Source: Ostreococcus lucimarinus (lineage: Eukaryota). From it: 64,000 nt of DNA. Position numbers and translations under genes: made by a program. Under the pieces are notes generated by a model. It ran no database searches. It saw only the letters and a program-made list of their open reading frames with translations, and was not told the origin of the DNA. Where the stretch lies: NCBI GenBank assembly GCA_000092065.1, contig CP000596.1; one strand, written 5' to 3'. Positions within the stretch are counted from its first letter, which is position 1, and each line of letters starts with the position of its first letter. Shown piece after piece: positions 1-64,000 of the stretch.

Positions 1-1206
1 TTGCGTTCGAAGGACGCCGTGTCGCACTGCGTGCAGCTTTTCAACTTGTGCTATCCAGTCGACGCCGACGGTGTGACGCAAATCAACACTCGCGATCTCG
101 GTTTGATTCTCGAAGCGATTTCGTTGACGAAAAATCCCAGTCTGCAGCAAGAACTCGTCGGCGGCGGCGTCATGTCGTGCTTTCAAAAGTGCATCAACGT
201 CCTCGGCGGTCCGACTGCGTCCGCGGCGCACGCCGCGCTTCAGCGCAAGATTTTGAAAATCTTGATGGATTTGATGCTTCATTTCAAAGAGTTTGTCATC
301 ACTCGCATCGGTGAAACGAGAACAGCGGCGGGGACGCTGATGCAAGCCATCGGCGACTTGCGCGTGGCGAACGACACGCCGTTGATGAAGCTGGCGCGAG
401 ATTTCGAGTACAAGTACATCGGCACCGGCGTCATGGGACCGATGCCCGAACGTCCGCGCGCGCAGCCTCCGCAGCAGCAGCTTCGTCGAAATGACTCGGG
501 TTCGGGGTCGGGCGCCGGTTGGGGGATGCGATCTCCATCCACCGGTTCTTTGAATCGCTACGGGAGTTCGCCCGCGGGATCGATGTTCAACGGTAGCGCG
601 CCGCCGCGAAGCGCGATGTCCGGCGGTCGAGGCGGCTTTAACGGTAGCGCGCCGCCAAGAAGCGCCATGTCCAGCGGCGGTATTCGAGGCGGCGGCTACG
701 GTGGTGGCTACGGTGCGCCGCCGCAGCAGCAATCGAGCCTGTCGCAAGCGATGCGTCCGCAATCGCAAGCGTACCCGCCGCAACAGCGCGACGGCGGTTG
801 GGGACCTCCGCCCGCCGCCGCTCCGCCGCACTCGTCGTACGACGACGGTCGAGGGATAAAACGCGCGCGCGACGAACCGCTTCGCCAGCCTCAACGACCA
901 CGCGCCACCGCGAGTAAGCCTTTGCTCACGCAACCGCTCCCGGCGCAATTCGAAGATCCGCGATCAGAGCTCTTCGCCGACGCCGTCACCGCCTTCGTGA
1001 CGATGGAAGTCGAAGACCTCCGCGCGCCGAGCCACCCTTTGCACGATCCACGAGCAAACTACGACCGCCTCACCCAACGCTGGGCGCTCGAGGCGCTGGA
1101 AAACGAGCACGCGCAGTGGAACCAAAGCGACGCCCGGCCGCTCCCGGTGTCGCAAGTCCGCGAGCGCGTCGTCTCGCACGTCAGATCCGCCGCCCGCGCC
1201 TCCTGA
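1..1206 (+). CDS. 3' (C-terminal) fragment of a gene that starts upstream of the window; structured region followed by a Gly/Ser/Pro/Gln-rich low-complexity tail; product unknown
   Basis: ORF is open from base 1 to TGA at 1204-1206. Codon composition looks coding. It contains a 60-nt tandem duplication at ~571-690 encoding 'FNGSAPPRSAMS' twice. No family recognised. Confidence 0.4.
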   Translation: MRSKDAVSHCVQLFNLCYPVDADGVTQINTRDLGLILEAISLTKNPSLQQELVGGGVMSCFQKCINVLGGPTASAAHAALQRKILKILMDLMLHFKEFVITRIGETRTAAGTLMQAIGDLRVANDTPLMKLARDFEYKYIGTGVMGPMPERPRAQPPQQQLRRNDSGSGSGAGWGMRSPSTGSLNRYGSSPAGSMFNGSAPPRSAMSGGRGGFNGSAPPRSAMSSGGIRGGGYGGGYGAPPQQQSSLSQAMRPQSQAYPPQQRDGGWGPPPAAAPPHSSYDDGRGIKRARDEPLRQPQRPRATASKPLLTQPLPAQFEDPRSELFADAVTAFVTMEVEDLRAPSHPLHDPRANYDRLTQRWALEALENEHAQWNQSDARPLPVSQVRERVVSHVRSAARAS

Positions 1207-1349
1207 TCCCGATCCACGCCGACCGAATCGAAAGAATTGAATTGATGAATAGACTTGAATCGACGACGCGTCCGTCTCGTTCGCGCCCACCGTCCCTCGC
1301 CTCGCGTTCGTCTCGCTCGCCGCGCTCGCCCCACTCGGCGACTCGCGCC

Positions 1350-1931
1350 ATGTCCGCCGCGCCGCGTCGCGCCCCCGATCCTCCCGCGCTTCGCGCGCGC
1401 GCGCGCTCGACGCGACACCGCGACGCTCGATGCCGCGCCGCCGTCGTCCGTCGCACGGGCGAGGACGAACCGACGCAAACGCCCGGCGTCGTCCGTCGCG
1501 CCTTCGCCGTCGACCTCGGCGGTCCGACCCCCGCCGCCGTCGCGCTCGCGTTCCCGGACGCCACCGACGCGGTGTGCTTCGAACTCACGCGCCCGCTCGG
1601 CGTCGTCTTCGAGCAGCGGCTCAGCGGCGCGACGACGGAGATTTTCGTGGACGAGGTCGTGGAGAACGGCGCGGCGGCGAAAGCCGGCGTCGAGCGGGGC
1701 GACGTCTTGCGCCTGTGCACCGCGGTGTTCGAAGTCAGCGCGCCCGTGGACGTCACGACGTGGTTGAATCCACCGGCGAAGCGCAAGGTGAAGGCGTACT
1801 ACGAGTGCGACGCGAAACCGTTCGATTCAGTGATGGACGCGCTGGCGTCGCACGGCGTCCAAATCGACACGCCGAACGGAAAGGAGGACGTCAAATTCGT
1901 GGGGTTGGTGCTTCAACGCGCGCGCGCGTAG
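1350..1931 (+). CDS. Small PDZ-domain-like protein with an Arg/Ala/Ser-rich N-terminal (probable organellar targeting) peptide
   Basis: ATG at 1350 lies in the frame of ORF 1116..1931. The C-terminal half (GVVFEQR...IFVDEVVENGAAAKAGVERGDVLRL) resembles a PDZ fold. Assignment is weak. Confidence 0.4.
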   Translation: MSAAPRRAPDPPALRARARSTRHRDARCRAAVVRRTGEDEPTQTPGVVRRAFAVDLGGPTPAAVALAFPDATDAVCFELTRPLGVVFEQRLSGATTEIFVDEVVENGAAAKAGVERGDVLRLCTAVFEVSAPVDVTTWLNPPAKRKVKAYYECDAKPFDSVMDALASHGVQIDTPNGKEDVKFVGLVLQRARA

Positions 1932-2101
1932 CGTCGCCGTGGATTTATTGAGAGTGTGGATGCGTGGACGCGCGAACGTGTGGATCGGATGCGCGCGCGC
2001 GCGAAATTAGAGCGCGATTGTAAACGACGAGCGTCGAACATCGAGGCGAGGCGCCGCGAGCGTCACACGCCGACGCATCCCACGTCCCCTCGAGCGCGCG
2101 C

Positions 2102-4700
2102 ATGCCTCGCGTCATCGAACTCGACGACGATGAAATAATAGATCGTCAATCGAGCGCGGTTTCGGCGTCCACGACGGCGTCCACGCGTCGCGAGACGGTC
2201 GTTTTCGATGAAGATTTCGACGATGAGAGTGACGCCGAACGACCGAACCTTTACGCGATTCTCGGCGTCGACAGCGCGGCGACGACGTCAGAGATCACGC
2301 GCGCGTACAGGTCTATCGCCATTAAACACCATCCCGATCGCCGACGGGGACGAGCGAACCCGACGGGGCAGGATGACGGGGATGAAAAGTTTGTGGAGGC
2401 GCAGGCGGCTTACGAGATTTTAAAAGACGACGCGAAGCGAGAATTTTACGACGCCGGGGGATCGATGGCGGAGATGGTGCGTCGCGCGACGTGATTGTGA
2501 TCATTTTGAGTGACTGACTGATGCGTTTCGGTGCACGTAGGACGTGGACGTGGAGGAGTACGTGGACGCGTTTAGAGCGTTGTTTGAGGAAAGATTCGGC
2601 GGCGAGGACGTCGCGGCGCTGACGAGAGGGATGTCCACGGAGGAGCTCGAGGCGATGCCCCCGTTTCCGTTTCCAAAGTTTTTGTTTCCGAAAGGAACGT
2701 TTCCAGACGGTTTGAGGTTCGACGAGTCGTCGTTCACGGCGCCGCCGAAGGTCAAGGCGTTCGTCGACGAACACGGAGAGGACGCGTTAGCCGCGCTCGC
2801 GAGCGAGTTAGCGGCGAAGGCTGCGAAGAACCGCGGCGCGGGGGGCGAAACACTGACCAGGGGAGGATTGAGCGAGGAAGAAGAGTTGCGCGCGTTCATC
2901 ATGGACGCCATGAAGGATGAGCTTGACGGCTTGCAGTTTCCCGAAGGTGAAGACATGGACGAAGCCATGGCGCGCTTGATGGAGTCGATGCAAGATTTCG
3001 CGGGTGGCATCAATGGTTTAGGACGCGATTACGGCGACATTTCAGACGACGAGGATGGGGAATTCGGCTACGGCTCACCGAGCTACGGCTCGCCGAGCTA
3101 TGGTTCCCCGCGTTTTGGAGGACGGCGTTCGAGTGGCGTCGCGAGCGACGATTCCGAGCGTTCGTACACGCACACGTCTGCATTGGAGGTGCGACGTTGG
3201 TTGGACGCAGCCAAGGCGGGAGATTTGATCACCATGCAAATACTTCATAAAGAACAGCCTTCGTTGGTGCACGAGCGCTCGAGCGGTGTCGGACACACCG
3301 CCGCGCACTGGGCGGCGGCGAAGGGACACGTCGGCGCGTTGACGTGGTTGCTCGACGCGTGCTCGTTTGATCCCAATTTTTCCAACGCATGCGGTGCCAC
3401 GGCGTTACACTCGGCGGCGGCGAATGGTCAGGAAACGTGCGCAGCCCTACTCGTCGCGCGCGGCGCGCGAACAGATAAGGTGGATGAAATTGGCGAGTCG
3501 CCGTGTGATGTCGCCATACGAATGCAGCGAAGCGGCAAACTCATCGACATACTCGGCGGAGACACCGCGAGAACTGGCGTGTTTTGTGGCGTATGCGAAG
3601 AACTGCCGGTCGTACAAGAAGAAGATGAAATCCCAGCCATCGAGCTCGACAAGGATGCACAACGACGTTGGCTCGGCGCAGCCAAGGCGGGAGATTTGGG
3701 TGTCATGCGCACGATTCTCGATGCAGACGAGAACTTACTATACGCGAACGGTGATGGCACAAACTATGGTTTTTCTGGGAACACCGCCATGCACTGGGCT
3801 GCTTCGAAGAACCACGTCGAATGCATTCGTTGGTTGTACGCTCGCGGTATGGATCCGAACGTCATAAACAAGGGCGACAGCACGCCGGCGCACTCAGCGG
3901 CTGGTTCTGGTGCGCTTGAGGCGCTTCGCACTCTTGTGCACGAGTGTGGTGCCGATGTCGATCGCGCAAACGACGTGGACGAGCGACCGATTGATATTGC
4001 GACGCATCGAGGGTACCATGACGTCGTCACTTTGCTGAAAACTGGTGCCGCGCTCGAAACGTTGCGTGAAGAATTTCTTCGCCAAGGTTCGTACACGATC
4101 AAACGCGCCAAAGGTGTCCTGGACTCGTTCGCCGCAAACGATGCCTCGTGTCGTGGACTGGGCGAAAAGTCGGAAATTGTCGCCAAGATTCAGTCGTACG
4201 TGGACGCACTTCCCGTGAGAATTGAACGCAAGTGCGTCGCGCCGAAACCGCAGTTGCGTGGCGCCGTCACCGCGCCCGAACCTGTGGACGAAATCGTCAC
4301 CCGGAAAGCGAGAGATCGCGCGAACGAGCTGCTCGCTGCGCAAGATTTCACGGCCGCCATCGCATCGTACTCTATGGCCATACGACTTGATCGCGCAAAC
4401 GCCGCGCTGTTTTGCGAACGAAGCGCCGCCAACCTCGGCGCGGGCAAGATTGAAGACGCCCTCGCGGATGCCAAAACCGCGGTCAAGCTCGATGCGCGCC
4501 TAGGAATCGCGTACGCAGCACAAGCGGCTGCGCTCAGCGCCGCGAGTCTCCACGCCGAGGCCGTAAAGGTGTGTCGCGCCGGGTTACTTGAAGACGCCGA
4601 GTGCGACGCCTTGCGAACGCAAATCGTCGCGAGCGAGCGCGCCATCGCGGATGATCGCGCGAGGTACGAAAAAATGTGGGGCGACGAAAGAAAGGTTTAG
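2102..4700 (+). CDS. J-domain (DnaJ) - ankyrin-repeat - TPR protein; proposed structure join(2102..2476,2541..4700)
   Basis: Exon 1 has a J-domain with the HPD motif (LYAILGV...YRSIAIKHHPDR...EILKDDAKREFYD). A 64-nt intron GTGCGT...CACGTAG (2477..2540) would put ORF 2544..4700 in frame; the ORF track 'starts' that ORF at GTG, which fits an internal exon. Exon 2 has at least two ankyrin repeats (TAAHWAAAKGHVGALTWLL; GNTAMHWAASKNHVECIRWLYARG) and C-terminal TPR-like helices. Confidence 0.55.
2477..2540 (+). other. Predicted spliceosomal intron (64 nt, GTGCGT...TAG) in the J-domain gene
   Basis: The donor GTGCGT follows a complete Met codon. The acceptor ...CACGTAG restores the frame of the downstream ORF. 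Confidence 0.5.
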
Positions 4701-4736
4701 GGTAATTCAATTCATCAACTATCCCTCAACTATCCA

Positions 4737-5819
4737 GTGAGCTATCATCGACTCATCACCGCTCGACCGCCTGCTCCCGCGCCGTTCGCCCGCGTCGCCG
4801 CAGAGCGCGCCAACCCGATCGCCGCCCTCATGCTCACCGACCCGATGACGTCCAAACCGTCGTCTGTGATGCAGTCGCAGACGCAGATGACGAGGATCGC
4901 CATGTGCGTCGTCGGCGTCGTCGGTTCTCTCATCGTCTACGGCATCTTGCAAGAACGGATCATGACGAGACCGTACGGGGTCGAGAGCGAATACTTCAAA
5001 TACAGCGTCTTCTTAGTGCTGAGTAACCGCGTGCTGAGCGCGTCGCTCGCGGCGGCGATCCTGGCGTACACGAAAGGGATGGTGCAACCGGCGGCGCCGA
5101 TTTGGAAGTATGCGGGGGTGAGCGCGAGCAACGTGCTGGCGACGACGTGCCAATACGAAGCGCTGCGATACGTGTCGTTCCCGGTGCAAACGCTCGGAAA
5201 GTGCGCGAAGATGATACCGGTGATGATTTGGGGATATTTCATCAATCAGCGACGGTATACACTGAACGATTACGTCATAGCGTCGTGCGTCACGCTCGGT
5301 TGTACCATTTTCGCGTTGTACGGCGATTTGACGCACAAGCACAGCGCCAAGAGTTCGAACACCAGCGCGAAAGGATTGATGTTAATGTTAGGCTATCTCG
5401 GTTTCGACGGATTCACGAGCACGTTTCAGGATAAGCTGTTCAAAGGATACCAAATGGAGACGTACAATCAAATGTTGTACGTCAACGGAGTCAGCGCGTG
5501 CCTCTCCGTCGCCTGGCTCTTATCCGACGGCGCGATTTGGCAGGCCCTGGAGTTCATCGCCCGTCACCCCGCGGTGTTATCCGATATCATCACTCTGTCA
5601 TTGAGTTCGATGTTCGGTCAGCTCTGCATCCTGTACACCATCAAAGAGTTCGGCGCGTTGCTCTTCGCCGCCATCATGACGACGCGACAGCTACTCAGCA
5701 TTCTTCTCAGCTGCGTGTTATTCCTCCATCCACTGACGTGGCAGCAATGGTGTGGCACCGCCTTAGTTTTCTCCGCGCTCTACGCCCAGGCGTATTTGAA
5801 GAACGCGCAGCCGCGTTAG
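4737..5819 (+). CDS. UAA-family nucleotide-sugar transporter (SLC35B-like, multi-pass membrane protein)
   Basis: About 10 predicted TM helices. The motif LGKCAKMIPVMIWG is typical of UAA/SLC35B transporters. The true start may be the internal Met near 4830. Confidence 0.6.
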   Translation: MSYHRLITARPPAPAPFARVAAERANPIAALMLTDPMTSKPSSVMQSQTQMTRIAMCVVGVVGSLIVYGILQERIMTRPYGVESEYFKYSVFLVLSNRVLSASLAAAILAYTKGMVQPAAPIWKYAGVSASNVLATTCQYEALRYVSFPVQTLGKCAKMIPVMIWGYFINQRRYTLNDYVIASCVTLGCTIFALYGDLTHKHSAKSSNTSAKGLMLMLGYLGFDGFTSTFQDKLFKGYQMETYNQMLYVNGVSACLSVAWLLSDGAIWQALEFIARHPAVLSDIITLSLSSMFGQLCILYTIKEFGALLFAAIMTTRQLLSILLSCVLFLHPLTWQQWCGTALVFSALYAQAYLKNAQPR

Positions 5820-6427
5820 CCCGTTTCTTTCGCGCGCGCGCGAGCGGCGAGTCACCGATTCAAATCTCCATCCTTCACCGCTTGTCCGAACACCCATATG
5901 TTACATACAATGCTAGTATCAGATTCATACACAATACCGTTTATTCCAACCCATCCAGACCGACCGCGTTATCCGACGACGTCACACGCGCGCGCGTCAT
6001 GACGTCCGCCTCGCACGCGCGATGCGCGCTCAGCGCCCAGCTCACCGCGAGAAGACACGCGAGAGGTGCGTCGATGCGACCGCGACGCGACCGCGACGCG
6101 CGCGCGACGACGGCGACGCGCGCGCGCGGCGAAGACGATGGGATCGTTCGCCGGACGCGCTGGCGGACGCGGGACGGCGACCGCGCGGCGCGCGCGACGC
6201 GCGAGACGGCGACCGCGACCGCGCGGACGCGCGAGACGCGATTCGCGAACGACGCGCGACGCGCGCGCGCGGACCGGACGACGCGCGGACGAGGACGGGC
6301 GAGAGCGGGGAGACGCGAGGGATCGCGAGACGGCGCGAAGACGCGGACGACCCGGACGAAAGCGAGGGGTCGACGAGCGATGCGAGATGACTGACGAATG
6401 ATGCGATGGTCGTTTTGAACGCGCGCA

Positions 6428-7537
6428 GTGTCCACGACGCAAACGGTGGCGATGCCGAGAATGGGGACGAAGACGCGAAGCATCACGGCGCCGGGGGTGA
6501 TCGAGCTCGGGGACGAGAACAACGACGCGGTGGTTTGGAAGAGACTCGGACAAGAAGGCGTCGATAAGGCGGTCGAGTTGTGGAGTTCGGTGAACAGTGA
6601 GGCGGCGGCGGCGGCAAAAGGGGCGTGGGCCGGCGTGAAGCCCGCGCACAAGGTTTTCCTTTCGGATATTTTGGCGAGTCCGAAGCGCAACGCGTTTTTG
6701 AGAAAGTGGATTCCGACGGATATCACGTACGTCAGTTTCATCGGAGTCATGCACCTCGGGTGCCTGCTCGCGCCGTTTACTTTCACCTGGGGAGCGTTCA
6801 AGTGCTTCTTGGCGATGTATTTCATCACTGGTTGCCTCGGTATCACGCTGAGCTATCACAGGCAGATTGCGCACAAGTCGTTCCGCACGCCCAAGTGGCT
6901 CGAGTACGCGCTCGCGTACTGCGGTGCGTTGGCCATGCAAGGTGACCCGTTGGAGTGGGCGTCGAGCCACCGTTACCACCACCAGCACTGCGACACGCCC
7001 AAAGACCCGCACACGCCGTACGAAGGCTTCTGGTGGTCGCACGCCGGATGGTTGTTGGATAACGAGGCGACCATCGAGCGCGTGGGGGATCGCTCGAACG
7101 CCCAAGAGCTCGCGGCGCAGCCGTTCTACCGCTTCATGGAGAAGACGTACATCTGGCATATCGCCGCGTCCGCCGCTGTGTTGTTCGCCCTCGGCGGTTT
7201 GCCGTGGCTCGTTTGGGGTTTCTGCGTGCGCACCGTGTGGGTGTGGCACATCACTTGGGCGGTGAACTCGGTGGCGCACTGCTGGGGTTCGCAAGAGTTC
7301 AACACGGGTGATTTGTCTCGCAACAATTGGCTCATAGGTATCTTGGCGTACGGTGAAGGCTGGCACAACAACCATCACGCCTTCGAATTTAGCGCTCGCC
7401 ACGGATTACGTTGGTGGCAAATTGATATGACTTGGATGGTCATCAGCGTGTTGAAGTTCTTCCGCTTGGCGGATAAGGTGAAACTCCCGAAGGAGGCGCA
7501 GATGGAACGCATGCGTTTCCAGCCAACCCAAGCCTAA
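6428..7537 (+). CDS. Δ9-type acyl-lipid/acyl-CoA fatty-acid desaturase (ADS/FAD5/DesC family)
   Basis: Three His boxes are present: HRQIAH, HRYHHQH and WHNNHHAF. There are four TM segments. It is a single ORF. Confidence 0.8.
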   Translation: MSTTQTVAMPRMGTKTRSITAPGVIELGDENNDAVVWKRLGQEGVDKAVELWSSVNSEAAAAAKGAWAGVKPAHKVFLSDILASPKRNAFLRKWIPTDITYVSFIGVMHLGCLLAPFTFTWGAFKCFLAMYFITGCLGITLSYHRQIAHKSFRTPKWLEYALAYCGALAMQGDPLEWASSHRYHHQHCDTPKDPHTPYEGFWWSHAGWLLDNEATIERVGDRSNAQELAAQPFYRFMEKTYIWHIAASAAVLFALGGLPWLVWGFCVRTVWVWHITWAVNSVAHCWGSQEFNTGDLSRNNWLIGILAYGEGWHNNHHAFEFSARHGLRWWQIDMTWMVISVLKFFRLADKVKLPKEAQMERMRFQPTQA

Positions 7538-7774
7538 GGAGTCAGCAATGGATACTACAATAAAACGGTTTTATTCACAGCCGCGACGACGACGCGCCGC
7601 TCGCTTCGTCGATCGCTCGCCACCGACTTCATTCTTCACTCCAGCAGTTTAAAAAGTAAAAAAAGTACAGGAGATTTCCAGCAGCTGCTCTTCGCGACTC
7701 CGAGCGGATGAAAGTTCCGCGCCTTATTCTTACACGAGGATCATCGATTGACTAAGACCATTTTTTATCACAAA

Positions 7775-8596
7775 TCACTTTCCTCGACCACCGCGCGCGC
7801 CTCGGCGCCCACCGCCTCGGCGCCCGCCGCCACGCCCGCCGCGCACGTGAGCCTTGCTCGATAAATCGCGCGCCAAGCCGTCGATCGACGCATCGTGTGC
7901 TAATTCTAATTCTAACGCCTCGTCATCTATGACCGCCCCCGGCGTCGGCTCGAATCGCCACAAATCCACGGCGATTTCCACCGACTTTTCCCTGTGGTGC
8001 CCGTACGTCGCCGGCAAGTCGTACTTCAACTGCGCCAACACCTCCGCCTCGCGCGCGTGAAACCTTGTCTTCGCCACTTTCTCTATGTGCGCCCTCGTCG
8101 ACGTCTTGTGTAAGCTATAAATCGCCCCATCCGCAATCTTAAACGCCGCGCGGAGAAACGCCACGTCGGCGCCGCCGCGCCACGCGCCGAACGGCGGATT
8201 CATCAACACCGTGTCGCACCTCTTCCCCCCCCGCCCCATCCGTCGTCCACCGAGCGTCCAACTCCCATCGATCACGTCCCCGCACACCAGTTCCACCTCC
8301 AGCGCCGGTTCAAACGCTCGCAAGTTCTCCGCGCACCGCGTCAGCGCGTCCTCGTCCACGTCCACCCCCACCACCACCGCCGCGTCGCACAGCGTCGCCG
8401 CGACGCTCAGGATCCCCGTCCCGCACCCTAAATCCACGACGAACTTCCCCTCGACGTCCCCTCGCGCGCGCGCGCCGTGCAGCACGCCCGCGGCGAGCGC
8501 GGCGTTCGTCGGGTACTGCTCGAGTCGCTGTTTCGGCGTCGCGAACGTCTCGTCCACGTTGGCGCTCAGCGCGCTCTCGAGCTGACGCGCGCGCAT
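7775..8596 (-). CDS. METTL5-like SAM-dependent N6-adenine methyltransferase (rRNA m6A MTase family)
   Basis: N-terminal LEQYPT, the DLGCGTG SAM-binding motif and the NPPFG catalytic motif are present. There is a C-terminal RGG tail. Confidence 0.7.
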
Positions 8597-8827
8597 CGCG
8601 CGTCACCGCGTCGCCCCGGCGTCGCGCCGCGCGCGCGTCGCGTCGCGTCGCCGCGCGTCCGCGTCTCGCGCGCCGGTCGGTCGGCGCGCGCGGGCGGCGC
8701 GGTCGGTCGCACACGCATTCAGTCAGACACCACATACACCACACACCACACATGGGCGCACACTTCATAATATACGTCACGCGTATCGTGATAGTCTTAA
8801 TCACATCCACAATGCGTTGACTCGCAC

Positions 8828-8841
8828 GTATATCGATATAC
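8828..8841. promoter_or_regulatory. Perfect 14-bp palindrome GTATATCGATATAC in the AT-richer core of the METTL5/HSP70 divergent promoter
   Basis: Read directly from the sequence, ~110 bp upstream of the HSP70 ATG, in an AT-rich island (8711-8860) within otherwise GC-rich DNA. Confidence 0.35.
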
Positions 8842-8947
8842 CGATTCCGACGCCGCGCGCCGTCGCGTCGCGTCGCGTCGCGTCGCCGCGGCGCGCCGGC
8901 GCGCCGGCGCGAAGGCGCGGCGTCGGCACAACTTTACGCGCGAGAAA

Positions 8948-10623
8948 CATGAGCAAGGCCGAGGGACCGGCCATCGGCATCGATTTGGGCACGACGTATT
9001 CATGCGTCGGCGTCTGGCAACACGACAGGTGCGACGCGCGACGCGACGCGACGCCACGGCGACGATCGCATCGCGCGCGGACGGCGCGCGATGGGCGTTT
9101 CGGCGATGCGCGGCGAACGATCGCGGCGCGGGCGCGCGCGATTCGACGCGAACGACGACGGTGACGCGATGGGACGCGAGAAGGAAATATGCGCGAGCGA
9201 ACGGCGGCGCGGGCGCGGGCGACGCGCGGTCGCGCGCGACGGGAGACGCGAGATCGGCGCGCGCCGTCGACACCATCTTTCGAAGCTTCTTGGACGTTCT
9301 CGCGGCTTCGGAGGGCCGTGTGTTGAATTGTATGACGCGGCGAGACGCGCGCGACGTCGGACGTCGGGGGGGGGTCGGGCGATCGCGCGAGGGCGCGCGA
9401 GAGCGCGAGAGCGAAGACTGACGAATGTGTGACGCGTGTGTCTCGTTTGACGCAGGGTGGAGATCATCGCGAACGACCAGGGGGCGCGAACGACGCCGTC
9501 GTACGTGGCGTTTACGGATAGCGAACGCCTGATCGGGGACTCGGCGAAGAATCAAACCGCGATGAACCCGATGAACACGGTTTTCGACGCGAAGCGTTTG
9601 ATTGGACGCAAGTTTTCTGAACCGCAAGTGCAAGCGGACATCAAGGATTGGTCGTTCAAGGTCGAAGCCGGCGAGGCGGACAAGCCGATGATCGTCGTCG
9701 AGTTTCACGGCGAGAAGAAGAAGTTTTCCGCGGAGGAGATTTCTTCCATGGTGCTCGTCAAGATGAAGGAAGTCGCGGAGGCTTACCTCGGTAAGGACAT
9801 TAAGAACGCTGTCGTCACCGTGCCGGCGTACTTCAACGATTCTCAGCGTCAGGCGACCAAGGATGCCGCCGTCATCTCTGGTTTGAACTGCTTGCGCATC
9901 ATCAACGAACCGACCGCCGCGGCGATCGCTTACGGTCTGGACAAGCGCCACGAAGCCAACGGCGCTGAGAAGAACGTTTTGATCTTCGATCTCGGTGGAG
10001 GTACCTTCGATGTGTCTTTGTTGACCATCGAAGAAGGCATCTTCGAAGTCAAGGCGACGGCTGGCGACACGCACTTGGGCGGCGAAGATTTCGACGCTCG
10101 CTTGTTGCAGCACTTCATCGCTGAATTCAAGCGCAAGAACAAGAAGGACATCACGGGCAACCCGAAGGCACTCCGTCGTCTCCGATCTGCTTGCGAACGC
10201 GCCAAGCGTACCTTGTCTTCCACGGCGCAAACGTCCATCGAAATCGATTCCTTGTTCGAAGGCGTCGACTTCTACACTTCCATCACCCGCGCTCGCTTCG
10301 AAGAGCTCTGCATGGATTTGTTCCGCAAGTGCATGGACCCGGTCGAAAAGACGCTTCGCGATGCGAAGATGGACAAGTCGCAAGTTCACGAGGTCGTCCT
10401 CGTCGGCGGATCCACGCGCATCCCCAAGGTGCAACAGCTCTTGTCCGATTTCTTCAACGGCAAGGATTTGTGCAAGTCCATTAACCCCGATGAAGCCGTC
10501 GCCTACGGTGCGGCCGTCCAAGCCGCTATTTTGTCCGGCGAAGGCAACGAAAAGGTGCAAGACTTGCTCTTGCTCGACGTTTCCCCGCTCTCCATGGGTC
10601 TCGAAACCGTCGGCGGCGTGATG

Positions 10624-10655
<32 letters not shown>

Positions 10656-10824
10656 GACAAAGAAGGAACAAGTGTTCTCCACTTACTCCGACAACCAGCC
10701 GGGTGTGTTGATCCAAGTCTTCGAAGGCGAACGCTCCCGTACGCGCGACAACCACTTGTTGGGCAAGTTCGAGCTCTCCGGCATTCCGCCGGCGCCGCGC
10801 GGCGTCCCGCAAATTAACGTTTGC

Positions 10825-10856
<32 letters not shown>

Positions 10857-11328
10857 GTCCGCCGAAGACAAGGGCTCTGGCCAAAAGAACAAGATTACCA
10901 TTACCAACGACAAGGGTCGCTTGAGCAAGGAGGACATCGAGCGCATGGTCCAAGACGCGGAGAAGTACAAGGCTGAGGACGAGGAGCACAAGAAGAAGAT
11001 CGAAGCCAAGAACGCCGTCGAGAACTACGCGTACAACATGCGCAACACCATGAACGACACCAACGTCGGTGGCAAGTTGGATGCGGACGACAAGAAGACG
11101 ATCGAAGACGCCGTCGAGGCCGCGATCACTTGGTTGGACGGTAACCAAACCGCCGAAGTGGACGAGTTCGAGGACAAGCTCAAGGAATTGGAGGGTGTGT
11201 GCAACCCGATCATCAGCAAGATGTACCAAAACGCTAGCGGTGCTCCGGGCGCCGACATGGGTGGTGCTCCGGGTGCTGAAGATGCCGGTGGTGCCTCCTC
11301 TGGCCCGAAGATTGAGGAAGTCGATTAA
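8948..11328 (+). CDS. HSP70: Cytosolic heat-shock protein 70 (HSP70/HSC70), join(8948..9027,9456..11328)
   Basis: Exon 1 encodes [26 protein letters not shown](R). Intron 9028..9455 runs GTGCGAC...TTTGACGCAG. Exon 2 continues VEIIANDQG... and covers the full NBD/SBD, ending GPKIEEVD*. The 26-codon first exon is too short to be listed in the ORF track. Confidence 0.9.
9028..9455 (+). other. HSP70 intron (428 nt), unusually long for this locus and rich in (GCGAC)n/(GACGC)n tracts
   Basis: GT at 9028-9029 and AG at 9454-9455. The split Arg codon AG|G is restored. The intron contains 'gcgacgcgcgacgcgacgcgacgccacgg' and related repeats. Confidence 0.8.
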
Positions 11329-11500
11329 GTCTTCTCCTCGCGATTCCATTTTTGAGTACTGAAACGAAACGTTGTTCCGCGCCCGTGGCGGAGTTTTAGC
11401 CAGGTTTGCCAGCTTAGGATGCAATCAACACAATATCCATTCACTTAAGTCGCTTCGCTCGTGTCTTCGCACGTTCTTTTTACACAGTCTAATCTCTCGT

Positions 11501-12697
11501 CTACTTGCCGTCGCGCCCAAGCATGGATGCGAGTTGTTGGCGCGTGATCGAAACTCCAGCCCGCTGGTTGCGAGGAATCGGCGTCGCCGTGAATCGTGGC
11601 CGGCTCGCGTTTTCGCGCTCTTCCTCGTCTTCGCGCATTCTCGCAAACTTGCGTTCGTGATACGCGCCTCGGCGTTCGGTCGTCAGGTTGAAAGGTTTGA
11701 TTTCGGTGAGCACGGCGCCCGTGATGGAGATGCGCTTGCGCTTGTTGTCGCGCAAATCAGGAGTTTGCTCGTCTTCTATGGCTCCATACATTGTCGGCGC
11801 TGACGTCCGTCTCGATCGCGTTCGACGCACGGCGTCAGCGGCGTCGTCGACCGCGCGTTCACTCGGCGCTGCGGCTTTGCTGGCTCGCGCCGATGTCAGC
11901 GTCTTCAATACTTTGGACTTGATGGTCGTGTACGGCGGCGCGTACGAGCTCGCTCGGCGACGAACCTTTTCTTTCTCCATCGCTGCTTTCATTTTCTCAA
12001 TCTCCAACAACTCGCGCTCTTCCGTGGTCAATATCTTTTGTTTTATGCGCGTGTTCGTGAATTTCGGGCTTCGAGCCTTCGTCGTCGTCGTCGCGGCTGG
12101 GATCAGCGTCAGATCCTCGTAATCCGTCGTACGTCCCCCAATTTCGAACGCACGAAGCTTTTCTTTGCGCGATCTGAACTTTTCTACCCCAGAATCAGTG
12201 TTTTGCGTGCCCTTGAGCAAGCGAGACGACGCCGCGATGACCTTCGCCGACGTCTTCTTCTTCGCCGCCGACATCACAACCTGCTTATGTTTCGCGATCA
12301 ATGCCGCGCGAGGAACAATGGGTCTTGGTGTCTTCAATATTCTCTTCGCCGGCGTCTGCGACGCAAATCGACTCTTGCGCGCCGATTTCGTCGTCGATTT
12401 CGTCGCGGCTGAAGCCTCCGAGCCGTCCTTCTTCTCGCTCGAACGCGCGAACATCAACGCCAAACGCGGCGACCGACGCACGGGCGTCTTCACATCCTCG
12501 CTCTTCGGCGTCTTTGCCGCACTTCTAACTTTCTTATCCGTGCTCGAACCCGTCACCACCTCCCGTCTCGGCGCGCCCAAGCGTCTCGGCGTCCGTCCCG
12601 GCGTCTCGCCGCCGCGTCTCGCCGCGCTCTTCATCCCCTCCCTCGGCGACGTCCGATCGACGTCCCCTCCCACTCCTCGATTCGCCGGATCGCTCAA
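11501..12697 (-). CDS. TPX2/WVD2-like microtubule-associated protein (Lys/Ser-rich with C-terminal TPX2 motif)
   Basis: The C-terminal KPFNLTTERRGAYHERKFARMREDEEERE...RPRFTATPIP resembles the TPX2 (Xklp2-targeting) domain. The rest is basic low-complexity sequence. Confidence 0.45.
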   Translation of the reverse strand: MSDPANRGVGGDVDRTSPREGMKSAARRGGETPGRTPRRLGAPRREVVTGSSTDKKVRSAAKTPKSEDVKTPVRRSPRLALMFARSSEKKDGSEASAATKSTTKSARKSRFASQTPAKRILKTPRPIVPRAALIAKHKQVVMSAAKKKTSAKVIAASSRLLKGTQNTDSGVEKFRSRKEKLRAFEIGGRTTDYEDLTLIPAATTTTKARSPKFTNTRIKQKILTTEERELLEIEKMKAAMEKEKVRRRASSYAPPYTTIKSKVLKTLTSARASKAAAPSERAVDDAADAVRRTRSRRTSAPTMYGAIEDEQTPDLRDNKRKRISITGAVLTEIKPFNLTTERRGAYHERKFARMREDEEERENASRPRFTATPIPRNQRAGVSITRQQLASMLGRDGK

Positions 12698-13281
12698 AAA
12701 AGCCTGCGTCGCATCCGTGATGGCGACGACCGCGGGCGCACGCCACGAATTCGCCGGCGCCGCGGCCGTTTTGCCGCGCGGCGTCGTCAGTCGCGTCGGC
12801 GCCTCGCTCTCGAAGTACGCCTCGCTCCCTTCATCATCCGACGCGTCGGCGTCGAAGTCGAAATATTTCGGAGCCTCGAATTCCCACCTACGGCGCGTTT
12901 CGCGCGCGACGCGCGTCGTCAGTCATCGTTCGGCGTGGCTGTCGTTGGTCACCGTTTGAAAATCACCGCGGAACAGAAACGGCATCGCGAGCGCGCGAGG
13001 ACGCGCGCGCGATCGAGAAACGAGCTTCGACGCGCGATTTACGACCGGGCACGCACTTGGTCTCGTCTCGCATGTCCGGGACGGGCGTCGTGGTGTGCGG
13101 CGCGGCGCGCGCGAGCGAGCGGGACGCGTCGGCGCGGCGAGACCGCGGCGAAGTCGACGGCGCGTCGGCGAATCGCGCGTTACGAGAGAGCTAATGATTG
13201 TTACTACAACAAAACCGAGCGAGACGCGCGCGCGTCCACGAAACGGCGCGGTGAGGCCGCGACGCCGGGACTCGAAGACGC

Positions 13282-14171
13282 TCACAAGAGTTCCATCTCG
13301 GCTTGCAGCGCCTTGAGTTCGGCTTCTTCGTCCGCGGCGATCGCGGGCGCCGGCACGGACGGCAACGGCACGCTCGGCATCGCGGGTTCTTCCTCCAACT
13401 CCCGGGCGAGCTCGGAATCGAGTAATTTGTCTTCGACGTCCAACGCGTCCAACTCGGCCAACTCCTCCTCCAGCTCGTCCTCGTCCAACTCCGCCGCGAA
13501 CCCCACCGGTTGTCCCAACGCCTCCTGCACCTGCCGCATCTGTTCCGTCTGTTCGCTGATCGCATCCATCGTCGCGTCGACGTCCTCGATCTTCGTCTCC
13601 TTGACCATCCTTCGCATCGCGTCCGCCCCGCTTCGCAGCGCTCCGTACGTCTCGCTCGTCGCCTTCGATCCCTCCAGCATGATCACCTGTTCCTGCAGCT
13701 TCAACTGCGACGTCGCCAGCGCGTCTAACTGCGCTTCGTACAATTTTTTCTTCTTCAGGTGCTGCAGCGCTCGTCGTTTGTTTCCCTGTCGATTCGCCTC
13801 GCGCGCGTTCGCCAGCTCCTCCGCGATCTTTCTCGCCATGAGCGACTCCTTCTTCTCCAGCATCTCGAGCGTCTGTTCGTCGTGCGCGCGCCGCGTCCGT
13901 CAGTCTCCCGCGTCGCGTCGCGAAACCGCGCTCGCCGCTCGCCGCTCGCCGCCGTCGTCGCGCGCGCGTTCGCGCCGCGCGGCGACGCGTTCGCGACGGG
14001 ATCTCGTCGCGAATGCGAACGCGACGACTCGACCGCGCGCGTTCCATCGCGACGCACCGTCTTGATCCTGTCGATGGCGTCCATCGGGCTGTGCGCGCGC
14101 GAGTCCGAGGACGCGTTGGACGCGCTCGTCGTCGGGCTCGCGCGACCGTGGCCGAATAACTTGCGAAACAT
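13282..14171 (-). CDS. SNF7: ESCRT-III subunit Snf7/Vps32/CHMP4, complement(join(13282..13872,14058..14171))
   Basis: Exon 1 MFRKLFGHG...SPMDAIDRIKT matches the Snf7 N-terminus. The donor is GTGCGT and a 185-nt intron spans 13873..14057. The acceptor ...GAACAG is followed by TLEMLEKKESL..., then the Snf7 core and an acidic C-terminus. Confidence 0.75.
13873..14057 (-). other. Snf7 intron (185 nt) containing (CGTCG)/(CGCTCGC) repeats
   Basis: Donor GTGCGT and acceptor CAG on the minus strand. Exon phases are consistent (phase 0). Confidence 0.7.
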
Positions 14172-14281
14172 GACGCGAGGGACGAGGAGTGCGGCGCGGC
14201 GGTGGGCACCGACGAGACGGCGACGCGAGACGACGGAGAGAGATGACGCGCACGAAGAGATCACACGGCGCTCGCGATGAG

Positions 14282-16318
14282 TTACGAATTCATGCTATCC
14301 GCGAGGGCGTCGAAGGCGTTGCGAGCGACGACGGGGGCGGGTTCGGCGAGCTTGGGCGCGGGCGCGGCGCGCTCGCGAGGCGCGGGCGCCGATTTCTCGG
14401 CGGCGGCGGGCTTGTCCTTGGGCGCGGGTGTGTCCTTGGACTTGCCGTCCTTGCCGTCCTTGGGCTCTGGTCTGCCTTTGGCGAAGCGAAATTTGTCGTC
14501 GAGCTCGAGGGAGAGCTTGGTGAGCTCGAGTTCGAGGTCTTTGACGTCGTCGCCGGCGTCCTTGGCGGCTTGAATCTTCTCCTTGAGTTCCTTCTCCTCT
14601 TTGAACTCCTTGCGCTTGACCGCGCCGACGGAGCGCTTGAGATCTTCGGCTTGCCAATCGCGACCGGCTTCCTTGAGCGCCTCTTCGCGCGGGCGAGCGC
14701 CGCCGAAGAGCGAGCTCTTCGCCGCGGCGCCGACGGGGGCGTCGGTGGAACGCTTTTGCAAGTTCAGTTTGGGCCTCGCGGCGCGCTCCTCGGGAGTCGC
14801 TTCGCGGAGTTCTTCCTCTTTGCGCGGGGCGAACGAAGACTTGCGGCCCCATCTGTCGCCATCGGAATCTTTCGGTTCGTCGTATTGCTTGCGCTCGGTA
14901 CGTTCGGGGTTTTCTTCCGAGCGAATCGGAATCGCTTCGCGCGGCTTGTCCTCGACGTACTTGACGTCTACGGGCTTAGCGCCACCGAAGAGCGAGCTTG
15001 AGCCCGCGCTCGCGCTCGTAGGAGCGGCTTCCGAGCGTGGTTTGAGCTGAAGCTTCGGGCGATCGCCTCGCGGAGCGTAACCATCATCCGACGGCGGCTC
15101 GGCGGCGGCGGTGCGAGAACGCAAAGAGCCCCAGTCGCGGTCGCGTTCTTCGCGCGGAGGTCGATCGTCGTATCGCGAATCACGCTCCGGTAACTGTTTT
15201 CTGTCTCTACTCCAGCTGTCGCTTTCATCCGCGCGCGACGGTCCGAGATCCTCACGCGGCGGCCGGTCTGCGAAATCGCCAAATCCCGGTCTGCGCTCCT
15301 CGCGGTCGCCGTAGCGATCGTCGCCGCCGCCGTAACGGTCGCCACCTCTCTCGGCGTAACGGTCGCCAAATCCTGTTGCACGCCTGTCGCCGCCGTAACG
15401 ATCATCTTGCGGCGGCGCGCGACGGTCCGCGCCCCAGTTAGAGCTCGTATCCGCGCGAGAAGGACCTTGCTCTTCGCGAACCTCTCTGTCGCCATATTCA
15501 CCGTCGCGGCGGTCGTCTCGATCGTACCGACCCGGACGACGCTCATCACTGCGATCACCGCCGCCGTAACGATCACCACCGCCGTAACGATCACCACCGC
15601 CGTAACGATCACCGCCTTGGTTGAATCCACCACCGAGACCGACGCCTCCGTCGTCGTCCGGTCGCGAGCTCGGCCCACTCGGCAGCACGACGTCGTCGCC
15701 GCGTCCTCGACCGAACGCCGATCCACCGACTCGTCCCGGAGGCGCGTACGACGACCCACCCGACGCACCCGCGAATTCTGCGAGCGAAAGTTTCACCCCT
15801 TTCGTCTTCTTCTTCGGTTCCTTCACCTTGGCCGCCGCCCCGAGCGACGGAAACGCTCCGCTCGCGTCCGCTTCCGCCGCCTCCCCGCCGAGCGACGGGA
15901 ACGCCTGCGCCGGCACCGCTAACGATTCCACTCCATCGTTTCCTTCCTTCGTCTGCGTGAATCGCGAAAGCGCGCGTCGTTCCGTCAGTGCGCGCTCGTT
16001 TTCGTCGAGTTTAGCTTTTAAAAATCGAGCCCACGTCCGAGCCGCGATCTCCGCGCGAACCGTCTCGACCGCGCCGCGCCCTCGATCGCGCGCCTCGTCG
16101 CCCCGGCGTCTCGCGAACGATGCGCGCGCAATTTCTCCATCATCTCGCGCGCGAATCGCGCGCGCGCGCGCGTCGCGCGCGTCGCGGGCGACGCGCACGC
16201 GTCGCCCCACGGCGCCGCCATCGGTCGGGCGTCGTTCGATGCATTTCGCGCCGCCGACGCGCGCGCGACGCGTCGCGCGCGTCCGCGACGCGCGACGCGC
16301 GTCGTGAGGATTTTTCAA
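14282..16318 (-). CDS. Plant-type translation initiation factor eIF4B-like protein with DRYG repeats; 5' end unresolved
   Basis: AFPSLGG...KKKTKGVKLSLAEF parallels the plant eIF4B N-terminal motif. The centre has RDRYGGGDRYGGGDRYGGGDR (DRYG domain). There is a K/E-rich C-terminus. The only in-frame ATG is at 16318 and the first ~90 codons look non-coding, so there may be an upstream exon. Confidence 0.5.
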   Translation of the reverse strand: MKNPHDARRASRTRATRRARVGGAKCIERRPTDGGAVGRRVRVARDARDARARAIRARDDGEIARASFARRRGDEARDRGRGAVETVRAEIAARTWARFLKAKLDENERALTERRALSRFTQTKEGNDGVESLAVPAQAFPSLGGEAAEADASGAFPSLGAAAKVKEPKKKTKGVKLSLAEFAGASGGSSYAPPGRVGGSAFGRGRGDDVVLPSGPSSRPDDDGGVGLGGGFNQGGDRYGGGDRYGGGDRYGGGDRSDERRPGRYDRDDRRDGEYGDREVREEQGPSRADTSSNWGADRRAPPQDDRYGGDRRATGFGDRYAERGGDRYGGGDDRYGDREERRPGFGDFADRPPREDLGPSRADESDSWSRDRKQLPERDSRYDDRPPREERDRDWGSLRSRTAAAEPPSDDGYAPRGDRPKLQLKPRSEAAPTSASAGSSSLFGGAKPVDVKYVEDKPREAIPIRSEENPERTERKQYDEPKDSDGDRWGRKSSFAPRKEEELREATPEERAARPKLNLQKRSTDAPVGAAAKSSLFGGARPREEALKEAGRDWQAEDLKRSVGAVKRKEFKEEKELKEKIQAAKDAGDDVKDLELELTKLSLELDDKFRFAKGRPEPKDGKDGKSKDTPAPKDKPAAAEKSAPAPRERAAPAPKLAEPAPVVARNAFDALADSMNS

Positions 16319-16533
16319 TCGCGCGCTACGATCGTACCTGTGCGCTCCACGCGCTGGTCGTGCCCCAAGCCATGTTTCGTTGTGCGGGACGATCGGCGCT
16401 GGGTCTTTACGCCGATGCCGGGCCGAAGGAGAGGCGCGGCGGCGAGGCGAGGCGAGGCACGCGAACCGATGTCAAATGAAGGTTTATTATGACAACTGAT
16501 TATGAAAGATGGATGCGTGATGCGCGTGCGCGT

Positions 16534-18639
16534 TTAGGCGGCGGCGAAACCGAGCGCTTGGGCGATGTCGCGCTCGCTGGCGCTCTCGGCGGCGGCGATG
16601 ATGTCGGCGGCTTCGATCGAGTCGTCCTCGGCGGCGTCTTCGGAATAGATGAGAGAGACGGCGCTGGAGGATTTGGAGTGGCGGCGCGCGGGCGAAGGCG
16701 CGAAGGCGTCCGAAGCGTCGCTTTGATTGCGCTCCAACATTTGAGCATACGAGCCGCGAGTGGCGAAATTGACGGTATTCCAACTTGGGACTCGGCCGCG
16801 GGAACCCATGCGGCCGCGACCGCGGAGGTTTTTGCGGAGGGAGGCGACGCACTCGTCGAGGACGAGTTCGATCCCGCACGCGTGCTCGATGGCGGCGAGT
16901 TGCGGCCAGATTTCTTTCTCGCCCATCGTCGCGGTTTCGAACAAGAACTCGCGCGTGGGATTGCTGGCGATGTGTGAAAATTGCTTCCACGTGTACCACA
17001 TCACCGCCGTGGCGTCGCCCTCCCACTGTTGACCGAAGAGTTTGAAGACATCGAAGACGTCGACGCCCGGAATCAAATCCAACACTTGTCGACAGCGATG
17101 TTTCCACTCGCTCTCGATGAAGTACGCCCAGAGGGCCAGCGCGCTTCCGCGCGATGTAAACCACCTTTTCACTCGCAACAGAGGGACGATGTGCGGATTC
17201 GTCTGCGACACGATGAAGTAATTGCAGTTGAAGAGTTCGCGCAAGTTGTCCATGGGCAGATCCGCCTCGAGACTACCATCGCGCCAGCGTCGCGGTCCGA
17301 GTTTTCCTTCTGGGAGCCACGGCACGAAGGCGCCGCTGCGAGATTTTGCCAACAATGGCTGCGGCGGGAACAACGAGGGAAACGCGCACGACGCCGCGAC
17401 GGCTGACCAAAGCACGACGTGCGGCGACGTGAGATAGTTTAACAGTCTCGGTTTTTCCCCAGTCGTCGTTGCACACACACACACACTCAGTATTCTGCCT
17501 CCACTTCGATCGTATGCCTCTTGAAAAGTCAAGTCGCCGAGTAACGCGCGGAGACAGCGCTGGAAAAAGTCAATGTCGTGCAACGCCCCGGTGCGCAAGT
17601 AGTGCTTCATCGCGCTCATCGAATCGTTGCCGCTGAAGAACGTCAAGTCTGGGAGCAAATCCCAAAAGTGCTCTTCGCTGAAGAACTCATCGAGCTCTTC
17701 CTGCGTGCGACTGCCGATAATGGCGGCGATGATGGAGCCGACAGACGATCCGGCGAGCACGCGCGGGAGCAAATGTTTCCGATTCAACGCGCGCGCGACG
17801 CCGACGTGAAACGTTCCGAGCGTCCCTCCTCCGCTCATCATCAGCGCCGTGCGCCCGAAACAATGTCTCGTCTCTTGCAAAAACACCAGCTTTTCCTGAA
17901 TCGTCACCGTTTCGTCCTGAGCGATGCTAAACAGCTGACTTTTCAGCTCGGCCATGTACTGGCGCACCGCCCGAGGCACCGCCGGCGGCTCGGCGTTCGA
18001 TTTCGAAAACCGCACCTTACAATCGCTCTGCAACGATCCCAAATTCCTCAAAATATCAGCTCTGAGCAAGAACATCATCTCTTCCACGTTCCCACTCGCG
18101 CGCTGCGCCTGCAACTGCCTCAACTGTTCATCGATTAACTCGACGTCGTACGACCTCGACCCGCTTCCCCAACCGTCGCTCCGCGTCGTCGCCCGACCTC
18201 CCGCCTCCGCTCGCGCTTCTTCTTCCGCATCCTCGCGTTCGAGTTCCAACGCCGCGTCTTCAAACGCATCGTACGACGTCGCATCTCGCATTCGCGCTAA
18301 GATTTCCTTTCGTTTGCGTCCGTGTCGCCGTCGCGCCGCCGTCGCCGCCGTCCCGTCGCCTCGCGCCGCGAGATACCCCGTCCTCGTCACCGCCACCGCC
18401 ACCGCGACGCACGCGACGACGCGCGCGTACATTTCGTACTCTTGTCTCATCCATCTCCCGCGTCCGGCGCGGACGTACGCGCCGTACGGCGTCCGCGACG
18501 GCGTCGCGCGCGCGGCTGTCCCCGTCAGCATCAGCATCGGCGACGACGTTTTCACGCTTCGCACCGTCTGCGCCACCGCGCGCGCGACGTCGCGCGCCGC
18601 GGACGCCGCGTAGGACACCCCTTCGTCGAACGCGCCCAT
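16534..18639 (-). CDS. SDP1/TGL4-like patatin-domain triacylglycerol lipase (DUF3336 + patatin)
   Basis: The patatin motifs GGGTLGTFHVGV, the GSSVGS nucleophile elbow and a DGS Asp are present. The N-terminal DUF3336-like region reads MFLLRADILRNLG. ORF 16534..18897, trimmed to the Met at 18639 that precedes the conserved region. Confidence 0.75.
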   Translation of the reverse strand: MGAFDEGVSYAASAARDVARAVAQTVRSVKTSSPMLMLTGTAARATPSRTPYGAYVRAGRGRWMRQEYEMYARVVACVAVAVAVTRTGYLAARGDGTAATAARRRHGRKRKEILARMRDATSYDAFEDAALELEREDAEEEARAEAGGRATTRSDGWGSGSRSYDVELIDEQLRQLQAQRASGNVEEMMFLLRADILRNLGSLQSDCKVRFSKSNAEPPAVPRAVRQYMAELKSQLFSIAQDETVTIQEKLVFLQETRHCFGRTALMMSGGGTLGTFHVGVARALNRKHLLPRVLAGSSVGSIIAAIIGSRTQEELDEFFSEEHFWDLLPDLTFFSGNDSMSAMKHYLRTGALHDIDFFQRCLRALLGDLTFQEAYDRSGGRILSVCVCATTTGEKPRLLNYLTSPHVVLWSAVAASCAFPSLFPPQPLLAKSRSGAFVPWLPEGKLGPRRWRDGSLEADLPMDNLRELFNCNYFIVSQTNPHIVPLLRVKRWFTSRGSALALWAYFIESEWKHRCRQVLDLIPGVDVFDVFKLFGQQWEGDATAVMWYTWKQFSHIASNPTREFLFETATMGEKEIWPQLAAIEHACGIELVLDECVASLRKNLRGRGRMGSRGRVPSWNTVNFATRGSYAQMLERNQSDASDAFAPSPARRHSKSSSAVSLIYSEDAAEDDSIEAADIIAAAESASERDIAQALGFAAA

Positions 18640-18850
18640 CGCGCGCGCTCGATTCGCGTCGCGCGACGCGCACTGCGGCGTAATCGCGCCGACGCCGACC
18701 GAAAGTTCGTTACGCGTCGGCACCTCAGACGACGACGCGACGTCGCGCGCCGTTCGCGCGCGCCCGAACGTCGCGCGGCGGTGAGAAGAGACTCGCGCGC
18801 GCGTCGCGAGCGCGCGCGCGACGTCGAACGCGCCGCACCGCGCTCGAACG

Positions 18851-20485
18851 ATGGGAGATTCGCGCGACGTGGCGAATCGGCGGCTGGGACAAATCAACGA
18901 TCACGTCCGCGGCGACGCGAAACGCGCGAACGGAGGCGCGAGAGCGGGCGGTGGCGATGGGTCGGACGCGCGAGCGACGCCGTCGGGGGGCGCGGGGGCG
19001 CTGCACGTGCGAGACTCGCGGACGGGGAAGGAGTATGAAATCGCGGTGTCGAGCGACGGCGCGGTGGACGCGTCGGCGTTTAAACAAATCACCGCGGGCG
19101 GCGATGGACGAGGTTTGGTGATGTACGATCCCGGATACATGAATACGGCGCCGTGTAAGTCGAAGATATCGTACATCGACGGCGAACGGGGGATTTTGAG
19201 GTATCGCGGGTACGCCATCGAGAGCTTGGCGAAATCGTCGACGTATCTGGAGACGGCGTTCGCGTTGGTGTACGGAGATATGCCGAATGCGAGTCAGTTG
19301 ATGGAGTGGGAACGGACGATTGCGAGGCATAGTGCGTTGCCGGTGCAGGTGGTGCACGCGATCGAGGCGTTGCCGCACGACGCGCATCCGATGGCGGTGA
19401 TGCTCGCGGGGTTGAACTCGTTGAGCGCGATGCACCCGGAGCAGAATCCAGCCATCGCGGGTGGGGCGATTTACAACTCTCACACCGTGCAGGATAAACA
19501 AATCGTGCGCATCATCGGCAAAATGACCACGCTCGCCGCGCACGCATATCATCGAAACACCGGGCGCTCGCCGGCGGCGCCGAATACGCGCATGTCGTAC
19601 GCGGAGAATTTCTTGTACATGCTCGACGCCGGTTTGGACGCGCGGCATCGACCGCATCCGAAGCTCGCGAAGGCGCTGGACGTGATGTTTTTACTACACG
19701 CGGAGCACGAGATGAACTGTAGCACGGCGGCGTGCAGACACTTGGCATCGAGCGGGGTGGACGTGTTTTGCGCCGTGGCGGGCGCGGTGGGCGCGCTTTA
19801 CGGGCCTCTGCACGGCGGCGCCAACGAAGCAGTGCTCAAGATGCTCGAACGGATCGGAAGCGTCGATAACATCCCGAGCTTTTTGGCCGGGGTGAAGGAA
19901 AAGCGATACGTGATGTTTGGTTTCGGACACCGCGTTTACAAGAACTTTGATCCTCGCGCGAAGATTATTCGCGACATCGCGAACGACGTCTTCGAGCTCG
20001 TCGGACGCGACCCGTTGATCGACATCGCCATCGAGCTCGAGAAGGCGGCGCGGGCGGACGAATACTTCGTCAAGCGTAAGCTTTACCCGAATGTAGACTT
20101 CTACAGCGGGCTGGTGTATCGCGCCATGGGGTTTCCCCCCGAATTTTTCACCGTGCTCTTCGCCATCCCGCGCGCGACGGGTTATCTTGCGCACTGGCGC
20201 GAGAGCTTAACGGACGCCGACAAGAAAATCATGCGCCCGCAGCAAATTTACCAAGGCGAATGGTTGCGAGATTACGAACCGATCGCCGCGCGCTCGCGCT
20301 CGCTCACCGACGCCATGGAGGATATTCAACCATCCAACGCGGCGCGGCGCCGCATGGCTGGAGACCCGCCATCCGGCACGGCGTGGGTCGGGAAAGGCGT
20401 GGAAATGTCCACGCCGGCGTGGCAGTCGGGCGCGTCAGTCGGCGACGCGACGAGCGGCGTGGAGAACTATCTCGGACGAAAATGA
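18851..20485 (+). CDS. Peroxisomal/glyoxysomal-type citrate synthase with an N-terminal PTS2-like nonapeptide
   Basis: The citrate synthase signature GFGHRVYK and full domain are present. Residues 10-18 read RLGQINDHV (R-L-x5-H-V), a PTS2-like signal. Confidence 0.85.
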
Positions 20486-20533
20486 ATTTACTGTAAATAC
20501 TACACACACACATTTCTCGCTTAAAAGTATCCG

Positions 20534-21589
20534 TCAACGGTGACCCCTATCGATGCACTCTCGAGTGCCGAAGATGTTCGTCCGCCACCTCAAGCACGGC
20601 GCCGTTCCTCCGTTGATGGCGACCGTCCTCGACAGATACATTCGCTCGCGCGCCCGGCGCGGATCGCACAAACCGCTTTGCAGTTCGAACTCAGTGCAAA
20701 ACTGATAGACTTCCTCGAGATCAGGCTGACAGTACGGCCAAGACAGCGGCGCGTTCATTCTCGAAATTCTTTCGCGGTACCACGAACCTCGATTTTCGTA
20801 AGTGCATCGTCGGAGCACCTCCTCGACCGAACACGGTCTCACGAGCGTCGCGCACCGCATGTAATCGTCCAGAGCGGTCGGATTCCCTGGAAAGATTGTG
20901 GAGAACCACGTGAGCTGCTGCATCAACCTACCAATCTCTCCTTGCGGCTCGAACATCACGCGCGAACCGTCCGCGTCGTACACGACGTACGCCTCGTTCG
21001 TAAACGCGACGAAATCAACCGGCGGGTACGCCGCGTCACCGACCCACGTCATCTCCAGCGCTCGCGCGTTCGCGATCCTCTCGAGATCGCTCTGAATGTC
21101 GTACGCGATCTCATCGAGCGTCTCGCGCATCGCGCCCGCGTCGGACGCGCTCGCCGACTCGATCAGGCTCAGCTCGAGCTTCGCCACCTCGCGTTCGACG
21201 TACTCGTCGTAGGACATCGTTCGCGCGCCCGAGTCGACGCCATCGCTCGCGCGCGCGAACTCGTCGTACCATCCCTCTCGCGCGTACCGCGCCTCGCCGT
21301 CGCCGTCGCCGTCGCTGTCGTAGCCGTAATCGTAATCGTAATCGTCGTCGCCCTCGTTTTTGCGAACCGTCGGCGTCGTCGCCTCGGGCGGTTGTTCGAA
21401 CACGCGCACCGTTCGCGACCGCGCGGCGACGGAATCGAGCGCGGACGCCTCCGCGAGCTCGCGCCCCAGCTCGGCCGCGATCGCGAGCGCCGCGAGCGCG
21501 CGTCGCATCGGCGCGACGCCGAGTGCGGCGGAGGCGAAGCGGCGTTTCGCCTCGCCTCGCGTCGACGAACACACCAACAGACGAATCAT
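20534..21589 (-). CDS. Hypothetical Cys-rich protein with a signal-peptide-like N-terminus and an acidic DY-repeat
   Basis: ORF of 351 aa. MRRALAALAIAAELG is signal-peptide-like. It has a (DYDY/GD) acidic tract and a conserved-looking Cys/Trp-rich C-terminal half. No family recognised. Confidence 0.35.
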   Translation of the reverse strand: MIRLLVCSSTRGEAKRRFASAALGVAPMRRALAALAIAAELGRELAEASALDSVAARSRTVRVFEQPPEATTPTVRKNEGDDDYDYDYGYDSDGDGDGEARYAREGWYDEFARASDGVDSGARTMSYDEYVEREVAKLELSLIESASASDAGAMRETLDEIAYDIQSDLERIANARALEMTWVGDAAYPPVDFVAFTNEAYVVYDADGSRVMFEPQGEIGRLMQQLTWFSTIFPGNPTALDDYMRCATLVRPCSVEEVLRRCTYENRGSWYRERISRMNAPLSWPYCQPDLEEVYQFCTEFELQSGLCDPRRARERMYLSRTVAINGGTAPCLRWRTNIFGTRECIDRGHR

Positions 21590-21791
21590 CCCTCTTCACT
21601 GTATGCACACACCCGCATGTCCGACCAAAAGCAACATTTCGACGCACGCCTCTATTTCATATACCGCAAAATCGCGCTCGAATGCGATACACGCGCGCGA
21701 TAAACCCGCGCCGCGCGGATAACGCGACGCCGCCGACCGGCGCCGACGGCGCGCACAACGCCGCGCCTCGGATACCGCCGCGCCCGCGACG

Positions 21792-22439
21792 ATGACGACG
21801 ACGATGCGCGCGCCCGCTCGACCGCGCGCCGCGCCGACGCCGCGTCGCGACGCCGCGCGCGCGCCGCGCCGCGCGTCGCGCGCGCGCGCGGGCGACGTGA
21901 ACAAGCGCCAGGAAGACCTCGGCGGACTCGGCGGCGACATCGGCGCCCGCGATCCCACCGCGGGCGAGCTCGAGAGCAATTTCGGGACGTCCACGCTCGG
22001 ACACGCGGACACCGATCACATCCTGCAGGTGCCGACGGCGATGGCGGAGATGATCATGCTGAAGAATAAAAAGTGCGCGCCGGGGGCGCAGGCGGAAAAG
22101 TTGGACTTTCAGGGGCAGGAGGTGCTGCGGAAGCAGGTGTGGGACTGGAAGATTCGCCCGGGACGAGGGAACTTCGAGTGCCTGCGTCGGGAGTTTCCGA
22201 CGGCGGAGGGCGAGGCGGGGAGGCTGTGCGAATTGATCGCGGGGACGGCGACGGCGGAGGGATGGGCGCCGGCGACGTGCGAGGCGACGAGCGGGAGCAA
22301 GGTGCTCGTGGAACTCGGGAGCGATGCGCTCAAGGGCGTGTGCACGAATGATTTCATTCTCGCGGCGAAGATCGATGCGAACGAGGAGGCGATGGGGATG
22401 TTGGTGAAGGAGGCACCCAAGGCGCGCAACTGGTTTTGA
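21792..22439 (+). CDS. Hypothetical small protein (Arg/Ala-rich presequence, probably organellar)
   Basis: ORF of 215 aa with a transit-peptide-like N-terminus and five Cys. Unrecognised. Confidence 0.3.
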   Translation: MTTTMRAPARPRAAPTPRRDAARAPRRASRARAGDVNKRQEDLGGLGGDIGARDPTAGELESNFGTSTLGHADTDHILQVPTAMAEMIMLKNKKCAPGAQAEKLDFQGQEVLRKQVWDWKIRPGRGNFECLRREFPTAEGEAGRLCELIAGTATAEGWAPATCEATSGSKVLVELGSDALKGVCTNDFILAAKIDANEEAMGMLVKEAPKARNWF

Positions 22440-22651
22440 GAACCCCTCGGCGAGGGGGGCGTTTTTTCGTAGCGCGCGTCGTAGCCTGCGTCGTCTCGCG
22501 TAGCGCGCGCGCGCGCGTTCGCGCGTTCGCGCGATCCATCAATCAATCTAGCGTTACGAATCGTCTTCTAACACTCAGATTAATTACACTAATTACTACA
22601 CAACTCGTACCACACGCGCATTCACGGCGACGCGCAACGCGGTTTCAAAAA

Positions 22652-24997
22652 TTACTCGTCGTCGTCGCCGTCGATTTGTGCCTCGCGAGCGATTTCGTCG
22701 TCCGATTCGAACAACGAACGGACCGCGGGAAGGAGTTTGGGGAGCGACGATAATCCGGCAAAATCGACGCTCATCAAATCGAACGCCACGGCCGTGCGCT
22801 CGGTGTAAGTCCCGTCAAAGATTGGGATTTTAGGGTATCGCTGCGAAAAATGCGTGAGAATGGTGCGATAGGCGCCGGCGTCGATGCCGGTTTGCACAGC
22901 CTCCTTGGTCGTCGAATGCCGCTTCTTCACGGCTTCTTCCTCCATACCGTTCTCGAACGTCGCTTCGTGGACGAGGAGCGTGGCGTCGCGCGCGGCCGCG
23001 ACGAGACTCGGACACGGGCGAGTGTCACCAGAATACACCATCGTCCATCCTCGCTTGCCGACGAGCTTGGCGCCGTACGCGTGCGCGCAGTGATGCACGG
23101 GTACGGCGACAATTTCGTCCAAATCTGATCCCATGAGCGCGGTGCGCAGTCGCGCCACCTGTGGGCTCATCGTCTCGCTCGACCATTTATCCTGCGTCGT
23201 CTCGCTCAAGTCGATGAAATCACAGTGTAAGCGTTCGAGATCCTCGTAGTAGTCCAAGAAGCGGCGCAGCGCGCGAGGACCGACGACGGGAATGATTGGC
23301 GGCTCCACGCCGTCTCGACGAAAGATCTCGGCGCGAGCGGTGAGAATGCGCGGTAAACCGACGTGATGGTCGGCGTGAATGTGCGAGATCCACACCATTC
23401 TCATCTCTCGCAACTTTTCATCCACCGCGCTCGCGCCGAAGCGACGAATCATTTGCGCCAGCGATCCTTCGCCGGTGTCGAGCATGATGTTCCCTCGGTA
23501 CCCTTCGCCGCCGAACTGCATGGAAAATCCCGAGACGTTGCGATACTTTGCCGGCACCGCAGATCCAGTGCCTAAGAATACGAGCTCGACGTCACCAGGT
23601 TTGAGCTTTCGCAAATATTCAGGCTCTGGAAGTTCCGCGCCCGGACGCGCCTCGGCGGACGGCGACGGCGGCGGGGTCGGTTTCATCGCCTCGTTCGCCA
23701 AGTCTATCGTCCTTTGCTCGATATCTCTACGATGTACGAAGCCAGGCACGTATCTGGGCACCGCGCTCATGTCCGCTCCGGCGTTCTTCGTCGGAATCAG
23801 CGTAAACTTGAACATATTTTTCCCCGCCAAAGCGTTCGGGACGTCTGCGGGCACCCCGTCGCGCCGCTTGTCATCTTTTGAAGGCGACGGCGGGGGCGAT
23901 CTCGGCACATTATTCTCTGGAAACACGGTCGCACTGACTGCGTGCAGCCTGGCTTGAATTCTCGCCGACGACGCGAACACGGGAACGTCGTCCATGGCGT
24001 CGGAGTTGGCGAAGACGTGCGCCGCGTCTTTCGGCGCGCCGCCGAAGACGGATTTCACGAGCGCGGCGTACTCCTTCGTGGACACAATCGCCGCGCTGGC
24101 CAAGTGCACGACGACGCTCAAGTCTGATAGTTCGCCGAAGAGCTCGCCGCCGCGAGTCGTCGCCTCGCGCACGTGCGCCGTCGTGGGCGCGTCGAACACG
24201 ACGACGCGCGGTCCCGGTTGCTCCGGTCCGACGCACATCTCCGGCGACACCACCGAACCGTCGTCCAGCGTGATCGACTCCCCCCGCACCAACCGCCCGC
24301 GCTGCGGCCCGTTCGGCACGCCTAATTCCACCGCCGCCCGCATGTCAAATTTTCCCGGTATCGCCGCCAACTTGACGTCGTAACTCGCCACCTCATCGCT
24401 CGCGTCCTCGTCCGCTCTCGCGCGCTTCGCCGCGCGTCCCACCGCCGAATCCGTCCCGTCGTCCCTCGTCTCCCCCCCGAGCACGACGGCCGATATCGCC
24501 ACCTTGCCGTCGTCCGCGACGACGCTCCGCGCGCGCCTCGCCGCGCCTCGCGTCGTCAGTTCCACCGCGCGTCCGCTCCCGAACAGCGTCCGCACCGCCC
24601 GCGTCAGCGCGCGCAACCGCCCGTCCGGTCCGCACACCTCGACGCGCCTTCGCTCGACGCCCGCGTCGAGCCCCCGCCGCGTCTCCGCCTCGTCGCTCAT
24701 CGTGAGCAGCGTCCCGACCAACCCGCCCGCCGCGCGCGAGTCCGCGCGCGTCAGCAGCACCCGCTCGCATCGTTTCAGCGCCTTGACGCGTCGCTCGACG
24801 CACAATCGCTGAAATCCCTCGCCGACGTTGAAGACGACGCGCGCGTCATCCGTGCACAGCAGCACCGACGCGCACGTCGCGTCGCGCGCGTCCGCGCCGG
24901 GGTGCAGCACCTGGACGTACGCGCCGCCGACGCGTCGCGCGCGCGACGGACCCGACATGCGCCGCGCGAGCGTCTCGACGACGCGCCGCGTCGACAT
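22652..24997 (-). CDS. tRNase Z, long form (ELAC2-like metallo-β-lactamase, tRNA 3' endonuclease)
   Basis: The HxHxDH motif is present (WISHIHADHHVG). The C-terminal half reads HCAHAYG...YSGDTRPC...LLVHEATF. There is an N-terminal pseudo-MBL half. 781 aa. Confidence 0.75.
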   Translation of the reverse strand: MSTRRVVETLARRMSGPSRARRVGGAYVQVLHPGADARDATCASVLLCTDDARVVFNVGEGFQRLCVERRVKALKRCERVLLTRADSRAAGGLVGTLLTMSDEAETRRGLDAGVERRRVEVCGPDGRLRALTRAVRTLFGSGRAVELTTRGAARRARSVVADDGKVAISAVVLGGETRDDGTDSAVGRAAKRARADEDASDEVASYDVKLAAIPGKFDMRAAVELGVPNGPQRGRLVRGESITLDDGSVVSPEMCVGPEQPGPRVVVFDAPTTAHVREATTRGGELFGELSDLSVVVHLASAAIVSTKEYAALVKSVFGGAPKDAAHVFANSDAMDDVPVFASSARIQARLHAVSATVFPENNVPRSPPPSPSKDDKRRDGVPADVPNALAGKNMFKFTLIPTKNAGADMSAVPRYVPGFVHRRDIEQRTIDLANEAMKPTPPPSPSAEARPGAELPEPEYLRKLKPGDVELVFLGTGSAVPAKYRNVSGFSMQFGGEGYRGNIMLDTGEGSLAQMIRRFGASAVDEKLREMRMVWISHIHADHHVGLPRILTARAEIFRRDGVEPPIIPVVGPRALRRFLDYYEDLERLHCDFIDLSETTQDKWSSETMSPQVARLRTALMGSDLDEIVAVPVHHCAHAYGAKLVGKRGWTMVYSGDTRPCPSLVAAARDATLLVHEATFENGMEEEAVKKRHSTTKEAVQTGIDAGAYRTILTHFSQRYPKIPIFDGTYTERTAVAFDLMSVDFAGLSSLPKLLPAVRSLFESDDEIAREAQIDGDDDE

Positions 24998-25039
24998 GTG
25001 ACGAAGACGCGCGCGTCGCGACGCATCGCGACGCGCGCG

Positions 25040-26044
25040 ATGCGGCGCGCGCTCAGCGCGCGACGCACGAAGGCGCGCGCGGTGACGCCGCGCTGCGACG
25101 CGTCGCGCGTCGCGCGACTCGCGACGGGACGCGTCGTGTCGCGCGTCGGATTCGGCACCGCGGCGTGGGGCGACGAGACGCGCGGGTTCGGGACGCGCTA
25201 CCGCGAGCGCGACCTCGCGGCGGCGCTATCGCGCGCGCTCGAGCGAGGCGTCACGTTCGTCGACACCGCGGAGACGTACGGGGCAAGCGCGCGGGCGTTC
25301 GAACAGGGCGCGGAGGAGATGGTGAGACGCGCGAGGACGACGGCGAGGCGAGACGACGCGCGAGACGACGCGTTCGTCGGAACGAAAGTGTTGACGGTGC
25401 CGTGGACGAACGTGAGCGCGGGAGGGGACGTGCGATCGACGACGAAGAGCTTGGTGGACGCGATCGAGGCGTCGGTGGGGAGGAACGGGGGGGAGGCGTA
25501 CGATTTGGTGTCGATTCATTTTCCGTTTCCGACGTGGACGCAGAGCGCGCTGTGCGACGCGCTCGCGGAGGCGACGGAGCGAGGGCTGTGTCGGGCGGTG
25601 GGGGTGAGTAATTACGACGTAAGGCAGATGACGGAGGCGCATGGGTTGTTGGCGAAGCGTGGGATCGCGTTGGCGACGAATCAGGTGAAATATTCCGTGC
25701 TCGATCGAGGCGCCGAAAAGAGCGGGGTGCTCGCCGCGGCGCGGGATTTAGACGTCGCCGTCGTGGCGTATTCGCCCTTGAGCGGTGGGGCGCTGCGGAC
25801 GAGCGCGGACCCGGAGATTCGCACGTTGGACAAGTTGCTCGAGTTCATCGGCGCCGTCAACGGTGGTTGGACGTCGGCGCAGGTGGCGTTGAACTATCTC
25901 GTCCGCAAGGGCGCGATTCCGATTCCGAGTTGTACGAGCGTCGCGCGCGCCGACGCCATCGCGGACGTCCTCGAATTCGAGCTCGGCGTCGAAGACATCG
26001 AGACTATCGATGAAAAAATGGATTACATCGAACGCAAGTCGTGA
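25040..26044 (+). CDS. Aldo-keto reductase family oxidoreductase
   Basis: GFGTAAWG...DTAETYG, SIHFP and VGVSNY motifs are present. ORF 24902..26044 overlaps the tRNase Z 5' end, so the start is placed at the internal Met at 25040. Confidence 0.7.
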   Translation: MRRALSARRTKARAVTPRCDASRVARLATGRVVSRVGFGTAAWGDETRGFGTRYRERDLAAALSRALERGVTFVDTAETYGASARAFEQGAEEMVRRARTTARRDDARDDAFVGTKVLTVPWTNVSAGGDVRSTTKSLVDAIEASVGRNGGEAYDLVSIHFPFPTWTQSALCDALAEATERGLCRAVGVSNYDVRQMTEAHGLLAKRGIALATNQVKYSVLDRGAEKSGVLAAARDLDVAVVAYSPLSGGALRTSADPEIRTLDKLLEFIGAVNGGWTSAQVALNYLVRKGAIPIPSCTSVARADAIADVLEFELGVEDIETIDEKMDYIERKS

Positions 26045-26143
26045 CGGTGAATATTTTGCGCTCGTTCGTTTTTTAGCTTTTTAAATCGCGTTGTTTTTGT
26101 ACATGAAATTTCGTCTCAATCGAATTCGTCGACGACGCCTTCG

Positions 26144-27622
26144 TCACGCGCAGTGCATTCGCGACACCGCGGCGGATAACCCCGTGCTCGATTTCTCTAG
26201 GTCGCCCAACGGACTGCGTCGCTCGATGAGTTCGTCGAAACTCATCTCCACGGTTTCGCCGTCGAACGCGCGCGGCGAATTTCCTTCCGAGCCTTGGAGG
26301 TAATCGAGCAGCTTTGCGCCGCCGGTTTGCGCGTGAATCGCTTCGCGGCCGCCTTCGTCGAGCGCGAGCACACTCAGCACACTGAGCGCGTCGTCGCGCG
26401 ACGTGGCGCACCCTTCGCGCGCGAGCGCCATCAGTCGCGCGGTGACTCGATTCGTCATGTGCTCGCGGTTGCTCGGTTGCCACGCGAGCGCCCACAGCGC
26501 GAGCGCCGCGTCCGCCGCGGCGGGCTCGAGACTGTGCCGAAGCTCCAGGAGCGAGCTCAAAAGATCAATCATATCGTGAAAAAAATTCAGCCCACCGAGC
26601 GAGGACGCGGTGCCGTTCGCGTTCGCGAGCTTTTCCGCCATCGTCAACTCTTCGCGATCGCGGCGCGCCGAGGCCGAGTCCGAGTCCGAGTACCACCCGT
26701 CGTTCTGCGTCGTTCCGTTCATCGCCGACGCGCCGGCGTCGACGCCCGCGACGCTTCGCAGCGCGGCGAGCGACGCGTTGCGCTGTCGCTCCCCGCCCAG
26801 CGCGGCGGTGACGAGCGGTAACACCGCGCCGCATCGCGCCACCGCCCTTCGGCCCGTCGCGCCCGAGCTCGCGATTCTTCCGAGCGCCGCGCTCGCCTCC
26901 CCGTGCGCCACCGTCGCCTCGCTCATCAGCACCTCCACCACGCTTCGCACCGCGGACTCCGTCGTCAAATCTAGCGCGCTCGGATCGCTCGAGATCGGAA
27001 ACAGCGCCCTCGAATCGTACGCATCGCTTCGTCCGCTCAACCGCCGCAGCGCGTCCGCCGCGAATCGCGCCGTCTCGCTCGCCTCTCCCGTCTCCTCGCT
27101 CGCCGCTCGCGCGCACGCCTCGCTCAAATTTCCCAACACTCCGGACCTTATCATCATCTGGCACACGTCCGACGAGCTCGCCATCGCGCCCAGCGCTCTC
27201 GCCGCGTCCGCGCTCGTCCGTCCCGCGCCGTCTTCGTCCCGCAGCCTTTGCGCCAGCGCCGGGACGGCGCCCGCGCGCGCCGCGCGCCGCAGCGCGTCGT
27301 CGTTCGCCTTCAGCAGCGACAGCGCTCGAAGCGCGCCGACCTTGTCTTGCAACCCGACGTTTCGGACGACGACGGAGATGAGCGCGACGAGCATGGCGCC
27401 GCGCGGCGTCTTCGTGAACGGCGCGGCGGGACCTTCGGCGTCGACGCACAGGTTTCGGAGTTGGCGCACGGCGTCGGCGCCGTCCGGCGTCGACGCGCGC
27501 GCGCGCTGGACGAGGGCGTCGAGCGCGCGCGCGTCGTCCGTCATGTCGAGTCGACCCCGTCGACGCGCCGCGGTGACGTCGCGGGCGTCGAGGAGTGACG
27601 CGTCCACGCGAGTGGCGAGCAA
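26144..27622 (-). CDS. Armadillo/HEAT-repeat protein, function unknown
   Basis: ORF of 492 aa with α-helical repeats resembling ARM repeats. No specific family. Confidence 0.4.
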   Translation of the reverse strand: MLATRVDASLLDARDVTAARRRGRLDMTDDARALDALVQRARASTPDGADAVRQLRNLCVDAEGPAAPFTKTPRGAMLVALISVVVRNVGLQDKVGALRALSLLKANDDALRRAARAGAVPALAQRLRDEDGAGRTSADAARALGAMASSSDVCQMMIRSGVLGNLSEACARAASEETGEASETARFAADALRRLSGRSDAYDSRALFPISSDPSALDLTTESAVRSVVEVLMSEATVAHGEASAALGRIASSGATGRRAVARCGAVLPLVTAALGGERQRNASLAALRSVAGVDAGASAMNGTTQNDGWYSDSDSASARRDREELTMAEKLANANGTASSLGGLNFFHDMIDLLSSLLELRHSLEPAAADAALALWALAWQPSNREHMTNRVTARLMALAREGCATSRDDALSVLSVLALDEGGREAIHAQTGGAKLLDYLQGSEGNSPRAFDGETVEMSFDELIERRSPLGDLEKSSTGLSAAVSRMHCA

Positions 27623-27737
27623 GGGCGACTCGGCGACTCATATTTTACAAAAGAATTGCGCTACGCTCGCGACGAGCGATGCGGGCGTCGTCGCGGTGCG
27701 TCGTCCAGATCGACCGCGCGCGGTTGACCTTCGTTAT

Positions 27738-28710
27738 TTACGTCTCGTCCGCGGTCAAGTTGGCGTTCTTGTAGTTGACGGCGTATTCGCGAATGTTGCC
27801 GACGATGAAAAACGCGCCGCAGATGCGCACGGTGCGCGCGAAACCACCCTTGTATAACGCGCGAATACCGCCCGTTTTGTACGTTTCAGACAGAGCGTGC
27901 GTGGCGGAGGTGAATTTGGAGCCGCTCAAATCGCTCTGCATGAGCGTCTTCGACGTGTCGATCGGGTGCGTGAGGCCCGCGGCGAAGGTGCCCGCGAGCG
28001 ACGCGCCCAGGACGCTCGAGGCGAAATCGCCCAAATTCGGTTGCGCTTCCTTGATCTTGTTCGTCAGCACCGGTCCGAGACCGAGGTATCCCGCGGTGTA
28101 GATGCTCTCGCGCGCCGCGCACGACACCGTCCCTCGCCACATCTTCGCGAGACCTCCTTGTTTCACGACGGCGGCCACCGTCCCCCCCGGACCGAGGCCC
28201 ATCTTTTGCTGTTGAATCACCGTCAAATCCACCGGCGAGTACAGCGCGCTCGACACCGCCCCCGCCGCCATGGCGCATCCAATTTGCTCCGCGTCGCTCA
28301 TTCCTCGCTCACCGTTCGTGATGACGCGCTCGATCGCCCCATTCACCGCCACCTGCGCCGCGGTGATGGGCGCCAGCGACGCCGCGTTCGCGAAGACGCC
28401 GCGGTACCATCCCGCGATCGACCGCGGCAGCGCTCTCGAGTCCTGCACGCAGATCTTAAACGTGATCAGCGGCACTGCGCGCGATTCGATCGCGGTCCCG
28501 TCAGTCTCCGCGCCGTCGTCGTCATCCGTCACATCGCGCGACCGCCGTTATCCATTACATTAATCACATCGCGTCACTCGACCATCATCGCGCGTCTCGC
28601 GCCGTCGCCTCGCCTCGATCGTCGCACGCACTCTGCACGCACGTCTCCACGATCCCCCCGAACGCGCCCACGGCGAGATTCTCCGCGTCCGACAGCGGGA
28701 CGCGCGCCAT
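27738..28710 (-). CDS. Mitochondrial carrier family (SLC25) protein, complement(join(27738..28474,28632..28710))
   Basis: Three carrier signatures: PLITFKICVQ, SPVDLTVIQQQ and HPIDTSKTLMQ. Exon 1 MARVPLSDAENLAVGAFGGIVETCVQ ends at donor A|GTGCGTG. The intron spans 28475..28631. The acceptor GCGCGCAG|TG completes an ATG codon. The ORF track's 'start' at 28532 is a GTG inside exon 2. Confidence 0.6.
28475..28631 (-). other. Predicted intron (157 nt) of the mitochondrial carrier gene
   Basis: Donor GTGCGTG and acceptor CGCGCAG. The splice restores the G-x-x-G...P-x-[DE]-x-x-K-x-x-Q spacing of carrier repeat 1. Confidence 0.55.
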
Positions 28711-28846
28711 GACGACCGCGCGACGCGTTTTCGCGCGTCTCCCCGTCGCGCGCAAGGCCCCTTGCCGCGACGCGATGGTCGATCGCGATGTTCGATCGAT
28801 CGAGCGCGACGTCGACGCGAACCTCGATCGAGGTTCGCGTCGCGGC

Positions 28847-28900
28847 CGTCGATCGACGCGGTGAGGTTCGCGCGATCGACGGCGTGGGCGTCGATCGACG
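28847..28900. promoter_or_regulatory. Cluster of TCGATCGA-core palindromes, including two copies of the 12-bp palindrome CGTCGATCGACG (28847-28858, 28889-28900), in the carrier/helicase divergent promoter
   Basis: Read directly from the sequence. At least five TCGATCG cores lie within ~130 bp, between divergently transcribed genes. Confidence 0.3.
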
Positions 28901-28968
28901 CCGGCGTCGACCGACGGCGGCGGCGGCGCGCGCGCGGCGACAGTGCGCGCGCGCGAATCCCGATCGCG

Positions 28969-30603
28969 ATGTCGACGACGACGACGACGACGCGCGCGAG
29001 GGAGGGAAAGGCGCGGAAGCGCGACGCGGCGCGGGAGACGGAGACGGACGAGGCGCGCGCGCGACGTCGCGCGGCGAAGAAGGCGAAGAAGGCGAAGAGG
29101 GCGACGTCGGCGGCGACCGACGCGAGGGCGACGGCGGGGTCGGAGAGCGCGTCGATCGAGGCGCCGAAGACGCCGACGCTGAAACGAATCGCGTCCAAGG
29201 AAGACTTTCGAAGGGAACACGCGATCGAGATTCGGAACGCGTGCGAGAGGACGCGGGATTTGGAACCGTTTACGACGTTCGACGAGGCGGCGTTTCCGAA
29301 ACCGCTGCGAGCGGCGCTGAAAGCGCAGGGATACGACGCGCCGACGCCGATTCAGGCGGAAGCGTGGCCGATATTGCTGAAGGGGAAGGATGTGGTGGCG
29401 ATCGCGAAGACGGGGTCGGGGAAGACGTGTGGGTTTTTGTTGCCGGCGCTGGCGAGCATCGTGGCGAGAGGATCGCAAAAGGCGCCGGAGATGCAGTTGC
29501 TCGATGGACGATGGCGTCCGGGGGCGGTGACGCCGACGGTCATCGTGTTAGCGCCAACGCGGGAGTTGGCGATTCAAATCCACGACGAGTGCGCGAAGTT
29601 TTGCCCCGCCGCGGGGTGCCGCTCGGCGGTGCTCTACGGCGGCGCCGCCAAGGGCGATCAGTTGCGCGCGTTGCGTTCGGGCGCCGACGTCGTCGTCGCC
29701 ACGCCCGGGCGATTGAACGATTTTCTTGAACCACCCCCGGGATTCACCGCGCCCGTGAGCGCGGTGAAGGCGTCGTACGTCGTCCTCGACGAGGCGGATC
29801 GAATGTTGGACATGGGATTTGAGCCGCAGATTAAAAAGATTTTCAAGCTCTGCCCGTCGGCGCGTCAGACGGTGATGTTCACCGCGACGTGGCCGAAAGC
29901 GGTGCAAAAGATTGCAGACTCTTTCACGACGAAGCCGATTCACATTCAAATCGGTAGCGGCGGCGATAAACTCACGGCGAATAAGTCGATTACGCAAACC
30001 GTCGAAGTACTCGAGGAGGAGGAAAAGTTTGACCGTTGCGTCGCCATCCTGAAGAAGGAGCTCGGTAAGGACGACACGTGCATTATGTTTGCCGGCACAA
30101 AGCGTCGATGCGATTTTTTGGACCGCAGATTGAAGCAGTCTGGGTTTTCCTCCGCCGGCGCTATTCACGGCGACAAGGACCAATACGAGCGCGAGATGGT
30201 CCTCGACAACTTTCGTCGCGGTCGTGGCAATATTCTCGTCGCCACTGACGTCGCTGCGCGTGGTTTAGACATTCCTGGCGTCGCAGCGGTTCTCGTGTAC
30301 GATTTTCCGCTCCAAGTGGAGGATTACGTGCACAGAATCGGTCGCACCGGACGCGCCGGGAAGGAGGGCAAGGCGTTCACCTTCTTCACTAAAGATAACC
30401 GTGGCGCCGCAAACGAGCTCATCGATATCCTCCAAGGAGCCGGACAAACCGTACCTTTGGCGCTCCAAGCGATGCAGCGCAAGGGCGGCGGCGGCGGAGG
30501 CGGCCGCGGTTGGTCGGGCGGCCGAGGCCGAGGCGGCGGCCGAGGCCGAGGCGGCGGTCGAGGAGGCGGCGGCAGATTCTCGCGCGGCAACAAAAAGTGG
30601 TGA
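28969..30603 (+). CDS. DEAD-box ATP-dependent RNA helicase (DDX5/DDX17/Dbp2 family) with a C-terminal RGG tail
   Basis: Q-motif, PTPIQ, AKTGSGKT, DEAD (VLDEADRMLDMGF), SAT (FTATWP) and HRIGRTGRAG motifs are present. There is a C-terminal (GGRG)n tail. The start is set at the Met at 28969 (MSTTTTTRAREGK...), because the upstream part of the ORF overlaps the carrier promoter. Confidence 0.85.
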   Translation: MSTTTTTTRAREGKARKRDAARETETDEARARRRAAKKAKKAKRATSAATDARATAGSESASIEAPKTPTLKRIASKEDFRREHAIEIRNACERTRDLEPFTTFDEAAFPKPLRAALKAQGYDAPTPIQAEAWPILLKGKDVVAIAKTGSGKTCGFLLPALASIVARGSQKAPEMQLLDGRWRPGAVTPTVIVLAPTRELAIQIHDECAKFCPAAGCRSAVLYGGAAKGDQLRALRSGADVVVATPGRLNDFLEPPPGFTAPVSAVKASYVVLDEADRMLDMGFEPQIKKIFKLCPSARQTVMFTATWPKAVQKIADSFTTKPIHIQIGSGGDKLTANKSITQTVEVLEEEEKFDRCVAILKKELGKDDTCIMFAGTKRRCDFLDRRLKQSGFSSAGAIHGDKDQYEREMVLDNFRRGRGNILVATDVAARGLDIPGVAAVLVYDFPLQVEDYVHRIGRTGRAGKEGKAFTFFTKDNRGAANELIDILQGAGQTVPLALQAMQRKGGGGGGGRGWSGGRGRGGGRGRGGGRGGGGRFSRGNKKW

Positions 30604-30749
30604 TCGTCTTCGCGTCCCATTCATTCCGCATTATTATATTCGTGTATTGAAATCGTAGTGTATTCGTTCCGCTCGAGAAACGGCGTCGCTCTTCGGCCGC
30701 TTCGACCTCGCCCCGGCGCCGTCCCCACAATCGGACGCGTCGGTCCGTC

Positions 30750-33700
30750 ATGCGCGCCGAAGCCGCGTCGCACGCGACAGCGCGAGAGCACATCGTGCGC
30801 GCGCGTCCACACCGCGCGCGTCGAGCGCCGGCGCGCACAGCTGCGCCATCGTCGTCGCGAATTCGTTCCGTGCGCGAGCCCAACTTGGATAGCGCAGACC
30901 GCGAAGAAATCGCCTCAAACGACGCGCTCAGGCGCGCTCGCGGCGAGACGAGCACGTCGAACGATGACGAGTCAACGATCGCGTCGTTTGTCGCGAGCGC
31001 AGGGGCTCGAGAGACGATAGATTTAGGCGCGCGCGCGTCGTTGGCTGCTGGATGGGACGCTCTGGCGAGACGAGTGCGAGACGCGCGGCGAGACGCCGAT
31101 CGAATGCCGGCGTGCAAGTTTGACAGCGGGTGCTTGCGGTTCGTGATCGATGTGCCGCGAGACGCGCGGGCGCTGCGATGGGTGAGCGAGGTGAGCGGGA
31201 AGGTGAGGAGTGGAACGCCGGCGTTTTATTGGTCGCCACGAGCGAAGACGGCGAGCGGAAGCGCGGTGGGCAAGGGCGGATCAGCGTCGAAGGAGACGGC
31301 GATGGAAACGACGAGGAGTGATAAGTTGGATTTTGACGCCGCACGCGGGTCGCGCGCGGGTTTTGGGTCGTGCGCGACGTGGACGGACGCAGGGAACGAG
31401 GACGAGACGTCATTTCGGCGGCGCATCGCTTCGATGCGGAGGTTTCTAAGCGAGCATAAAGACGCTCGTGCGGGGTCTCGAGTGTATGGCGCCGGAAGGT
31501 TCGATCCTGGTCGCGCGCCCGAGGAGGAGTGGGCGTCGTTCGGGACGCATTATTTCTTTTTGCCCACGCTCGAAGTCGTGGAGGGCGTCAAGAGCGCCAC
31601 GTTGACGGTTTCCGTGGCGTGGGACGCGCGCGGTGAAGAAAACTGCGGTCCATCGGCCAAGTCACTCGTCCAAGCGCTTGATGATGCGTGCGAGACGCTC
31701 AAGCGCTCAATGGGTGTCGAAAAGAGTTCAAACAAGGCGTTACCCCCGGGCGCGGCGCACGTCGTCGACCGTGCGCTGGTGCCCGATCAAGACGGATGGT
31801 CCAAAGACGTGTCCTCCGTCATCAGCCGCATTAGAGTATCGCGAGCATCCGTGAGCGCTAGCGTGCGGGACAAAGAGGATGCCTGGATCGACTTAGGGAG
31901 CAGCTTTGACGAATCAGATTCGCCAGATGTGCGAACGGCGTTAGAATCGCTTGGTCGCGCGGCTGGAGTCGAAGCCCCGAGCGCGGTTCTCGATCAATTC
32001 GAAGCGATGACGATGGCCATGGATGGCGGACTGTACAAAGATGACTCAACAATGGAGGGCATGGTCGACGCTTTGCTTCTCGGCGGTGAAACCGTCGATC
32101 CGTTACGAAAAGTCGTCTTGGCGCGGAGAAGCAAGCTCAACCTGAACACGCCTGTGGATACTTTTGCCTTGGTCTCGAGGCTGCAATCTCGAGATCCAGA
32201 TGCGTATCAATTCGTTTTAAGACACCCCAACGGTGAGACCTTCCTAGGTTCGACGCCTGAGCGCTTGTTCTTATGTCAAGGGGGTCGCGCGGTGAGTGAA
32301 GCCGTGGCTGGCACGCGCGCCAGAGGCGCCGACGACGGTGAAGACGCGGCTTTGGCGTATGACATGCTTCTGTCGCCCAAGGAGCACGAAGAGTTTGCAA
32401 TCGTGCGTGAAGAAGTTCGTCGTGCACTGGGCGATGTCGCCGACGGTGGAAATGATGGCGTGGAAGTTGAGCTTGAAAAAGGTATCTTGCGCAACGTTAC
32501 CGTGCAACATTTATACTCGCGTCTCTCTGCGCCCTTGGCCAGCGGCAAGACAGAGGCTGATTTACTCGATGCGCTGCATCCCACGCCCGCGGTGTGTGGA
32601 TACCCGCGCAAAGCTGCGCTAGACACGCTTCGTGCGGTGGAGTCGTTCGATCGCGGACTTTACTCGGGACCGCTCGGGTGGATAAGCGCGGATGGCGCTG
32701 AATTCGCCGTCGCCATTCGTTCAGCGCTGGTGCACCCCGACGGTGATGAGGTGTCTTTGTACGCGGGCGTCGGTGTCGTCGGTTCCGCCAACGCGCAATC
32801 CGAATGGCACGAATTGAACTTGAAGACAAAACCCCTCGAGTCACTTCTTGCGCCGGTGACACCGCTCGCGAGCTTGCCAAATCCCAACGCAGCGTGGGCA
32901 ACGATATTGATCGGTGAGCTCGTACGCGGCGGCGTGACGACATTCTGTATCGCTCCTGGAAGTCGTTCGACGCCTCTCGCACTTGCGGCTGAGAAACACG
33001 TCGAAGCAAACGTGGTCGTGTGTATTGACGAACGTTCTCTTGGGTTTTATGCATTGGGATACGCAAAAGGCGCGGCCCAGCCCGCTGCGGTGATTTGCAG
33101 CAGCGGCACGGCTGTGGCTAATTTACTGCCATCCGTCGTCGAAGCGTCAGAAAGCTCAACCCCGTTATTATTACTCACCGCAGATCGACCGTATGAGTTG
33201 CGCCACACTGGTGCGAATCAAACGATTGACCAGGTGAAAATTTTTGGTTCGTACGCTCGATTCAACGCCGACTTGGCTCCACCCGGAGACGGCGCGCCTG
33301 CGCGCGCCTGCGCCACCATGGCTGCGACGGCGCTTCGATATTTGAGAGGAACGAACCCTGGACCGGTGCACCTAAACTGTGCTTTTCGCGAACCGCTCGG
33401 TCCGCAACGTGTGGACTGGGACTCAGCGGCTGCGCTTAAGGGGTTGGAGAAATGGGAAGAGTCGTCGACGCAGTTCACCATTGGCAATGCCACCGCAGGA
33501 ACGATGCACGACGGCGGCGCCTGGCAAGCAGCGCTATCTCAAATCGCAAACGCTAAGCGCGGATTGCTAGTAGTTGGAAGTGGCTCGTCTGCAGCGGACT
33601 CAATCGCGGCGACTGCGATCGCTAAAACGCTGGGCTGGGCTGTCGCCGCCGACGCCACGAGCGGTATTCGCGTGGGCGCGGGTGAGGATGAATCCGTGCG

Positions 33701-36700
33701 TAAGATTCCTATGATCGATTACGTATTGGTGGAACCGAGTGCGCATGATGCGTTGAGACCGGATGTTATCCTGCAAATTGGTGCCCGTTTGACGTCCAAG
33801 AGGCTATGCCAGTTCCTTGAAGCGAGCGCGATTGAGAATAATGCTGAGTGGATCGTCGTTGAGCCGACTCCGAACCGAGTGGATCCGGCGCATTGTGTGA
33901 GTGTTCGAGTTGAATCGTCCATCGGATACGCTTTGGAAGTTTTGGAGAGCGCGCTAAGTCACGAGAGCGGTTACGACACGAGTGACTCAAAAACATCATG
34001 CATCGCCTTTGCCGAGCGCGCCGTCGCTGTCGGCGCCGCAGTCGCACGCGAAGCCGCGATGGCCCTCAACGACATCACCGCCAACGAAGGTATGTCCGAG
34101 ATGGCTGTCGCGATCGCCATCAGCGAGGGTCTACCTGATTCTATGGGTTTCTTCTTGGGTAACTCCATGCCCATCCGCGATGTCGACGCATTCAGTGGAA
34201 TCAAAGAATTCTCCGAAGGTTTAAATTTTGATCGTGAAGACTGCGCGACGTCGGCGTACGGAATTCCCGTCACGGCGAATCGAGGCGCGAGTGGTATTGA
34301 CGGTGTGATATCTTCAGCCGCGGGATATGCTGCAGGCCTTGGACATCCGGTTACACTCATCATCGGCGATGTGTCGTTTCAGCATGATTCCAATGGACTA
34401 CTGTTCCTTCGCGAGCGTCCCGGTCAACCACCGGTGACGGTCGTCGTCGTCAATAATGGCGGCGGTGGAATTTTCAATTTTTTACCCGTCGCCTCGCAGG
34501 TTGACGATAAGTCGTTCAATCGTTTGTTTGCCACACCGCCGGATGTGTCCAGAAGAGGACTGTGCGAGGCTCATCGCGTCGCCTATGCGCATCCAACGTC
34601 GGTTAGTGAGTTCGGTGAGGCGCTCAGCGCTGCGTGGAACGAAAATCGTCACAGCGTCATCGAAGTGACCACGTCCCGCGCTCGAAATTTGATTCAGCAC
34701 AAGTTAGTGCAGCGGCGATGTGCACGAGCCGCACGACAAGCCCTTGAGCTAACGACTACGTCGACGTCAAAGACGATTCAGAGTATTGAAGTGGCTTCGT
34801 TCTCACTTCCTCTGAAGAAACCCACTACAGCGAATGCGTCATCGACGACACGGGACGGATGGCTTCTGAAGGTCACCCTGAGCGATGGTGTCGTCGGTTA
34901 CGGTGAGTGTTCTCCTCTGGATGGACTTCATCGCGAATCGTACGAAGAGAGCGGCGCGCAACTTTCCGTCGTCGCTTCGCTCATGAACAGCATGGAAGTT
35001 CCTACGAATGTTGCTCTGCTCAACGGCGCCTTTGCAGCCTGGATTGAAGATTGCGTCGGCGTGCGCTCGACGAGCGAGTTGTTTCCCACTGTTCGATTTG
35101 CGTTGGAGTCAGCAATTGCGAACGCGCTCGCCGCAAGCGAAGGCAAGACGCTTTCTCGCGTCATGACTGGCGACGAGGTGATGAACTCCGTCTCTGTGAA
35201 TGGACTCGTTGACGCGACGACTGATGTCGCCGCTGCGCGCCGCGAAGCGCGCGCGCTCGTGGACGCCGGTTATACCTGTTTAAAAGTCAAAGTGGCTCGG
35301 GGTCTTGGTAGTGATGGCGCTCGAGCAGACGCGGAACGACTCGCTCAGATTCGAGACGAAGTCGGTCCCAGCGTCGCGCTCCGTGCTGATGCGAACAGGC
35401 GTTGGGATTTGACGGAAGCGCTCGATTTCGGCGCGCGAGCGCAAGAACTCAACGTGGGTTTGCAGTACGTCGAAGAACCCACTCGTGCGGCACATGAAGT
35501 CGCGGCGTTCCATTTCACCACCGGCATAGCCGTGGCTTTGGACGAGACCATCGACGACATTCTTTGCGAGTCTTCAAGCTTGGCCGAGGCAAGCGCAGCG
35601 ATTTCACGCGTTGCGGATCAGTCCACAGGTATCGTAGCTGTGGTGCTCAAACCATCCGTCATTGGAGGTTTAGAAGCGACGTCTTTAATTGCGCGCATCG
35701 CAATGTCTCGAGGTGTCCGGCCCGTGATTTCTAGCGCGTTCGAAAGTGGCATTGGATTAAACGTCAGCGCTCACCTCGCGGCGACGCTCGACGATGTTTT
35801 GGCTCGTGAGATTCAAGCAGCCAGAGACTCTTTGGTGACGGGCGACGACACCGAGCGTCCGAACACGCTGGATATAAAACCTTTGATTTTGGCTTTAGAC
35901 GCGCAACCAACATCGCACGGCCTAGGAACGGCGTCCTGGTTTGACGGCGACGTGATGTTCCCCGAAGTCGTCCCCGTCCGGAAAGGAAGCGACGGGATGT
36001 CCATACACTTACTCGAAGATACCGACAAGACTAAACGTCAGACATCAGTGGTATCCATGTTCCAGGATGTTTCGAAGCGTTGGGGTGAAGATTCCACAAT
36101 CACGGTTGAAACATCGAATGGAATTTACGAGGTACAGTGCGTCGAGCGCACTCCAAGCGGAGGCAACTCGAGCGGCGAAACGATCGTACTATTGCATGGA
36201 TTCATGGGATCGAGCGAAGATTGGGATATCGTTGCCCGCGGTCTGACCGTTCGTAATAACGCTCGAGTGATCGCAATCGATTTGCCCGCTCACGGACGAA
36301 CGACGTGTACGCCGCATCGAGGGAAATCCATGCGCGATTGCCTGCGCGTGGAAGCCATGCGAGATGTAGTCGCCGCAGCGATGACCAAGCTCGGATGTCC
36401 CAACGAATGTACGCACGTTGTCGCTTATAGCATGGGTGCACGCATTGCACTTACTCTCGACGAATCAAGTCTGAAGTCTATCGTCTCCATCGGCGGTTCT
36501 CCGGGATTGTGCGGGGAAGACGCGCGAGTCGCGCGGGTCGCTCAGGACGACGACTTAGCCGCCGCTTTACTCAAGGGTGATGATGCGCGTGAGTTCGCCA
36601 AAGTTTGGTATCGACGAGGTTTGTTCTCTACTCTCGTCGCTCATCCACGATTCGGTGGCGTCAATGGGCTCGCCGAACGTCGCGGATCAGTCATTGGGAC

Positions 36701-36989
36701 GAACGCAGAGGCGCTCGCTGCGTGCCTCGCCGCCGCCTCACCCGGACGTCAAATCGAGGGTTGGTCGACGCTTTGTCGTCTTCGCGGTAAGCTCACGATG
36801 ATCGTGGGCGACAAGGATGAAAAGTTCAAATCGATATCGCGCAAGATGCAAGACGCCATGAGTGAAGGGGTGGTAGACGCGGCGCCGTGCAAAGTATTTA
36901 TCGTTCCTCGATGCGGACACGCGGCGCATTTGGAAGCGCCTGAGTCCGTCGTCGCGCGCGTTCTCGAGGCAATCGACGCGCAGCAGTAG
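30750..36989 (+). CDS. PHYLLO: PHYLLO: tetramodular phylloquinone-biosynthesis fusion MenF (isochorismate synthase) - MenD (SEPHCHC synthase) - MenC (o-succinylbenzoate synthase) - MenH (SHCHC synthase, α/β hydrolase)
   Basis: A single 2079-aa ORF. The MenF chorismate-binding domain is complete (GYPRKAALDTLRAVESFDRGLYSGPLGWI). The MenD ThDP domain reads GSRSTPLALAAEKH...ICSSGTAVANLLP...GDVSFQHDSNGL. The MenC enolase-superfamily module has LKVKV...RADANRRWDL. MenH has HGFMGS...YSMGARIALTL. The N-terminus looks like a transit peptide. Confidence 0.85.
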   Translation: MRAEAASHATAREHIVRARPHRARRAPARTAAPSSSRIRSVREPNLDSADREEIASNDALRRARGETSTSNDDESTIASFVASAGARETIDLGARASLAAGWDALARRVRDARRDADRMPACKFDSGCLRFVIDVPRDARALRWVSEVSGKVRSGTPAFYWSPRAKTASGSAVGKGGSASKETAMETTRSDKLDFDAARGSRAGFGSCATWTDAGNEDETSFRRRIASMRRFLSEHKDARAGSRVYGAGRFDPGRAPEEEWASFGTHYFFLPTLEVVEGVKSATLTVSVAWDARGEENCGPSAKSLVQALDDACETLKRSMGVEKSSNKALPPGAAHVVDRALVPDQDGWSKDVSSVISRIRVSRASVSASVRDKEDAWIDLGSSFDESDSPDVRTALESLGRAAGVEAPSAVLDQFEAMTMAMDGGLYKDDSTMEGMVDALLLGGETVDPLRKVVLARRSKLNLNTPVDTFALVSRLQSRDPDAYQFVLRHPNGETFLGSTPERLFLCQGGRAVSEAVAGTRARGADDGEDAALAYDMLLSPKEHEEFAIVREEVRRALGDVADGGNDGVEVELEKGILRNVTVQHLYSRLSAPLASGKTEADLLDALHPTPAVCGYPRKAALDTLRAVESFDRGLYSGPLGWISADGAEFAVAIRSALVHPDGDEVSLYAGVGVVGSANAQSEWHELNLKTKPLESLLAPVTPLASLPNPNAAWATILIGELVRGGVTTFCIAPGSRSTPLALAAEKHVEANVVVCIDERSLGFYALGYAKGAAQPAAVICSSGTAVANLLPSVVEASESSTPLLLLTADRPYELRHTGANQTIDQVKIFGSYARFNADLAPPGDGAPARACATMAATALRYLRGTNPGPVHLNCAFREPLGPQRVDWDSAAALKGLEKWEESSTQFTIGNATAGTMHDGGAWQAALSQIANAKRGLLVVGSGSSAADSIAATAIAKTLGWAVAADATSGIRVGAGEDESVRKIPMIDYVLVEPSAHDALRPDVILQIGARLTSKRLCQFLEASAIENNAEWIVVEPTPNRVDPAHCVSVRVESSIGYALEVLESALSHESGYDTSDSKTSCIAFAERAVAVGAAVAREAAMALNDITANEGMSEMAVAIAISEGLPDSMGFFLGNSMPIRDVDAFSGIKEFSEGLNFDREDCATSAYGIPVTANRGASGIDGVISSAAGYAAGLGHPVTLIIGDVSFQHDSNGLLFLRERPGQPPVTVVVVNNGGGGIFNFLPVASQVDDKSFNRLFATPPDVSRRGLCEAHRVAYAHPTSVSEFGEALSAAWNENRHSVIEVTTSRARNLIQHKLVQRRCARAARQALELTTTSTSKTIQSIEVASFSLPLKKPTTANASSTTRDGWLLKVTLSDGVVGYGECSPLDGLHRESYEESGAQLSVVASLMNSMEVPTNVALLNGAFAAWIEDCVGVRSTSELFPTVRFALESAIANALAASEGKTLSRVMTGDEVMNSVSVNGLVDATTDVAAARREARALVDAGYTCLKVKVARGLGSDGARADAERLAQIRDEVGPSVALRADANRRWDLTEALDFGARAQELNVGLQYVEEPTRAAHEVAAFHFTTGIAVALDETIDDILCESSSLAEASAAISRVADQSTGIVAVVLKPSVIGGLEATSLIARIAMSRGVRPVISSAFESGIGLNVSAHLAATLDDVLAREIQAARDSLVTGDDTERPNTLDIKPLILALDAQPTSHGLGTASWFDGDVMFPEVVPVRKGSDGMSIHLLEDTDKTKRQTSVVSMFQDVSKRWGEDSTITVETSNGIYEVQCVERTPSGGNSSGETIVLLHGFMGSSEDWDIVARGLTVRNNARVIAIDLPAHGRTTCTPHRGKSMRDCLRVEAMRDVVAAAMTKLGCPNECTHVVAYSMGARIALTLDESSLKSIVSIGGSPGLCGEDARVARVAQDDDLAAALLKGDDAREFAKVWYRRGLFSTLVAHPRFGGVNGLAERRGSVIGTNAEALAACLAAASPGRQIEGWSTLCRLRGKLTMIVGDKDEKFKSISRKMQDAMSEGVVDAAPCKVFIVPRCGHAAHLEAPESVVARVLEAIDAQQ

Positions 36990-37079
36990 AAATTAGCTCA
37001 TAGTTGGGATTTGAATTAAGTGATGACCATTAAATCACGGTCGGTAAAGTAATGAATCGACTCGGCGCGCGAGCGATTT

Positions 37080-37379
37080 TTAATCCTTCTTCCCGAACAA
37101 GGAGAACGGGTTGAATTTCTTGCCCTCGAGCGGATCCTTCATCTTAACAGGGCCCTTGGACATAGACTTCGCGAAGCGGCTCGTGCCGCCCACCGTCTTG
37201 TTCAACGCCGCGGTCTTCTTCGCCATCTCCTTGCGCTTCGCCTCGGCCTTCACCGCCGCCGCCTTCTTCGCTTCAGCCGCCTTCGCCGCCGCCGCCTTGC
37301 TCTTCTCCGCGAGCGCCTTGGACTTGGCCTTCGCGTCCTCGGCCTTCTTGCGCGCGGCTTCTTGGTTCTTCTTCATCAT
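37080..37379 (-). CDS. Small Lys/Ala-rich basic protein (99 aa from the ATG at 37379). It may be the 3' exon of a PP28/PDAP1-like gene whose 5' exon is unresolved
   Basis: The ORF MMKKNQEAARKKAEDAKAK...FNPFSLFGKKD is continuous upstream in frame (…AGKTIDTSNRRE) until a TAA only 14 codons before the ATG, with an acceptor-like CCACAG just ahead. '…AGKT…QEAARKKAE' resembles the conserved PP28 core ([33 protein letters not shown]). Confidence 0.3.
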   Translation of the reverse strand: MMKKNQEAARKKAEDAKAKSKALAEKSKAAAAKAAEAKKAAAVKAEAKRKEMAKKTAALNKTVGGTSRFAKSMSKGPVKMKDPLEGKKFNPFSLFGKKD

Positions 37380-37815
37380 CTCACGGCGGTTGGACGTGTC
37401 GATGGTCTTACCAGCCTGTGGTTATCTCGCGAATCGTTCGCGTCAGTCAGTCCTCGGCTCGCGCTCGAAAAGATCTTCCCCAGGGTGTCCCGCGCGGGAC
37501 TGATCTTGACCATATCCAGGGCGCCCGCGTCGCCGCGCGAGCCCTTCGCGGCGGTCTCGTGCAAATACGCGAGGCGGCACGAAACCTTCGCGCCGTGCGC
37601 GCGCGCGTGAGCGACGCTGACACCGCGATCGCGCGCGCGCGTCGCACGAATTCCGCTCGACGCGTCGAGTGGATAAAGAGCGCGCGAGAGACCAGACGAC
37701 GCGCGCCGCGCACCTTGACGACGAGACCGCGGCGCTGCGACTTGGCGGGCTTAGTCGCCGTGAGCGCGCGGGGGGCGGTGATCTTGGACGACAGGGCGAA
37801 CATAGCGATGACGAG

Positions 37816-37870
37816 GGTGGGAGAGTGCGGCTCCAGGGACGAGGTGGGAGAGTGCGGCTCCAGGGACGAG
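37816..37870. repeat. Perfect 27/28-bp tandem duplication (GGTGGGAGAGTGCGGCTCCAGGGACGAG ×2)
   Basis: Read directly from the sequence. It lies between the CTNNBL1 3' end and the K/A-rich ORF. Confidence 0.8.
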
Positions 37871-37903
37871 ATGGTTGAGCCATCGGGCTCGAGCGCGTAG
37901 ATA

Positions 37904-39670
37904 TTAACTTTGCTCGCGTTCGCCGGGGGCGTACGGTAAGACGCTGAGAATGGCGCGCACGGTGCCTTCACGCGCAGAATCGCCGGCGGAATCGCCGACG
38001 TGATGCGCGTGTTGGCGGAGGATGTCGCGCAAATCAGATAACGCGATGGCGTTTTGCGAGGCGTCGAGGTAGAGCCGGCGCATGATCGGCGCGTGGTCGG
38101 TTGCCCAGAGGTGGGCGAAGACCAACGTGAGGTGCTCGAGGGTGGCCAAACCGGCGTCAAGCTTTTGAAGATACTCTTCCTCTTCGGTGAGATCGATGCC
38201 GAGATCTTCGTCGACGTTTTCCAGACGCGCTTGCTCCGCGCTCACGCGTTTGGCGAATTCCACCCAAAGCTCTACGAGTCGGTCACACTTGGCGTAGTCT
38301 TGTTCGACGAATTTCGCGCAAAGCCTGTCGCGGCGATCGGTGTTGTCGACGTGCTTGAACAGCGAGCAGATGACGCTGCTCGAACGCGTTTGTTGCTCGA
38401 GCGCGGCTTCGTTACCGAACGTCTTGCGAACCGCTTTCGCGTTGCGTCCCATAAAGATGGAGAACAAACTCTTCAACCCGAGACCGTCTATGAAGCGATT
38501 ACACGCGTCTTTGTTCCCGCTCAACACGTAATCCAAACACTTCAGCGCAGGAAGTGACGCAAAGCTCGTCTTTTTTGCGTCCCCGCGCGTTCCATTAAGC
38601 AATATTAACATGAGTTCAACGCCCTCAAACTCGACAAATTGCGCCTTGTTCTCGGGAACCATGGCGACGGCGCATATAGCATCAAATAAATTTTCAACGA
38701 GCTCCTTTTCGCCGTCGTCCTCGGGCTCACGCTTCTTATACGCCGATGCCGCTTGTAATAGGCTCTCTAAACCATTCATATCCACGCACTGCTTGCGACA
38801 TTTCGCGCTGCTTTGTAAAATGATGGCTAAAATTTCCGAAGCGTACAGCTTGTTTTGATCGACGTCACGCTTCTTCTCAACGCGTTTCAAAAGCCATTTC
38901 AACAGGTCGGTTTCCTCGCAAAACCCTTCTAGCGCCTTATTACTAGACTCTCCGCTCGCATCATCGACTTGAGTGCCCATGATTTCGCCTAAGTTCTCCA
39001 CGATGCCCAACACCGACGACACCGCGTTCGACGTCTCGCTCGACGTCGCCTTTAGTTTACCACTCGCGTCCTCAAACCGTGTCAACGCCGCGTACAGCGC
39101 TTGATACCCACCGCTCTCACGCAGTGCAGTCGCCAGCGCCTTTCCTCCGTTTTCATCGCTCTCTACTGCGTCCGAATCCGTGAGTTCTCTCAAAACCTCC
39201 AACGCGTCGGCGACGACGTCCTCATTTTCGTGTCCCAACACCGCCACCATGCTAGGCACTGCGTTCAACTTCACCAACTCTTCGTACAACTCGGGCGCGC
39301 TCGCGAGTGTCCCCAATCGTTTCACTTCGCAATCCAGCTCGATCTCGCTCTCTGCGAATTTTCGAGGTTCGTTTCCGTATTTCGCCCGCGCCTTGACGTT
39401 CTCCGCGTACGCGCGCTCAAACGCCAACACCAACCTTCGCACGTGTTTCGCGTCGATCGCGCCCGCGGAGCCGTCACCATCGTTAGTGACGTCGTCGTTC
39501 GTCACTCCGGCGCGCGTTTCGGCCTGCGCGAGCAAGTCCTCGGCAGTGCGCGACGTCGGTTCACTCGGACGGTCGAAGAATGACTCGTCGAGGATTGGAC
39601 GCCGCGAAGCGCGCTCGTCCTCTTCTGCGGCTTCGTCTCCGCCGTGGTCCCGGGAACGCTTGTTCGACAT
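37904..39670 (-). CDS. CTNNBL1: β-catenin-like protein 1 (CTNNBL1/NAP, Prp19-complex-associated ARM-repeat protein)
   Basis: The N-terminal region RKFAESEIELDCEVKRL...LASAPELYEELVKLNAVPSMVAVLGHENEDVVADALEVLRELTD matches the CTNNBL1-specific region and is followed by ARM repeats. The start is set at the Met at 39670 (MSNKRSRD…), giving ~588 aa. Confidence 0.55.
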   Translation of the reverse strand: MSNKRSRDHGGDEAAEEDERASRRPILDESFFDRPSEPTSRTAEDLLAQAETRAGVTNDDVTNDGDGSAGAIDAKHVRRLVLAFERAYAENVKARAKYGNEPRKFAESEIELDCEVKRLGTLASAPELYEELVKLNAVPSMVAVLGHENEDVVADALEVLRELTDSDAVESDENGGKALATALRESGGYQALYAALTRFEDASGKLKATSSETSNAVSSVLGIVENLGEIMGTQVDDASGESSNKALEGFCEETDLLKWLLKRVEKKRDVDQNKLYASEILAIILQSSAKCRKQCVDMNGLESLLQAASAYKKREPEDDGEKELVENLFDAICAVAMVPENKAQFVEFEGVELMLILLNGTRGDAKKTSFASLPALKCLDYVLSGNKDACNRFIDGLGLKSLFSIFMGRNAKAVRKTFGNEAALEQQTRSSSVICSLFKHVDNTDRRDRLCAKFVEQDYAKCDRLVELWVEFAKRVSAEQARLENVDEDLGIDLTEEEEYLQKLDAGLATLEHLTLVFAHLWATDHAPIMRRLYLDASQNAIALSDLRDILRQHAHHVGDSAGDSAREGTVRAILSVLPYAPGEREQS

Positions 39671-39842
39671 CGTGGGTGTGCCGATTAAAGCGGCGCGAAA
39701 CGGATCCACGGTCGAGGACGCGCGTCGGGTTCTGCGGCGGCGGCGGCTCGGGCGCGGGCGCGGGCGCCGGCTACGGCACCGGCAAACGAAATGTTTCAGT
39801 GCTGTTTTTGATATCACGATGGTTTAAAAAAATGAATGCTAC

Positions 39843-42185
39843 TTAGAATACACGCGAGTGCGCCGTGGCGACGCGAGCGAAAGCTGAGGGCGCGCGAGGA
39901 GATTTGCTGAAATTTCGACGCTTGCTGCCTGCGCCGCCTGGGCGCGGTTTAGGAGCGCGGTTCGGTGCCAAAGACGACGCCGCGCCGTTGGCATCGTTCG
40001 TTTTGATGCTGATATCGCTCGTAGATTTCGCGTCATCTACACGACCAACGCCACGACGCTCGCTACGCCACTTTTGCAGTCGCTCGTCCAACGCGCTTCG
40101 AGTCTTGCCGACGGTGTGCTGTCGCGAGTGAGTTCGTCCTTCGGCGATCTCGCTGTCGAATCGCGCGAACGCGTCGTTATCGCAACCCCAGCGCCGCATA
40201 ACATCACCGACGTCACCATCAAACTTTCTGAGCTCGTAAACGCTGCGCTTGTCGAGAATCTCGAATTGAGAGTCAGGGATGGTTTTCGAGCGCCACTCGG
40301 TGAGCTCTTCTTCACTCGCGAAGTCGCGCGTGTCCAAATCCTTAGGGTCGTACACGGCGTGACGCCAAAACAATACAGGGGAAGCCAACGTCCGCAGCAT
40401 CTCTTCGTCTTCGGTGAGCAGATTGTCCGCGCTCGCTCGCGCCACCGCCGCTTCGAGCGTGGGCAAGCAAATGGGATCCGTGTGCACGTGTTGCTTGGCG
40501 GTGTGCAAGTGATGCAAATGCATGCGATTGAGCTCCTTCACCTCTTGACGCATTTCATCCATGGACATATACTCTCCAGTGTCGGGGTGAATGATGTATC
40601 CTTCGTCGTCAGTGTATCTAGAGTACTTTGAAAATTGTGCGTTGGATGGCACTACCTCGGCGAAGCCGGGATCCGCAGCCGTGAGCGAGTTTTGCAACGC
40701 GTTCTCCATCGGGGAGACGTGAATGCGATGATTGATGCACTGCGGACAGTAGTCCAGCGCAAACAGTTCCCGTATGGGCGATCCAGGGTCGACGAGCTGG
40801 CGAACATTTTTCGATATCTGCGCCCTACCGCCTCGGGGAATCACGGCGAGCGAGTACGCCAAGGGCGTGATCGGTCGCAAATTGTAAAAACTCGCCTCCG
40901 CGCGCTTGAGATCGCGGAGCGGGTCGCATGAGACGTCATACTCGTCACCAATTGACGCAAAATCCATCATATCCGGTCCTTGCGTATACGTGTAAAAGCT
41001 AAAGTCGGTACATTCTCCTTGGTAGTACATGTTGAGCATCCACTCGATGCCGTACAAGTAGTCGTACACGCGCTTCTTCTTGACGTCATTCTGAGCGGGG
41101 TTAGAAGAACTTGCCAGCGCATTACTTGCCGATTTTGCCGCATACGATGTATCGGCAAGTTTCAAGGACAGTTGCTTTAAGAACGCCCAATTCACCGAAG
41201 TTTGAATTCCCGTCGCGCTCTTTTGCTTCTTTTTATATCCGGCGCCATCCGGCTTTGCTTGTGCGCTTAGCTCTTGATTTGCAGGCATCGGAAAGAGCGG
41301 ATCATCGCGATAGAGATAAGTACCTCGCATTTCCAAGTATGCTTTCCAGCTCGTCTTCGCCCCGAGCTTGCTGCCGGTGATGTAATCGTTCCCCATCATC
41401 GCCGACAACCCGATGAAGTCGCGTCTGGCGCTGTCGAGCGACGCACCCTTCGGTAACGATTGCAGCAGCAACTGATCAAACAGCCGCGCGCTGAAAACTA
41501 CGTTTCCACTCAAAACGTACACCTGAAACTCCTCGTTTGACGCGTATCGCGTCTTTTGACCTTGCCCGAAGAGCGTCATCGCGAGCAACAACGCGTCGCT
41601 GTCCTCCGTCACGATGCAGTGCGAGTGCCCTTGAAACCGTGGGTTCTGCAATCGCTGTTGAATCGACTTGACGAGTTTAATCTCCCCCTCTCCCGCCACG
41701 CGCATACTCGATATCTCGTACAGCACGTTATCAGCCGGCGAACCCGCGTGATCGCGTCGCAACATCCTCCGCGCCACGTAATACTCCAACGCCCTGTCAA
41801 TTTTCAGCGCCAACACGCTCCCCGGCGTGATTCCAATCTTCAACAGCTTGCTCATATCATCGCTCAGCGGCGTCGCCGCCCCCGCACTCAGTCGAATCCT
41901 CCGTCGTCTCTGCGTGATCGTCTTCGCCATCGGTGCCGGTCCATCCAGCGCCAACGTCACGCTGTGCCTCGGGTTCGTCTTCGTCAACCTGTTATCCAGC
42001 AGCGTGAACAACTTTTTAAAAAACGACCGCTCGCTGTTCGTGTTGTGCGCCGCGACGTGCAGAAGATTGTTCACGTCCACGTACACGTGATCGTACCGCT
42101 TCGGCCGCCGTTTGTGTCGTCCTCCGCGCAGGAACGCGCCGTTGAATTCGCGTTGGAGGTATTTGTTATACCCAGTGATGCCCAT
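39843..42185 (-). CDS. XRN-family 5'-3' exo(ribo)nuclease-like protein (divergent)
   Basis: The N-terminus MGITGYNKYL...YDHVYVDVNNLLHVAAHNT...LALDGPAPMAKTITQRRRR parallels the XRN_N acidic-residue motifs (FDNLYLDMNGIIH / AIDGVAPRAKMNQQR). The start is the Met at 42185. The remainder is divergent. Confidence 0.5.
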   Translation of the reverse strand: MGITGYNKYLQREFNGAFLRGGRHKRRPKRYDHVYVDVNNLLHVAAHNTNSERSFFKKLFTLLDNRLTKTNPRHSVTLALDGPAPMAKTITQRRRRIRLSAGAATPLSDDMSKLLKIGITPGSVLALKIDRALEYYVARRMLRRDHAGSPADNVLYEISSMRVAGEGEIKLVKSIQQRLQNPRFQGHSHCIVTEDSDALLLAMTLFGQGQKTRYASNEEFQVYVLSGNVVFSARLFDQLLLQSLPKGASLDSARRDFIGLSAMMGNDYITGSKLGAKTSWKAYLEMRGTYLYRDDPLFPMPANQELSAQAKPDGAGYKKKQKSATGIQTSVNWAFLKQLSLKLADTSYAAKSASNALASSSNPAQNDVKKKRVYDYLYGIEWMLNMYYQGECTDFSFYTYTQGPDMMDFASIGDEYDVSCDPLRDLKRAEASFYNLRPITPLAYSLAVIPRGGRAQISKNVRQLVDPGSPIRELFALDYCPQCINHRIHVSPMENALQNSLTAADPGFAEVVPSNAQFSKYSRYTDDEGYIIHPDTGEYMSMDEMRQEVKELNRMHLHHLHTAKQHVHTDPICLPTLEAAVARASADNLLTEDEEMLRTLASPVLFWRHAVYDPKDLDTRDFASEEELTEWRSKTIPDSQFEILDKRSVYELRKFDGDVGDVMRRWGCDNDAFARFDSEIAEGRTHSRQHTVGKTRSALDERLQKWRSERRGVGRVDDAKSTSDISIKTNDANGAASSLAPNRAPKPRPGGAGSKRRNFSKSPRAPSAFARVATAHSRVF

Positions 42186-42392
42186 GATTCTTCGCAAACG
42201 TTCGAGCGCGCGCGCGCGTCCGCGTCGTCGCGCGTCGACGCGCCGACCCTTCACGCGCGTCGCGTTCGCATGCGATTCGAGAGCCTCCGACGGCGCGCGG
42301 CGCGGTGACGCGGCGCGCGCGAGTGTGACGGCCCGCCTCGGTCTCGGCCCGACGAACGCCTCGGCCCGACAAAACGTCGCGCGGCGCGCGCG

Positions 42393-43256
42393 ATGCGCGC
42401 GCGCGCGGACGTCGCGCGCGTCCGCGCGCACCGCGCGAGCGCGCGAGCGCGGACGACGACGACGGCGACGACGAGGCGGCCGTCGCGCGCGCGCGCGGCG
42501 GCGAAAACCTCCGGTGCGGCGACGGCCAAGGCTGAGCGCCTGGACGCGCTGCTGTCGCGACTCGGGCTGACGTCGCGCGCCGACGCGGCGAGATTCATCG
42601 CCGAACGCGTCGTCACGACGGACGGCGCGCGGGCGACGGAACGCGCGACGAGCGGGAAACTCAAGGCGCGGGCGGCGGACGTGCGCGTCGACGGCGAGAC
42701 GCTCGAAGACGTCGACGGATTGCTAATCGTGATGCACAAGGCGCGAGGGGTGGTGTGCTCGCACGATGTCAGAGAAGGGACGAGCGTGTACGATGCGCTG
42801 CCGGAGCGCTGGCGCCGCCGGAAGCCGTCGATCGAGAGCGTCGGACGGTTGGACAAAGATACGAGCGGGTTGTTGTTGCTCACCGACGACGGCGCGCTCG
42901 TACACGCGCTCACGACGCCGAAGAAGGAGATTGGCAAGTGGTACAGGGTGAAAACTGACAGACCGATACCGCGAGACGCCGTCGAGGTGTTCGCGAGCGG
43001 CGAGTTGACGCTCGACGGCGAGACGAGGGCGTGCAAGCCCGCAGTCTGTGAATTAATGGACGACGAAACAGAAGCGCGCTTACGGTTGACTGAGGGCAAG
43101 TTTCATCAGGTGAAGAGAATGTTTGCGTTTTTCGGGTGCACGGTGATAGGGCTGCATCGAGAATCGTTCGGGTCGCTGACGCTCGAGAGAGCTGGAGTCT
43201 CGGAGCCGGGAGACTTCAAGACGCTTCCGTTAGATTTCGACTTTAGCGAAGAGTGA
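42393..43256 (+). CDS. RsuA/RluB-family pseudouridine synthase with an organellar presequence
   Basis: It has an S4-like N-terminal region and the catalytic motif GRLDKDTSGLLLLTDDG. The FHQVKRM C-terminus is present. There is an Arg/Ala-rich transit peptide. Confidence 0.7.
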   Translation: MRARADVARVRAHRASARARTTTTATTRRPSRARAAAKTSGAATAKAERLDALLSRLGLTSRADAARFIAERVVTTDGARATERATSGKLKARAADVRVDGETLEDVDGLLIVMHKARGVVCSHDVREGTSVYDALPERWRRRKPSIESVGRLDKDTSGLLLLTDDGALVHALTTPKKEIGKWYRVKTDRPIPRDAVEVFASGELTLDGETRACKPAVCELMDDETEARLRLTEGKFHQVKRMFAFFGCTVIGLHRESFGSLTLERAGVSEPGDFKTLPLDFDFSEE

Positions 43257-43351
43257 TGACGCAAACGATGTTCTCTAGTTCAGATGTGTGTATTGTAAAA
43301 CCGTGTTGTTAATAGTAGTGTAAAACAGTAGTACGACGTATCGGTAACGCC

Positions 43352-44818
43352 TTAAATGACCGGGCCTCCCGGCATGTGGAACTCATCGGCGAAGGCTTCA
43401 ACCTCTGCTCTGAGCGCGGCGATGGCCGGGACGTCGTTTTCGTCCAAGTACGCCTTGAAGTCCTTCAACTTACCACCCTCCGTCTTCTTCTTGATATCGA
43501 TCGCGATTTGGACGCCTTGGTCGATAAGATTGGCGACGCGAACGAAGTCAGCCTCCGTCATGCCGCGCGTCGTCATCGCAGGGCTTCCAATACGAATGCC
43601 ACCAGGAATCAGCGCCGAGGTGTCGCCCGGAACTGAGTTCTTATTGAGGGTGATGTGAGACAAGTCAAGGATCTTCTCCACGCGCGCACCATCCACGCCC
43701 TTCGGGCGCAAGTCGCACAAGATCAAGTGGTTGTCCGTGCCGCCGGAGACGAGCGTGTAGCCGAGTTCCATCAAGCGGTTGGCCATGGCGGCGCAGTTCT
43801 TGATGACTTGCTCTTGATACTTCACGAAGCCCGGAGTTTGAGCTTGCTTCAACGCCACGGCCAACGCGCCGATAGTGTGGTTGTGCGGACCACCTTGGAG
43901 ACCAGGGAAAACCGCCGAGTTGATGGCTTGCTCGTACTCTTTCTTGTAAAAGATCATACCCCCACGCGGACCTCGAAGAGACTTGTGCGTGGTCGTGGTG
44001 ACGATGTCAGCGTACTCGAACGGATCGTCCGCGAGTTTCGCGGCGACCAGACCAGAGATGTGCGCCATGTCAGCCATCAGGTACGCGCCGACATTGTCGC
44101 AAATCTCGCGCATGCGCTTGTAATCAAAATTACGAGCGTACGCCGAGGCGCCGGCGATGATCATCTTCGGTCGGAACAACATCGCATTCTCCTCGAGCTT
44201 GTCGTAATCGACCAATCCAGTGGCTTCGTTCAAACGGTACGGCATGGATTCAAAGTACACGGACGTGGCGGAGATCTTCTTCTTCGGCGTGTAAAACCCG
44301 TGCGTGAGGTGACCGCCGTGCGGCAAGTCCAAACCCATGATGCGTTCATGCGGTTGCAACATCGCCGTGTACACGCAAAAGTTCGCCGGAGAACCAGAAA
44401 GCACTTGCACATTCACACCCCATTCCGCCGGGTTCAATCGATACGCGCTCAACGCACGGTTTTGGCACAAGCGCTCCGTCTCGTCGATGAACTCGTTCCC
44501 ACCGTAATACCGCTGTCCCGGCAAGCCTTCCGAGTATTTGTTCGTCAAGCACGACCCATTGACCTCCATCACCGCCTTGGACGTAAAGTTTTCGCTCGCG
44601 ATGAGCTCCAATCCAAGTCTTTGTCGCTTCTTTTCCTTCAACAGAATCGAGTACAGTTCCGCGTCCAGCGTCTCCACGCCTTCGTCCTCGAACGGCGCCG
44701 GCTTGGCGCTTCGCGTCATCCGCGCCGCTCGGTTTCGTCGCGTCTTCCCGGACGTTGTCGACGACGAAGACGTCCATCGCGCATTCGTCAGCGTCGTTCG
44801 AGGCGCGACGGCGTACAT
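43352..44818 (-). CDS. SHM: Serine hydroxymethyltransferase (SHMT), mitochondrial-type presequence
   Basis: [10 protein letters not shown], the PLP-binding [17 protein letters not shown] and full-length similarity across the ORF. The N-terminal ~50 aa are presequence-like. Confidence 0.9.
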
Positions 44819-45164
44819 CTTGCGCTGAAGCGAGTGCGTTCAAGTCGCACGGCGGCGAATTTCAAATTCGAACTCGACGACGACGACGACGACTGCGCGG
44901 CGCGCGGGACGAAGCGAGCGCGCGGGACGACTCGAGCGCGTTTCGATCGGTTGGCGTCGTTCGCGTGCGTGCGCGCGAGGACGACTCAGCGACGTGGAAC
45001 GCGCGAGGAAGTGCGGCGCGGCGGCACACTTGGGGTTTTTTGAATCACGCGACTATACTAGTCTAAGCGACGACGACACGATGTGAGCTAAGATCGCCAC
45101 GAATGCTAACGGGGAGGGCGGGGATGGGCGTGTGATAAATGTGCGCGATTACGCGCGCACGACC

Positions 45165-47858
45165 TCACGCACGCATAGCTTTGAGCTGGTTGTAACGGAT
45201 GAGAATGGCGTCGAGCGAGCGTCCCTCGCATGCGGCGCCGGGCTTGAGGAGACTTTCGAACGGTTCGTTGAAAGCAGCGCAGGCAATGAGGGCGTTATCC
45301 TGAACTTGGGTGAAAGGGTTGCGAACGACCGGATCGTCCTCGCATTCCGAATCGGATAGGTCGTCGCGTTCCATGCCGAATCGCCGCCGCAACGGGACGT
45401 CGTCGGCGTCGGAATCCGATGCGGAGTCCGCGATTTCTTCTCGCACGACGGTATTTTTACGTTTGCCGCGCGCAGTCGCGGCTGATTTAGGCCCGCGATT
45501 TACGGTCTGAGACGTTCGACCGGAGCTTGCGTTCTCGTGATCTCGCCAACGCTTGTGCACAGCAAACGGAACGCGGTCTTTCAAGCGCGAACACACAAAA
45601 TCCCACAATTTTTTGTCATACTTGCCCAGATCTCTCGCGTTTGCGCTCTTCCATTCGACTTCGTTCAACGCTCGCTCGATGATATTGATCTCGTTTTCAT
45701 CCAGCGCTCGCGTGGCGTGGTCGTACTCTCTCCGCACAGCGATTCCAATTTCCGTGTTCGCGTACATTTGCGCCTTTCGCAGTTGCAGCGCTCGCTCGCG
45801 TATGTTGGTTGGCTTGGCGTTCACGAGGAGCTGCGTCGCGATCGTGCGCCAGTCAGAACTGTAGCGGCGGATGCCCAATACTATCAACCACTCCTCGGCA
45901 GGAGTGAAGATGTCGTGTTTCGATCTCGCCTTCAACTTGTGCCGAACCAGCGGCGACAGCGGCGCAGCCCCGATGAGAAGGCTCGGATCAGGAGATATTT
46001 CCGGTAAGAACCGCTTCGTCAACTCGAAGACTTCGCGTGGCACCGGTTGCCACACGTAAAGATCACGTTCGAGTTCAGCTCGATTTCGCCCAAGCCTCAC
46101 TGGTATAATGCGTTTCGTCACAGGATCTTTAATGTGCTTGTCCGCTTCAAGTTTGTCGTACATGTCCATCACTTCAGTCCACGTCTTCGCGTGCGGTCTA
46201 AACAAATCATCCACTCGTACGTGTTGCTCTGAATTCGGTGCGAAAGCTGCGTTTGATGTCGCGTCGTGGGTCATCTCAAACATTTGCACCGGATTTCTCC
46301 ACAACCTCGGCGGCGGCGCGAAAGCGAGTCTGCTCATTGCGTGCACGAAATTGAACGCACATCGAAGAGGTGCGCAATCAAGAACAGTTTGCACGCCTCG
46401 CTTTTCCGTGCACACGTGCCAAGGCGCGTCATCGCCGCCGTATAGCGATTTAGCGTGCCTCTTTCTTTTCACGTCGCGCAGGCGCCTATCTTGCAACACT
46501 CCCGCGCGTTGCAAAATTGTGATGTTCACGAGTGTCGCGCTAGTCACTTCCACGAGATCTTCTCTCGTGGCACACACGCTATACGTTTGGAACAATAGTT
46601 GCGTGTGTTGGTGTATCTGTTTCGCGAGCGTCTTAAACTGCGCTGATGTCATCGACGACAATTTTTCGATCACCTTGTGATTTTTTTGAAGCAACTGTCG
46701 GCTCCTTTTTCGCTTCTCTCGCAGCGTTTTACCATCGCCCGTGCGATCGCTTGGTTCGCTGATTCGGTCAGATCGTCGCACGATTGACGGTGGTGCGCTC
46801 GCATCGCCTCGTCTGATCGCATCTAAGCGTTCTCTACGCAGAATGTACTCGTATTCTGCAGCTCTGGGATTTTCGTCGGCGTAATCGTCGTCGTTCTCAT
46901 CGTCTTCGTCCTCGTCTTCGTTCGCGTTCGTCCCGCGCCCCGAGGCTGATTGCTGGTGTAAATCGCCAAATTCAACACTCGCATCATTCAGTGTCGCCAG
47001 AAAACGATCGTACTCGGCCCCATCATCGAGCCAATCGTACTCTGGCTCGGCGTCTGGCAACGCGAGCTCGAGCTCAGCCAACTCGCGCTCCTCTATCGTC
47101 CCCGTCTTCGCCCGCGTACGCCGCGCGATGGCGTTCAACAACATCTCCTCGTCGTCGTCGTCGTCGAAGAATCCATCGAACCCTAAATCTACTGCCGCCC
47201 CCGCCGCGCGCTTCGCCGGCGAGTTCCCCAACGACGCCGCGCCCCTGGAATCGTCGTCGAAAACCGACGCAAACGCCGCGTTCGCCGCCCCTCCCCGTCG
47301 CCGTCTACCACCACCAGGCGCCCACTGCGCCGCGCGCGCGGCATCTGTGCCACTGAAACGCATCATCTGCATCGTGCCCATCCCCCTGCGCGGCGATCCC
47401 GCGTCAACCTCGCTCGCCGCTTCCACCACGGCGTCGAAGTCTTCGTCCTCCAGCGACACATCACTATCGCTCTCCGTGTCCTCTAAATACTCGCGCACCG
47501 GTCGCGCCAGCGCGCGCGCGTCGTCGTCGTCATCGACTCCGTCGCTCTCGTCGCTCTCGTCGCCTAAAGACCCGTCCTCGCTCGCGCTCTCGTCGTTGAA
47601 TTCCCAATCCAAACTCCCGAGCGCGGGACCGGGTCGGTAGTCTTCGTCGTCTAAATCGTCGTCGGAATCGATCGCCAGCGCGTCGAGGGTCGGATTGACG
47701 CGCGTCGTGTTCGTCGTCTTCGATTTCCCGCGCGGCGAGCGCGCGGGAGAGTCCATCGCGACGACGAGTGCGGATGAGCGCGAGCGGCGAGCTGTCGCGT
47801 TTGAATTCGACTCAACAAGAGGCGCCGCGTCGACGTGGGAATGATTGATGTGATACAA
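45165..47858 (-). CDS. Large acidic nuclear-type protein with two Myb/SANT-like domains; function unknown
   Basis: ORF of 897 aa with long D/E-rich stretches. There are SANT-like segments (FTPAEEWLIVLGIRRYSSDWRTIATQLL; KKLWDFVCSRLKDRVPFAVHKRWRD). The first ATG is only 28 bp from the NSA2 stop, so the true start may be the internal Met near 47756. Confidence 0.35.
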   Translation of the reverse strand: MYHINHSHVDAAPLVESNSNATARRSRSSALVVAMDSPARSPRGKSKTTNTTRVNPTLDALAIDSDDDLDDEDYRPGPALGSLDWEFNDESASEDGSLGDESDESDGVDDDDDARALARPVREYLEDTESDSDVSLEDEDFDAVVEAASEVDAGSPRRGMGTMQMMRFSGTDAARAAQWAPGGGRRRRGGAANAAFASVFDDDSRGAASLGNSPAKRAAGAAVDLGFDGFFDDDDDEEMLLNAIARRTRAKTGTIEERELAELELALPDAEPEYDWLDDGAEYDRFLATLNDASVEFGDLHQQSASGRGTNANEDEDEDDENDDDYADENPRAAEYEYILRRERLDAIRRGDASAPPSIVRRSDRISEPSDRTGDGKTLREKRKRSRQLLQKNHKVIEKLSSMTSAQFKTLAKQIHQHTQLLFQTYSVCATREDLVEVTSATLVNITILQRAGVLQDRRLRDVKRKRHAKSLYGGDDAPWHVCTEKRGVQTVLDCAPLRCAFNFVHAMSRLAFAPPPRLWRNPVQMFEMTHDATSNAAFAPNSEQHVRVDDLFRPHAKTWTEVMDMYDKLEADKHIKDPVTKRIIPVRLGRNRAELERDLYVWQPVPREVFELTKRFLPEISPDPSLLIGAAPLSPLVRHKLKARSKHDIFTPAEEWLIVLGIRRYSSDWRTIATQLLVNAKPTNIRERALQLRKAQMYANTEIGIAVRREYDHATRALDENEINIIERALNEVEWKSANARDLGKYDKKLWDFVCSRLKDRVPFAVHKRWRDHENASSGRTSQTVNRGPKSAATARGKRKNTVVREEIADSASDSDADDVPLRRRFGMERDDLSDSECEDDPVVRNPFTQVQDNALIACAAFNEPFESLLKPGAACEGRSLDAILIRYNQLKAMRA

Positions 47859-47886
47859 CTACATACAGCGCAACGCGTACGAGGGA

Positions 47887-48669
47887 CTAAACTAATAGCA
47901 CGCCGTTGACGCAACCGTCGTTCTCGGGGTTGTTCGTGATTTGTGCGTACTTCCCCCAGACGACTTTGCCTCCCGGCGTGACGAGACCGAGCTCGCTCAC
48001 GTTGACCTCGATAATCGTCCCTTTGGTGAGCACACCCAAAGACGAATACATCGGGCCGTTCGGGTTCTTCTTGACGCCTAAAATTTCCAGCTGAAACGTC
48101 GCCTTGAGCTCGGGATGGGTGATGTGTGCCTTGGTGAAACGCAAACCGCTCGGTCGAATGAAGCGTTCGTACTTCGGCGGCTTTCTCGTGAATCCCGGAC
48201 CGACGAACGTGGCCTTTGTGATCATGCGCTTCCACGACTTTTTCATTCGTTTCCCGCTTCGCATGACTTTGAACATCTCGTCCTCCGCCACCGGTCGCAC
48301 CTTGGGCAAAGGCACCTCCCACTTCCCCGCCTTTTCCTTTCGCTTTTGCTTCACCGTGTTCGACAGCACCTTCGCCCTGGACGTCTGCTCGCGATCCATC
48401 AAATACGCCGGTATCGCCCCCGGTTGCGCCTTTTCTTCCACCTTGTGCTTATTATTCCGTTCACTGTGCGAATTAATCGTCTTCTTCATCTCCACCTTCT
48501 CCTTGTGTCGCTTCTTCGCGTACAGCTTCGCCTTGAGTCCTATCAACTTCTTCGCCACCTGGCTCCGTTTATGCGGCTCGCGCGCCTCCTTCTTCCGCGT
48601 CCGCTCCTCATGATCCAATCGCTTCCCGTACCGTTTCTGGAACAGCTCGATGTGTTCATTCTGCGGCAT
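47887..48669 (-). CDS. NSA2: Ribosome biogenesis protein NSA2 (TINP1)
   Basis: [31 protein letters not shown]... matches NSA2 end-to-end. 260 aa. Confidence 0.85.
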
Positions 48670-49026
48670 CTCGCGTCGCGCTCGACGCGATTCGCGTCCT
48701 CGTTCCTCGTCGAATCAATCGAATCCAATCCAATCAAATCCAATCGACGCCGTCCCGTCGCCTCGCCGCCGCCGCCGAATCCCGTCCTCTTCACCGTCCG
48801 TCCTCGTCGTTCACGCGTCGCGTCGGTCGTTCGCGCGCCGGTCGCGCGCGCGTCGATCGCGGTCGACGCCTTCTCGCCGGACCCGCCCGCGTCTTCGCCC
48901 CGCGCGCCGTCGCGGTCGCGTCGTCGTCGTCGTCGTCGTCGCGTCGCGCACTGAAGGCGCGGCGACGGCGACGACGCCCGCGTCGTCGATGTCGTGTGGG
49001 TAAACAGTGCGAGATCGGCGGTCGGT

Positions 49027-49196
49027 CGCGAGGGCGTCGGCGCGGCCCCGATGTCGCCTCGCGAGGGCGTCGGCGTGTAAACCCTCGTTCTTTTTGTTCC
49101 TTCACTTCGTATCTTTTATTATACACAGTGTACCTGAAACTTTCTACTCGGCGCGGCCCCGATTTCGCCTCGCGAGGGCGTCGGCGCGGCCCCGAT
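49027..49196. repeat. Pair of ~33-bp direct repeats (CGCGAGGGCGTCGGCGCGGCCCCGAT[G/T]TCGCCT, 1.5 copies each side) flanking a 74-bp AT-rich core
   Basis: Read directly from the sequence at 49027-49075 and 49150-49196. The AT-rich core at 49076-49149 is unique in the window. The structure lies in the NSA2/RER divergent intergenic region. Confidence 0.7.
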
Positions 49197-49434
49197 CGAC
49201 GCGCGACGATCGACGCCCGACGACGACGACGGCGCATCGCGACGCGCGCGCGCGCGAGCGCTCGAGACCGTCGAAAGGCGCGGCGACCGATCGCGTCCCG
49301 ACCGAGGGCGACGCGCGAGACGCGCGCGCGACTGCACGCGACCGCGACCGCGATCGCGCCGAGTCCGAGGACCGACGCGTTGACGCGCGCGCGAGGAGCG
49401 CGCGAGGGCGAGGAGGGCGCGCGCGCGAGGCGCG

Positions 49435-50793
49435 ATGGAGCGAGCGATGACGCGCGCGACGGCGAGCGGGCGCGCGACGGCGTCGCGAACGATGATGGAT
49501 CGCGGGACGCGCGGGACGCGAACGCGAACGCGAACGCGAACGCGAACGCGAGCGACGCTCGGAGGGACGCGCGGACGCGAACGGGGACGGGCGATGGGCG
49601 TCGAGCGAGGATACGAGCGCGAGTGGGGATGGACGCGGGTCGTCGAGCGCGCGAGCGAAAGAGGGAGGAGGACGACGCGAACGGCGCGAGCCGCCGCGCT
49701 CGGGGACGACGGCGGGTCGAGCGGCGCGGGATCGAGCGGGAACGGCGGGAAAGGCGGTGATGGCGACGGCGGAGGCGAGGATGGGGGGGAGAACGATGAT
49801 GACGACGACGACGACGACGTCGTCGCGCGCGATCTCGATCAGCGGAGCAGCGCGGAGGAGGTGAAGTCGACGTGCGAGCGAAACGGGTTGGAAGTGCCGC
49901 GGGATTTGCTGGACGCGGACGGGGGGACGATGCGGTCGGACACGCTCAATTTGTACGTCAAGTACTCCAAGGTTAGTGTTTTAGCGTTCTTGATGAACAC
50001 GTTTCCCGCGGTGCGGGATCGCATGTTGGCTGATCCTCGGTTCGCGTTTAAGCTCTTCGTGGAAACCGGGGCGGACGCGGCGATGAATACGGCGATGGAG
50101 ATTAAACAGCGGGGCGAAACGTTTTGGGATGAGTTTGAGTTCTTCGCGTGCGATCAAATCGCCGCGTTCGCGGTGAACACGGCGATTTTGACGATTTGTT
50201 CGCCCGCCATCGTGCTCGGGAACACCACTCGATCGATGCGCAAGCTCGGCGAGCTGAGCGCCAAAGCCAACGGCGCGACCAAGTTGTGGTACCAGACTCG
50301 CAAATACATCGGCAAGCTGCCGCCGAACGTGTTCATGCTCGATCCCAAGCTCGGGTTGATGGCGAAACTCGCGCGCGGTGGCGCCACAATCGTCGCGAGG
50401 GGGGGACAGATCTTCTTCGTATCCACCCTGTGCGGCACCGTCGGTCAGGCGACGGCGAACAGTTTGATGATGTTGCGCCGAGCCGCGGGCAAGGACAAGT
50501 ACAGCAAGGCGTACGCCGAGTCCATCGACGATTCCGTGGACCCGCCCGTGTTGGACACGGGCTTGCTCTGGGGACGCTTCATGTGCTTTTCGGCCAACAT
50601 TCGTCAGCAGCTCGTCATCGGCGGCGAACGCGCGGTGGAGCAATTCGCGCGCGGAAATCGCCGCCTGACGAACGGCGCCACGATCGCGTTTCGAGTGTTC
50701 AACAACATCAAGAGTGGGAGTGATTTCAACGATTTCGTCATAGGGCAGGCGATCGCTGAGGCGGCGCGTAGAAACGGAGGCATACCGAGCTAA
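49435..50793 (+). CDS. RETICULATA-related (DUF3411) chloroplast-envelope-type membrane protein
   Basis: DPRFAFKLFVETGADAAMNTAMEIKQRGETFWDEFEFFACDQIAAFAVNTAIL matches the DUF3411/RER core. The N-terminal region contains a (GAACGC)6 microsatellite and an acidic tract, so the start codon is uncertain. Confidence 0.6.
   Translation: MERAMTRATASGRATASRTMMDRGTRGTRTRTRTRTRTRATLGGTRGRERGRAMGVERGYEREWGWTRVVERASERGRRTTRTARAAALGDDGGSSGAGSSGNGGKGGDGDGGGEDGGENDDDDDDDDVVARDLDQRSSAEEVKSTCERNGLEVPRDLLDADGGTMRSDTLNLYVKYSKVSVLAFLMNTFPAVRDRMLADPRFAFKLFVETGADAAMNTAMEIKQRGETFWDEFEFFACDQIAAFAVNTAILTICSPAIVLGNTTRSMRKLGELSAKANGATKLWYQTRKYIGKLPPNVFMLDPKLGLMAKLARGGATIVARGGQIFFVSTLCGTVGQATANSLMMLRRAAGKDKYSKAYAESIDDSVDPPVLDTGLLWGRFMCFSANIRQQLVIGGERAVEQFARGNRRLTNGATIAFRVFNNIKSGSDFNDFVIGQAIAEAARRNGGIPS
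49517..49555. repeat. (GAACGC)n hexanucleotide microsatellite, ~6 units (encodes RTRTRT… if translated)
   Basis: Read directly from the sequence. Confidence 0.8.
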
Positions 50794-50846
50794 TATTATT
50801 TTTAGGACGCCGTTGTAACATCGATATTGATTGATATCGCGCTTCT

Positions 50847-51869
50847 TCACGAGTCGGCCTCCAAGGGCGCCGGCGCGGGCAAAGTTCCTTCGCGATCGAT
50901 GAATGGACGAATCTTCGGCGGCGCTCGCGCGGGCTTGGGCAAGCCGCGCGGAAATTTCTCCGGCTGCAACAACGCGCGCAACCCGAGGCGATTGTAATGC
51001 ACTCGCGTCACGCTCCCGCCCGCGCGTTCGATGATTTCCTTCGCCTTGGCGCTCGCGCGCGACACCTCCAATCGCACCTTTATGAACGCATCATCCGCGC
51101 CCTCGGCGTCGTCTCCGAGCGCGCCCGCTAAAATTTTCACCCCATGCTTAATTTTCCTGTTCGACAACCCCGCGTCGACGAAATCCTTCATCGTCAACAC
51201 GCGCGGATTTTCGTAGTCGTACTCCCCGAATCGTCCCGCCTCGACGTGCGCTCGCAGCGCGTTCAAATTCACCACATCAAACGTCATCGCGTGCGGATTA
51301 TGCGCGCCGCGTTTCGGCAGCGTCAATCGCAGCGGCGTTTGTCCGCCCTCAAACCCGAGCCTCGGCCCCCCTCCGCTTCGCGCCTTCTGTCCCTTGTGCC
51401 CTCGCCCGCTCGTCTTCCCCTTCCCGCTCCCGACGCCTCGCCCCACGCGTTTACGATTTTTCCTCGCCCCGTCCACGTCTCGCAGCGCGTTCAGCGCCAG
51501 CACGCCCCCGGTGTCGTGTTCGATCACAGTTCCCGGTCCCCGGACGACGCCCACGTCCGCGGCGTCGTAGAAATCAAATCCTCGCGTCTCGTCGTCCCGC
51601 GGCGGCGCCGCGCCGCCCTCGGCGAACCCTCGCGCGCGCGTCGGCGTCGTCGCCGCGCGCGTCGATCGCGCGCCGCGGTCGCGCGAACCATCGCGCGAAT
51701 ACCGCGTCGCCGTCGTCGCGTTCGACGACGCCGCGCGGTGCGTCGCGCGGTGCGTCGCGTCGTCGACGCGCGCCGTCGTCGTCGTCGTCGTCGTCGTCGT
51801 CTCGCGCGCGATCGACGCGCGCGCGACGCGCGACGCCGCGAGCGCGCGTCGCGTCGTCGCGCGAAGCAT
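50847..51869 (-). CDS. Organellar (bacterial-type) ribosomal protein uL15 with a long presequence/extension
   Basis: [26 protein letters not shown]...[17 protein letters not shown] is the uL15 signature. The start is placed at the internal Met at 51869 to avoid overlap with the divergent DUF819 gene. Confidence 0.65.
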
Positions 51870-51972
51870 CGTCGTCGAGCGCGACGCGCGCGCCGTTCGT
51901 CGCGCGTCGCCCGGCGCGCGTCGTCGAGTGGCGCCGACGTCGCGGCGCGTCACATCGCGGCGTCGCGGCGTC

Positions 51973-53268
51973 ATGGCGACGGCGCCGCGCGCGCGTCTCG
52001 CCGCGCGCGTCGATCGCGCGACGACGCGTCGCGCGGTGACGCCGCGACGTCGGCGACGCGCGCCGCGGCGTCGCGCGCGCGCGCTCGCGCCCGCGGCGTC
52101 GGCGTTCGCCGTGCCGTTCGCCGTGCTCGCGGCGGCGTCGCTCGGACGCGTCGTCGCGTCGCGAACGCGCGTCGGACGCGCGGCGACCGCGCCCGTGTGC
52201 GCGATGGCGTTCGGCGCCGCGTTCGCCGCGATCGGCGCGCTGCCGAGCGACGGCGCGCGCGGCGTCGCGGAGGCGCAAAAGATGTGCGCGTTCGCCGCGA
52301 CGCCGATGACGCTCCTGCGAGCGAACGCGCGCGCGGGAGGGACGAGAAGAAGGACGCGCGCGATGGCGCGAGCGTTCGTCGTCGCGGCGATCGGGAGCGC
52401 TTTCGGCGCGGTGTTCGGGGCGCGCGGCGCGAGCGCGGCGTTCGGGGGGGCGTTTAGTTGGAAACTCGCCGCGGCGCTGGCGGCGAAAAACGTCGGCGGT
52501 GGATTGAATTACGTCGCCGTGGCGACGACGCTGGGGATGGATGGCGAAGAATTCGTCGCGGGACTGTGCGTCGATAACGCGATGGCGCTGGCGTACTTTC
52601 CGTTCATTTCGTGGTTGGCGCGACGCGAGGGCGAGCGAGGAAGCGGCGACGCGGCGGACGACGAGGACGACGCCGAGCGCGAGCGCGAGGCGACGACGGA
52701 GCGCGAGGCCGAGGACGCGGACGGCGCGGCGGCGCGCTCGGGCGCGGACGACGCGTTGTCGGCGTTCTTCGTCGCCGTCGGCTTCCTCGCCGCGGGCGAG
52801 CTCGTCGCTCGCCTCGTGGGCCAACCCGACGCCGTGCTCCCGATGGCGACGGTTTTCACCGTCGTTTTCGCGACTTTGGCGCCGAAACGCGCGGCGTCGC
52901 TCGCCGTCGCCGCGGAACCGCTCGCGAACGCGATGCTCTTCGTGTTCTTCGTCGCCGCCGGCGCCGCGGGCGGCGTTTTGAGCGCTTCCACGTTTGCGCG
53001 ATACGCCAACGTCTTCGTCTTCTCATTCATCCTGTACGCCGTCCATCTCGCCTTTGTATTCGTCGGCATTCGCGTCGACGCCGATCGCCGTCGCGAGTAC
53101 GTCCTCGCGAGCAACGCCAGCATCGGCGGTCCCGCCACCGTGGCTTCGCTCGCCGACGCCGTCGGTTGGCGTTCGTTACGCGCGCCGGCAGTTTTAATCG
53201 CCACGCTCGCGAATTCCATCGCGACATTTCTAGGCTTAGCGCTCGCCGCAGTCCTTCGTAGTTCGTAG
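51973..53268 (+). CDS. DUF819-family polytopic membrane protein (probable plastid envelope)
   Basis: About 10 TM segments and the [15 protein letters not shown] motif typical of DUF819/YjcL. The N-terminus is transit-peptide-like. Confidence 0.55.
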
Positions 53269-53411
53269 TCCGTAGTCGCCGTAGTCCTTTTTTCCCGCAA
53301 TATCCACAAATTCCACAGGTGCGGGCACAATTTTCTCCGTCTCAGAAATGTTTGCGAGGACGTCCAGTCACCACCGCCACGCCCCGCCATCGTCACTCGG
53401 CGTCGCGCGCC

Positions 53412-53880
53412 ATGGACTCTCCCGCGCGCGCGAACGCGTACGGGAACACCGGGATGGAGACCGAAGTGAGACAGTTAAAGGTACGGCGCGAACGCGACGC
53501 GACGCGACGCGACGCGACGCGACACGACGACGACGATCGCGACGAAGACGTCGAAATCAAAATCGAAATCAAATCGCGCACTGACGCCGAAACATCGCCG
53601 ACTCGCGTCCGCGCAGGATCATCAACAAACGCGCGAAGAGTTGCTCAATCGCGTGCACGCGCTGAAGACAGAACTTCAGGATTGGCGGTATAAGATGGAT
53701 AATCAGGTGAAGAATTACAAGGGCGAGTTGGCGAGTCTCAAGGAGACGTTGTCGAGCGAAGTGCAAGCGCTGAGGAAAGAATTAGAAGAGACGAGCGATC
53801 GGTTGAAGCGGTCGATCGTGAGCACAAGTAGCGTGAGTACCGGACATTCACCGGGATTGCATCGATTACCGCCGCCGTGA
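53412..53880 (+). CDS. Small coiled-coil protein (~110 aa), two exons join(53412..53480,53617..53880); function unknown
   Basis: Exon 1 MDSPARANAYGNTGMETEVRQLK ends at donor GTACGG. The 136-nt intron contains (GACGC)5. The acceptor CCGCGCAG is followed by DHQQTREELLNRVHALKTELQDWRYKMDNQVKNYKGELASLK.... Confidence 0.45.
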
Positions 53881-54006
53881 GCGCGCGGCGCCGGCGGAGC
53901 GCAAGTCGCGCGTTTGTATTATCATCGACAGATGTGTTAGTTTTCGGAGAGTTGAAGTTTTTTTTGGCCGAGTCAACGCGAGGATGGAACGGCAGAGGGC
54001 GACGCG

Positions 54007-54321
54007 ATGGCGGTGGCGCAACGAGTGTCGGTGGACGAAGCGCTGAAACGCGTCGTGTCGCACGCAGATGTGGTCGGCGCGGGTATCATGACGTCGCGCG
54101 GCGCGCTCGTCGAGCGGCGCGGCGCCTTCTCCGACGCGGACGCGCGCACGAGTTGCCGCCTAGTCGCAGTCGCGTCGCACGCGATCATCTCAGGAAGCGG
54201 TGGCGGTATCGATGATAATGACGATGGGATCGAGATGGTTCGCGCGCGGCGAGGCGCGTGCGAGCTCGTCGTCGCGAGGTGCGGCGGCGTCGTCATCGCC
54301 GCGCGAGCGGCGTCCACGTGA
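54007..54321 (+). CDS. Roadblock/LC7/MglB-fold small protein (dynein light chain roadblock-type or LAMTOR-like)
   Basis: The 104-aa ORF MAVAQRVSVDEALKRVVSHADVVGAGIMTSRGALVERRGAF... fits the roadblock α-β-α pattern. Assignment is by pattern only. Confidence 0.4.
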   Translation: MAVAQRVSVDEALKRVVSHADVVGAGIMTSRGALVERRGAFSDADARTSCRLVAVASHAIISGSGGGIDDNDDGIEMVRARRGACELVVARCGGVVIAARAAST

Positions 54322-54344
54322 CATCACAACGCGACTCGCTCCAC

Positions 54345-54920
54345 ATGATATCACTCACGTGCAAGCATCACAAACCGCACTCGCAACAATCGCAACGCCA
54401 CCGACGCTCGAAAAGCCATCGATCGCGCACTTCGCGGGCGTCGTCGTCCACCCCTGGACCGACGCCCCACAGCGACGCAACGTCTTCCGGCGAGCACTTC
54501 GGCGCGTTGAGTCACGACGAACGCGTCAGCATCTTGGGCGAAGCCATCATCGATTCTGGCGCGCTCGTGTTCACGAAGAGTCACAGTGGAAGGTACACGT
54601 GCGTTGACAATGCGTTTCTCAAAGCGTTTGGGTTCGAAAAGTCCGAAGATGTCGTCGGACTCACCGACGACGAGGTGATCGAGAAGATTCTTGCGAGCGG
54701 GAAAACATTTCACCACTCGTACCGAGGCGAGTCGGTGACCGATCTTCCGCGAATTTGGAAAGAGAACGACGATCTCGTGCAGCACAACAACCGAACGATG
54801 TGGTTCAAGGAGCGCGCGTTGTTGAGCGGTGGCGAAGACACCAAGCTTCACGAATTTGTCGTGATGAAATCGCCCTTCGCGGGTGGAGTCCTCGGCGTCG
54901 CGGTGCCCGCTGGAATTTGA
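54345..54920 (+). CDS. Small PAS-domain-like protein with a His/Ser/Arg-rich N-terminal linker
   Basis: ...ERVSILGEAIIDSGALVFTKSHSGRYTCVDNAFLKAFGFEKSEDVVGLTDDEVI... resembles a PAS fold. It starts 24 bp after the roadblock ORF stop, in a different frame. Confidence 0.4.
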   Translation: MISLTCKHHKPHSQQSQRHRRSKSHRSRTSRASSSTPGPTPHSDATSSGEHFGALSHDERVSILGEAIIDSGALVFTKSHSGRYTCVDNAFLKAFGFEKSEDVVGLTDDEVIEKILASGKTFHHSYRGESVTDLPRIWKENDDLVQHNNRTMWFKERALLSGGEDTKLHEFVVMKSPFAGGVLGVAVPAGI

Positions 54921-54942
54921 TAGACGACGCGCCGCCGATCTC

Positions 54943-55026
54943 GATCAAGACCACAATGACTTAGACCAAGACCACGATGATTTAGACCAAGACCACAATG
55001 ACTTAGACCAAGACCACGATGATTTA
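54943..55026. repeat. Tandem 21-bp repeat ×4 (two alternating variants GA[T/C]CAAGACCAC[A/G]ATGA[C/T]TTA) just downstream of the PAS ORF
   Basis: Read directly from the sequence. If translated it would encode DLDQDH(N/D)D repeats. Confidence 0.8.
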
Positions 55027-55219
55027 GCGTTCTTCGATGCGCGCGCGCTCTTGTTAGAATTACTTTCTTTACCTAATCTATTGTTTCATCACGCGCTTCT
55101 TCCCGTCCCGCGTTTCGACTAACGCGAAATGGGAAATAACCAAAGTTTTATCGCTCGCATAAGGATCGACGGGTCTTCCCTGTGTCTCCACCGCTGTCCT
55201 GGCGACTGTCGCCAACAAT

Positions 55220-55801
55220 CTAGTCCCCGCGAATCGCGCGCACGCTCGCCTCAAGCGCGTACAACTCTTCGTCTTCGATACCTAACCCCCGCAAAGCCTC
55301 GCACAGGTTGTATAAATATTCGGAATTTTCTCCAGACGGACCGCGCGCTGCAGCGATTTGCTCGGCTACATCGCTCGCGTCTCCGAGCCAGTTCAAGTTA
55401 GTCGTCGCCGGCGTCGCGATATACGTTACCGCGTTTCTTATCACCGGCACCGCGTTCGCGTCATCGACGTCGTATAAATCCATCTCAATCCTCTCGTCGT
55501 ACTGTTTTTCTCGTATTTCCAGGTTCTCCAGCACCGCCTCTCGGTCCTCTGCGCGAACTTCGTACGCGACGCCCCAGCACGCGACGTCCTCCGAGCAACG
55601 CTCTAACGTCGCCGTGCGCCCGGGCGCCGCGGGCGTTCCTCGATGGTCGGTGCTTCCTTGATAAAACCGTCGCCGAAACCCTCGCGCGCACACGGGCGCG
55701 ATCGAGCGCGCGTACTCGAAGCCCGTGCGCCACACTATCGAACCGTATCCGAAGACCCATAACGATTCGTTCGCGCGCGTCGACAGCGGCGCGCGAGGCA
55801 T
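55220..55801 (-). CDS. CHAC: ChaC-type glutathione-specific γ-glutamylcyclotransferase
   Basis: MPRAPLSTRANESLWVFGYGSIVWRTGFEY...FYQGSTDHRGTPAAPGRTATL...WGVAYEV matches ChaC/GGCT. This is the C-terminal 193 codons of ORF 55220..56905. The upstream part of that ORF is antisense to RpiA. Confidence 0.75.
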   Translation of the reverse strand: MPRAPLSTRANESLWVFGYGSIVWRTGFEYARSIAPVCARGFRRRFYQGSTDHRGTPAAPGRTATLERCSEDVACWGVAYEVRAEDREAVLENLEIREKQYDERIEMDLYDVDDANAVPVIRNAVTYIATPATTNLNWLGDASDVAEQIAAARGPSGENSEYLYNLCEALRGLGIEDEELYALEASVRAIRGD

Positions 55802-55961
55802 GATGCCCACGTCGTGGTCTCGCGGCACGCGTTTCGCGCTCGAGCTCGCGCTGGCGACAGATCGGGCGCGATGCGCGTTCGACGCGCGCATCGCGAGCGA
55901 AGAAGCGAGGCGAACACTGGCGCGGCAGACGACGACGCGTCGACGCTCGGCCACGCTCGCG

Positions 55962-56978
55962 ATGGCGCGCGCGACGGCGACGGCGCGCGCGACGGCGACG
56001 CGGAACGGCGCGCCGCGCGTCGTCGCGCGCGCGCGAGCGACGGCGCGCGCGGGCGCGGTGACGCGGCGCGCGAACGACGCTCGGGCGGCGAGGGCGGCGA
56101 CGCTGAGGACGCGCGCGCGACGCGAGCGAACGCGCGCGCGCGCGAGCGACGCGCGCGTGGATGAATCCGACGATAGCTTCGCGTCCGCGAGCCTGTCGGC
56201 GGCGATCGCGCAGCGGGCGCTGATGATGATCGAATCCAACGCCGTCGTGGGGTTGTCGCGGGGCGAACACGCGAGCGAGCTGGCGCGACGGTTGGCGGAG
56301 GCGCTGGAAAGCGGTGCGCTGGAGAACGTGAAAGTGGTGGCGCTCGAACCGTTGGCGGCGAAGGAATGCGCGGTGAACGGGCTAGAGATGCGATCGATCG
56401 ATGAGGTGCGAGCGATCGACGTGACGTTCGCGCAGCCGAGCGAGTGCGCGGTGGTGGTGACGAACGGGCAGAAATCCATCGCGAGCGTGTTCGGACGAGA
56501 GACGACGCCGGTACAACCAGATATCGAACGCGCGAAGGCGGCAATGAAAAAGAGCGTCAAGGTGGTGCTGTTGAAGGAGCTTTTCGTGGATAAGATTGGC
56601 GGGTCCATCCCCATCGTTGTCGAGGCGGAAAATTGGGAAGAACACGCGGAGGAGTTGGATGATTTATTTTTGGGCGACGCCGAGGTGTGGAGGCGAGGTG
56701 CGACGTTTGACGCGAACCCAAGAGGAGGGAAGAACCCGTACGTCAGCGCCGACGGCTCGCACACGCTGTTAGACTTGCGATTTGAAGATCCCATCAACAG
56801 CGGTCGCTGGGAGTGCGGTTTGATGCTCGACGGCAAACCGTGCGGGCCGTACGAGTTACAATACGCGTTGGAAAACGATGTCGAAGGCGTGTTGGCGCAT
56901 GGCATCTACACCCAAGCCGATGTCGTGATAACGTTGAATCCGGACACGTTAGAAGCGGTGACGATCGAACGCGATTAA
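55962..56978 (+). CDS. RPI: Ribose-5-phosphate isomerase A-like protein with a plastid-type presequence
   Basis: The RpiA-like core (SNAVVGLSRGEHASE...IDVTFAQPSE...ELFVDKIGGSIPIVVEA...PYVSADGSHTLLDLRF) is present. The start is placed at the Met at 55962. An alternative ATG at 55800 would overlap the ChaC ATG by one base on the opposite strand. Confidence 0.55.
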   Translation: MARATATARATATRNGAPRVVARARATARAGAVTRRANDARAARAATLRTRARRERTRARASDARVDESDDSFASASLSAAIAQRALMMIESNAVVGLSRGEHASELARRLAEALESGALENVKVVALEPLAAKECAVNGLEMRSIDEVRAIDVTFAQPSECAVVVTNGQKSIASVFGRETTPVQPDIERAKAAMKKSVKVVLLKELFVDKIGGSIPIVVEAENWEEHAEELDDLFLGDAEVWRRGATFDANPRGGKNPYVSADGSHTLLDLRFEDPINSGRWECGLMLDGKPCGPYELQYALENDVEGVLAHGIYTQADVVITLNPDTLEAVTIERD

Positions 56979-57076
56979 CGCTTTAGACACTAGACGCCGA
57001 ATAATTTGACTGCATTCATTCATCAAATCGCTATTACTAAGCTAGCTAACGCAACGCATTTTCATCGATGCGCTGT

Positions 57077-59338
57077 TCAATCTCTCGCCAATACCTCGTC
57101 GCAATACGTCGAGAACATCTGAGTCTCCGCAAACGCTCGCATGAACGATCTGTCTTGGCCTTGAAACGTGGCGAGGAACGAATCCTTGAGCAAAATTGTC
57201 ACCTTTCCTTCGCCTCCTTCGTTCACGTCTGTGATGGAATGATAACGTATGCTCGCGACGAGCGAGTTTAAATACGCACGCCACGCGTTGAGGAACTCGC
57301 GCGCCGCGTTGATCGCCTCTTGAGACGGGTCGATGACTGGTCGCTTCTTGTGATTGACGGACGCCTCCACGATGGCTTCGTGAAGGGGGTGAAGATTGCG
57401 CACGAGATCCTTCATTCTCGGCAAACGCAACGGCTTACCCTCCCACTGTACCTTTACGTCGTCTTTGTACACGTTGATTCGAGTCAGATGATTCGTTCTG
57501 TTACGCAAATCGCTCGTTTTGTGCTGAACGCCGCACACAAACGGCACCGGCGCGTCGAGAAAATCAACCATGTGTTGCGGCAAGATTGGCAGAAAGAGCG
57601 ACTGCCACCCGAATGGACGAAGCATTGGAATGAGCGCAAGAGAAACAGCGCTCAACTCGCCCAAGTTGTTACTAAACACCACGACTTGCTTTTCGAGCAA
57701 GACCGCGGTGAGAAGAGAGATGACATTTTCCAAACTCAAACTGCAGCACAAGCTCACGACGGCCCATCCCTGAAGGTGAAATGCTTCTTCGGCTGGAGAT
57801 ATTCGCGCACTCTCCGGTAAGCCGACGATATTCGTATCTAACTGCGATGAAGCGCGCTCGGAAGGCACCGGTCGTCGAAATCGAATCGGTTTCACGCCGA
57901 CGCTCGGAACGAACTCGCCGCTCGCGTCGCCCAAATCCGGGACGCGACACTGACTGTAATTTTCTAAAATTTTCATCGCTTCGTTCCCATCGCTTGATGA
58001 CGGTGGTGATCGCACCCACTGGTCGCCATCGTTTCCTTCGTCGTCTGGCATCAAGTCGTGCATGTTCTGTTTGATTCGTTCGACCCGTTCCATGCCCAGG
58101 ACGTGCGACAACACCTCGTAGTGCGTTTCAAAAAACGGCACCTTGCTCAAGATACAGTAACATCGCGGCGCGACTTCGATGTAGCGATGCTTCAAAGGTC
58201 GCGCCTCTCGTGAAGGCGAATCTTTCGCGCCGTACGCATCCACCGCCGGCGCTCCCCGAAGATGCTGCACGATGGGCGGCGGTTGATGTAAGACTTCTGT
58301 GACGTACGCGCACACTCCGTACATGGGCGTGTTGTCGCTGGTTTGGACTTGAAAAACGAAAACCTGATCGTCGCCGTCGGTGTACGTCGTGCCGCACATG
58401 ATTTCTTGCAACTTGCTCATACTCGGCGTGCGTTCGAGCAAACGCGGCTCGACGCCGTGCGGGAAACAAAACGCCGCCACTTCGTCCACGGCGAAATTCG
58501 GCGACGCTTCGCCGCCAGGATAATGAAACAACACCGATGCTTTGTACGTTTCCCCAGCTGTACCTCGATACGCGCGCAGTTTGCGCGGATCGGTGATGGC
58601 GACGTCATCTGCCACACCGCTCGATCGCGCCTCTCGCGCCGCCGAAGCCGAGTCCGCCACCACGCGCACCTCCGCGCTCGGCTCCAATCCGCACACTAAA
58701 AACGCCTCCATCGTTTTCAACTTTTCCGGCACCCCACTCGCGGGCGTTCCCGACACACTCAACTTCCCCATCACGTCTAAATCTGCGCTCGAGCTCGCCG
58801 CGCGCTGGTCGCGCAACCACCGCCGTTTCTCCGCGGTCAGCTGTTCGGGATTGAACCACGCCGCGTGCGTGACGAACGCGTCGGGCGTCGTGTCGACGAA
58901 CTCGTCCTCGTCCTCGTCCTCGTCCGAGGACGACGAGCAAGCCGTACTCATCGCCGTCGGCGTCGCGCGCGACGCGTCGTCCATCACTAAATCATCGCTC
59001 GAACGGTCGCTCGTCGTCGCGTCCGCCTCGCCTCGCGCCGCGGTTCCCGAAAACGTCCGGTGCAGCGCATCGGCGAACCATCCCCCTCGACGCCACGTTG
59101 ATCCTGATTCTGCGTCCGCGGGCGCGCTCTGCGCCCGCGCGAGTCTGCCTTCGACGTCGTCGCTCGTGATTTCTCGCGGCGCATCCTTTGCGTCGAGAGA
59201 CGAGCTCGAGCGGTGATGATTGGCGACTATTTGTATGCCATCGACGACGAGCACGCCGCCCGTCGCGCGCGCGCGCGCGGCGTTCGCGTCGAACGCGTCG
59301 CGCGCGTCGTCCGCGTCGCCGGACGCGGGCCGCGGCAT
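57077..59338 (-). CDS. DENN-domain protein (uDENN-DENN-dDENN; putative Rab GEF, SCD1/DENND-like)
   Basis: uDENN reads FVFQVQTSDNTPMYGVCAYV. The DENN core reads YCILSKVPFFETHYEVL and AVVSLCCSLSLENVISLLTAVLLEKQVVVFSNNLGELSAVSLALIPMLRPFGWQSLFLPILP. A dDENN-like C-terminus is present. Confidence 0.7.
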   Translation of the reverse strand: MPRPASGDADDARDAFDANAARARATGGVLVVDGIQIVANHHRSSSSLDAKDAPREITSDDVEGRLARAQSAPADAESGSTWRRGGWFADALHRTFSGTAARGEADATTSDRSSDDLVMDDASRATPTAMSTACSSSSDEDEDEDEFVDTTPDAFVTHAAWFNPEQLTAEKRRWLRDQRAASSSADLDVMGKLSVSGTPASGVPEKLKTMEAFLVCGLEPSAEVRVVADSASAAREARSSGVADDVAITDPRKLRAYRGTAGETYKASVLFHYPGGEASPNFAVDEVAAFCFPHGVEPRLLERTPSMSKLQEIMCGTTYTDGDDQVFVFQVQTSDNTPMYGVCAYVTEVLHQPPPIVQHLRGAPAVDAYGAKDSPSREARPLKHRYIEVAPRCYCILSKVPFFETHYEVLSHVLGMERVERIKQNMHDLMPDDEGNDGDQWVRSPPSSSDGNEAMKILENYSQCRVPDLGDASGEFVPSVGVKPIRFRRPVPSERASSQLDTNIVGLPESARISPAEEAFHLQGWAVVSLCCSLSLENVISLLTAVLLEKQVVVFSNNLGELSAVSLALIPMLRPFGWQSLFLPILPQHMVDFLDAPVPFVCGVQHKTSDLRNRTNHLTRINVYKDDVKVQWEGKPLRLPRMKDLVRNLHPLHEAIVEASVNHKKRPVIDPSQEAINAAREFLNAWRAYLNSLVASIRYHSITDVNEGGEGKVTILLKDSFLATFQGQDRSFMRAFAETQMFSTYCDEVLARD

Positions 59339-59487
59339 CGCGCGCGTCCGCGAGTGACGCCGAACGCGAACGCGCGTCGGACATTCGTCGCGGCGACGCG
59401 CGAGGTGACGCGCGCGCGCGCGCGCTCAAACTTTAAATTTTTTCATTCGTATTTCATGTCAACGCGCGTCGCGATGCGGGCGAGAAA

Positions 59488-60113
59488 TCACGCGCTCGCG
59501 TCCGCGGACGGCGCGGCGTCCTTGGCGACGCCCGTGGAACCGAATCCGCCGGCGCCGCGCGCCGTGTCGTCCAAGTCGTCGCATTCGACGACTTCCGGCG
59601 TGAGAATTTGTTCGAGGATCAACTGCGCCACGCGATCGCCCTTCTTCACCTCGAAGTCTTCGTCGCCGTGGTTGAACAAAATCACCCCGACGTTGCCGCG
59701 GTAGTCGTAATCCACCACCCCCGCGCCGACGTCGATGAACTTTTTCCACGCCAAGCCCGATCGCGGGGCGACGCGCGCGTACGTCCCGAGCGGAATCGCG
59801 ATCGACAGGTCTGTCTTCACCAATTCTTTCCCACGCGCCGGCACGACGCAATCGTGCGCGCTGCGACATTCGCGATCGCGTCGTCTCGTCAGTCGCCGAA
59901 AATTCAAATTTCCCTCACCCTTCGCGCGCGCGCGCGTCGGCGTTCCCTTCGTCGCTCGTCCAACGACGCGGGCGGCCTTTCGCCCGCGCGAGACGCGGGA
60001 AAAATCGCGCTTTCGCACCTCGCCAGATCGTATCCCGCCGCGCCTTCGCTCCCTCGCGTCGGCATCGTCGCGTCGTCGCTCAGTCGCTTCACGCGCAGCG
60101 CCGCGGACGCCAT
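59488..60113 (-). CDS. DUT: dUTP pyrophosphatase (dUTPase), complement(join(59488..59860,60019..60113))
   Basis: Exon 1 [31 protein letters not shown] ends in phase 2 at donor AG|GTGCGA. The 158-nt intron spans 59861..60018. The acceptor TGTCGCAG|C gives ...[18 protein letters not shown]... with dUTPase motifs 2-5 ([32 protein letters not shown]). Confidence 0.85.
59861..60018 (-). other. dUTPase intron (158 nt)
   Basis: Donor GTGCGAAAGC and acceptor ...AATGTCGCAG. Splicing produces the YDL(A)S(A)xD spacing conserved in dUTPases. Confidence 0.75.
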
Positions 60114-60315
60114 CGTTCGCGCGCGTTTTCGTTCGTGCGTCGTCGCGCGCGTCGTCGTCGCGCTTCGGCGTGCGAGGCGCGCGAGGATGCGATGCGTCGC
60201 GCGCGTCGTCGCGCGAAGCGGTCGCGTCGCGTCGAGTCGCGTCGCGCGATGGCGACGCCGATCGGTCGTCGCTCGACCGTCCGCACTCGGTCGCGCGACG
60301 CGAGCGACGACGCGG

Positions 60316-62472
60316 ATGACGACGACGACGACGACGACGGGGTCCGCGCCCGCGGGGTTCGCGCGACGCGTCAAGCGCGCGCTCGGCGTGCGCCTGAGCG
60401 ACGTCGTGGGGACGACGACGACGACGCGCGACGGCGAAGACGACGCGGGCGGCGACGGCGACGAGGGCGATGGCGAGGGCGGGACGACGCGCGCGCGATC
60501 GGTGGACCTGGCGACGTGCGCGCGAGCGCTGAGCGAGATACTGCCGCTCGGCGCGCACGGAGCGACGACGTCGTCGGTGAACCTGCGGGCGACGGTGGAA
60601 CGGCGCGGGTTGGCGCTCAACGAAAGATTTCTCGACGAATCCATGCGAGCGCGAACGAAACTGAGTCAAGTGGAGGCGACGTTAGAGGCGTTGGACGGCG
60701 CGCGAGAACGCATGCGAACGGCGCTGGAGACTTCGAAACAAAAGACGTCGTCGCTGTTGAGAGAAACCGCGCGGGCGAAGGAGGAGTTGAGCGTCATCGA
60801 ATCGAGACGCGAGCTCGTGAACTCGTTCGCCGTCGATTTTCAGTTGACCAAGGCGCACGTGGACGCGCTGACGACGGTGGAGAACGCGAGCGGGGAGAAC
60901 ACCGAGGGCGCATCCACCGCGGCGACGGCGGCGCCGACGCTTCCGTCGGTGTTTTTTCAAGCGCTCGAGCGCGTCAAGGTGATTCAAGGCAACTGCGCAA
61001 AGTTGGCCAACACCGATCAACAGCGCGCCGGTTTAGAACTGATGGACGTCATGACGTCGTACATGGAAACGGCGCACGAAAAAATGCGTCGCTGGGTCGT
61101 CGCGAAGTGTCGCTTACTCGCCGAAGAAGACGATTTCGTCACCGAGGGCGACGAGCGCGCCCTGCGCAAAGCGATGAGCGCGTTGCGCTTACGTCCGACG
61201 TTATTCAAGGCTTGCGTGGAAGAGGTGACGCGTACGCGTCACAACGCGCTGTTTCGTCGATTCATCACCGCTCTCACGCGCGGTGGCGCGGGGACGAAAC
61301 CGATAGAAGTGCACGCGCACGACCCGTTGCGGTACGCGGGCGACATGTTGAGCTGGGTGCATCAAGCCGTCGCAGGAGAAAAGGAATTTTGCGGTGTGAT
61401 TTTCACGGACGAAGCGATTGAAGGCGACCAAGACGCGTTCGATCCGTCGAAGGAGATGCTGTCGAAAGTTTTCGACGCCATCTGTAGACCTCTAAAGGTT
61501 CGAGTTGAGCAGATTCTCGCGAGCGCGAGCGCGCTGGAGGGCGGCGTGATGACGGCGTACAAGTTGGCAAACTTGTTGCCGTTTTATCGCAATCTACTCG
61601 GAGAATTGCTCGAACGCGACGCAACGATCACAAAAACCGTGAGCGATTTGTGCGAGAGCGCGAAGACGTCGTTCGCGGACGCGGTGGCGCAACACGGCGC
61701 TAAATATAGGAAACTTTCGCTCGCGCCGAACGCGCTCGCGGGCGAAGACGCGTTCTCGCCTCCTGCGGTATTGCGCGAGGGCGTGGCGAGCGCGATCGAG
61801 CTTCTCGAATCCGTCGCAACTTCGTCGAGCACGGCGAGCGGCTCGGACGCCGAAGCGCGCGAACTTTTGGCGTTGGGCGTGAACGGAGTCATCGATCCAA
61901 TCGTCGGCGCCGTCGAAGCCGCGGCGTCTCGCGCGACGGAACAAGCGCGAAGCGTCATAGGCTCGAGCGGACCGAAGTGGTCGGGACACGCGTTCGCGCT
62001 CAACTGCTTGCACGCCATACGTGAGCCTCTGCGTTCGCACGCCGTGGCTGCGGCGAAAGTGGACGAACTCTCTCGCGCCATCGCGAAGAGGGTGAGCGAC
62101 GTCGCCGACGGCGAAGCTGGAACGTTGCTCGCGTCGTGCGGTCTGAACGACGCGCTCGAATTGGTGGTTTTGTATCAAGAGCAACACGGCGCGGGTGACT
62201 CCGTCATGGCGAAAGATCCCGCGTTGCAGATTGACAAGCTCGCCTCGGCGCTCTCGACGCTCGTCGATTCGGCGGGAACGAACGCTCCGGAGTTTAACGA
62301 GATTCAAGCTCCTTCGATGCGAGGCGACGTCGTTTCGCGATACAACGACAAGTTGATCGAAGCGTACACGCGAGTGTACGCCGCGATTTTGAACCCGTCT
62401 TCAGGATACGGCTCGGACGCGCGTTCAAAGGTTCGCCACGGCCCCGCCGCGTTGAGCACCGTACTCGGTTAA
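60316..62472 (+). CDS. COG6: Conserved oligomeric Golgi complex subunit 6 (COG6)
   Basis: [24 protein letters not shown] is the COG6 hallmark. The preceding coiled-coil N-terminal region and [18 protein letters not shown]...[10 protein letters not shown] align to COG6. The start is the Met at 60316 (poly-Thr N-terminus). The upstream part of ORF 59608..62472 is antisense to dUTPase. Confidence 0.7.
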
Positions 62473-62581
62473 ATGCGTGCGAAACGGGAGAGCGGCGACA
62501 AGCATCGCGTGCGTTCGTTTCTTCAATTCTTAGTACTGTATAATACATCGCTATCGACCTCATCTCACTCTCGCCCGACGA

Positions 62582-63943
62582 TCACCTCGGTCCTCCGCGT
62601 TCCGCGTCCTCGTCAAACGTCGCGGGGATCAAGTCTTCTTGAAACGCGCCGCGAAAATTGCCGCTCAAAAACTCACTGAACCAATTTCTCGAAGCACCGG
62701 TGCGCGTTCGGCTCGATGTGCCGAATTCACCTTCGAATCCATCTCGAAACGCTTCGCTGAAAGCGTCTTCGGCGCCGTCGCTCGGCCAACTTTGCTCATC
62801 TTCAACCTCGAAAAAGTCATCGGCGCGCGCCGAAGCGTTCGACGACGACGCACTTGTCGTCCCCAGCCACTCGTCAAACGATACGTCCGCTGAGTAAGGT
62901 TTCTCCTGGACTTTTGCCGTCGTCGCTGTCGTCGTCGTCGAATCCACGTCCTTCGTCAAGGCATCAACATCGATGATTCGCACGAGACCCCCGCCCTCGT
63001 CCTCCGCAGACGGCGGGCGGTTCGACGCGCGCGTTTGCGAGAAGTCGACCTCGGCGACGTCGTCTTCGAAATCAAAGTCACCAGCGTTGAGATTGAATGC
63101 TTTTTTGAACTCATCCAACGCTTCGTCGCCCCACTGGCGAACTTCGACGGTGACATCTTGCGCCGCGCGAAACGCCTCCTTCGCCTTTAAACGATCTCCA
63201 AACGCCTCACTAAAAACTTCCGCACCGCGCTCGAACGCCTTGGCGTCGAATGCGTCGAACGCGCCGTCGCCATAGATGTCTTCGTACTCAAAATCCGCCG
63301 ATCGTCGTTTCCGCTCGCGCGCCGCCGCGCGCCGTCGCTCGTCGAAATCTTCTCGCCGCCGACGCCCTCGCGGCGTCGAATCCGTGGCGTACTCGTACAT
63401 TCCAGCCGCTCGACCCTTCGCGTCGGCTCCGTCGTCGTTCCCTAGAGCCACGGCCAAGCACAGCACAGCACCGATGACGACAACGCCGTAAATCAATCGA
63501 CTCGCCGACAACAGCGCGAAGGCACCCCATCCGCACGCCACGATGAAACGTATGACGTACATCGGCACCGAGCGCGGCAGTAACACATCCAGCGCGCGCG
63601 TGAACGCCTCGCTCACGTTCGTCAGCGCCACATACGCGAGTTTCAGTATGTTTGCGCTCATCTCAAAACCTGACCCACGATCGCGCGCGTCTCTCGTCCT
63701 CGACGGCTCGTATTCGTCGCGTTCGTCGAACTCGTCGCCGCCGCGTCTCCCTCGCGCGCGTCCCGAAAAGTCAAAGTCACCTCGCTCGCGTCCTTCGCCG
63801 AATCGTCCGCGCGGTGCGCGCTCGAACACGTCGAAGTCGCCTTCGTCCCACGACGCGTACGAACTGCTCGTCCCCGTCGACGACGACGCTCTCGCGCGCG
63901 CGTTCTCTTTCCGAATGGGCGCGCGCGTTGACAACGGGCGCAT
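62582..63943 (-). CDS. Hypothetical acidic protein with a central hydrophobic (2-TM-like) segment and repeated [DE]-F-[DE] motifs
   Basis: ORF of 453 aa. VIRFIVACGWGAFALL...VVVIGAVLCLAVALG is hydrophobic. There are many FDFE/DFDFEDD repeats. No family recognised. Confidence 0.35.
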   Translation of the reverse strand: MRPLSTRAPIRKENARARASSSTGTSSSYASWDEGDFDVFERAPRGRFGEGRERGDFDFSGRARGRRGGDEFDERDEYEPSRTRDARDRGSGFEMSANILKLAYVALTNVSEAFTRALDVLLPRSVPMYVIRFIVACGWGAFALLSASRLIYGVVVIGAVLCLAVALGNDDGADAKGRAAGMYEYATDSTPRGRRRREDFDERRRAAARERKRRSADFEYEDIYGDGAFDAFDAKAFERGAEVFSEAFGDRLKAKEAFRAAQDVTVEVRQWGDEALDEFKKAFNLNAGDFDFEDDVAEVDFSQTRASNRPPSAEDEGGGLVRIIDVDALTKDVDSTTTTATTAKVQEKPYSADVSFDEWLGTTSASSSNASARADDFFEVEDEQSWPSDGAEDAFSEAFRDGFEGEFGTSSRTRTGASRNWFSEFLSGNFRGAFQEDLIPATFDEDAERGGPR

Positions 63944-64000
63944 GACGACGACGCGGGTCGTCGCTCGCGCGACGCCGCGCGCGACGCCGCGCGCGGGCGC

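Follow-up and report, generated by a model that had tools for sequence, protein, structure and literature searches.

The question raised by this stretch of the Ostreococcus lucimarinus genome is whether the long, repeat-dense first intron of its HSP70 gene owes its length to an inserted, introner-like element or is one of the ordinary introns of this alga. The window, that is, the whole stretch of DNA analysed (64,000 nucleotides of contig CP000596.1), has a GC content of 61.9% and belongs to a chromosome of 428,333 bp, which places it in the GC-rich bulk genome rather than in the half of chromosome 2 that is poor in GC and dense in introns. It is nuclear DNA of strain CCE9901, its proteins being identical to RefSeq entries for that strain. 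A first-pass annotation made from the letters alone had listed six introns, five of them with exact coordinates; the sixth, that of HSP70, starts at 9029 instead of 9028 and is 427 rather than 428 nt long. A further four, matching the six in their splice signals and 169, 298, 363 and 385 nt long, were found in the 64-kb window, giving the ten introns collected in Table 1. There is one intron per gene and the first exons span 17–375 nt. The first-exon lengths given earlier for HSP70, the coiled-coil gene and the carrier agreed with the recomputed values.

Table 1. Introns and associated sequence features in the window (a slash marks the exon–intron boundary; "added" denotes introns beyond the six listed initially).
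Feature	Position	Strand	Length (nt)	Phase	Donor	Branch motif (position)	Acceptor	First exon before intron (nt)	Remarks
DnaJ-ankyrin gene intron	2477–2540	+	64	0	ATG/GTGCGTC	TGACTGACT (2514–2518)	TAG		
Acyl-lipid desaturase intron	6066–6428	+	363	1	GAG/GTGCGTC	TGACTGACG (6391–6395)	CAG	67	Added; transit-peptide exon
HSP70 first intron	9029–9455	+	427	2	CAG/GTGCGAC	AGACTGACG (9418–9422)	CAG	80 (8949–9028)	
TPX2-like gene intron	12888–13056	-	169	2	CAA/GTGCGTG	TGACTGACG (12918–12922)	TAG	17	Added
SNF7/CHMP4 intron	13873–14057	-	185	0	ACG/GTGCGTC	AGACTGACG (13899–13903)	CAG		
Plant-type eIF4B gene intron	15953–16337	-	385	0	CAG/GTACGAT	GCACTGACG (15984–15988)	CAG	36	Added
Mitochondrial-carrier intron	28475–28631	-	157	1	AGA/GTGCGTG	AGACTGACG (28500–28504)	CAG	79	
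Small lysine/alanine-rich protein intron	37416–37713	-	298	0	AAG/GTGCGCG	GGACTGACTGACG (37442–37450)	CAG	90	Added
Coiled-coil gene intron	53481–53616	+	136	0	AAG/GTACGGC	GCACTGACG (53581–53585)	CAG	69	
dUTPase intron	59861–60018	-	158	2	GAG/GTGCGAA	CGACTGACG (59888–59892)	CAG	95	
(GCGAC)n run, HSP70 intron	9037–9054	+	18						Directly past the donor; donor heptamer GTGCGAC includes the repeat unit
(GCGAC)n run, SNF7 intron	13909–13922		14						
(GCGAC)n run, coiled-coil intron	53492–53523		32						
Heat-shock-element-like (HSE-like) site	9282–9299	+							GAAGCTTCTTGGACGTTC; four alternating GAA/TTC units, one mismatch; in HSP70 intron core

All six introns of the initial list are real, each junction being independently supported by a RefSeq model, an intron-less contig or an orthologous protein. 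For eight of the ten introns the exact junction is present in RefSeq models or intron-less contigs, the DnaJ and eIF4B-like introns being supported otherwise. The spliced products of HSP70 (650 aa), the mitochondrial carrier (271 aa) and the dUTPase (155 aa) are identical to XP_001421920.1, XP_001422053.1 and XP_001422063.1, respectively, and an MMETSP transcript from a congener (P0049) reads WQHDR/VEII across the HSP70 junction. The spliced TPX2-like protein (467 aa) equals XP_001422046.1, and the intron of its gene is kept in contig L007. The 110-aa coiled-coil protein was found in its spliced form in eight contigs, with an identical junction in XP_001421929.1. The spliced desaturase (391 aa) is matched exactly in 26 contigs, and its junction is seen in five intron-less contigs that come from different sequencing runs; likewise, the 141-aa lysine/alanine-rich protein occurs exactly in the protein collection and its junction in four intron-less contigs (L036–L039). 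The exact SNF7 junction (ATCAAGACG/ACGCTCGAG) could be read in three intron-less contigs (L007–L009). In the DnaJ gene, three orthologous proteins (P0193, P0196 and P0199) continue across the junction (...GGSMEEM/DVNVDEYVDAFRALF), and the genomic open reading frame (P0194) enters the intron and then meets a stop. The spliced eIF4B protein aligns from residue 2 onward to the Pfam profile PF06273 from position 4; no spliced contig was found for this intron, which is retained in L007–L009. As the eIF4B-like and TPX2-like introns are both kept in L007, though the SNF7 intron is removed there, their splicing rests on gene model and protein homology.

A closer inspection of the splice signals showed a GTGCG donor in eight introns and GTACG in the other two (coiled-coil and eIF4B). 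The branch motif ACTGAC is present in all ten, with the branch A placed 23–34 nt from the 3' end, and extends to the full motif GACTGACG in six. The acceptor is CAG in eight cases and TAG in two, and six introns end in CGCAG. The initial description of the six introns as starting with GTGCG (GTACG once, at 53481) and ending in CAG or TAG (TAG at 2540) therefore holds. Both strands of the window contain 23 ACTGAC hexamers, 11 of which fall within the sense strand of introns, against 0.42 expected from the 3.7% of the window sequence that the ten introns represent. Over the whole window GT is followed by GCG in 3.8% and by RCG in 6.5% of cases, so that the donor bias (GTGCG or GTACG in 10/10) far exceeds composition, and the donor is indeed much tighter than a generic GTRAGT, as had been proposed. 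Beyond the pentamer the donor heptamer is less strict, with T at +6 in five and G at +7 in two of this small sample of ten introns. These strict signals of O. lucimarinus are already known, having been described in 2008: EST-confirmed introns outside chromosome 2 show the donor GTGCGTG, ACTGAC in 87% and GACTGACG in 66.5%, together with a preference for CGCAG acceptors and a branch-to-AG distance of 20–35 nt (Irimia & Roy 2008, PLoS Genet, PMC2483917).

The sequence between these signals is less particular to introns. Pentamer runs had been noted in four of the six introns first listed; perfect tandem (GCGAC)n arrays with two or more copies are present in three of them (HSP70, SNF7 and coiled-coil), and the fourth is reached only with looser criteria. 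Introns of the window contain 1.7 such runs per kb, against 1.2 per kb for intergenic DNA and 0.27 per kb for coding sequence, and arrays detected by TRF also span the intergenic spacers. Since (GCGAC)n is about equally frequent in intergenic DNA, it is not an intron mark; the runs mark the non-coding DNA of the window generally. The repeat density attributed to the HSP70 intron is true but not distinctive, as the other long introns are equally repetitive (dense low-complexity repeats fill the desaturase intron). Nor is this intron the length outlier it was taken for: introns of 298, 363 and 385 nt lie between it and the shorter ones, and it is simply the longest of the ten. In the O. lucimarinus genome introns average 188 nt and reach 1773 nt (PMC2367439).

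That the HSP70 intron was enlarged or created by a mobile element, introner-like or otherwise transposable, as in Micromonas, is suggested by its rank as the longest of the ten, by its repeats and by the introner elements that, as the first-pass annotation noted for some Mamiellophyceae, are indeed harboured by this sister genus (PMC3879977; PMC4540971). Moreover, the sequence that matches it best in the rest of the window belongs to another intron, that of the desaturase (252 nt at 70% identity, 59.9 bits). However, this score is no higher than dinucleotide shuffles can reach (mean 45.6, sd 6.1, maximum 62.6 bits), and in pairwise comparisons of the introns only the microsatellite-sharing pairs HSP70–coiled-coil and SNF7–coiled-coil exceed shuffles. 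No multi-copy relatives beyond low complexity were found among the ten introns and the rest of the window, a search that covered 64 kb of the 13-Mb genome plus orthologous contigs and that diverged copies elsewhere in the genome would escape. One exact 25-mer from the intron core returned four JGI metagenome contigs, all from the HSP70 locus. Inverted repeats in this intron are short, imperfect and GC-rich, with none at its ends. The intron occupies an identical site, in the same phase, in four syntenic lineages (O. lucimarinus and three others), where it measures 427–429, 429, 631–634 and 628–638 nt, equal to or longer than that of the window; its sequence in O. lucimarinus is not alignable with those of the other three. 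This shared site indicates that the intron was already in place before at least four Ostreococcus-like lineages diverged. Among O. lucimarinus-type contigs it is present in all 15 that reach the site (four of them partly), without presence/absence or large length polymorphism, and in eleven such sequences, counting the window and ten contigs, it differs by 0–2 nt. Neither multi-copy similarity among the window introns, nor recent gain or terminal inverted repeats of the HSP70 intron, were thus seen. In their main texts, the surveys consulted describe introners for Micromonas but none for Ostreococcus, in agreement with this result, and an inserted element appears very improbable as the source of the length of the HSP70 intron. 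Intron presence/absence polymorphism would, however, underlie part of the junction evidence if some intron-less contigs (e.g. L007–L009 at SNF7) were genomic DNA of natural strains with and without the intron rather than spliced RNA. L007 extends over 5.3 kb with three genes and the 3' end of the convergent HSP70 gene, and precisely lacks the SNF7 intron, yet keeps the TPX2-like intron and the covered part of the eIF4B-like one; L036 (9.6 kb) carries genes on both strands and lacks the intron at 37416–37713. On the other hand, two different genes have intron-less contigs that stem from one sequencing project (SRR28369xxx), several unrelated runs give identical precise junctions, the SNF7 intron is present in two metagenome contigs (L027 and L028), and overlapping transcripts of a compact genome are expected to assemble into multi-gene contigs. 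We infer that the intron-less contigs are RNA-derived and regard the genomic alternative as improbable.

A different reason for the length of the HSP70 intron would be regulatory DNA located downstream of the transcription start, namely a putative HSE for the single HSF of this alga (one Hsf gene in O. lucimarinus, PMC6563006). An HSE consists of at least three contiguous alternating nGAAn/nTTCn units, and the site at 9282–9299 is the only four-unit match with at most one mismatch in the 64 kb (0.23 expected per window, about 0.0015 per 427 nt). The approximately 350 nt that separate the HSP70 ATG from the divergent gene upstream contain no HSE-like site. Around the site GC falls to 0.53, and the lower-GC, T-containing core of the intron would be explained as well. 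HSE-like sites do accompany HSP70, since the two lineages with introns of about 630 nt have an equally good four-unit site upstream of the ATG (at -296 and -282). In the intron of the lineage represented by L030, a three-unit site with one mismatch lies at a comparable position, and in none of the four lineages is the intron shorter than 427 nt. Against this, the site is a single motif match that was found after the intron had been inspected, the three-unit site of L030 is weak and of a kind that occurs at chance frequency, conservation is not demonstrable between unalignable introns, and the three other long introns of the window (298–385 nt) require no regulatory explanation. Regulatory retention of the length is therefore possible but doubtful. 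The more specific proposal, that the putative HSE of the cytosolic HSP70 moved in O. lucimarinus from the promoter, its place in two sister lineages, into the first intron and that the conserved long 5' intron would act as a downstream regulatory module, is less likely still. A weaker addition to this proposal, for introns in general, is that their purine-rich, T-poor sense strand and the donor-adjacent (GCGAC)n may reflect selection or a mutation bias tied to the strict splice code.

The reading that accounts best for these data, with a probability of about 0.9, is that the ten introns are ordinary canonical U2-type introns of the bulk genome of O. lucimarinus, which is GC-rich and poor in introns, and the HSP70 intron an old single-copy member of this set. 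The surviving introns, located near the 5' ends of genes and mostly as the sole intron, keep a near-invariant (A)G/GTGCG(T) donor, a (G)ACTGAC(G) branch site 20–35 nt before the acceptor and a (CG)CAG acceptor. The sequence between these fixed signals would be unconstrained and fast-evolving, consisting mostly of GC-rich low-complexity and microsatellite DNA akin to that of the intergenic spacers. As a consequence of such an unconstrained interior, intron length would drift (from 64 to 427 nt here), probably, judging from composition, by slippage-type expansion and contraction rather than by insertion of mobile elements.

The practical value of these observations lies in annotation. The warning that ORF-only gene calling drops short first exons was confirmed by comparing public ORF calls with the spliced proteins: 623 vs 650 aa for HSP70, 264 vs 271 aa for the carrier, 139/111 vs 155 aa for the dUTPase and 98–99 vs 141 aa for the lysine/alanine-rich protein. 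The short 5' exon of the latter is also missed in the reference annotation (XP_001422054.1, 98 aa, against the transcript-supported 141 aa). Such losses, like the constraint on splice signals, are to be expected in the O. lucimarinus genome. The combination of donor, ACTGAC and YAG at 23–34 nt, which recovered the four additional introns of the window, is specific enough to recover missed 5' exons. Beyond this annotation housekeeping the result has little importance. The strict GTGCG/ACTGAC code of Ostreococcus has been published and is a textbook example of how splice signals tighten where introns are few.

Compared with known systems, the Micromonas introner elements (IE-A to IE-D; Worden 2009, Verhelst 2013, Simmons 2015) are also functional spliceosomal introns in GC-rich regions, and IE-C has the branch motif GACTGACG in common with the window introns (PMC3879977). 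They are, however, multi-copy, with conserved internal sequence, non-orthologous novel positions, a preference for gene centres and presence/absence polymorphism, whereas the window introns are singletons at the 5' end and that of HSP70 is orthologous across lineages. Hemiascomycete yeasts are likewise intron-poor, with a near-invariant donor and branch site, 5' introns and enrichment in highly expressed genes (general knowledge; PMC2483917, PMC2367439), but differ in consensus (GTATGT/TACTAAC vs GTGCGT/ACTGAC in Ostreococcus) and in base composition. The canonical introns of Micromonas and other Mamiellophyceae resemble those of the window, with a matching donor and branch consensus (AG/GTGCGT and NCTGAC), singletons and a 5' bias, although their branch-to-acceptor distance in Micromonas is 43–52 nt against 23–34 nt here (Verhelst et al. 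2013, PMC3879977). With respect to the EST-confirmed O. lucimarinus introns outside chromosome 2 (PMC2483917), the window introns share the same signature of donor, branch site, acceptor and distance, and nothing substantive differs.

Splicing of the window (61.9% GC) at the six introns proposed in the first-pass annotation yields open reading frames for DnaJ-ankyrin, cytosolic HSP70, SNF7, mitochondrial carrier, small coiled-coil and dUTPase proteins, and RefSeq identities, intron-less contigs and orthologous proteins establish all six as real. The ends of five had been placed exactly, whereas the HSP70 intron starts at 9029 instead of 9028 and is thus 427 nt long. Uninterrupted ORFs of the window are identical to RefSeq proteins of O. 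lucimarinus CCE9901 encoded on a 428,333-bp chromosome (e.g. XP_001421922.1), and proteins of the window are also found in hundreds of marine metagenome contigs. The window belongs to the nuclear genome of this mamiellophycean picoalga. The spliced SNF7 protein is encoded on three contigs in which the 185 nt are cleanly missing, with ATCAAGACG joined to ACGCTCGAG at the junction. The genomic DnaJ ORF of O. lucimarinus enters the 64-nt intron and then reaches a stop; the spliced protein (844 aa) gave no identical match on exact look-up and is backed instead by orthologous proteins of another lineage, which are continuous over the junction (GGSMEEM followed by DVNVDEYVDAFRALF). This junction is uninterrupted in other-lineage ortholog ORFs (compared protein P0196, on a 9.4-kb contig), so that, if the contig does not derive from RNA, the P0196 lineage may lack the intron through a lineage-specific gain or loss.

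When both strands were scanned for the combination of GT[GA][CA]G (donor), CTGAC (branch site) and YAG (acceptor), with a codon-usage map of the coding segments as a guide, four further introns emerged that have the same signals and very short first exons. The desaturase intron is missing from five contigs of separate sequencing runs. For the spliced eIF4B-like protein (568 aa) exact look-up gave no match and support comes from Pfam, the alignment from residue 2 implying homology between the first exon (12 residues) and the N-terminus of the family. Other ACTGAC occurrences, at 5733, 12790, 20438, 30245, 50607 and elsewhere, were rejected as introns, being placed in well-supported coding sequence or having no suitable donor or acceptor. 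Extra introns in the coiled-coil gene were likewise discarded, as its ORF stops at 53880 and the following ORF belongs to another gene, Roadblock/LC7-like.

Introns and other features of the window (window positions; lengths in nt)
Feature	Position	Strand	Length	First exon	Support or remark
DnaJ-ankyrin intron	2477-2540	+	64	375	
Desaturase intron	6066-6428	+	363	67	spliced 391-aa protein in 26 contigs
HSP70 intron	9029-9455		427	80	spliced protein (650 aa) identical to XP_001421920.1
Candidate heat-shock element	9282-9299	+			GAAGCTTCTTGGACGTTC, within HSP70 intron
TPX2-like intron	12888-13056	-	169	17	spliced protein is XP_001422046.1
SNF7 intron	13873-14057		185	114	
eIF4B-like coding repeat	15552-15613	-			18-nt period, encodes GGDRYG
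Plant-type eIF4B intron	15953-16337	-	385	36	Pfam PF06273 aligned from residue 2
RNase Z ORF	22652-24997	-			uninterrupted, 781 aa; XP_001422051.1 has 447 aa
Mitochondrial carrier intron	28475-28631		157	79	spliced protein (271 aa) identical to XP_001422053.1
PHYLLO ORF	30750-36989	+			2079 aa; XP_001421925.1 is a 259-aa partial
141-aa protein gene	37080-37803	-			141 aa on intron-less contigs; XP_001422054.1 has 98 aa
Intron of 141-aa protein gene	37416-37713	-	298	90	junction in four intron-less contigs
Upstream of 141-aa protein gene	37838-37847	-			site of length difference
Coiled-coil intron	53481-53616		136	69	XP_001421929.1 uses the same junction, differing only in a later start Met
dUTPase intron	59861-60018		158	95	spliced protein (155 aa) identical to XP_001422063.1

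Contig L007 (Logan SRR28369057, 5.3 kb), aligned to window positions 16302-10827, precisely lacks the SNF7 intron and keeps the TPX2-like intron together with the covered part of the eIF4B-like intron. The likelier explanation of this mix is that the assembly is RNA-derived and its introns were spliced with unequal efficiency; an intron-less SNF7 allele is less likely. The same contig has one unit fewer than the window in the eIF4B-like coding repeat. Upstream of the 141-aa protein gene, four contigs (L036-L039) are apparently ~28 nt longer than the window, as judged from overlapping BLAST pieces, so that the 5' region may be polymorphic for a tandem duplication.

The HSP70 intron had been regarded as a length outlier possibly carrying an inserted, introner-like element. 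It is the longest of the ten but no outlier, as introns of 298, 363 and 385 nt also occur in the window, and GC-rich tandem repeats are equally dense in the other long introns; genome-wide, O. lucimarinus introns have a mean length of 188 nt and a maximum of 1773 nt (PMC2367439). Position, polymorphism, similarity within the window, copy number of the core and structure all speak against an inserted or multi-copy element. Three other syntenic, Ostreococcus-like lineages, represented by 16 contigs that keep the order methylase, HSP70, TPX2-like, SNF7, have the intron at the same site and in the same phase, behind the same first exon of 80 nt. Its lengths there are 429, 631-634 and 628-638 nt and its donor is GTACG, and an MMETSP transcript from one of these lineages reads WQHDR directly followed by VEII across the junction. 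Judging from the sequences compared, the intron is older than the splits of these lineages and is never short in them. The copies in the window and 10 O. lucimarinus-type contigs are 427-429 nt long and differ by a handful of SNPs, and four further JGI metagenome contigs are collinear through the intron or the portion of it reached. Its top BLASTN match within the window, the desaturase intron, scores 59.9 bits, to be compared with 45.6 ± 6.1 bits (maximum 62.6) for dinucleotide shuffles of the query, and among all pairwise intron comparisons above-shuffle scores are limited to microsatellite-sharing pairs. The core 25-mer TTTCGAAGCTTCTTGGACGTTCTCG was found in four JGI metagenome contigs, every time at the HSP70 locus, and no convincing terminal inverted repeats could be seen in the intron. 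In the main texts of the introner surveys consulted, introners are described for Micromonas and none is mentioned for Ostreococcus, which is named just among the MAGs screened in the accessible part of a survey supplement (PMC9860276). The introner reading is accordingly not supported, the copy search having covered the 64-kb window and the contigs rather than the complete genome.

The HSP70 introns of O. lucimarinus and of the other lineages are not alignable outside the splice signals, as expected of unconstrained spacer, and no conserved internal blocks were detected between them (z <= 1.7). The ~630-nt introns of two lineages (contigs L020, positions 2069-2700, and L033) contain a CGACTGACG/TGACTGACA motif at ~260 nt before the acceptor, followed by a T-rich extension of ~235 nt with a pyrimidine-rich 3' end, which holds imperfect inverted repeats of the GGATGGAC/GTCCATCC type. 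This extension may have been inserted in the two lineages, and not in the window, separating the old branch site from the acceptor. U14 snoRNA sits within vertebrate hsc70 introns. The idea that the HSP70 intron holds a snoRNA or another known RNA was discarded, the Rfam search of 8900-9500 having returned chance-level matches alone (E > 4); nothing in the whole window reached the gathering score.

The core of the HSP70 intron, lower in GC (0.53), contains four alternating GAA/TTC units with one mismatch, the sole four-unit match with at most one mismatch in the 64 kb (expected 0.23). No such site was seen in the ~350 nt upstream of the HSP70 ATG. Both lineages with ~630-nt introns have a four-unit site of equal quality, located upstream (-296 and -282), and in the lineage with the 429-nt intron, the intron holds just a three-unit site, which is weak. 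A single Hsf gene is reported for O. lucimarinus (PMC6563006). A heat-shock element within the HSP70 intron is possible although rather unlikely, this being one motif match made after inspection of the intron.

Exact tandem (GCGAC)n runs of at least two copies, described in the first-pass annotation as carried by several introns, are present in 4 of the 10 (HSP70, SNF7, coiled-coil and desaturase). Their frequency per kb is 1.7 in introns, 1.2 in intergenic DNA and 0.27 in coding sequence, and one array, of 26 nt, precedes the HSP70 start codon by 63 nt; the runs are a trait of the non-coding DNA of this genome and not of introns. The sense strand of the ten introns is T-poor (12.7%) and G-rich (39%), and the pentamer is strongly oriented on it (GCGAC 42, GTCGC 14, counts that are non-independent owing to tandem arrays). 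Three introns have the run starting 8-15 nt past the donor, the heptamer of which (GTGCGAC) already holds the unit. The HSP70 intron of the 429-nt lineage (contig L030) is G+T-rich, hence the T-poor skew is not universal. Introns would differ in length mostly because low-complexity GC-rich repeats are gained and lost, as such repeats fill the long introns and the intergenic spacers alike.

The anticipated loss of short first exons in ORF calling is confirmed, if trivial, since public prokaryote-style ORF calls of these genes lack them. The reference annotation cuts short at least one gene (XP_001422054.1), and this model together with those of RNase Z and PHYLLO looks truncated.

The ten introns are spliced, singleton and 5'-proximal, and carry the strict signals published for the species. 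GTGCG donors occur in eight and GTACG in two, GCG following just 3.8% of all GT dinucleotides of the window. ACTGAC is present in all ten, within the full GACTGACG motif in six, with the branch A 23-34 nt from the 3' end; 11 of the 23 ACTGAC hexamers of the window fall on the intron sense strands (expected 0.42). Acceptors are CAG (8/10) or TAG (2/10). In 319 EST-confirmed non-chromosome-2 introns of O. lucimarinus, Irimia & Roy (2008) reported the 'atypical consensus GTGCGTG' as donor, ACTGAC in 87% and GACTGACG in 66.5%, a preference for CGCAG acceptors and a branch-to-AG distance of ~20-35 bp (PMC2483917). The strictness is therefore not new, and these authors set it in the pattern of intron-poor genomes, in which strong donor and branch consensus is a convergent trait (PMC2483917). 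The canonical introns of Micromonas are comparable, with an AG/GTGCGT donor, an NCTGAC branch site and a noted 5' bias (Verhelst et al. 2013; PMC3879977).

What the first reader, a model, noticed from the sequence alone, without database searches (positions are those of the whole stretch)
16534..20485. Divergent SDP1-type TAG lipase and PTS2-bearing citrate synthase share a ~210-bp bidirectional promoter
In Arabidopsis, SDP1 (storage-lipid hydrolysis) and the peroxisomal citrate synthases are both required to mobilise TAG via β-oxidation and the glyoxylate cycle. Here an SDP1/TGL4-like patatin lipase (minus strand, ATG ~18639) and a citrate synthase with an N-terminal RLGQINDHV nonapeptide (plus strand, ATG 18851) are head-to-head. 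Their raw ORFs overlap at the 5' ends. A shared promoter would couple lipolysis to peroxisomal acetyl-CoA use in this alga, for example during recovery from N-starvation or dark lipid remobilisation. The -HV in place of the canonical -HL of PTS2 is also unusual.
Basis: partly seen in the sequence, partly recalled or inferred. Interest (0 to 1): 0.6.

Follow-up and report, generated by a model that had tools for sequence, protein, structure and literature searches.

The report
Head-to-head lipase and citrate synthase genes
In this tiny marine green alga (Ostreococcus), a fat-splitting lipase gene and a peroxisome-type citrate synthase gene do sit back-to-back 211 bases apart, but that layout is routine in this compact genome, is inherited with about ten neighbouring genes, and has not been shown to link the two genes' regulation.

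Summary
An SDP1/TGL-type patatin lipase (minus strand, 16534-18639) and a citrate synthase (plus strand, 18851-20485) are head-to-head, with 211 bp between their start codons. The citrate synthase belongs to the plant peroxisomal (CSY2/3) clade, not the mitochondrial one. Its RLGQINDHV peptide aligns exactly with the plant PTS2.

- About a quarter of gene junctions in this window are head-to-head with similar spacers, so the arrangement is not unusual.
- The pair is conserved in every Mamiellales lineage sampled: four Ostreococcus clades, two Bathycoccus lineages and three high-GC lineages. However, the whole roughly ten-gene block around it is conserved too, so this shows synteny, not selection for co-regulation.
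- The pair is not adjacent in Chloropicon, Coccomyxa or two other picoeukaryote contigs.
- No motif specific to this spacer was found.
- The -HV ending is typical of Ostreococcus and the high-GC Mamiellales clades. It falls outside the published PTS2 consensus and has not been validated experimentally.
- Published surveys find no isocitrate lyase or malate synthase in five Mamiellales genomes. The proposed glyoxylate-cycle link therefore fails, and citrate export of β-oxidation acetyl units is the likelier role.

These are ordinary genes in an ordinary arrangement, with a modest unproven possibility of co-regulation.

The parts
16534..18639 (-). Coding sequence of an SDP1/TGL3-5-type patatin triacylglycerol lipase (701 aa from ATG 18639; stop included)
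   Evidence: The ORF is. Pfam finds DUF3336 plus Patatin. The protein is 41-46% identical over about 75-80% of its length to proteins that their sources name triacylglycerol lipase SDP1.
17863..18318 (-). DUF3336 domain (residues 108-259), the N-terminal domain typical of SDP1/TGL3-5 lipases
   Evidence: PF11815, E 1.3e-15, 57.8 bits.
17251..17844 (-). Patatin catalytic domain (residues 266-463), with oxyanion-hole SGGGTLG (from residue 269), nucleophile elbow GSSVG (297-301, nt 17737-17751) and catalytic Asp in DGS (from residue 454)
   Evidence: PF01734, E 1.5e-25. The three motifs are located and match those in a plant SDP1 (P0212).
18640..18850 (.). 211-bp CpG-rich (75% GC) spacer between the two start codons. 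It must hold both 5' leaders and both core promoters.
   Evidence: Sequence and composition. It carries 4 copies of GACGCG[AC] and 2 of the palindrome CGACGTCG. GACGCG[AC] is equally dense in other 5' spacers of the window. No RNA family matched.
18851..20485 (+). Coding sequence of a type-II (GltA-like), plant-peroxisomal-clade citrate synthase (544 aa; stop included)
   Evidence: The ORF is and the PF00285 hit. The best solved relative is Arabidopsis CSY3, peroxisomal (9x0i), at 673 bits. The best-scoring of the remaining solved chains, presumably bacterial GltA-type enzymes, reaches about 385 bits, and mitochondrial CSY4 (6k5v) 97 bits.
18881..18907 (+). PTS2-like nonapeptide RLGQINDHV (residues 11-19)
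   Evidence: It aligns on RLAVLSGHL of a plant citrate synthase, 8qzp. It forms a conserved island in the alignment of green-lineage N-termini. It is invariant in four cluster members that vary elsewhere in the N-terminal region.
19133..20242 (+). Citrate synthase catalytic domain (residues 95-464)
   Evidence: PF00285 covers its full profile, positions 1-357, at 431 bits.
20366..20482 (+). C-terminal extension of about 40 residues beyond the end of the alignment to plant CSY3, ending ...[14 protein letters not shown]. It has no PTS1-like tripeptide.
   Evidence: The alignment to CSY3 ends at residue 505. The tail motif GDATSG[VM][ED] is shared by the Ostreococcus and high-GC Mamiellales orthologues.

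Best explanation
These are two ordinary, ancestral Mamiellales metabolic genes that happen to be divergent neighbours in a very compact Ostreococcus genome.

The minus-strand gene encodes an SDP1/TGL-type patatin lipase with an intact Ser-Asp dyad. It most likely hydrolyses storage triacylglycerol (inferred from homology).

The plus-strand gene encodes the green-lineage peroxisomal-type citrate synthase. Its N-terminal R[LV]x5HV peptide is the Mamiellales version of the plant PTS2. It most likely still directs PEX7-dependent import into the peroxisome (inferred, not shown).

Published surveys of five related Mamiellales genomes find neither isocitrate lyase nor malate synthase. The enzyme therefore cannot run a glyoxylate cycle. 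Its probable job is the one shown for Arabidopsis CSY2/3: condensing β-oxidation acetyl-CoA with oxaloacetate so that carbon leaves the peroxisome as citrate for respiration.

The 211-bp spacer is necessarily shared 5' regulatory space. This is true of roughly half the genes in such genomes. The pair's conservation is explained by a collinear block of about ten genes that has survived across the order. Coupled regulation of lipolysis and citrate synthesis is possible, but nothing found here supports it.
For: Gene identities:
- Pfam domains, solved-structure matches and named homologues agree.
- The lipase catalytic motifs SGGGTLG, GSSVG and DGS are intact.

The N-terminal signal:
- The nonapeptide is positionally homologous to the plant PTS2.
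- It is invariant within clades while the downstream linker varies.
- The chance rate of the loose motif is about 0.1-0.4% per 40 residues.
- The N-termini carry 3-4 acidic residues in the first 30 positions, followed by an Asp/Gly-rich linker. That is unlike a mitochondrial presequence.

Base rate of head-to-head pairs:
- for this window, and PMC4035068 for O. tauri.

Conservation:
- Collinear blocks that include the pair occur in the P0002 Ostreococcus clade, the O. tauri clade, O. mediterraneus, Bathycoccus prasinos, a second Bathycoccus-like lineage and three high-GC lineages.
- The window itself has the same order from HSP70 through Snf7, the eIF4B-like gene, the lipase, the citrate synthase, an unknown gene and the Pterin_4a gene to the tRNase Z-like gene.
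- The genes are not adjacent outside Mamiellales.

Spacer and pathway:
- No pair-specific spacer motif was found.
- Isocitrate lyase and malate synthase are absent from the KEGG annotation of five Mamiellales genomes (PMC6642084).
Against: - The nonapeptide fails the published PTS2 consensus at position 6 (N) and position 9 (V). RLx5HV has only been proposed as 'likely functional' and is not validated (PMC7710942).
- Bathycoccus orthologues have T or S in place of the essential H/Q at position 8. The signal may therefore be decaying in part of the order.
- I could not establish that this genome also has a mitochondrial-type citrate synthase. The scan returned only sequences 65-95% identical to the pig query, presumably animal-type. 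If this gene were the only citrate synthase, it would have to serve the TCA cycle.
- An arrangement kept through the whole order, joining two steps of one pathway, is also what selection for co-regulation would produce.
- In O. mediterraneus, one apparent transcript contig runs through both genes. The citrate synthase leader there covers at least 141 nt of the spacer. The promoters therefore do interpenetrate physically.
Confidence: 0.6

Rival explanations
1. The 211-bp spacer is a functional bidirectional promoter, kept by selection. It switches on TAG lipolysis and peroxisomal acetyl-CoA consumption together, for example in the dark or on recovery from N-starvation.
For: - The two genes are head-to-head in every Mamiellales lineage sampled, despite large divergence in GC content (0.50 to 0.70) and in spacer length (187-668 bp).
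- In Arabidopsis, both functions are needed for mobilising storage oil. This rests on established knowledge: Eastmond 2006 for SDP1, and Pracharoenwattana et al. 2005 for CSY2/3, the latter listed in the references seen.
- In O. mediterraneus the citrate synthase leader occupies at least 141 nt of a 327-bp spacer, and one transcript-like contig spans both genes. The transcription start sites are therefore less than about 190 bp apart.
Against: - The flanking genes (eIF4B-like, Snf7, HSP70, Pterin_4a, tRNase Z-like) have no link to lipid metabolism, yet they are conserved in the same order and orientation. Conservation therefore does not single out this pair.
- Two more head-to-head pairs lie within the same block.
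- Shared k-mers between orthologous spacers do not exceed dinucleotide-shuffled controls in pairwise tests.
- The modest excess of GACGCG-type words comes from a motif that is equally dense in unrelated 5' spacers of the window.
- The pair is not linked in Chloropicon, Coccomyxa or two other compact picoeukaryote contigs.
Confidence: 0.2
2. The citrate synthase is not peroxisomal in this alga. The nonapeptide is a relic, and the enzyme works in mitochondria or the cytosol, or is dually targeted. It may even be the cell's only citrate synthase.
For: - The peptide departs from the PTS2 consensus at positions 6 and 9.
- Bathycoccus orthologues lack the H/Q at position 8.
- There is no glyoxylate cycle to serve.
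- A transcriptome study of Ostreococcus RCC809 treats its differentially expressed citrate synthase simply as a TCA-cycle enzyme (PMC10662239).
- I found no evidence either way for a second, type-I citrate synthase.
Against: - R at position 1, L/V at 2, an aliphatic residue at 5 and H at 8 are kept in the Ostreococcus and high-GC clades. O. tauri has RVGVLSAHV, very close to plant RLAVLSAHL.
- The peptide is invariant within clades while the adjacent linker drifts, which indicates purifying selection on it.
- The extreme N-terminus is acidic (D/E at positions 3-6) and the linker is rich in Asp. This is unlike mitochondrial or plastid transit peptides.
- O. tauri appears to retain PEX7.
- No PTS1 has replaced the signal at the C-terminus.
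Confidence: 0.2

Closest known systems
Arabidopsis SDP1 (SUGAR-DEPENDENT1) and yeast Tgl3/4/5 patatin-domain triacylglycerol lipases
   Same: It has the same DUF3336 + Patatin architecture. The oxyanion-hole motif differs from plant SDP1 by two residues (SGGGTLG against SGGASLG), and the GSSVG and DGS motifs are identical. It is 41-46% identical to plant SDP1 over about three quarters of its length.
   Different: At 701 aa it is shorter than plant SDP1 (about 820-850 aa). Its N- and C-terminal regions are not conserved even between Ostreococcus clades. Substrate and location on lipid droplets are untested.
Arabidopsis peroxisomal citrate synthases CSY2/CSY3 and pumpkin glyoxysomal citrate synthase
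   Same: It is about 60-65% identical to CSY3 across the whole catalytic domain (673 bits). It has an N-terminal extension with a nonapeptide at the homologous position.
   Different: - The nonapeptide ends in -HV, not -HL, and has N at position 6.
- The linker is shorter and lacks the conserved Cys seen in the plant linkers. I recall that Cys as lying near the plant processing site.
- There is an extra C-terminal tail of about 40 residues.
- Related Mamiellales genomes have no isocitrate lyase or malate synthase, so the enzyme cannot be 'glyoxysomal' in function.
Divergent (bidirectional) gene pairs of compact eukaryotic genomes, for example the 2288 pairs catalogued in O. tauri
   Same: The genes are head-to-head with well under 1 kb between start sites, and the spacer is CpG-rich (PMC4035068).
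   Different: Here the two products belong to one catabolic route in plants. No co-expression or shared element has been shown.
Non-canonical PTS2 variants (RLx5HV, RIx5HM, RVx5HL) noted in stramenopiles
   Same: It has the same RLx5HV pattern as Saprolegnia HIUase, which the authors list as 'likely additional functional PTS2' (PMC7710942).
   Different: It occurs in a different lineage and a different cargo. Here the variant is fixed across a whole set of clades for one cargo. None of these variants has been validated experimentally.

Membership tests
SDP1 / Tgl3-5 patatin TAG lipases | Patatin (PNPLA) catalytic domain | tested here: met
   PF01734, E 1.5e-25, residues 266-463.
SDP1 / Tgl3-5 patatin TAG lipases | DUF3336 domain immediately N-terminal to the patatin domain | tested here: met
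   PF11815, E 1.3e-15, residues 108-259. All 120 listed homologues but one carry the same pair of domains.
SDP1 / Tgl3-5 patatin TAG lipases | Glycine-rich oxyanion hole, G-X-S-X-G nucleophile and D-G-x catalytic Asp | tested here: met
   SGGGTLG from residue 269, GSSVG from 297 and DGS from 454. GSSVG and DGS are identical in the plant SDP1 P0212, which has SGGASLG at the oxyanion hole.
SDP1 / Tgl3-5 patatin TAG lipases | Triacylglycerol hydrolase activity at the lipid droplet | not testable with these tools
   This needs an enzyme assay, a knock-out or localisation.
Plant-type peroxisomal citrate synthase (CSY2/3) | Type-II (GltA-like) citrate synthase closer to CSY2/3 than to mitochondrial type-I enzymes | tested here: met
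   673 bits to CSY3 (9x0i) and 664 bits to 8qzp. Against that, 97 bits to CSY4 (6k5v) and about 93 bits to pig citrate synthase.
Plant-type peroxisomal citrate synthase (CSY2/3) | N-terminal nonapeptide at the position of the plant PTS2 | tested here: met
   RLGQINDHV aligns on RLAVLSGHL of 8qzp and on the RLxxLSxHL column of 26 green-lineage sequences.
Plant-type peroxisomal citrate synthase (CSY2/3) | The nonapeptide fits the PTS2 consensus R-[LVIQ]-x-x-[LVIH]-[LSGA]-x-[HQ]-[LA]. I give this consensus (Petriv et al. 2004) from my own knowledge; the paper is cited. | tested here: not met
   Positions 1, 2, 5 and 8 fit. Position 6 is N and position 9 is V. The strict patterns find no match in the window. 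V at position 9 is typical of Ostreococcus and the high-GC Mamiellales clades.
Plant-type peroxisomal citrate synthase (CSY2/3) | PEX7-dependent import into peroxisomes | not testable with these tools
   There is only indirect support. A PEX survey that included O. tauri lists PEX7 as missing from three other species only (PMC8172628).
Glyoxylate cycle enzyme set | Isocitrate lyase and malate synthase present in the same genome | not testable with these tools
   Neither gene is in the window, and the whole genome is not available here. A published KEGG survey finds neither enzyme in O. tauri, O. lucimarinus, Bathycoccus prasinos, Micromonas commoda or M. pusilla (PMC6642084). This argues against membership.
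Co-regulated bidirectional gene pair | Head-to-head orientation with a short shared spacer | tested here: met
   211 bp between the ATGs.
Co-regulated bidirectional gene pair | Arrangement conserved more strongly than the surrounding gene order | tested here: not met
   The pair is conserved across Mamiellales, but so is the whole collinear block from HSP70 to the tRNase Z-like gene.
Co-regulated bidirectional gene pair | Conserved, pair-specific cis-element in the spacer | tested here: inconclusive
   Pairwise k-mer sharing does not exceed shuffled controls. There is a small excess of GACGCG-type 7- and 8-mers across 7 lineages, but the motif is generic to 5' spacers. The spacers are too diverged to align.
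Co-regulated bidirectional gene pair | Correlated expression of the two genes | not testable with these tools
   No expression data could be linked to these genes. The RCC809 supplement held as text names only one citrate synthase, Od05g01850, and neither Od05g01840 nor Od05g01860.

The most novel reading that the evidence does not exclude
The divergent SDP1-citrate synthase pair is a real lipid-mobilisation module that arose once in the Mamiellales ancestor and is co-regulated through its shared spacer.

Under this reading, R[LV]x5HV is a lineage-specific PTS2 variant still read by PEX7. It would feed a peroxisomal citrate-export route in algae that have lost the glyoxylate cycle.

Bathycoccus, whose orthologues have lost the His at position 8, would then have relocated or be losing peroxisomal citrate synthase.
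Probability: 0.15. Interest if true: 0.45.

Novelty: new member of a known kind. Interest (0 to 1): 0.25.

Why it matters
If the coupling were real, it would be a rare eukaryotic case of two steps of lipid catabolism wired together by gene order. It would also offer a compact, naturally matched promoter for engineering picoalgae.

As it stands, the work yields three smaller results:
- The peroxisomal-type citrate synthase of Mamiellales carries a conserved PTS2 variant ending in -HV that deserves an import test.
- These algae keep that enzyme although, by published surveys, they lack the glyoxylate cycle. That points to a citrate-export role like the one shown in Arabidopsis seedlings.
- Conserved adjacency in these genomes cannot be read as evidence of co-regulation unless it is compared with the neighbouring genes.

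Tried and rejected
1. Second citrate synthase. I searched for a mitochondrial-type enzyme in Mamiellales by scanning metagenome contigs with pig citrate synthase. I wrote that sequence from memory, and it matched 1cts over its full length. The tool chose patterns specific to the pig sequence, and the hits were 65-95% identical to it, presumably from animals.

2. Literature. Searches for a second citrate synthase, peroxisomal targeting or co-expression in Ostreococcus or Micromonas found nothing specific. The supplement of the RCC809 light-quality study lists one citrate synthase, Od05g01850, as up in blue light. It mentions neither Od05g01840 nor Od05g01860.

3. Conserved spacer elements. Pairwise shared 8- to 10-mers between the window spacer and six orthologous spacers did not exceed dinucleotide-shuffled controls. 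Across 7 lineages there was a small excess of GACGCG-type words. I rejected this as pair-specific because the motif is as dense in unrelated 5' spacers.

4. The palindrome CGACGTCG. It is mildly over-represented in the window (26 matches against 17.8 ± 4 expected). Five copies lie between 18141 and 18826. That stretch is the most CpG-rich part of the region, and the orthologous spacers do not share the palindrome consistently. I did not pursue it.

5. Hidden RNA gene in the region. I rejected this: no Rfam match at E ≤ 0.1 in 16000-21000.

6. Real overlap of coding sequences. I rejected this. The 47-bp overlap exists only if the lipase starts at the TTG at 18897. Gene calls in other assemblies give 699-701 aa from the ATG.


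Full report
**Observation.**
On the minus strand, an open frame runs from 18897 (TTG) down to 16534. Its first ATG is at 18639, giving a 701-aa product. On the plus strand, a 544-aa frame starts with the first possible start codon, ATG 18851, and ends at 20485. The two ATGs are 211 bp apart (18640-18850). The raw frames overlap by 47 bp, but only because the high GC content keeps the lipase frame open upstream of its ATG. Gene calls for orthologues in other assemblies give 699-701 aa. The lipase N-terminus is not conserved between clades, so the ATG is likely rather than proven. The window has about 62% GC and roughly one gene per 1.7 kb. The closest named relatives are O. tauri and O. mediterraneus proteins at 83-84% identity. 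The window therefore comes from another Ostreococcus lineage.

**What the two genes are.**
- The minus-strand protein has DUF3336 followed by a patatin domain. It is 41-46% identical to proteins that their sources name triacylglycerol lipase SDP1. It keeps the oxyanion-hole SGGGTLG, the GSSVG nucleophile elbow and the DGS catalytic aspartate, close to or identical with those of a plant SDP1. It meets every sequence criterion of the SDP1/Tgl3-5 family. Its activity is inferred.
- The plus-strand protein is a full-length citrate synthase. Against solved structures it scores 673 bits with Arabidopsis peroxisomal CSY3. The best of the remaining solved chains, presumably bacterial GltA-type enzymes, reach about 385 bits. 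Mitochondrial CSY4 and animal enzymes score only 93-97 bits.

**The N-terminal peptide.**
- RLGQINDHV (residues 11-19) aligns column for column with the PTS2 RLAVLSGHL of a plant citrate synthase. It also aligns with the RLxxLSxHL island in an alignment of 26 green-lineage N-termini.
- A loose version of the motif occurs once in 31,400 residues of six-frame translation of the window, and that occurrence is this peptide.
- Within clades the peptide is invariant while the linker behind it varies.
- The extreme N-terminus is acidic and the linker is rich in Asp and Gly. That does not resemble a mitochondrial presequence.
- The -HV ending is not a peculiarity of this gene. Examples are O. tauri RVGVLSAHV, O. 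mediterraneus RLDTIGKHV and the 85%-identical clade's RLGTVANHV. Three high-GC Mamiellales clades have RVQALSAHV, RLEAIGRHV and RVESLTRHV.
- One Ostreococcus-like clade has Q at position 8. The Bathycoccus lineages have T or S there, which breaks a position regarded as essential.
- By the published consensus, the window's peptide fails at positions 6 and 9. RLx5HV has been noted in an oomycete protein as 'likely functional', but it has not been tested (PMC7710942).
- A comparative survey of peroxins that included O. tauri lists PEX7 as missing from three other species only (PMC8172628). The receptor is therefore probably present.
- I conclude that peroxisomal import is the most likely reading but is not shown.

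**Is the arrangement special?**
- In the window, about 10 of about 38 gene junctions are head-to-head. Their spacers are 42-954 bp, with several close to 200 bp.
- A published count for O. tauri gives 2288 bidirectional pairs involving 3884 transcripts (PMC4035068). Having a divergent neighbour about 200 bp away is therefore the default.
- What could make this pair special is the functional relation between its products, together with conservation.

**Conservation.**
- The lipase and the citrate synthase are head-to-head in every Mamiellales contig I could retrieve:
  - the 85%-identical Ostreococcus clade (spacer 265 bp);
  - the O. tauri clade (named);
  - O. mediterraneus (200-327 bp);
  - Bathycoccus prasinos (374 bp);
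  - a second, Bathycoccus-like lineage (187 bp);
  - three high-GC lineages (464-668 bp).
- They are not adjacent in Chloropicon primus, in Coccomyxa viridis, or in two other gene-dense picoeukaryote contigs.
However, the same contigs show that the neighbours are conserved too.
- The shared order is: tRNase Z-like/Lactamase_B, Pterin_4a, an unknown gene of 334-398 aa, citrate synthase, lipase, an eIF4B-like gene, Snf7. In the high-GC lineages it continues through TPX2 to HSP70. The window has the same order.
- Two further head-to-head pairs sit in the same block. Conservation therefore reflects general collinearity and does not argue for selection on this pair.

**The spacer.**
- It is 75% GC and full of CGCG-type words.
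- Orthologous spacers are too diverged to align.
- Pairwise shared 8- to 10-mers do not exceed dinucleotide-shuffled controls.
- Across seven lineages there is a small excess of GACGCG-type 7- and 8-mers. In the window, however, GACGCG[AC] is just as dense in unrelated 5' spacers. Examples are 42186-42392 (also 75% GC) and 59870-60186. The motif is absent from the AT-richer tail-to-tail spacers. It is a general promoter-region feature.
- No RNA family matches the region.
- O. mediterraneus gives a hint about transcript structure. A contig that looks transcript-derived begins with T8, 54 nt past the lipase stop, and runs through the lipase, a 200-bp spacer and the citrate synthase. Another contig carries the citrate synthase alone with a 141-nt leader. 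A third shows a 327-bp spacer. The two start sites in that species are therefore less than about 190 bp apart, and the transcripts may overlap.
- This supports 'shared promoter space' as a physical fact. It does not show co-regulation.

**Pathway context.**
- A phylotranscriptomic study checked KEGG genomes. It found neither isocitrate lyase nor malate synthase in O. lucimarinus, O. tauri, Bathycoccus prasinos, Micromonas commoda or M. pusilla (PMC6642084). That part of the model cannot hold for this lineage.
- The better analogy is the role shown for Arabidopsis CSY2/3 in fatty-acid respiration, where acetyl units leave the peroxisome as citrate (Pracharoenwattana et al. 2005, cited). I give that mechanism from established knowledge.

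**What remains open.**
- I could not determine whether the genome also has a type-I mitochondrial citrate synthase. If there were none, this enzyme would have to work in mitochondria.
- No expression data could be tied to these genes.

**Verdict.**
The peroxisomal-clade assignment is right. The PTS2 reading is plausible but non-canonical. The glyoxylate-cycle link is wrong for this lineage. The regulatory coupling is unsupported, because both the arrangement and its conservation are what the genome's general architecture predicts. I rate it an ordinary locus with a modest testable idea attached.

Noticed in passing
window 8797-11349 (-) and 9457-11328 (+): The longest ORF here is on the minus strand and hits Pfam PF10712 'NAD-specific glutamate dehydrogenase' at 439 bits. 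The real gene is HSP70 on the plus strand (PF00012, 822 bits). From memory, PF10712 is a family built from frames antisense to HSP70, so this would be an annotation trap. The HSP70 match starts at profile position 22, so its true start or a short 5' exon lies upstream.
   Followed up: partly
window-wide; e.g. 20486-20533, 26045-26143, 43257-43351 versus 18640-18850, 24998-25039, 42186-42392: Spacers upstream of genes (head-to-head or tandem) are GC-rich (0.65-0.76) and carry GACGCG[AC] words. Many tail-to-tail spacers are short and AT-richer, down to GC 0.33-0.40 in the three shortest examples given here, and most lack the motif. This compositional signature marks 5' versus 3' intergenic DNA in this genome.
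   Followed up: partly
window 20534-21589 (-): A 351-aa protein with no Pfam match and a Cys-rich C-terminal half lies tail-to-tail 48 bp from the citrate synthase. An unannotated gene of 334-398 aa (about 535 aa in the second Bathycoccus-like lineage) holds the same position in most Mamiellales contigs seen, though I did not check that these are homologues. In Bathycoccus prasinos the gene at that position is called as 1153 aa with copper amine oxidase domains; from memory, that enzyme is peroxisomal in plants.
   Followed up: no
window 20366-20482 (+), C-terminus of the citrate synthase: Mamiellales citrate synthases carry a tail of about 40 residues beyond the end of the plant CSY3 alignment. 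Its conserved ending is ...GDATSG[VM][ED]... (GEQGSSGIEH in Bathycoccus). The function is unknown and it is not a PTS1.
   Followed up: no
L005-L007 and L012-L014 (Bathycoccus lineages), N-terminus of the citrate synthase: The nonapeptide reads RVAHFSR[TS]V or RVEHLSRSV, so the H/Q at PTS2 position 8 is replaced by T or S. The linker keeps a Cys (…SSCNAS), as plant linkers do; from memory, that Cys is near the plant processing site. This may mean loss or change of peroxisomal targeting in Bathycoccus.
   Followed up: partly
L103, L104, L105 (O. mediterraneus): The lipase-citrate synthase spacer is 327 bp in one assembly and 200 bp in another. The 127-bp difference is bounded by a short GCGAGCGT microrepeat, so it is either a strain-level indel or an assembly collapse. 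The 4031-nt contig spans exactly both genes and starts with T8. That is consistent with merged, overlapping divergent transcripts.
   Followed up: partly
window 18141-18826: Five of the window's 26 copies of the palindrome CGACGTCG (ACGT core) fall in this 700-bp stretch, two in the spacer and three in the 5' coding part of the lipase. The 12-mer CGCGACGTCGCG occurs at 18583 and 18736. The local CpG richness may explain it.
   Followed up: partly
proteins P0027, P0043, P0066, P0069, P0070, P0073, P0077 (homologues): A group of related citrate synthases of 457-495 aa lacks the N-terminal nonapeptide region. They end in ...RRI[SA]G[ST]NW[QFY], which is not a classical PTS1. Their lineage and targeting are unknown.
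   Followed up: no

Follow-up and report, generated by a model that had tools for sequence, protein, structure and literature searches.

A Roadblock/LC7 gene and a small PAS-fold gene in near contact in Ostreococcus lucimarinus: most probably two cistrons of a compacted genome

Two reading frames with almost no DNA between them

How are two eukaryotic reading frames expressed when they follow each other on the same strand with next to no DNA in between, and are they two genes at all? This question is raised by a locus within a stretch of 64,000 nucleotides (here called the window) that stems from Ostreococcus lucimarinus CCE9901; the product of its ChaC gene is identical to XP_001422061.1. The first reading frame, ORF1, runs on the plus strand from ATG 54007 to TGA 54319-54321 (54007-54321), and its 104 codons encode a divergent Roadblock/LC7 protein of the dynein light chain type without N-terminal extension. 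ORF2 runs on the same strand from ATG 54345 to TGA 54918-54920 (54345-54920), in the +2 frame relative to ORF1, and encodes in 191 codons a basic N-terminal extension and one PAS-fold domain. Coordinates, strand and frame agree with a first-pass annotation of the window. The gap of 24 bp that was given there is correct as a near-contact, but not in its exact length: the spacer (54322-54344, plus strand) comprises 23 nt, CATCACAACGCGACTCGCTCCAC, and contains neither an ATG nor an AT-rich stretch. We agree that this is too short for a conventional promoter. It is the smallest tandem gap in the window, where in a crude gene map the remaining same-strand gaps all measure at least 130 nt. GC troughs in the other intergenic regions are AT-rich (0.35-0.47), while GC content around the spacer dips merely to about 0.5. 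Upstream of ATG 54345, the sole usable start codon, the ORF2 frame is open as far as 54258, overlapping the tail of ORF1.

Spurious ORFs of 100-170 codons are numerous here on either strand, which speaks for the view that one of the two frames is open by chance in GC-rich DNA. The probability of such a chance frame is practically nil, since both ORFs have conserved homologues in which pN stays far below pS, itself near saturation, as well as recognisable folds and the GC pattern by codon position that is a signature of coding sequence (0.73/0.56/0.80 in ORF1 and 0.57/0.46/0.70 in ORF2). For ORF2, 16 homologues were found with E-values down to 3e-122, and the ORF1 profile recovers 31. Compared with other lineages, pS amounts to 0.57-0.72 (near saturation) and pN to 0.24-0.42 in the core regions of both ORFs. 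Both are conserved under purifying selection and thus neither is a chance frame, which excludes the one spurious ORF that the first-pass annotation had listed among its alternatives.

In every related locus that spans both genes, the two are adjacent and arranged head-to-tail. Six picoalgal lineages were sampled, defined by sequence only and apparently belonging to the Mamiellales, and 11 loci were compared for spacers, splice sites and ATGs. The homologous spacers elsewhere measure 1, 8, 64, 77, 78, 108 and 113 nt and have no sequence in common, and the frame offset between ORF1 and ORF2 is 0, 1 or 2 among lineages. Spacers of 1-113 nt together with a varying relative frame indicate two cistrons. 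We hold with high confidence that the locus consists of two separate cistrons and not of a Roadblock-PAS fusion. A comparison of orthologues had been proposed at the outset, and it yields a pair that is adjacent, in a varying relative frame, across six related lineages.

The varying offset also bears on the earlier suggestion that a frameshift joins the ORFs into one gene. Both frames are open over the 64 nt from 54258 to 54321, and a frameshift in this overlap, either a sequencing error or programmed -1/+2 ribosomal frameshifting, might be imagined to give a single Roadblock-PAS polypeptide. We attach next to no weight to this reading. Independent cDNA and metagenome contigs are identical except for one substitution, at 54310, no slippery heptamer was seen in the overlap when the sequence was read by eye, and conservation follows the respective frame at both the C-terminus of ORF1 and the N-terminus of ORF2. 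Since the offset is 0, 1 or 2 depending on the lineage and stops intervene, stop-codon read-through was rejected together with programmed frameshifting.

The annotated fusion protein and its intron

One gene with an unrecognised intron, another option of the first-pass annotation, is in fact already the current RefSeq model. The 239-aa protein XP_001421930.1 (UniProt A4S9G5) is reproduced exactly, and only, by removing the 194 nt at 54279-54472 (plus strand; donor GAG/GTGCGG, acceptor CCCCACAG/C, with slashes at the splice sites), an intron that we find unsupported. The fused 239-aa protein is on record solely from the RefSeq genome itself. Several points speak for a single gene that is spliced into a Roadblock-PAS fusion, possibly as a minor alternative isoform. 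The sites are canonical GT-AG (GAG/GTGCGG, CACAG/C) and leave the reading frame unbroken, five loci including the window have both of them, and gene fusions have been described as a feature of Ostreococcus genomes (PMC2850359). We nevertheless judge such a spliced fusion to be very unlikely, on the basis of cDNA contigs and of the related loci.

An internal control for splicing is provided by the intron of the gene that always precedes ORF1. This gene encodes a small coiled-coil protein (53412-53880, plus strand; exons 53412-53480 and 53617-53880) and is interrupted by a 136-nt intron, which is the same in RefSeq XP_001421929.1. Eight Logan contigs, derived from public cDNA runs of the SMART type (SRR28326280, SRR28326253, SRR28369058, SRR28369095, SRR28369097, SRR28369157), align to the window with 99.6-100% identity and lack precisely this intron, and the spliced 110-aa product is exact on these eight. 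The nature of the contigs is seen at the convergent downstream neighbour ChaC (55220-55918, minus strand; CDS 55220-55801, 193 aa). In contigs L019-L021 the match to the genome breaks off at 55918 and gives way to non-templated C residues and the SMART IIA oligo; this shows that the contigs are cDNA and maps the transcription start of ChaC to 55918, with a 5' UTR of about 117 nt. From 53615 onward the Logan contigs are ungapped, and the six that reach across the pair all carry both ORFs and the 23-nt spacer intact. Thus, the segment 54279-54472 is retained in 6/6 spanning cDNA contigs even though the neighbouring intron has been spliced out, and the RefSeq exon-exon junction is absent from 8/8 cDNA contigs. 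The MMETSP Transcript_772 encodes both complete ORFs, with separate TransDecoder calls (g.3245 and g.3240), and hence the segment is unspliced there as well. A scan of JGI metagenome contigs was uninformative, because the RefSeq junction remained unmatched and a positive-control junction from the neighbouring gene did likewise. The first-pass annotation had proposed to look for a single transcript and a splice junction near 54318-54366; the cDNA contigs are contiguous here and display no splicing of the pair.

The related loci argue against the fusion, too. Six of the 11 loci lack the donor or the acceptor, and where the splice sites are present they follow from the codons CGG or AGG-TGC and CAC-AGC. 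An enumeration of in-frame pairs gave 81 frame-preserving GT/GC-AG combinations by chance in this stretch, and to find a frame-preserving intron is therefore no evidence for one. Splicing would delete residues 91-104 of ORF1, that is strand 5 and the final part of strand 4, and residues 1-42 of ORF2 including the conserved residues PGPTPH. Among the conserved residues encoded in the supposed intron are the invariant R91, the nearly invariant V95 and the conserved PGPTPHSD. In an O. tauri-like genome, the automatic model P0253 joins this Roadblock ORF with the gene that precedes it, and this fusion to the other side indicates that gene-model builders struggle at this locus. The one-gene model is contradicted by the cDNA contigs and the comparative data, and the RefSeq Roadblock-PAS fusion is very likely an artefact.

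The two predicted proteins

The Roadblock fold proposed for ORF1 is well supported. The window ORF1 matches PF03259 over profile positions 2-86 of 91 with an E-value of 6e-4 and 19.9 bits, below the cutoff of 23, and the model is matched by 13/13 aligned members of the family (best E 8.4e-8). The family profile recognises Chlamydomonas LC7a (4.8e-7) and Drosophila Robl (6.3e-7), and bacterial Roadblock proteins are absent among its matches at E<=1. The AF2 model (pLDDT 82, pTM 0.71) has the topology a-b-b-a-b-b-b, with the elements H2-17, E22-29, E34-39, H43-63, E76-82, E85-92 and E95-102. A Foldseek search with this model gave 77 PDB matches at E<=1e-3, and 50/50 of those listed are Roadblock, LC7 or LAMTOR proteins. 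The best Foldseek match is HBXIP (TM 0.70-0.79), but despite this the sequence profile of the family favours dynein LC7, and against the Ragulator LAMTOR5/HBXIP model PF16672 ORF1 stays below threshold (E 0.1; 13.2 bits vs a cutoff of 27). As a single domain of about 100 aa with the a-b-b-a-b-b-b fold, ORF1 resembles DYNLRB/LC7 (PF03259). It is, however, highly divergent from solved LC7 chains (identity about 20%), and unlike in LC7, helix 2 and strand 3 are separated in its family by an acidic insert that varies in length.

We propose that ORF1 is a cytosolic-type Roadblock/LC7 protein of 104 aa that adopts the fold of dynein light chains, a small dimeric adaptor. O. lucimarinus is reported to keep IC138 and the heavy chains of I1 inner-arm dynein, a complex whose light chains include Roadblock/LC7 (PMC2239267). 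The aflagellate Ostreococcus keeps a dynein of the inner-arm type, and LC7 is a light chain of that dynein type. From the retained I1 heavy chains and IC138, which are circumstantial evidence, we infer a dynein role of ORF1. A second, more canonical LC7 may be encoded elsewhere in the O. lucimarinus genome.

ORF2 would start at its own AUG with the extension, followed by a single PAS-fold domain for binding of a ligand or signal. The N-terminal part (54345-54476, plus strand; residues 1-44, rich in Arg, Ser and His) had been described as a His/Ser/Arg-rich linker, but is better read as the N-terminal extension of a separate protein. Asp and Glu are absent before residue 44, leaving the first 43 positions free of acidic residues, and the extension closes with the conserved motif PGPTPHSD (54453-54476). 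Outside this motif it is poorly conserved (pN 0.30-0.56), and distant members of the family have Ser/Thr-rich or hydrophobic N-termini instead. Judged from composition alone, the extension is plausibly an organelle-targeting presequence.

The PAS-fold core (54507-54908, plus strand; residues about 55-188) includes the invariant motif FHHSYRGE-x3-DLP, and the ORF2 alignment has 47 invariant columns. The predicted order of secondary structure elements corresponds to the PAS fold, a five-stranded antiparallel sheet with helices (b-b-a-a-a-b-b-b), in an AF2 model of low confidence (pLDDT 52). The Pfam PAS models gave no match to the window ORF2 at E<=10, the orthologue P0090 reaches 23.9 bits against PAS_4 (cutoff 23.1), and the relatives P0093 and P0095 match PAS_4, PAS_8 and PAS_9. 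Single-sequence and profile searches of PDB sequences with ORF2 returned noise only (nitrite reductase, E 0.4), and the PAS homology is therefore demonstrated by the large-library profile search and the fold comparison. The family profile has 147 matches at E<=1e-3, mostly long proteins with several matched stretches, and 3/3 of the long proteins scanned with Pfam are PAS-repeat proteins. The PAS assignment of the first-pass annotation is upheld by these profile matches and by the fold. At E<=1e-10 the family counts 12 matches in the library searched, and those inspected are short stand-alone metagenome proteins of about 200 aa. A more distant gene of the PAS family stands alone behind an intergenic region of 314 nt, with no Roadblock gene nearby. 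The nearest known systems are stand-alone or sensor-module PAS domains (PAS_4/PAS_9; DvhD 9rc0, the RpfR PAS domain, photoactive yellow protein). Unlike the sensor-module proteins, ORF2 is without an effector domain and has its own invariant motif FHHSYRGE-x3-DLP, a candidate site for a cofactor or ligand.

Bacterial Roadblock/MglB-like genes adjoin sensor kinases and small GTPases (the actinobacterial 'conservon' cvnA-D; MglA/MglB), and the locus described here resembles these arrangements in that a Roadblock-fold gene lies beside a gene with a sensory, often PAS-containing domain. The differences are that ORF1 is closest to eukaryotic dynein LC7 and that the locus has neither a kinase nor a GTPase. 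Also unlike the bacterial comparison, the products of ORF1 and ORF2 probably reside in different compartments. A possible relation of the Roadblock gene to a nearby DENN gene had been considered as well. The DENN gene is syntenic near the pair, yet the most divergent lineage (L014/L015) lacks it there and has a different neighbourhood downstream of the pair, and hence no functional link is indicated.

Expression of the second reading frame

As there is no room for a terminator and a promoter between the two genes, their transcription units must overlap. Two genes with overlapping transcription units are the norm in such compact genomes, an option that was missing from the first-pass annotation. 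For O. lucimarinus, overlapping transcription units are documented by ESTs: 8.9% of the EST clusters were examined as possible merges of opposite strands, and 26 overlapping pairs were confirmed (PMC2367439). Overlapping units in microsporidia and nucleomorphs are attributed to Williams et al. (2005), as cited in the same paper (PMC2367439). The locus is similar to these cases because its intergenic regions are too short for a separate terminator and promoter and because cDNA assemblies cross neighbouring genes, including convergent ones. However, the documented overlaps in Ostreococcus are mostly 3'-3' and on opposite strands, whereas here we deal with a same-strand pair with a stop-to-start gap of 23 nt. 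Only 44 nt separate the start site of ChaC from the ATG of its divergent neighbour, which indicates that regulatory regions are shared in this genome.

Genome compaction has most likely removed the intergenic region, leaving transcription units that overlap. The Roadblock mRNA would most likely include ORF2 as well and end in the AT-rich sequence that follows 54920, and the PAS protein would most likely be made from a shorter mRNA that starts within the Roadblock coding sequence, in its 3' part. An overlap of this kind would explain why the pair has stayed head-to-tail across related picoalgae. While two conserved cistrons, a pair left unspliced in cDNA and a conserved adjacency are observed, we infer the shared 3' end and the internal start site. 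Synonymous sites at the 3' end of ORF1 (about 13 sites) are no more conserved than elsewhere and give no sign of an embedded promoter element. To the full statement, two genes with overlapping units and a start site for ORF2 inside ORF1, we give about an even chance.

Alternatively, a true bicistronic mRNA might be made, one capped transcript carrying both ORFs with the PAS ORF translated from the same molecule. This would require termination-reinitiation after the 104-codon ORF1 or unusually extensive leaky scanning, and would lead to co-expression at a fixed ratio. We see in it a possibility to be taken seriously, albeit a doubtful one. Polycistronic nuclear mRNAs are established in chlorophytes, with inter-ORF distances down to 14 nt and even overlapping stop and start codons (PMC7896298; PMC11291117). 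Similar to green-algal bicistrons (Gallaher et al. 2021, PMC7896298; Duenas et al. 2024, PMC11291117), the locus has two collinear conserved ORFs on the same strand, a small first ORF like the upstream cistrons of those polycistrons, a very short gap, one assembled transcript and a chlorophyte host. One MMETSP transcript carries both ORFs, as do contiguous cDNA contigs, collinearity is kept in six lineages, three of which have spacers (1, 8 and 23 nt) too short to accommodate a promoter, and the stop codon of ORF1 is TGA in 11/11 loci. As far as the two studies describe, their screen of O. lucimarinus was confined to orthologues of Chlamydomonas loci (PMC7896298; PMC11291117).

Several observations speak against a bicistron, and they differ for the two routes of translation. 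Authentic chlorophyte bicistrons are translated by leaky scanning, with an observed/expected ratio of ATGs of 0.43-0.49 and a weak start context of ORF1 (PMC11291117). In contrast, the ratio upstream of ORF2 is 1.3-1.9 here: between the two start codons, 6 ATGs are found vs 3.1 expected in the window (1.9), and 57 vs 44.5 over the 11 loci (1.28). The depletion of ATGs before ORF2 that goes with leaky scanning is thus absent. Judged by positions -3 and +4, the ORF1 start context GCGATGG (G at -3, G at +4) is not obviously weak, having purines at both, and ORF2 starts in the context CACATGA (C at -3). Reinitiation after an ORF of 104 codons is generally inefficient, and by this route spacers of 1-113 nt without visible conserved elements would not be tolerated. 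Finally, the short-read contigs merge the convergent ChaC transcript as well. Since short-read assemblies merge convergent genes, contiguity says nothing on which molecules exist. A more specific version is a conserved bicistron in which an ATG-rich ORF1 of 104 codons is followed, after 1-113 nt, by translation of ORF2 via termination-reinitiation or another route than leaky scanning, and in which a partnership of an LC7-type adaptor (perhaps of an orphan inner-arm-type dynein) with a PAS sensor is behind the fixed co-expression. We regard this version as unlikely.

Overall, what we describe is ordinary genome compaction combined with an annotation error, with a modest lead towards a bicistron. 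A4S9G5/XP_001421930.1 is very probably an artefact, as is any 'Roadblock-PAS' architecture that domain databases have taken from it, and the mis-fusions at this locus suggest that 'gene fusions' of Ostreococcus should be re-checked against RNA data. Two uncharacterised, lineage-restricted proteins are brought to attention, a divergent LC7 from an alga with an orphan dynein and a small PAS family with the invariant FHHSYRGE-DLP motif. The locus is a clean and conserved case in which practically no intergenic DNA separates two eukaryotic genes. Among the most compact genomes of free-living eukaryotes, it offers a cheap test case for a nested promoter vs bicistronic translation without the signature of leaky scanning. 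If true, a bicistron translated without leaky scanning would be a second mechanism for nuclear polycistrons of green algae.

Two ORFs and their protein families

Two open reading frames follow each other on the plus strand of the window. ORF1, a Roadblock/LC7 ORF of 104 codons, runs from ATG 54007 to TGA 54319-54321, and ORF2, a PAS-fold ORF of 191 codons in frame +2 relative to ORF1, runs from ATG 54345 to TGA 54918-54920. Direct reading of the window confirmed these coordinates from the first-pass annotation; the spacer (54322-54344) is 23 nt long and not 24 bp as stated there. A crude map of the window shows no smaller same-strand gap, the remaining ones being at least 130 nt. The frame of ORF2 is open 5' as far as 54258, with ATG 54345 as its sole usable start. 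The proposal that one ORF is spurious can be rejected, because both have homologues and coding-type GC by codon position, and because pN (0.30-0.42 for ORF1 residues 1-90, 0.24-0.33 for ORF2 residues 44-191) lies well below a near-saturated pS (0.57-0.72) when the window is compared with five other lineages. An out-of-frame ATG 23 nt 5' of the ORF1 start begins a short reading frame of roughly 20 codons (53984-54046) that overlaps this start, which is relevant only if it lies within the 5' UTR.

Both domain calls proved right. Homologues of ORF1 (nine in a single-sequence search, 31 with a family profile; complete ones mostly 99-145 aa) belong to the Roadblock family. The window protein matches nearly the full PF03259 model with 19.9 bits (E 6e-4), below the 23-bit cutoff, and 13 of 13 aligned family members match it as well (best E 8.4e-8). 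The family profile retrieves Chlamydomonas LC7a (4.8e-7), Drosophila Robl (6.3e-7) and further dynein roadblock chains, and no bacterial Roadblock protein is among its matches at E<=1. An AlphaFold2 model from 13 sequences (pLDDT 82) has the topology a-b-b-a-b-b-b, and Foldseek finds 77 PDB matches for it at E<=1e-3; every one of the 50 listed is a Roadblock, LC7 or LAMTOR chain. O. lucimarinus is aflagellate and retains both I1 two-headed inner-arm dynein heavy chains and IC138, and I1 light chains include Roadblock/LC7 (Wickstead and Gull, PMC2239267). Hence, it is plausible that ORF1 encodes a putative light chain of this orphan I1 dynein.

For ORF2, 16 homologues of 119-224 aa were found (E 3e-122 to 2e-40), every one called stand-alone. 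The window protein itself matched no Pfam model; its orthologue P0090 passes the PAS_4 cutoff. When 1.84 billion representatives were searched with a profile of the 16 family members, 147 matched at E<=1e-3, the majority long proteins with several matched stretches each. The three long matches scanned with Pfam all carry PAS repeats: one is a histidine kinase, another a GAF/Cache/PAS protein, and the third has PAS repeats only. The AlphaFold2 model is poor (pLDDT 52), its order of elements being consistent with PAS. An FHHSYRGE-x3-DLP motif is invariant across the family. Residues 1-43 are Arg/Ser/His-rich without Asp or Glu and are weakly conserved, save for PGPTPHSD (residues 37-44); distant members carry Ser/Thr-rich or hydrophobic N-termini instead. 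What had been taken for a His/Ser/Arg-rich linker we read, by composition only, as a presequence-like extension that may target an independent protein. An N-terminal extension is absent from the Roadblock protein, and this difference suggests that the two proteins may reside in different compartments.

The PAS family occurs in other settings too. Loci L014/L015, the most divergent lineage, carry a second family gene (1864-2490, minus strand, 209 aa) on the opposite strand, 2.5 kb upstream, whose product has a signal-peptide-like N-terminus, and the metagenomic protein P0093 (361 aa) contains two tandem copies of the domain; P0097 and P0093 are the proteins linked with these observations. In a 39%-GC genome a distant family gene is solitary, with a 314-nt intergenic region in front and no Roadblock gene nearby.

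Gene order across related loci

Fifteen related genomic loci span both genes (L001-L009, L011-L016). They appear to be from Mamiellales picoalgae and represent five further lineages, six including that of the window, with 38-54% identity to the window for ORF1 and 49-71% for ORF2. In all 15, the PAS ORF immediately follows the Roadblock ORF on the same strand. Measured up to the first ATG in the ORF2 frame, the spacer after the ORF1 stop spans 1, 8, 23, 64, 77, 78, 108 or 113 nt. ORF2 is offset from the ORF1 frame by 0, 1 or 2 depending on the locus, and the spacers compared have no sequence in common. The sensor-like single-gene architecture envisaged earlier does not agree with such adjacent ORFs of varying frame and spacing. 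The ORF1 stop is TGA in 11 of 11 loci compared and TGAC in eight, the spacers beyond being otherwise unrelated.

A small coiled-coil gene (53412-53880, plus strand) lies directly upstream of ORF1. Its 136-nt intron (53481-53616) holds a (CGCGA)n run, and its product gives weak coiled-coil matches only in Pfam. This gene precedes the Roadblock ORF in every related locus, with a gap of 101-155 nt, and the conserved block is thus coiled-coil, Roadblock, PAS. The DENN gene belongs to the common syntenic block in Ostreococcus-like loci and not in L014/L015. We found nothing that shows a functional link between the Roadblock and PAS proteins.

The public fusion model and the cDNA

The 90%-identity cluster of ORF1 includes XP_001421930.1 (ABP00224.1, UniProt A4S9G5), a 239-aa "PAS domain-containing protein" that joins ORF1 residues 1-90 to ORF2 residues 43-191. 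Deleting 54279-54472 (194 nt; donor GAG/GTGCGG, acceptor CCCCACAG/C) yields it exactly. The "unrecognised" intron considered in the first-pass annotation is therefore the current public model; a frame-preserving GT-AG-type intron does exist on paper, and the splice is contradicted by cDNA and by comparison. Its donor is missing in L001, L008, L003 and L005 and its acceptor in L001, L008, L014 and L007; where present, the sites derive from Arg-Cys and His-Ser codons. From ORF1, splicing would remove the end of strand 4 and the whole of strand 5, including R91, which is invariant, and V95, which is nearly so; from ORF2 it would remove the conserved PGPTPH. Across this stretch, 81 frame-preserving GT/GC-AG pairs arise by chance.

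Eight Logan contigs, each from a different sequencing run, carry an exact match to the spliced 110-aa coiled-coil product; they are 99.6-100% identical to the window and precisely lack the 136-nt intron. Three of them (L019-L021) diverge from the genome at 55918 into non-templated C residues and the SMART IIA oligo in reverse complement. The contigs are cDNA, and the ChaC mRNA, transcribed from the minus strand, has its 5' end at 55918. They are gap-free from 53615 on, so that ORF1, spacer and ORF2 are intact in all six that reach them, and none contains the RefSeq junction. MMETSP Transcript_772 likewise carries both complete ORFs, called separately by TransDecoder (g.3245 and g.3240), and the fused 239-aa sequence is recorded only from the RefSeq genome. 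The fusion model is thus not supported. A G/T difference at 54310 (Ala101Ser in ORF1) separates the window from all six cDNA contigs, indicating RNA from a very close, non-identical strain; the Ser101 form occurs on 609 contigs, with MMETSP and Tara among the sources.

A second fusion, unlike the RefSeq one, is P0253 (UniParc UPI00085FAD31, 251 aa) from an O. tauri-like genome (L004, 1-400), in which the coiled-coil gene is joined to the Roadblock ORF by a mini-intron, about 50 nt long, bypassing the conserved coiled-coil C-terminus LHRLP(S/P)P and the stop codon. This points to modelling artefacts at a crowded locus.

Expression of ORF2

As remarked earlier, room for a promoter between the ORFs is lacking. 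Flanking intergenic regions show AT-rich troughs (GC 0.35-0.47), and at the ORF1/ORF2 junction GC is about 0.5 at its lowest. Since 23 nt leave no space for 3'-end formation plus a promoter, the Roadblock mRNA would have to extend into ORF2, most simply right through it. ORF2 could then be expressed from its own start site within ORF1 or be translated off a two-ORF mRNA. Contiguity of short reads cannot settle this, because the same contigs also merge the convergent ChaC transcript. ChaC (CDS 55220-55801, minus strand; 193 aa, identical to XP_001422061.1 of O. lucimarinus CCE9901) starts transcription 117 nt from its own ATG and only 44 nt from the ATG (55962) of the divergent ribose-5-phosphate isomerase. 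The convergent region between the PAS and ChaC stops contains a perfect tandem repeat (54946-55027; 42-nt unit x2, equal to a 21-nt unit x3.9, CAAGACCACAATGACTTAGAC).

True bicistronic translation is the less likely of the two routes. Reinitiation after 104 codons, over spacers of 1-113 nt without a conserved element, seems unlikely. The ORF1 start has purines at -3 and +4, and between the two starts there are six ATGs in the window against 3.1 expected, and 57 against 44.5 over 11 loci, hence no depletion. Chlorophyte bicistrons, in contrast, are documented to rely on leaky scanning, in which the ORF1 start has a weak context and ATGs are depleted before ORF2 (observed/expected 0.43-0.49; PMC7896298, PMC11291117). 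Overlapping transcription units are known from O. lucimarinus ESTs (PMC2367439). Given the missing ATG depletion, the poor prospects for reinitiation, the overlapping units known from ESTs, the 44-nt distance at the ChaC start and the solitary distant PAS-family gene, we favour an internal start site for ORF2, a reading we hold with about even confidence. With overlapping transcription units the conserved adjacency is to be expected anyway, since a break at any point would disable one gene.

Taken together, the locus comprises two genes 23 nt apart with a faulty public fusion model, in a host with the most compact type of free-living eukaryotic genome. A bicistron that does not use leaky scanning would be the more interesting reading, and is one of low probability.
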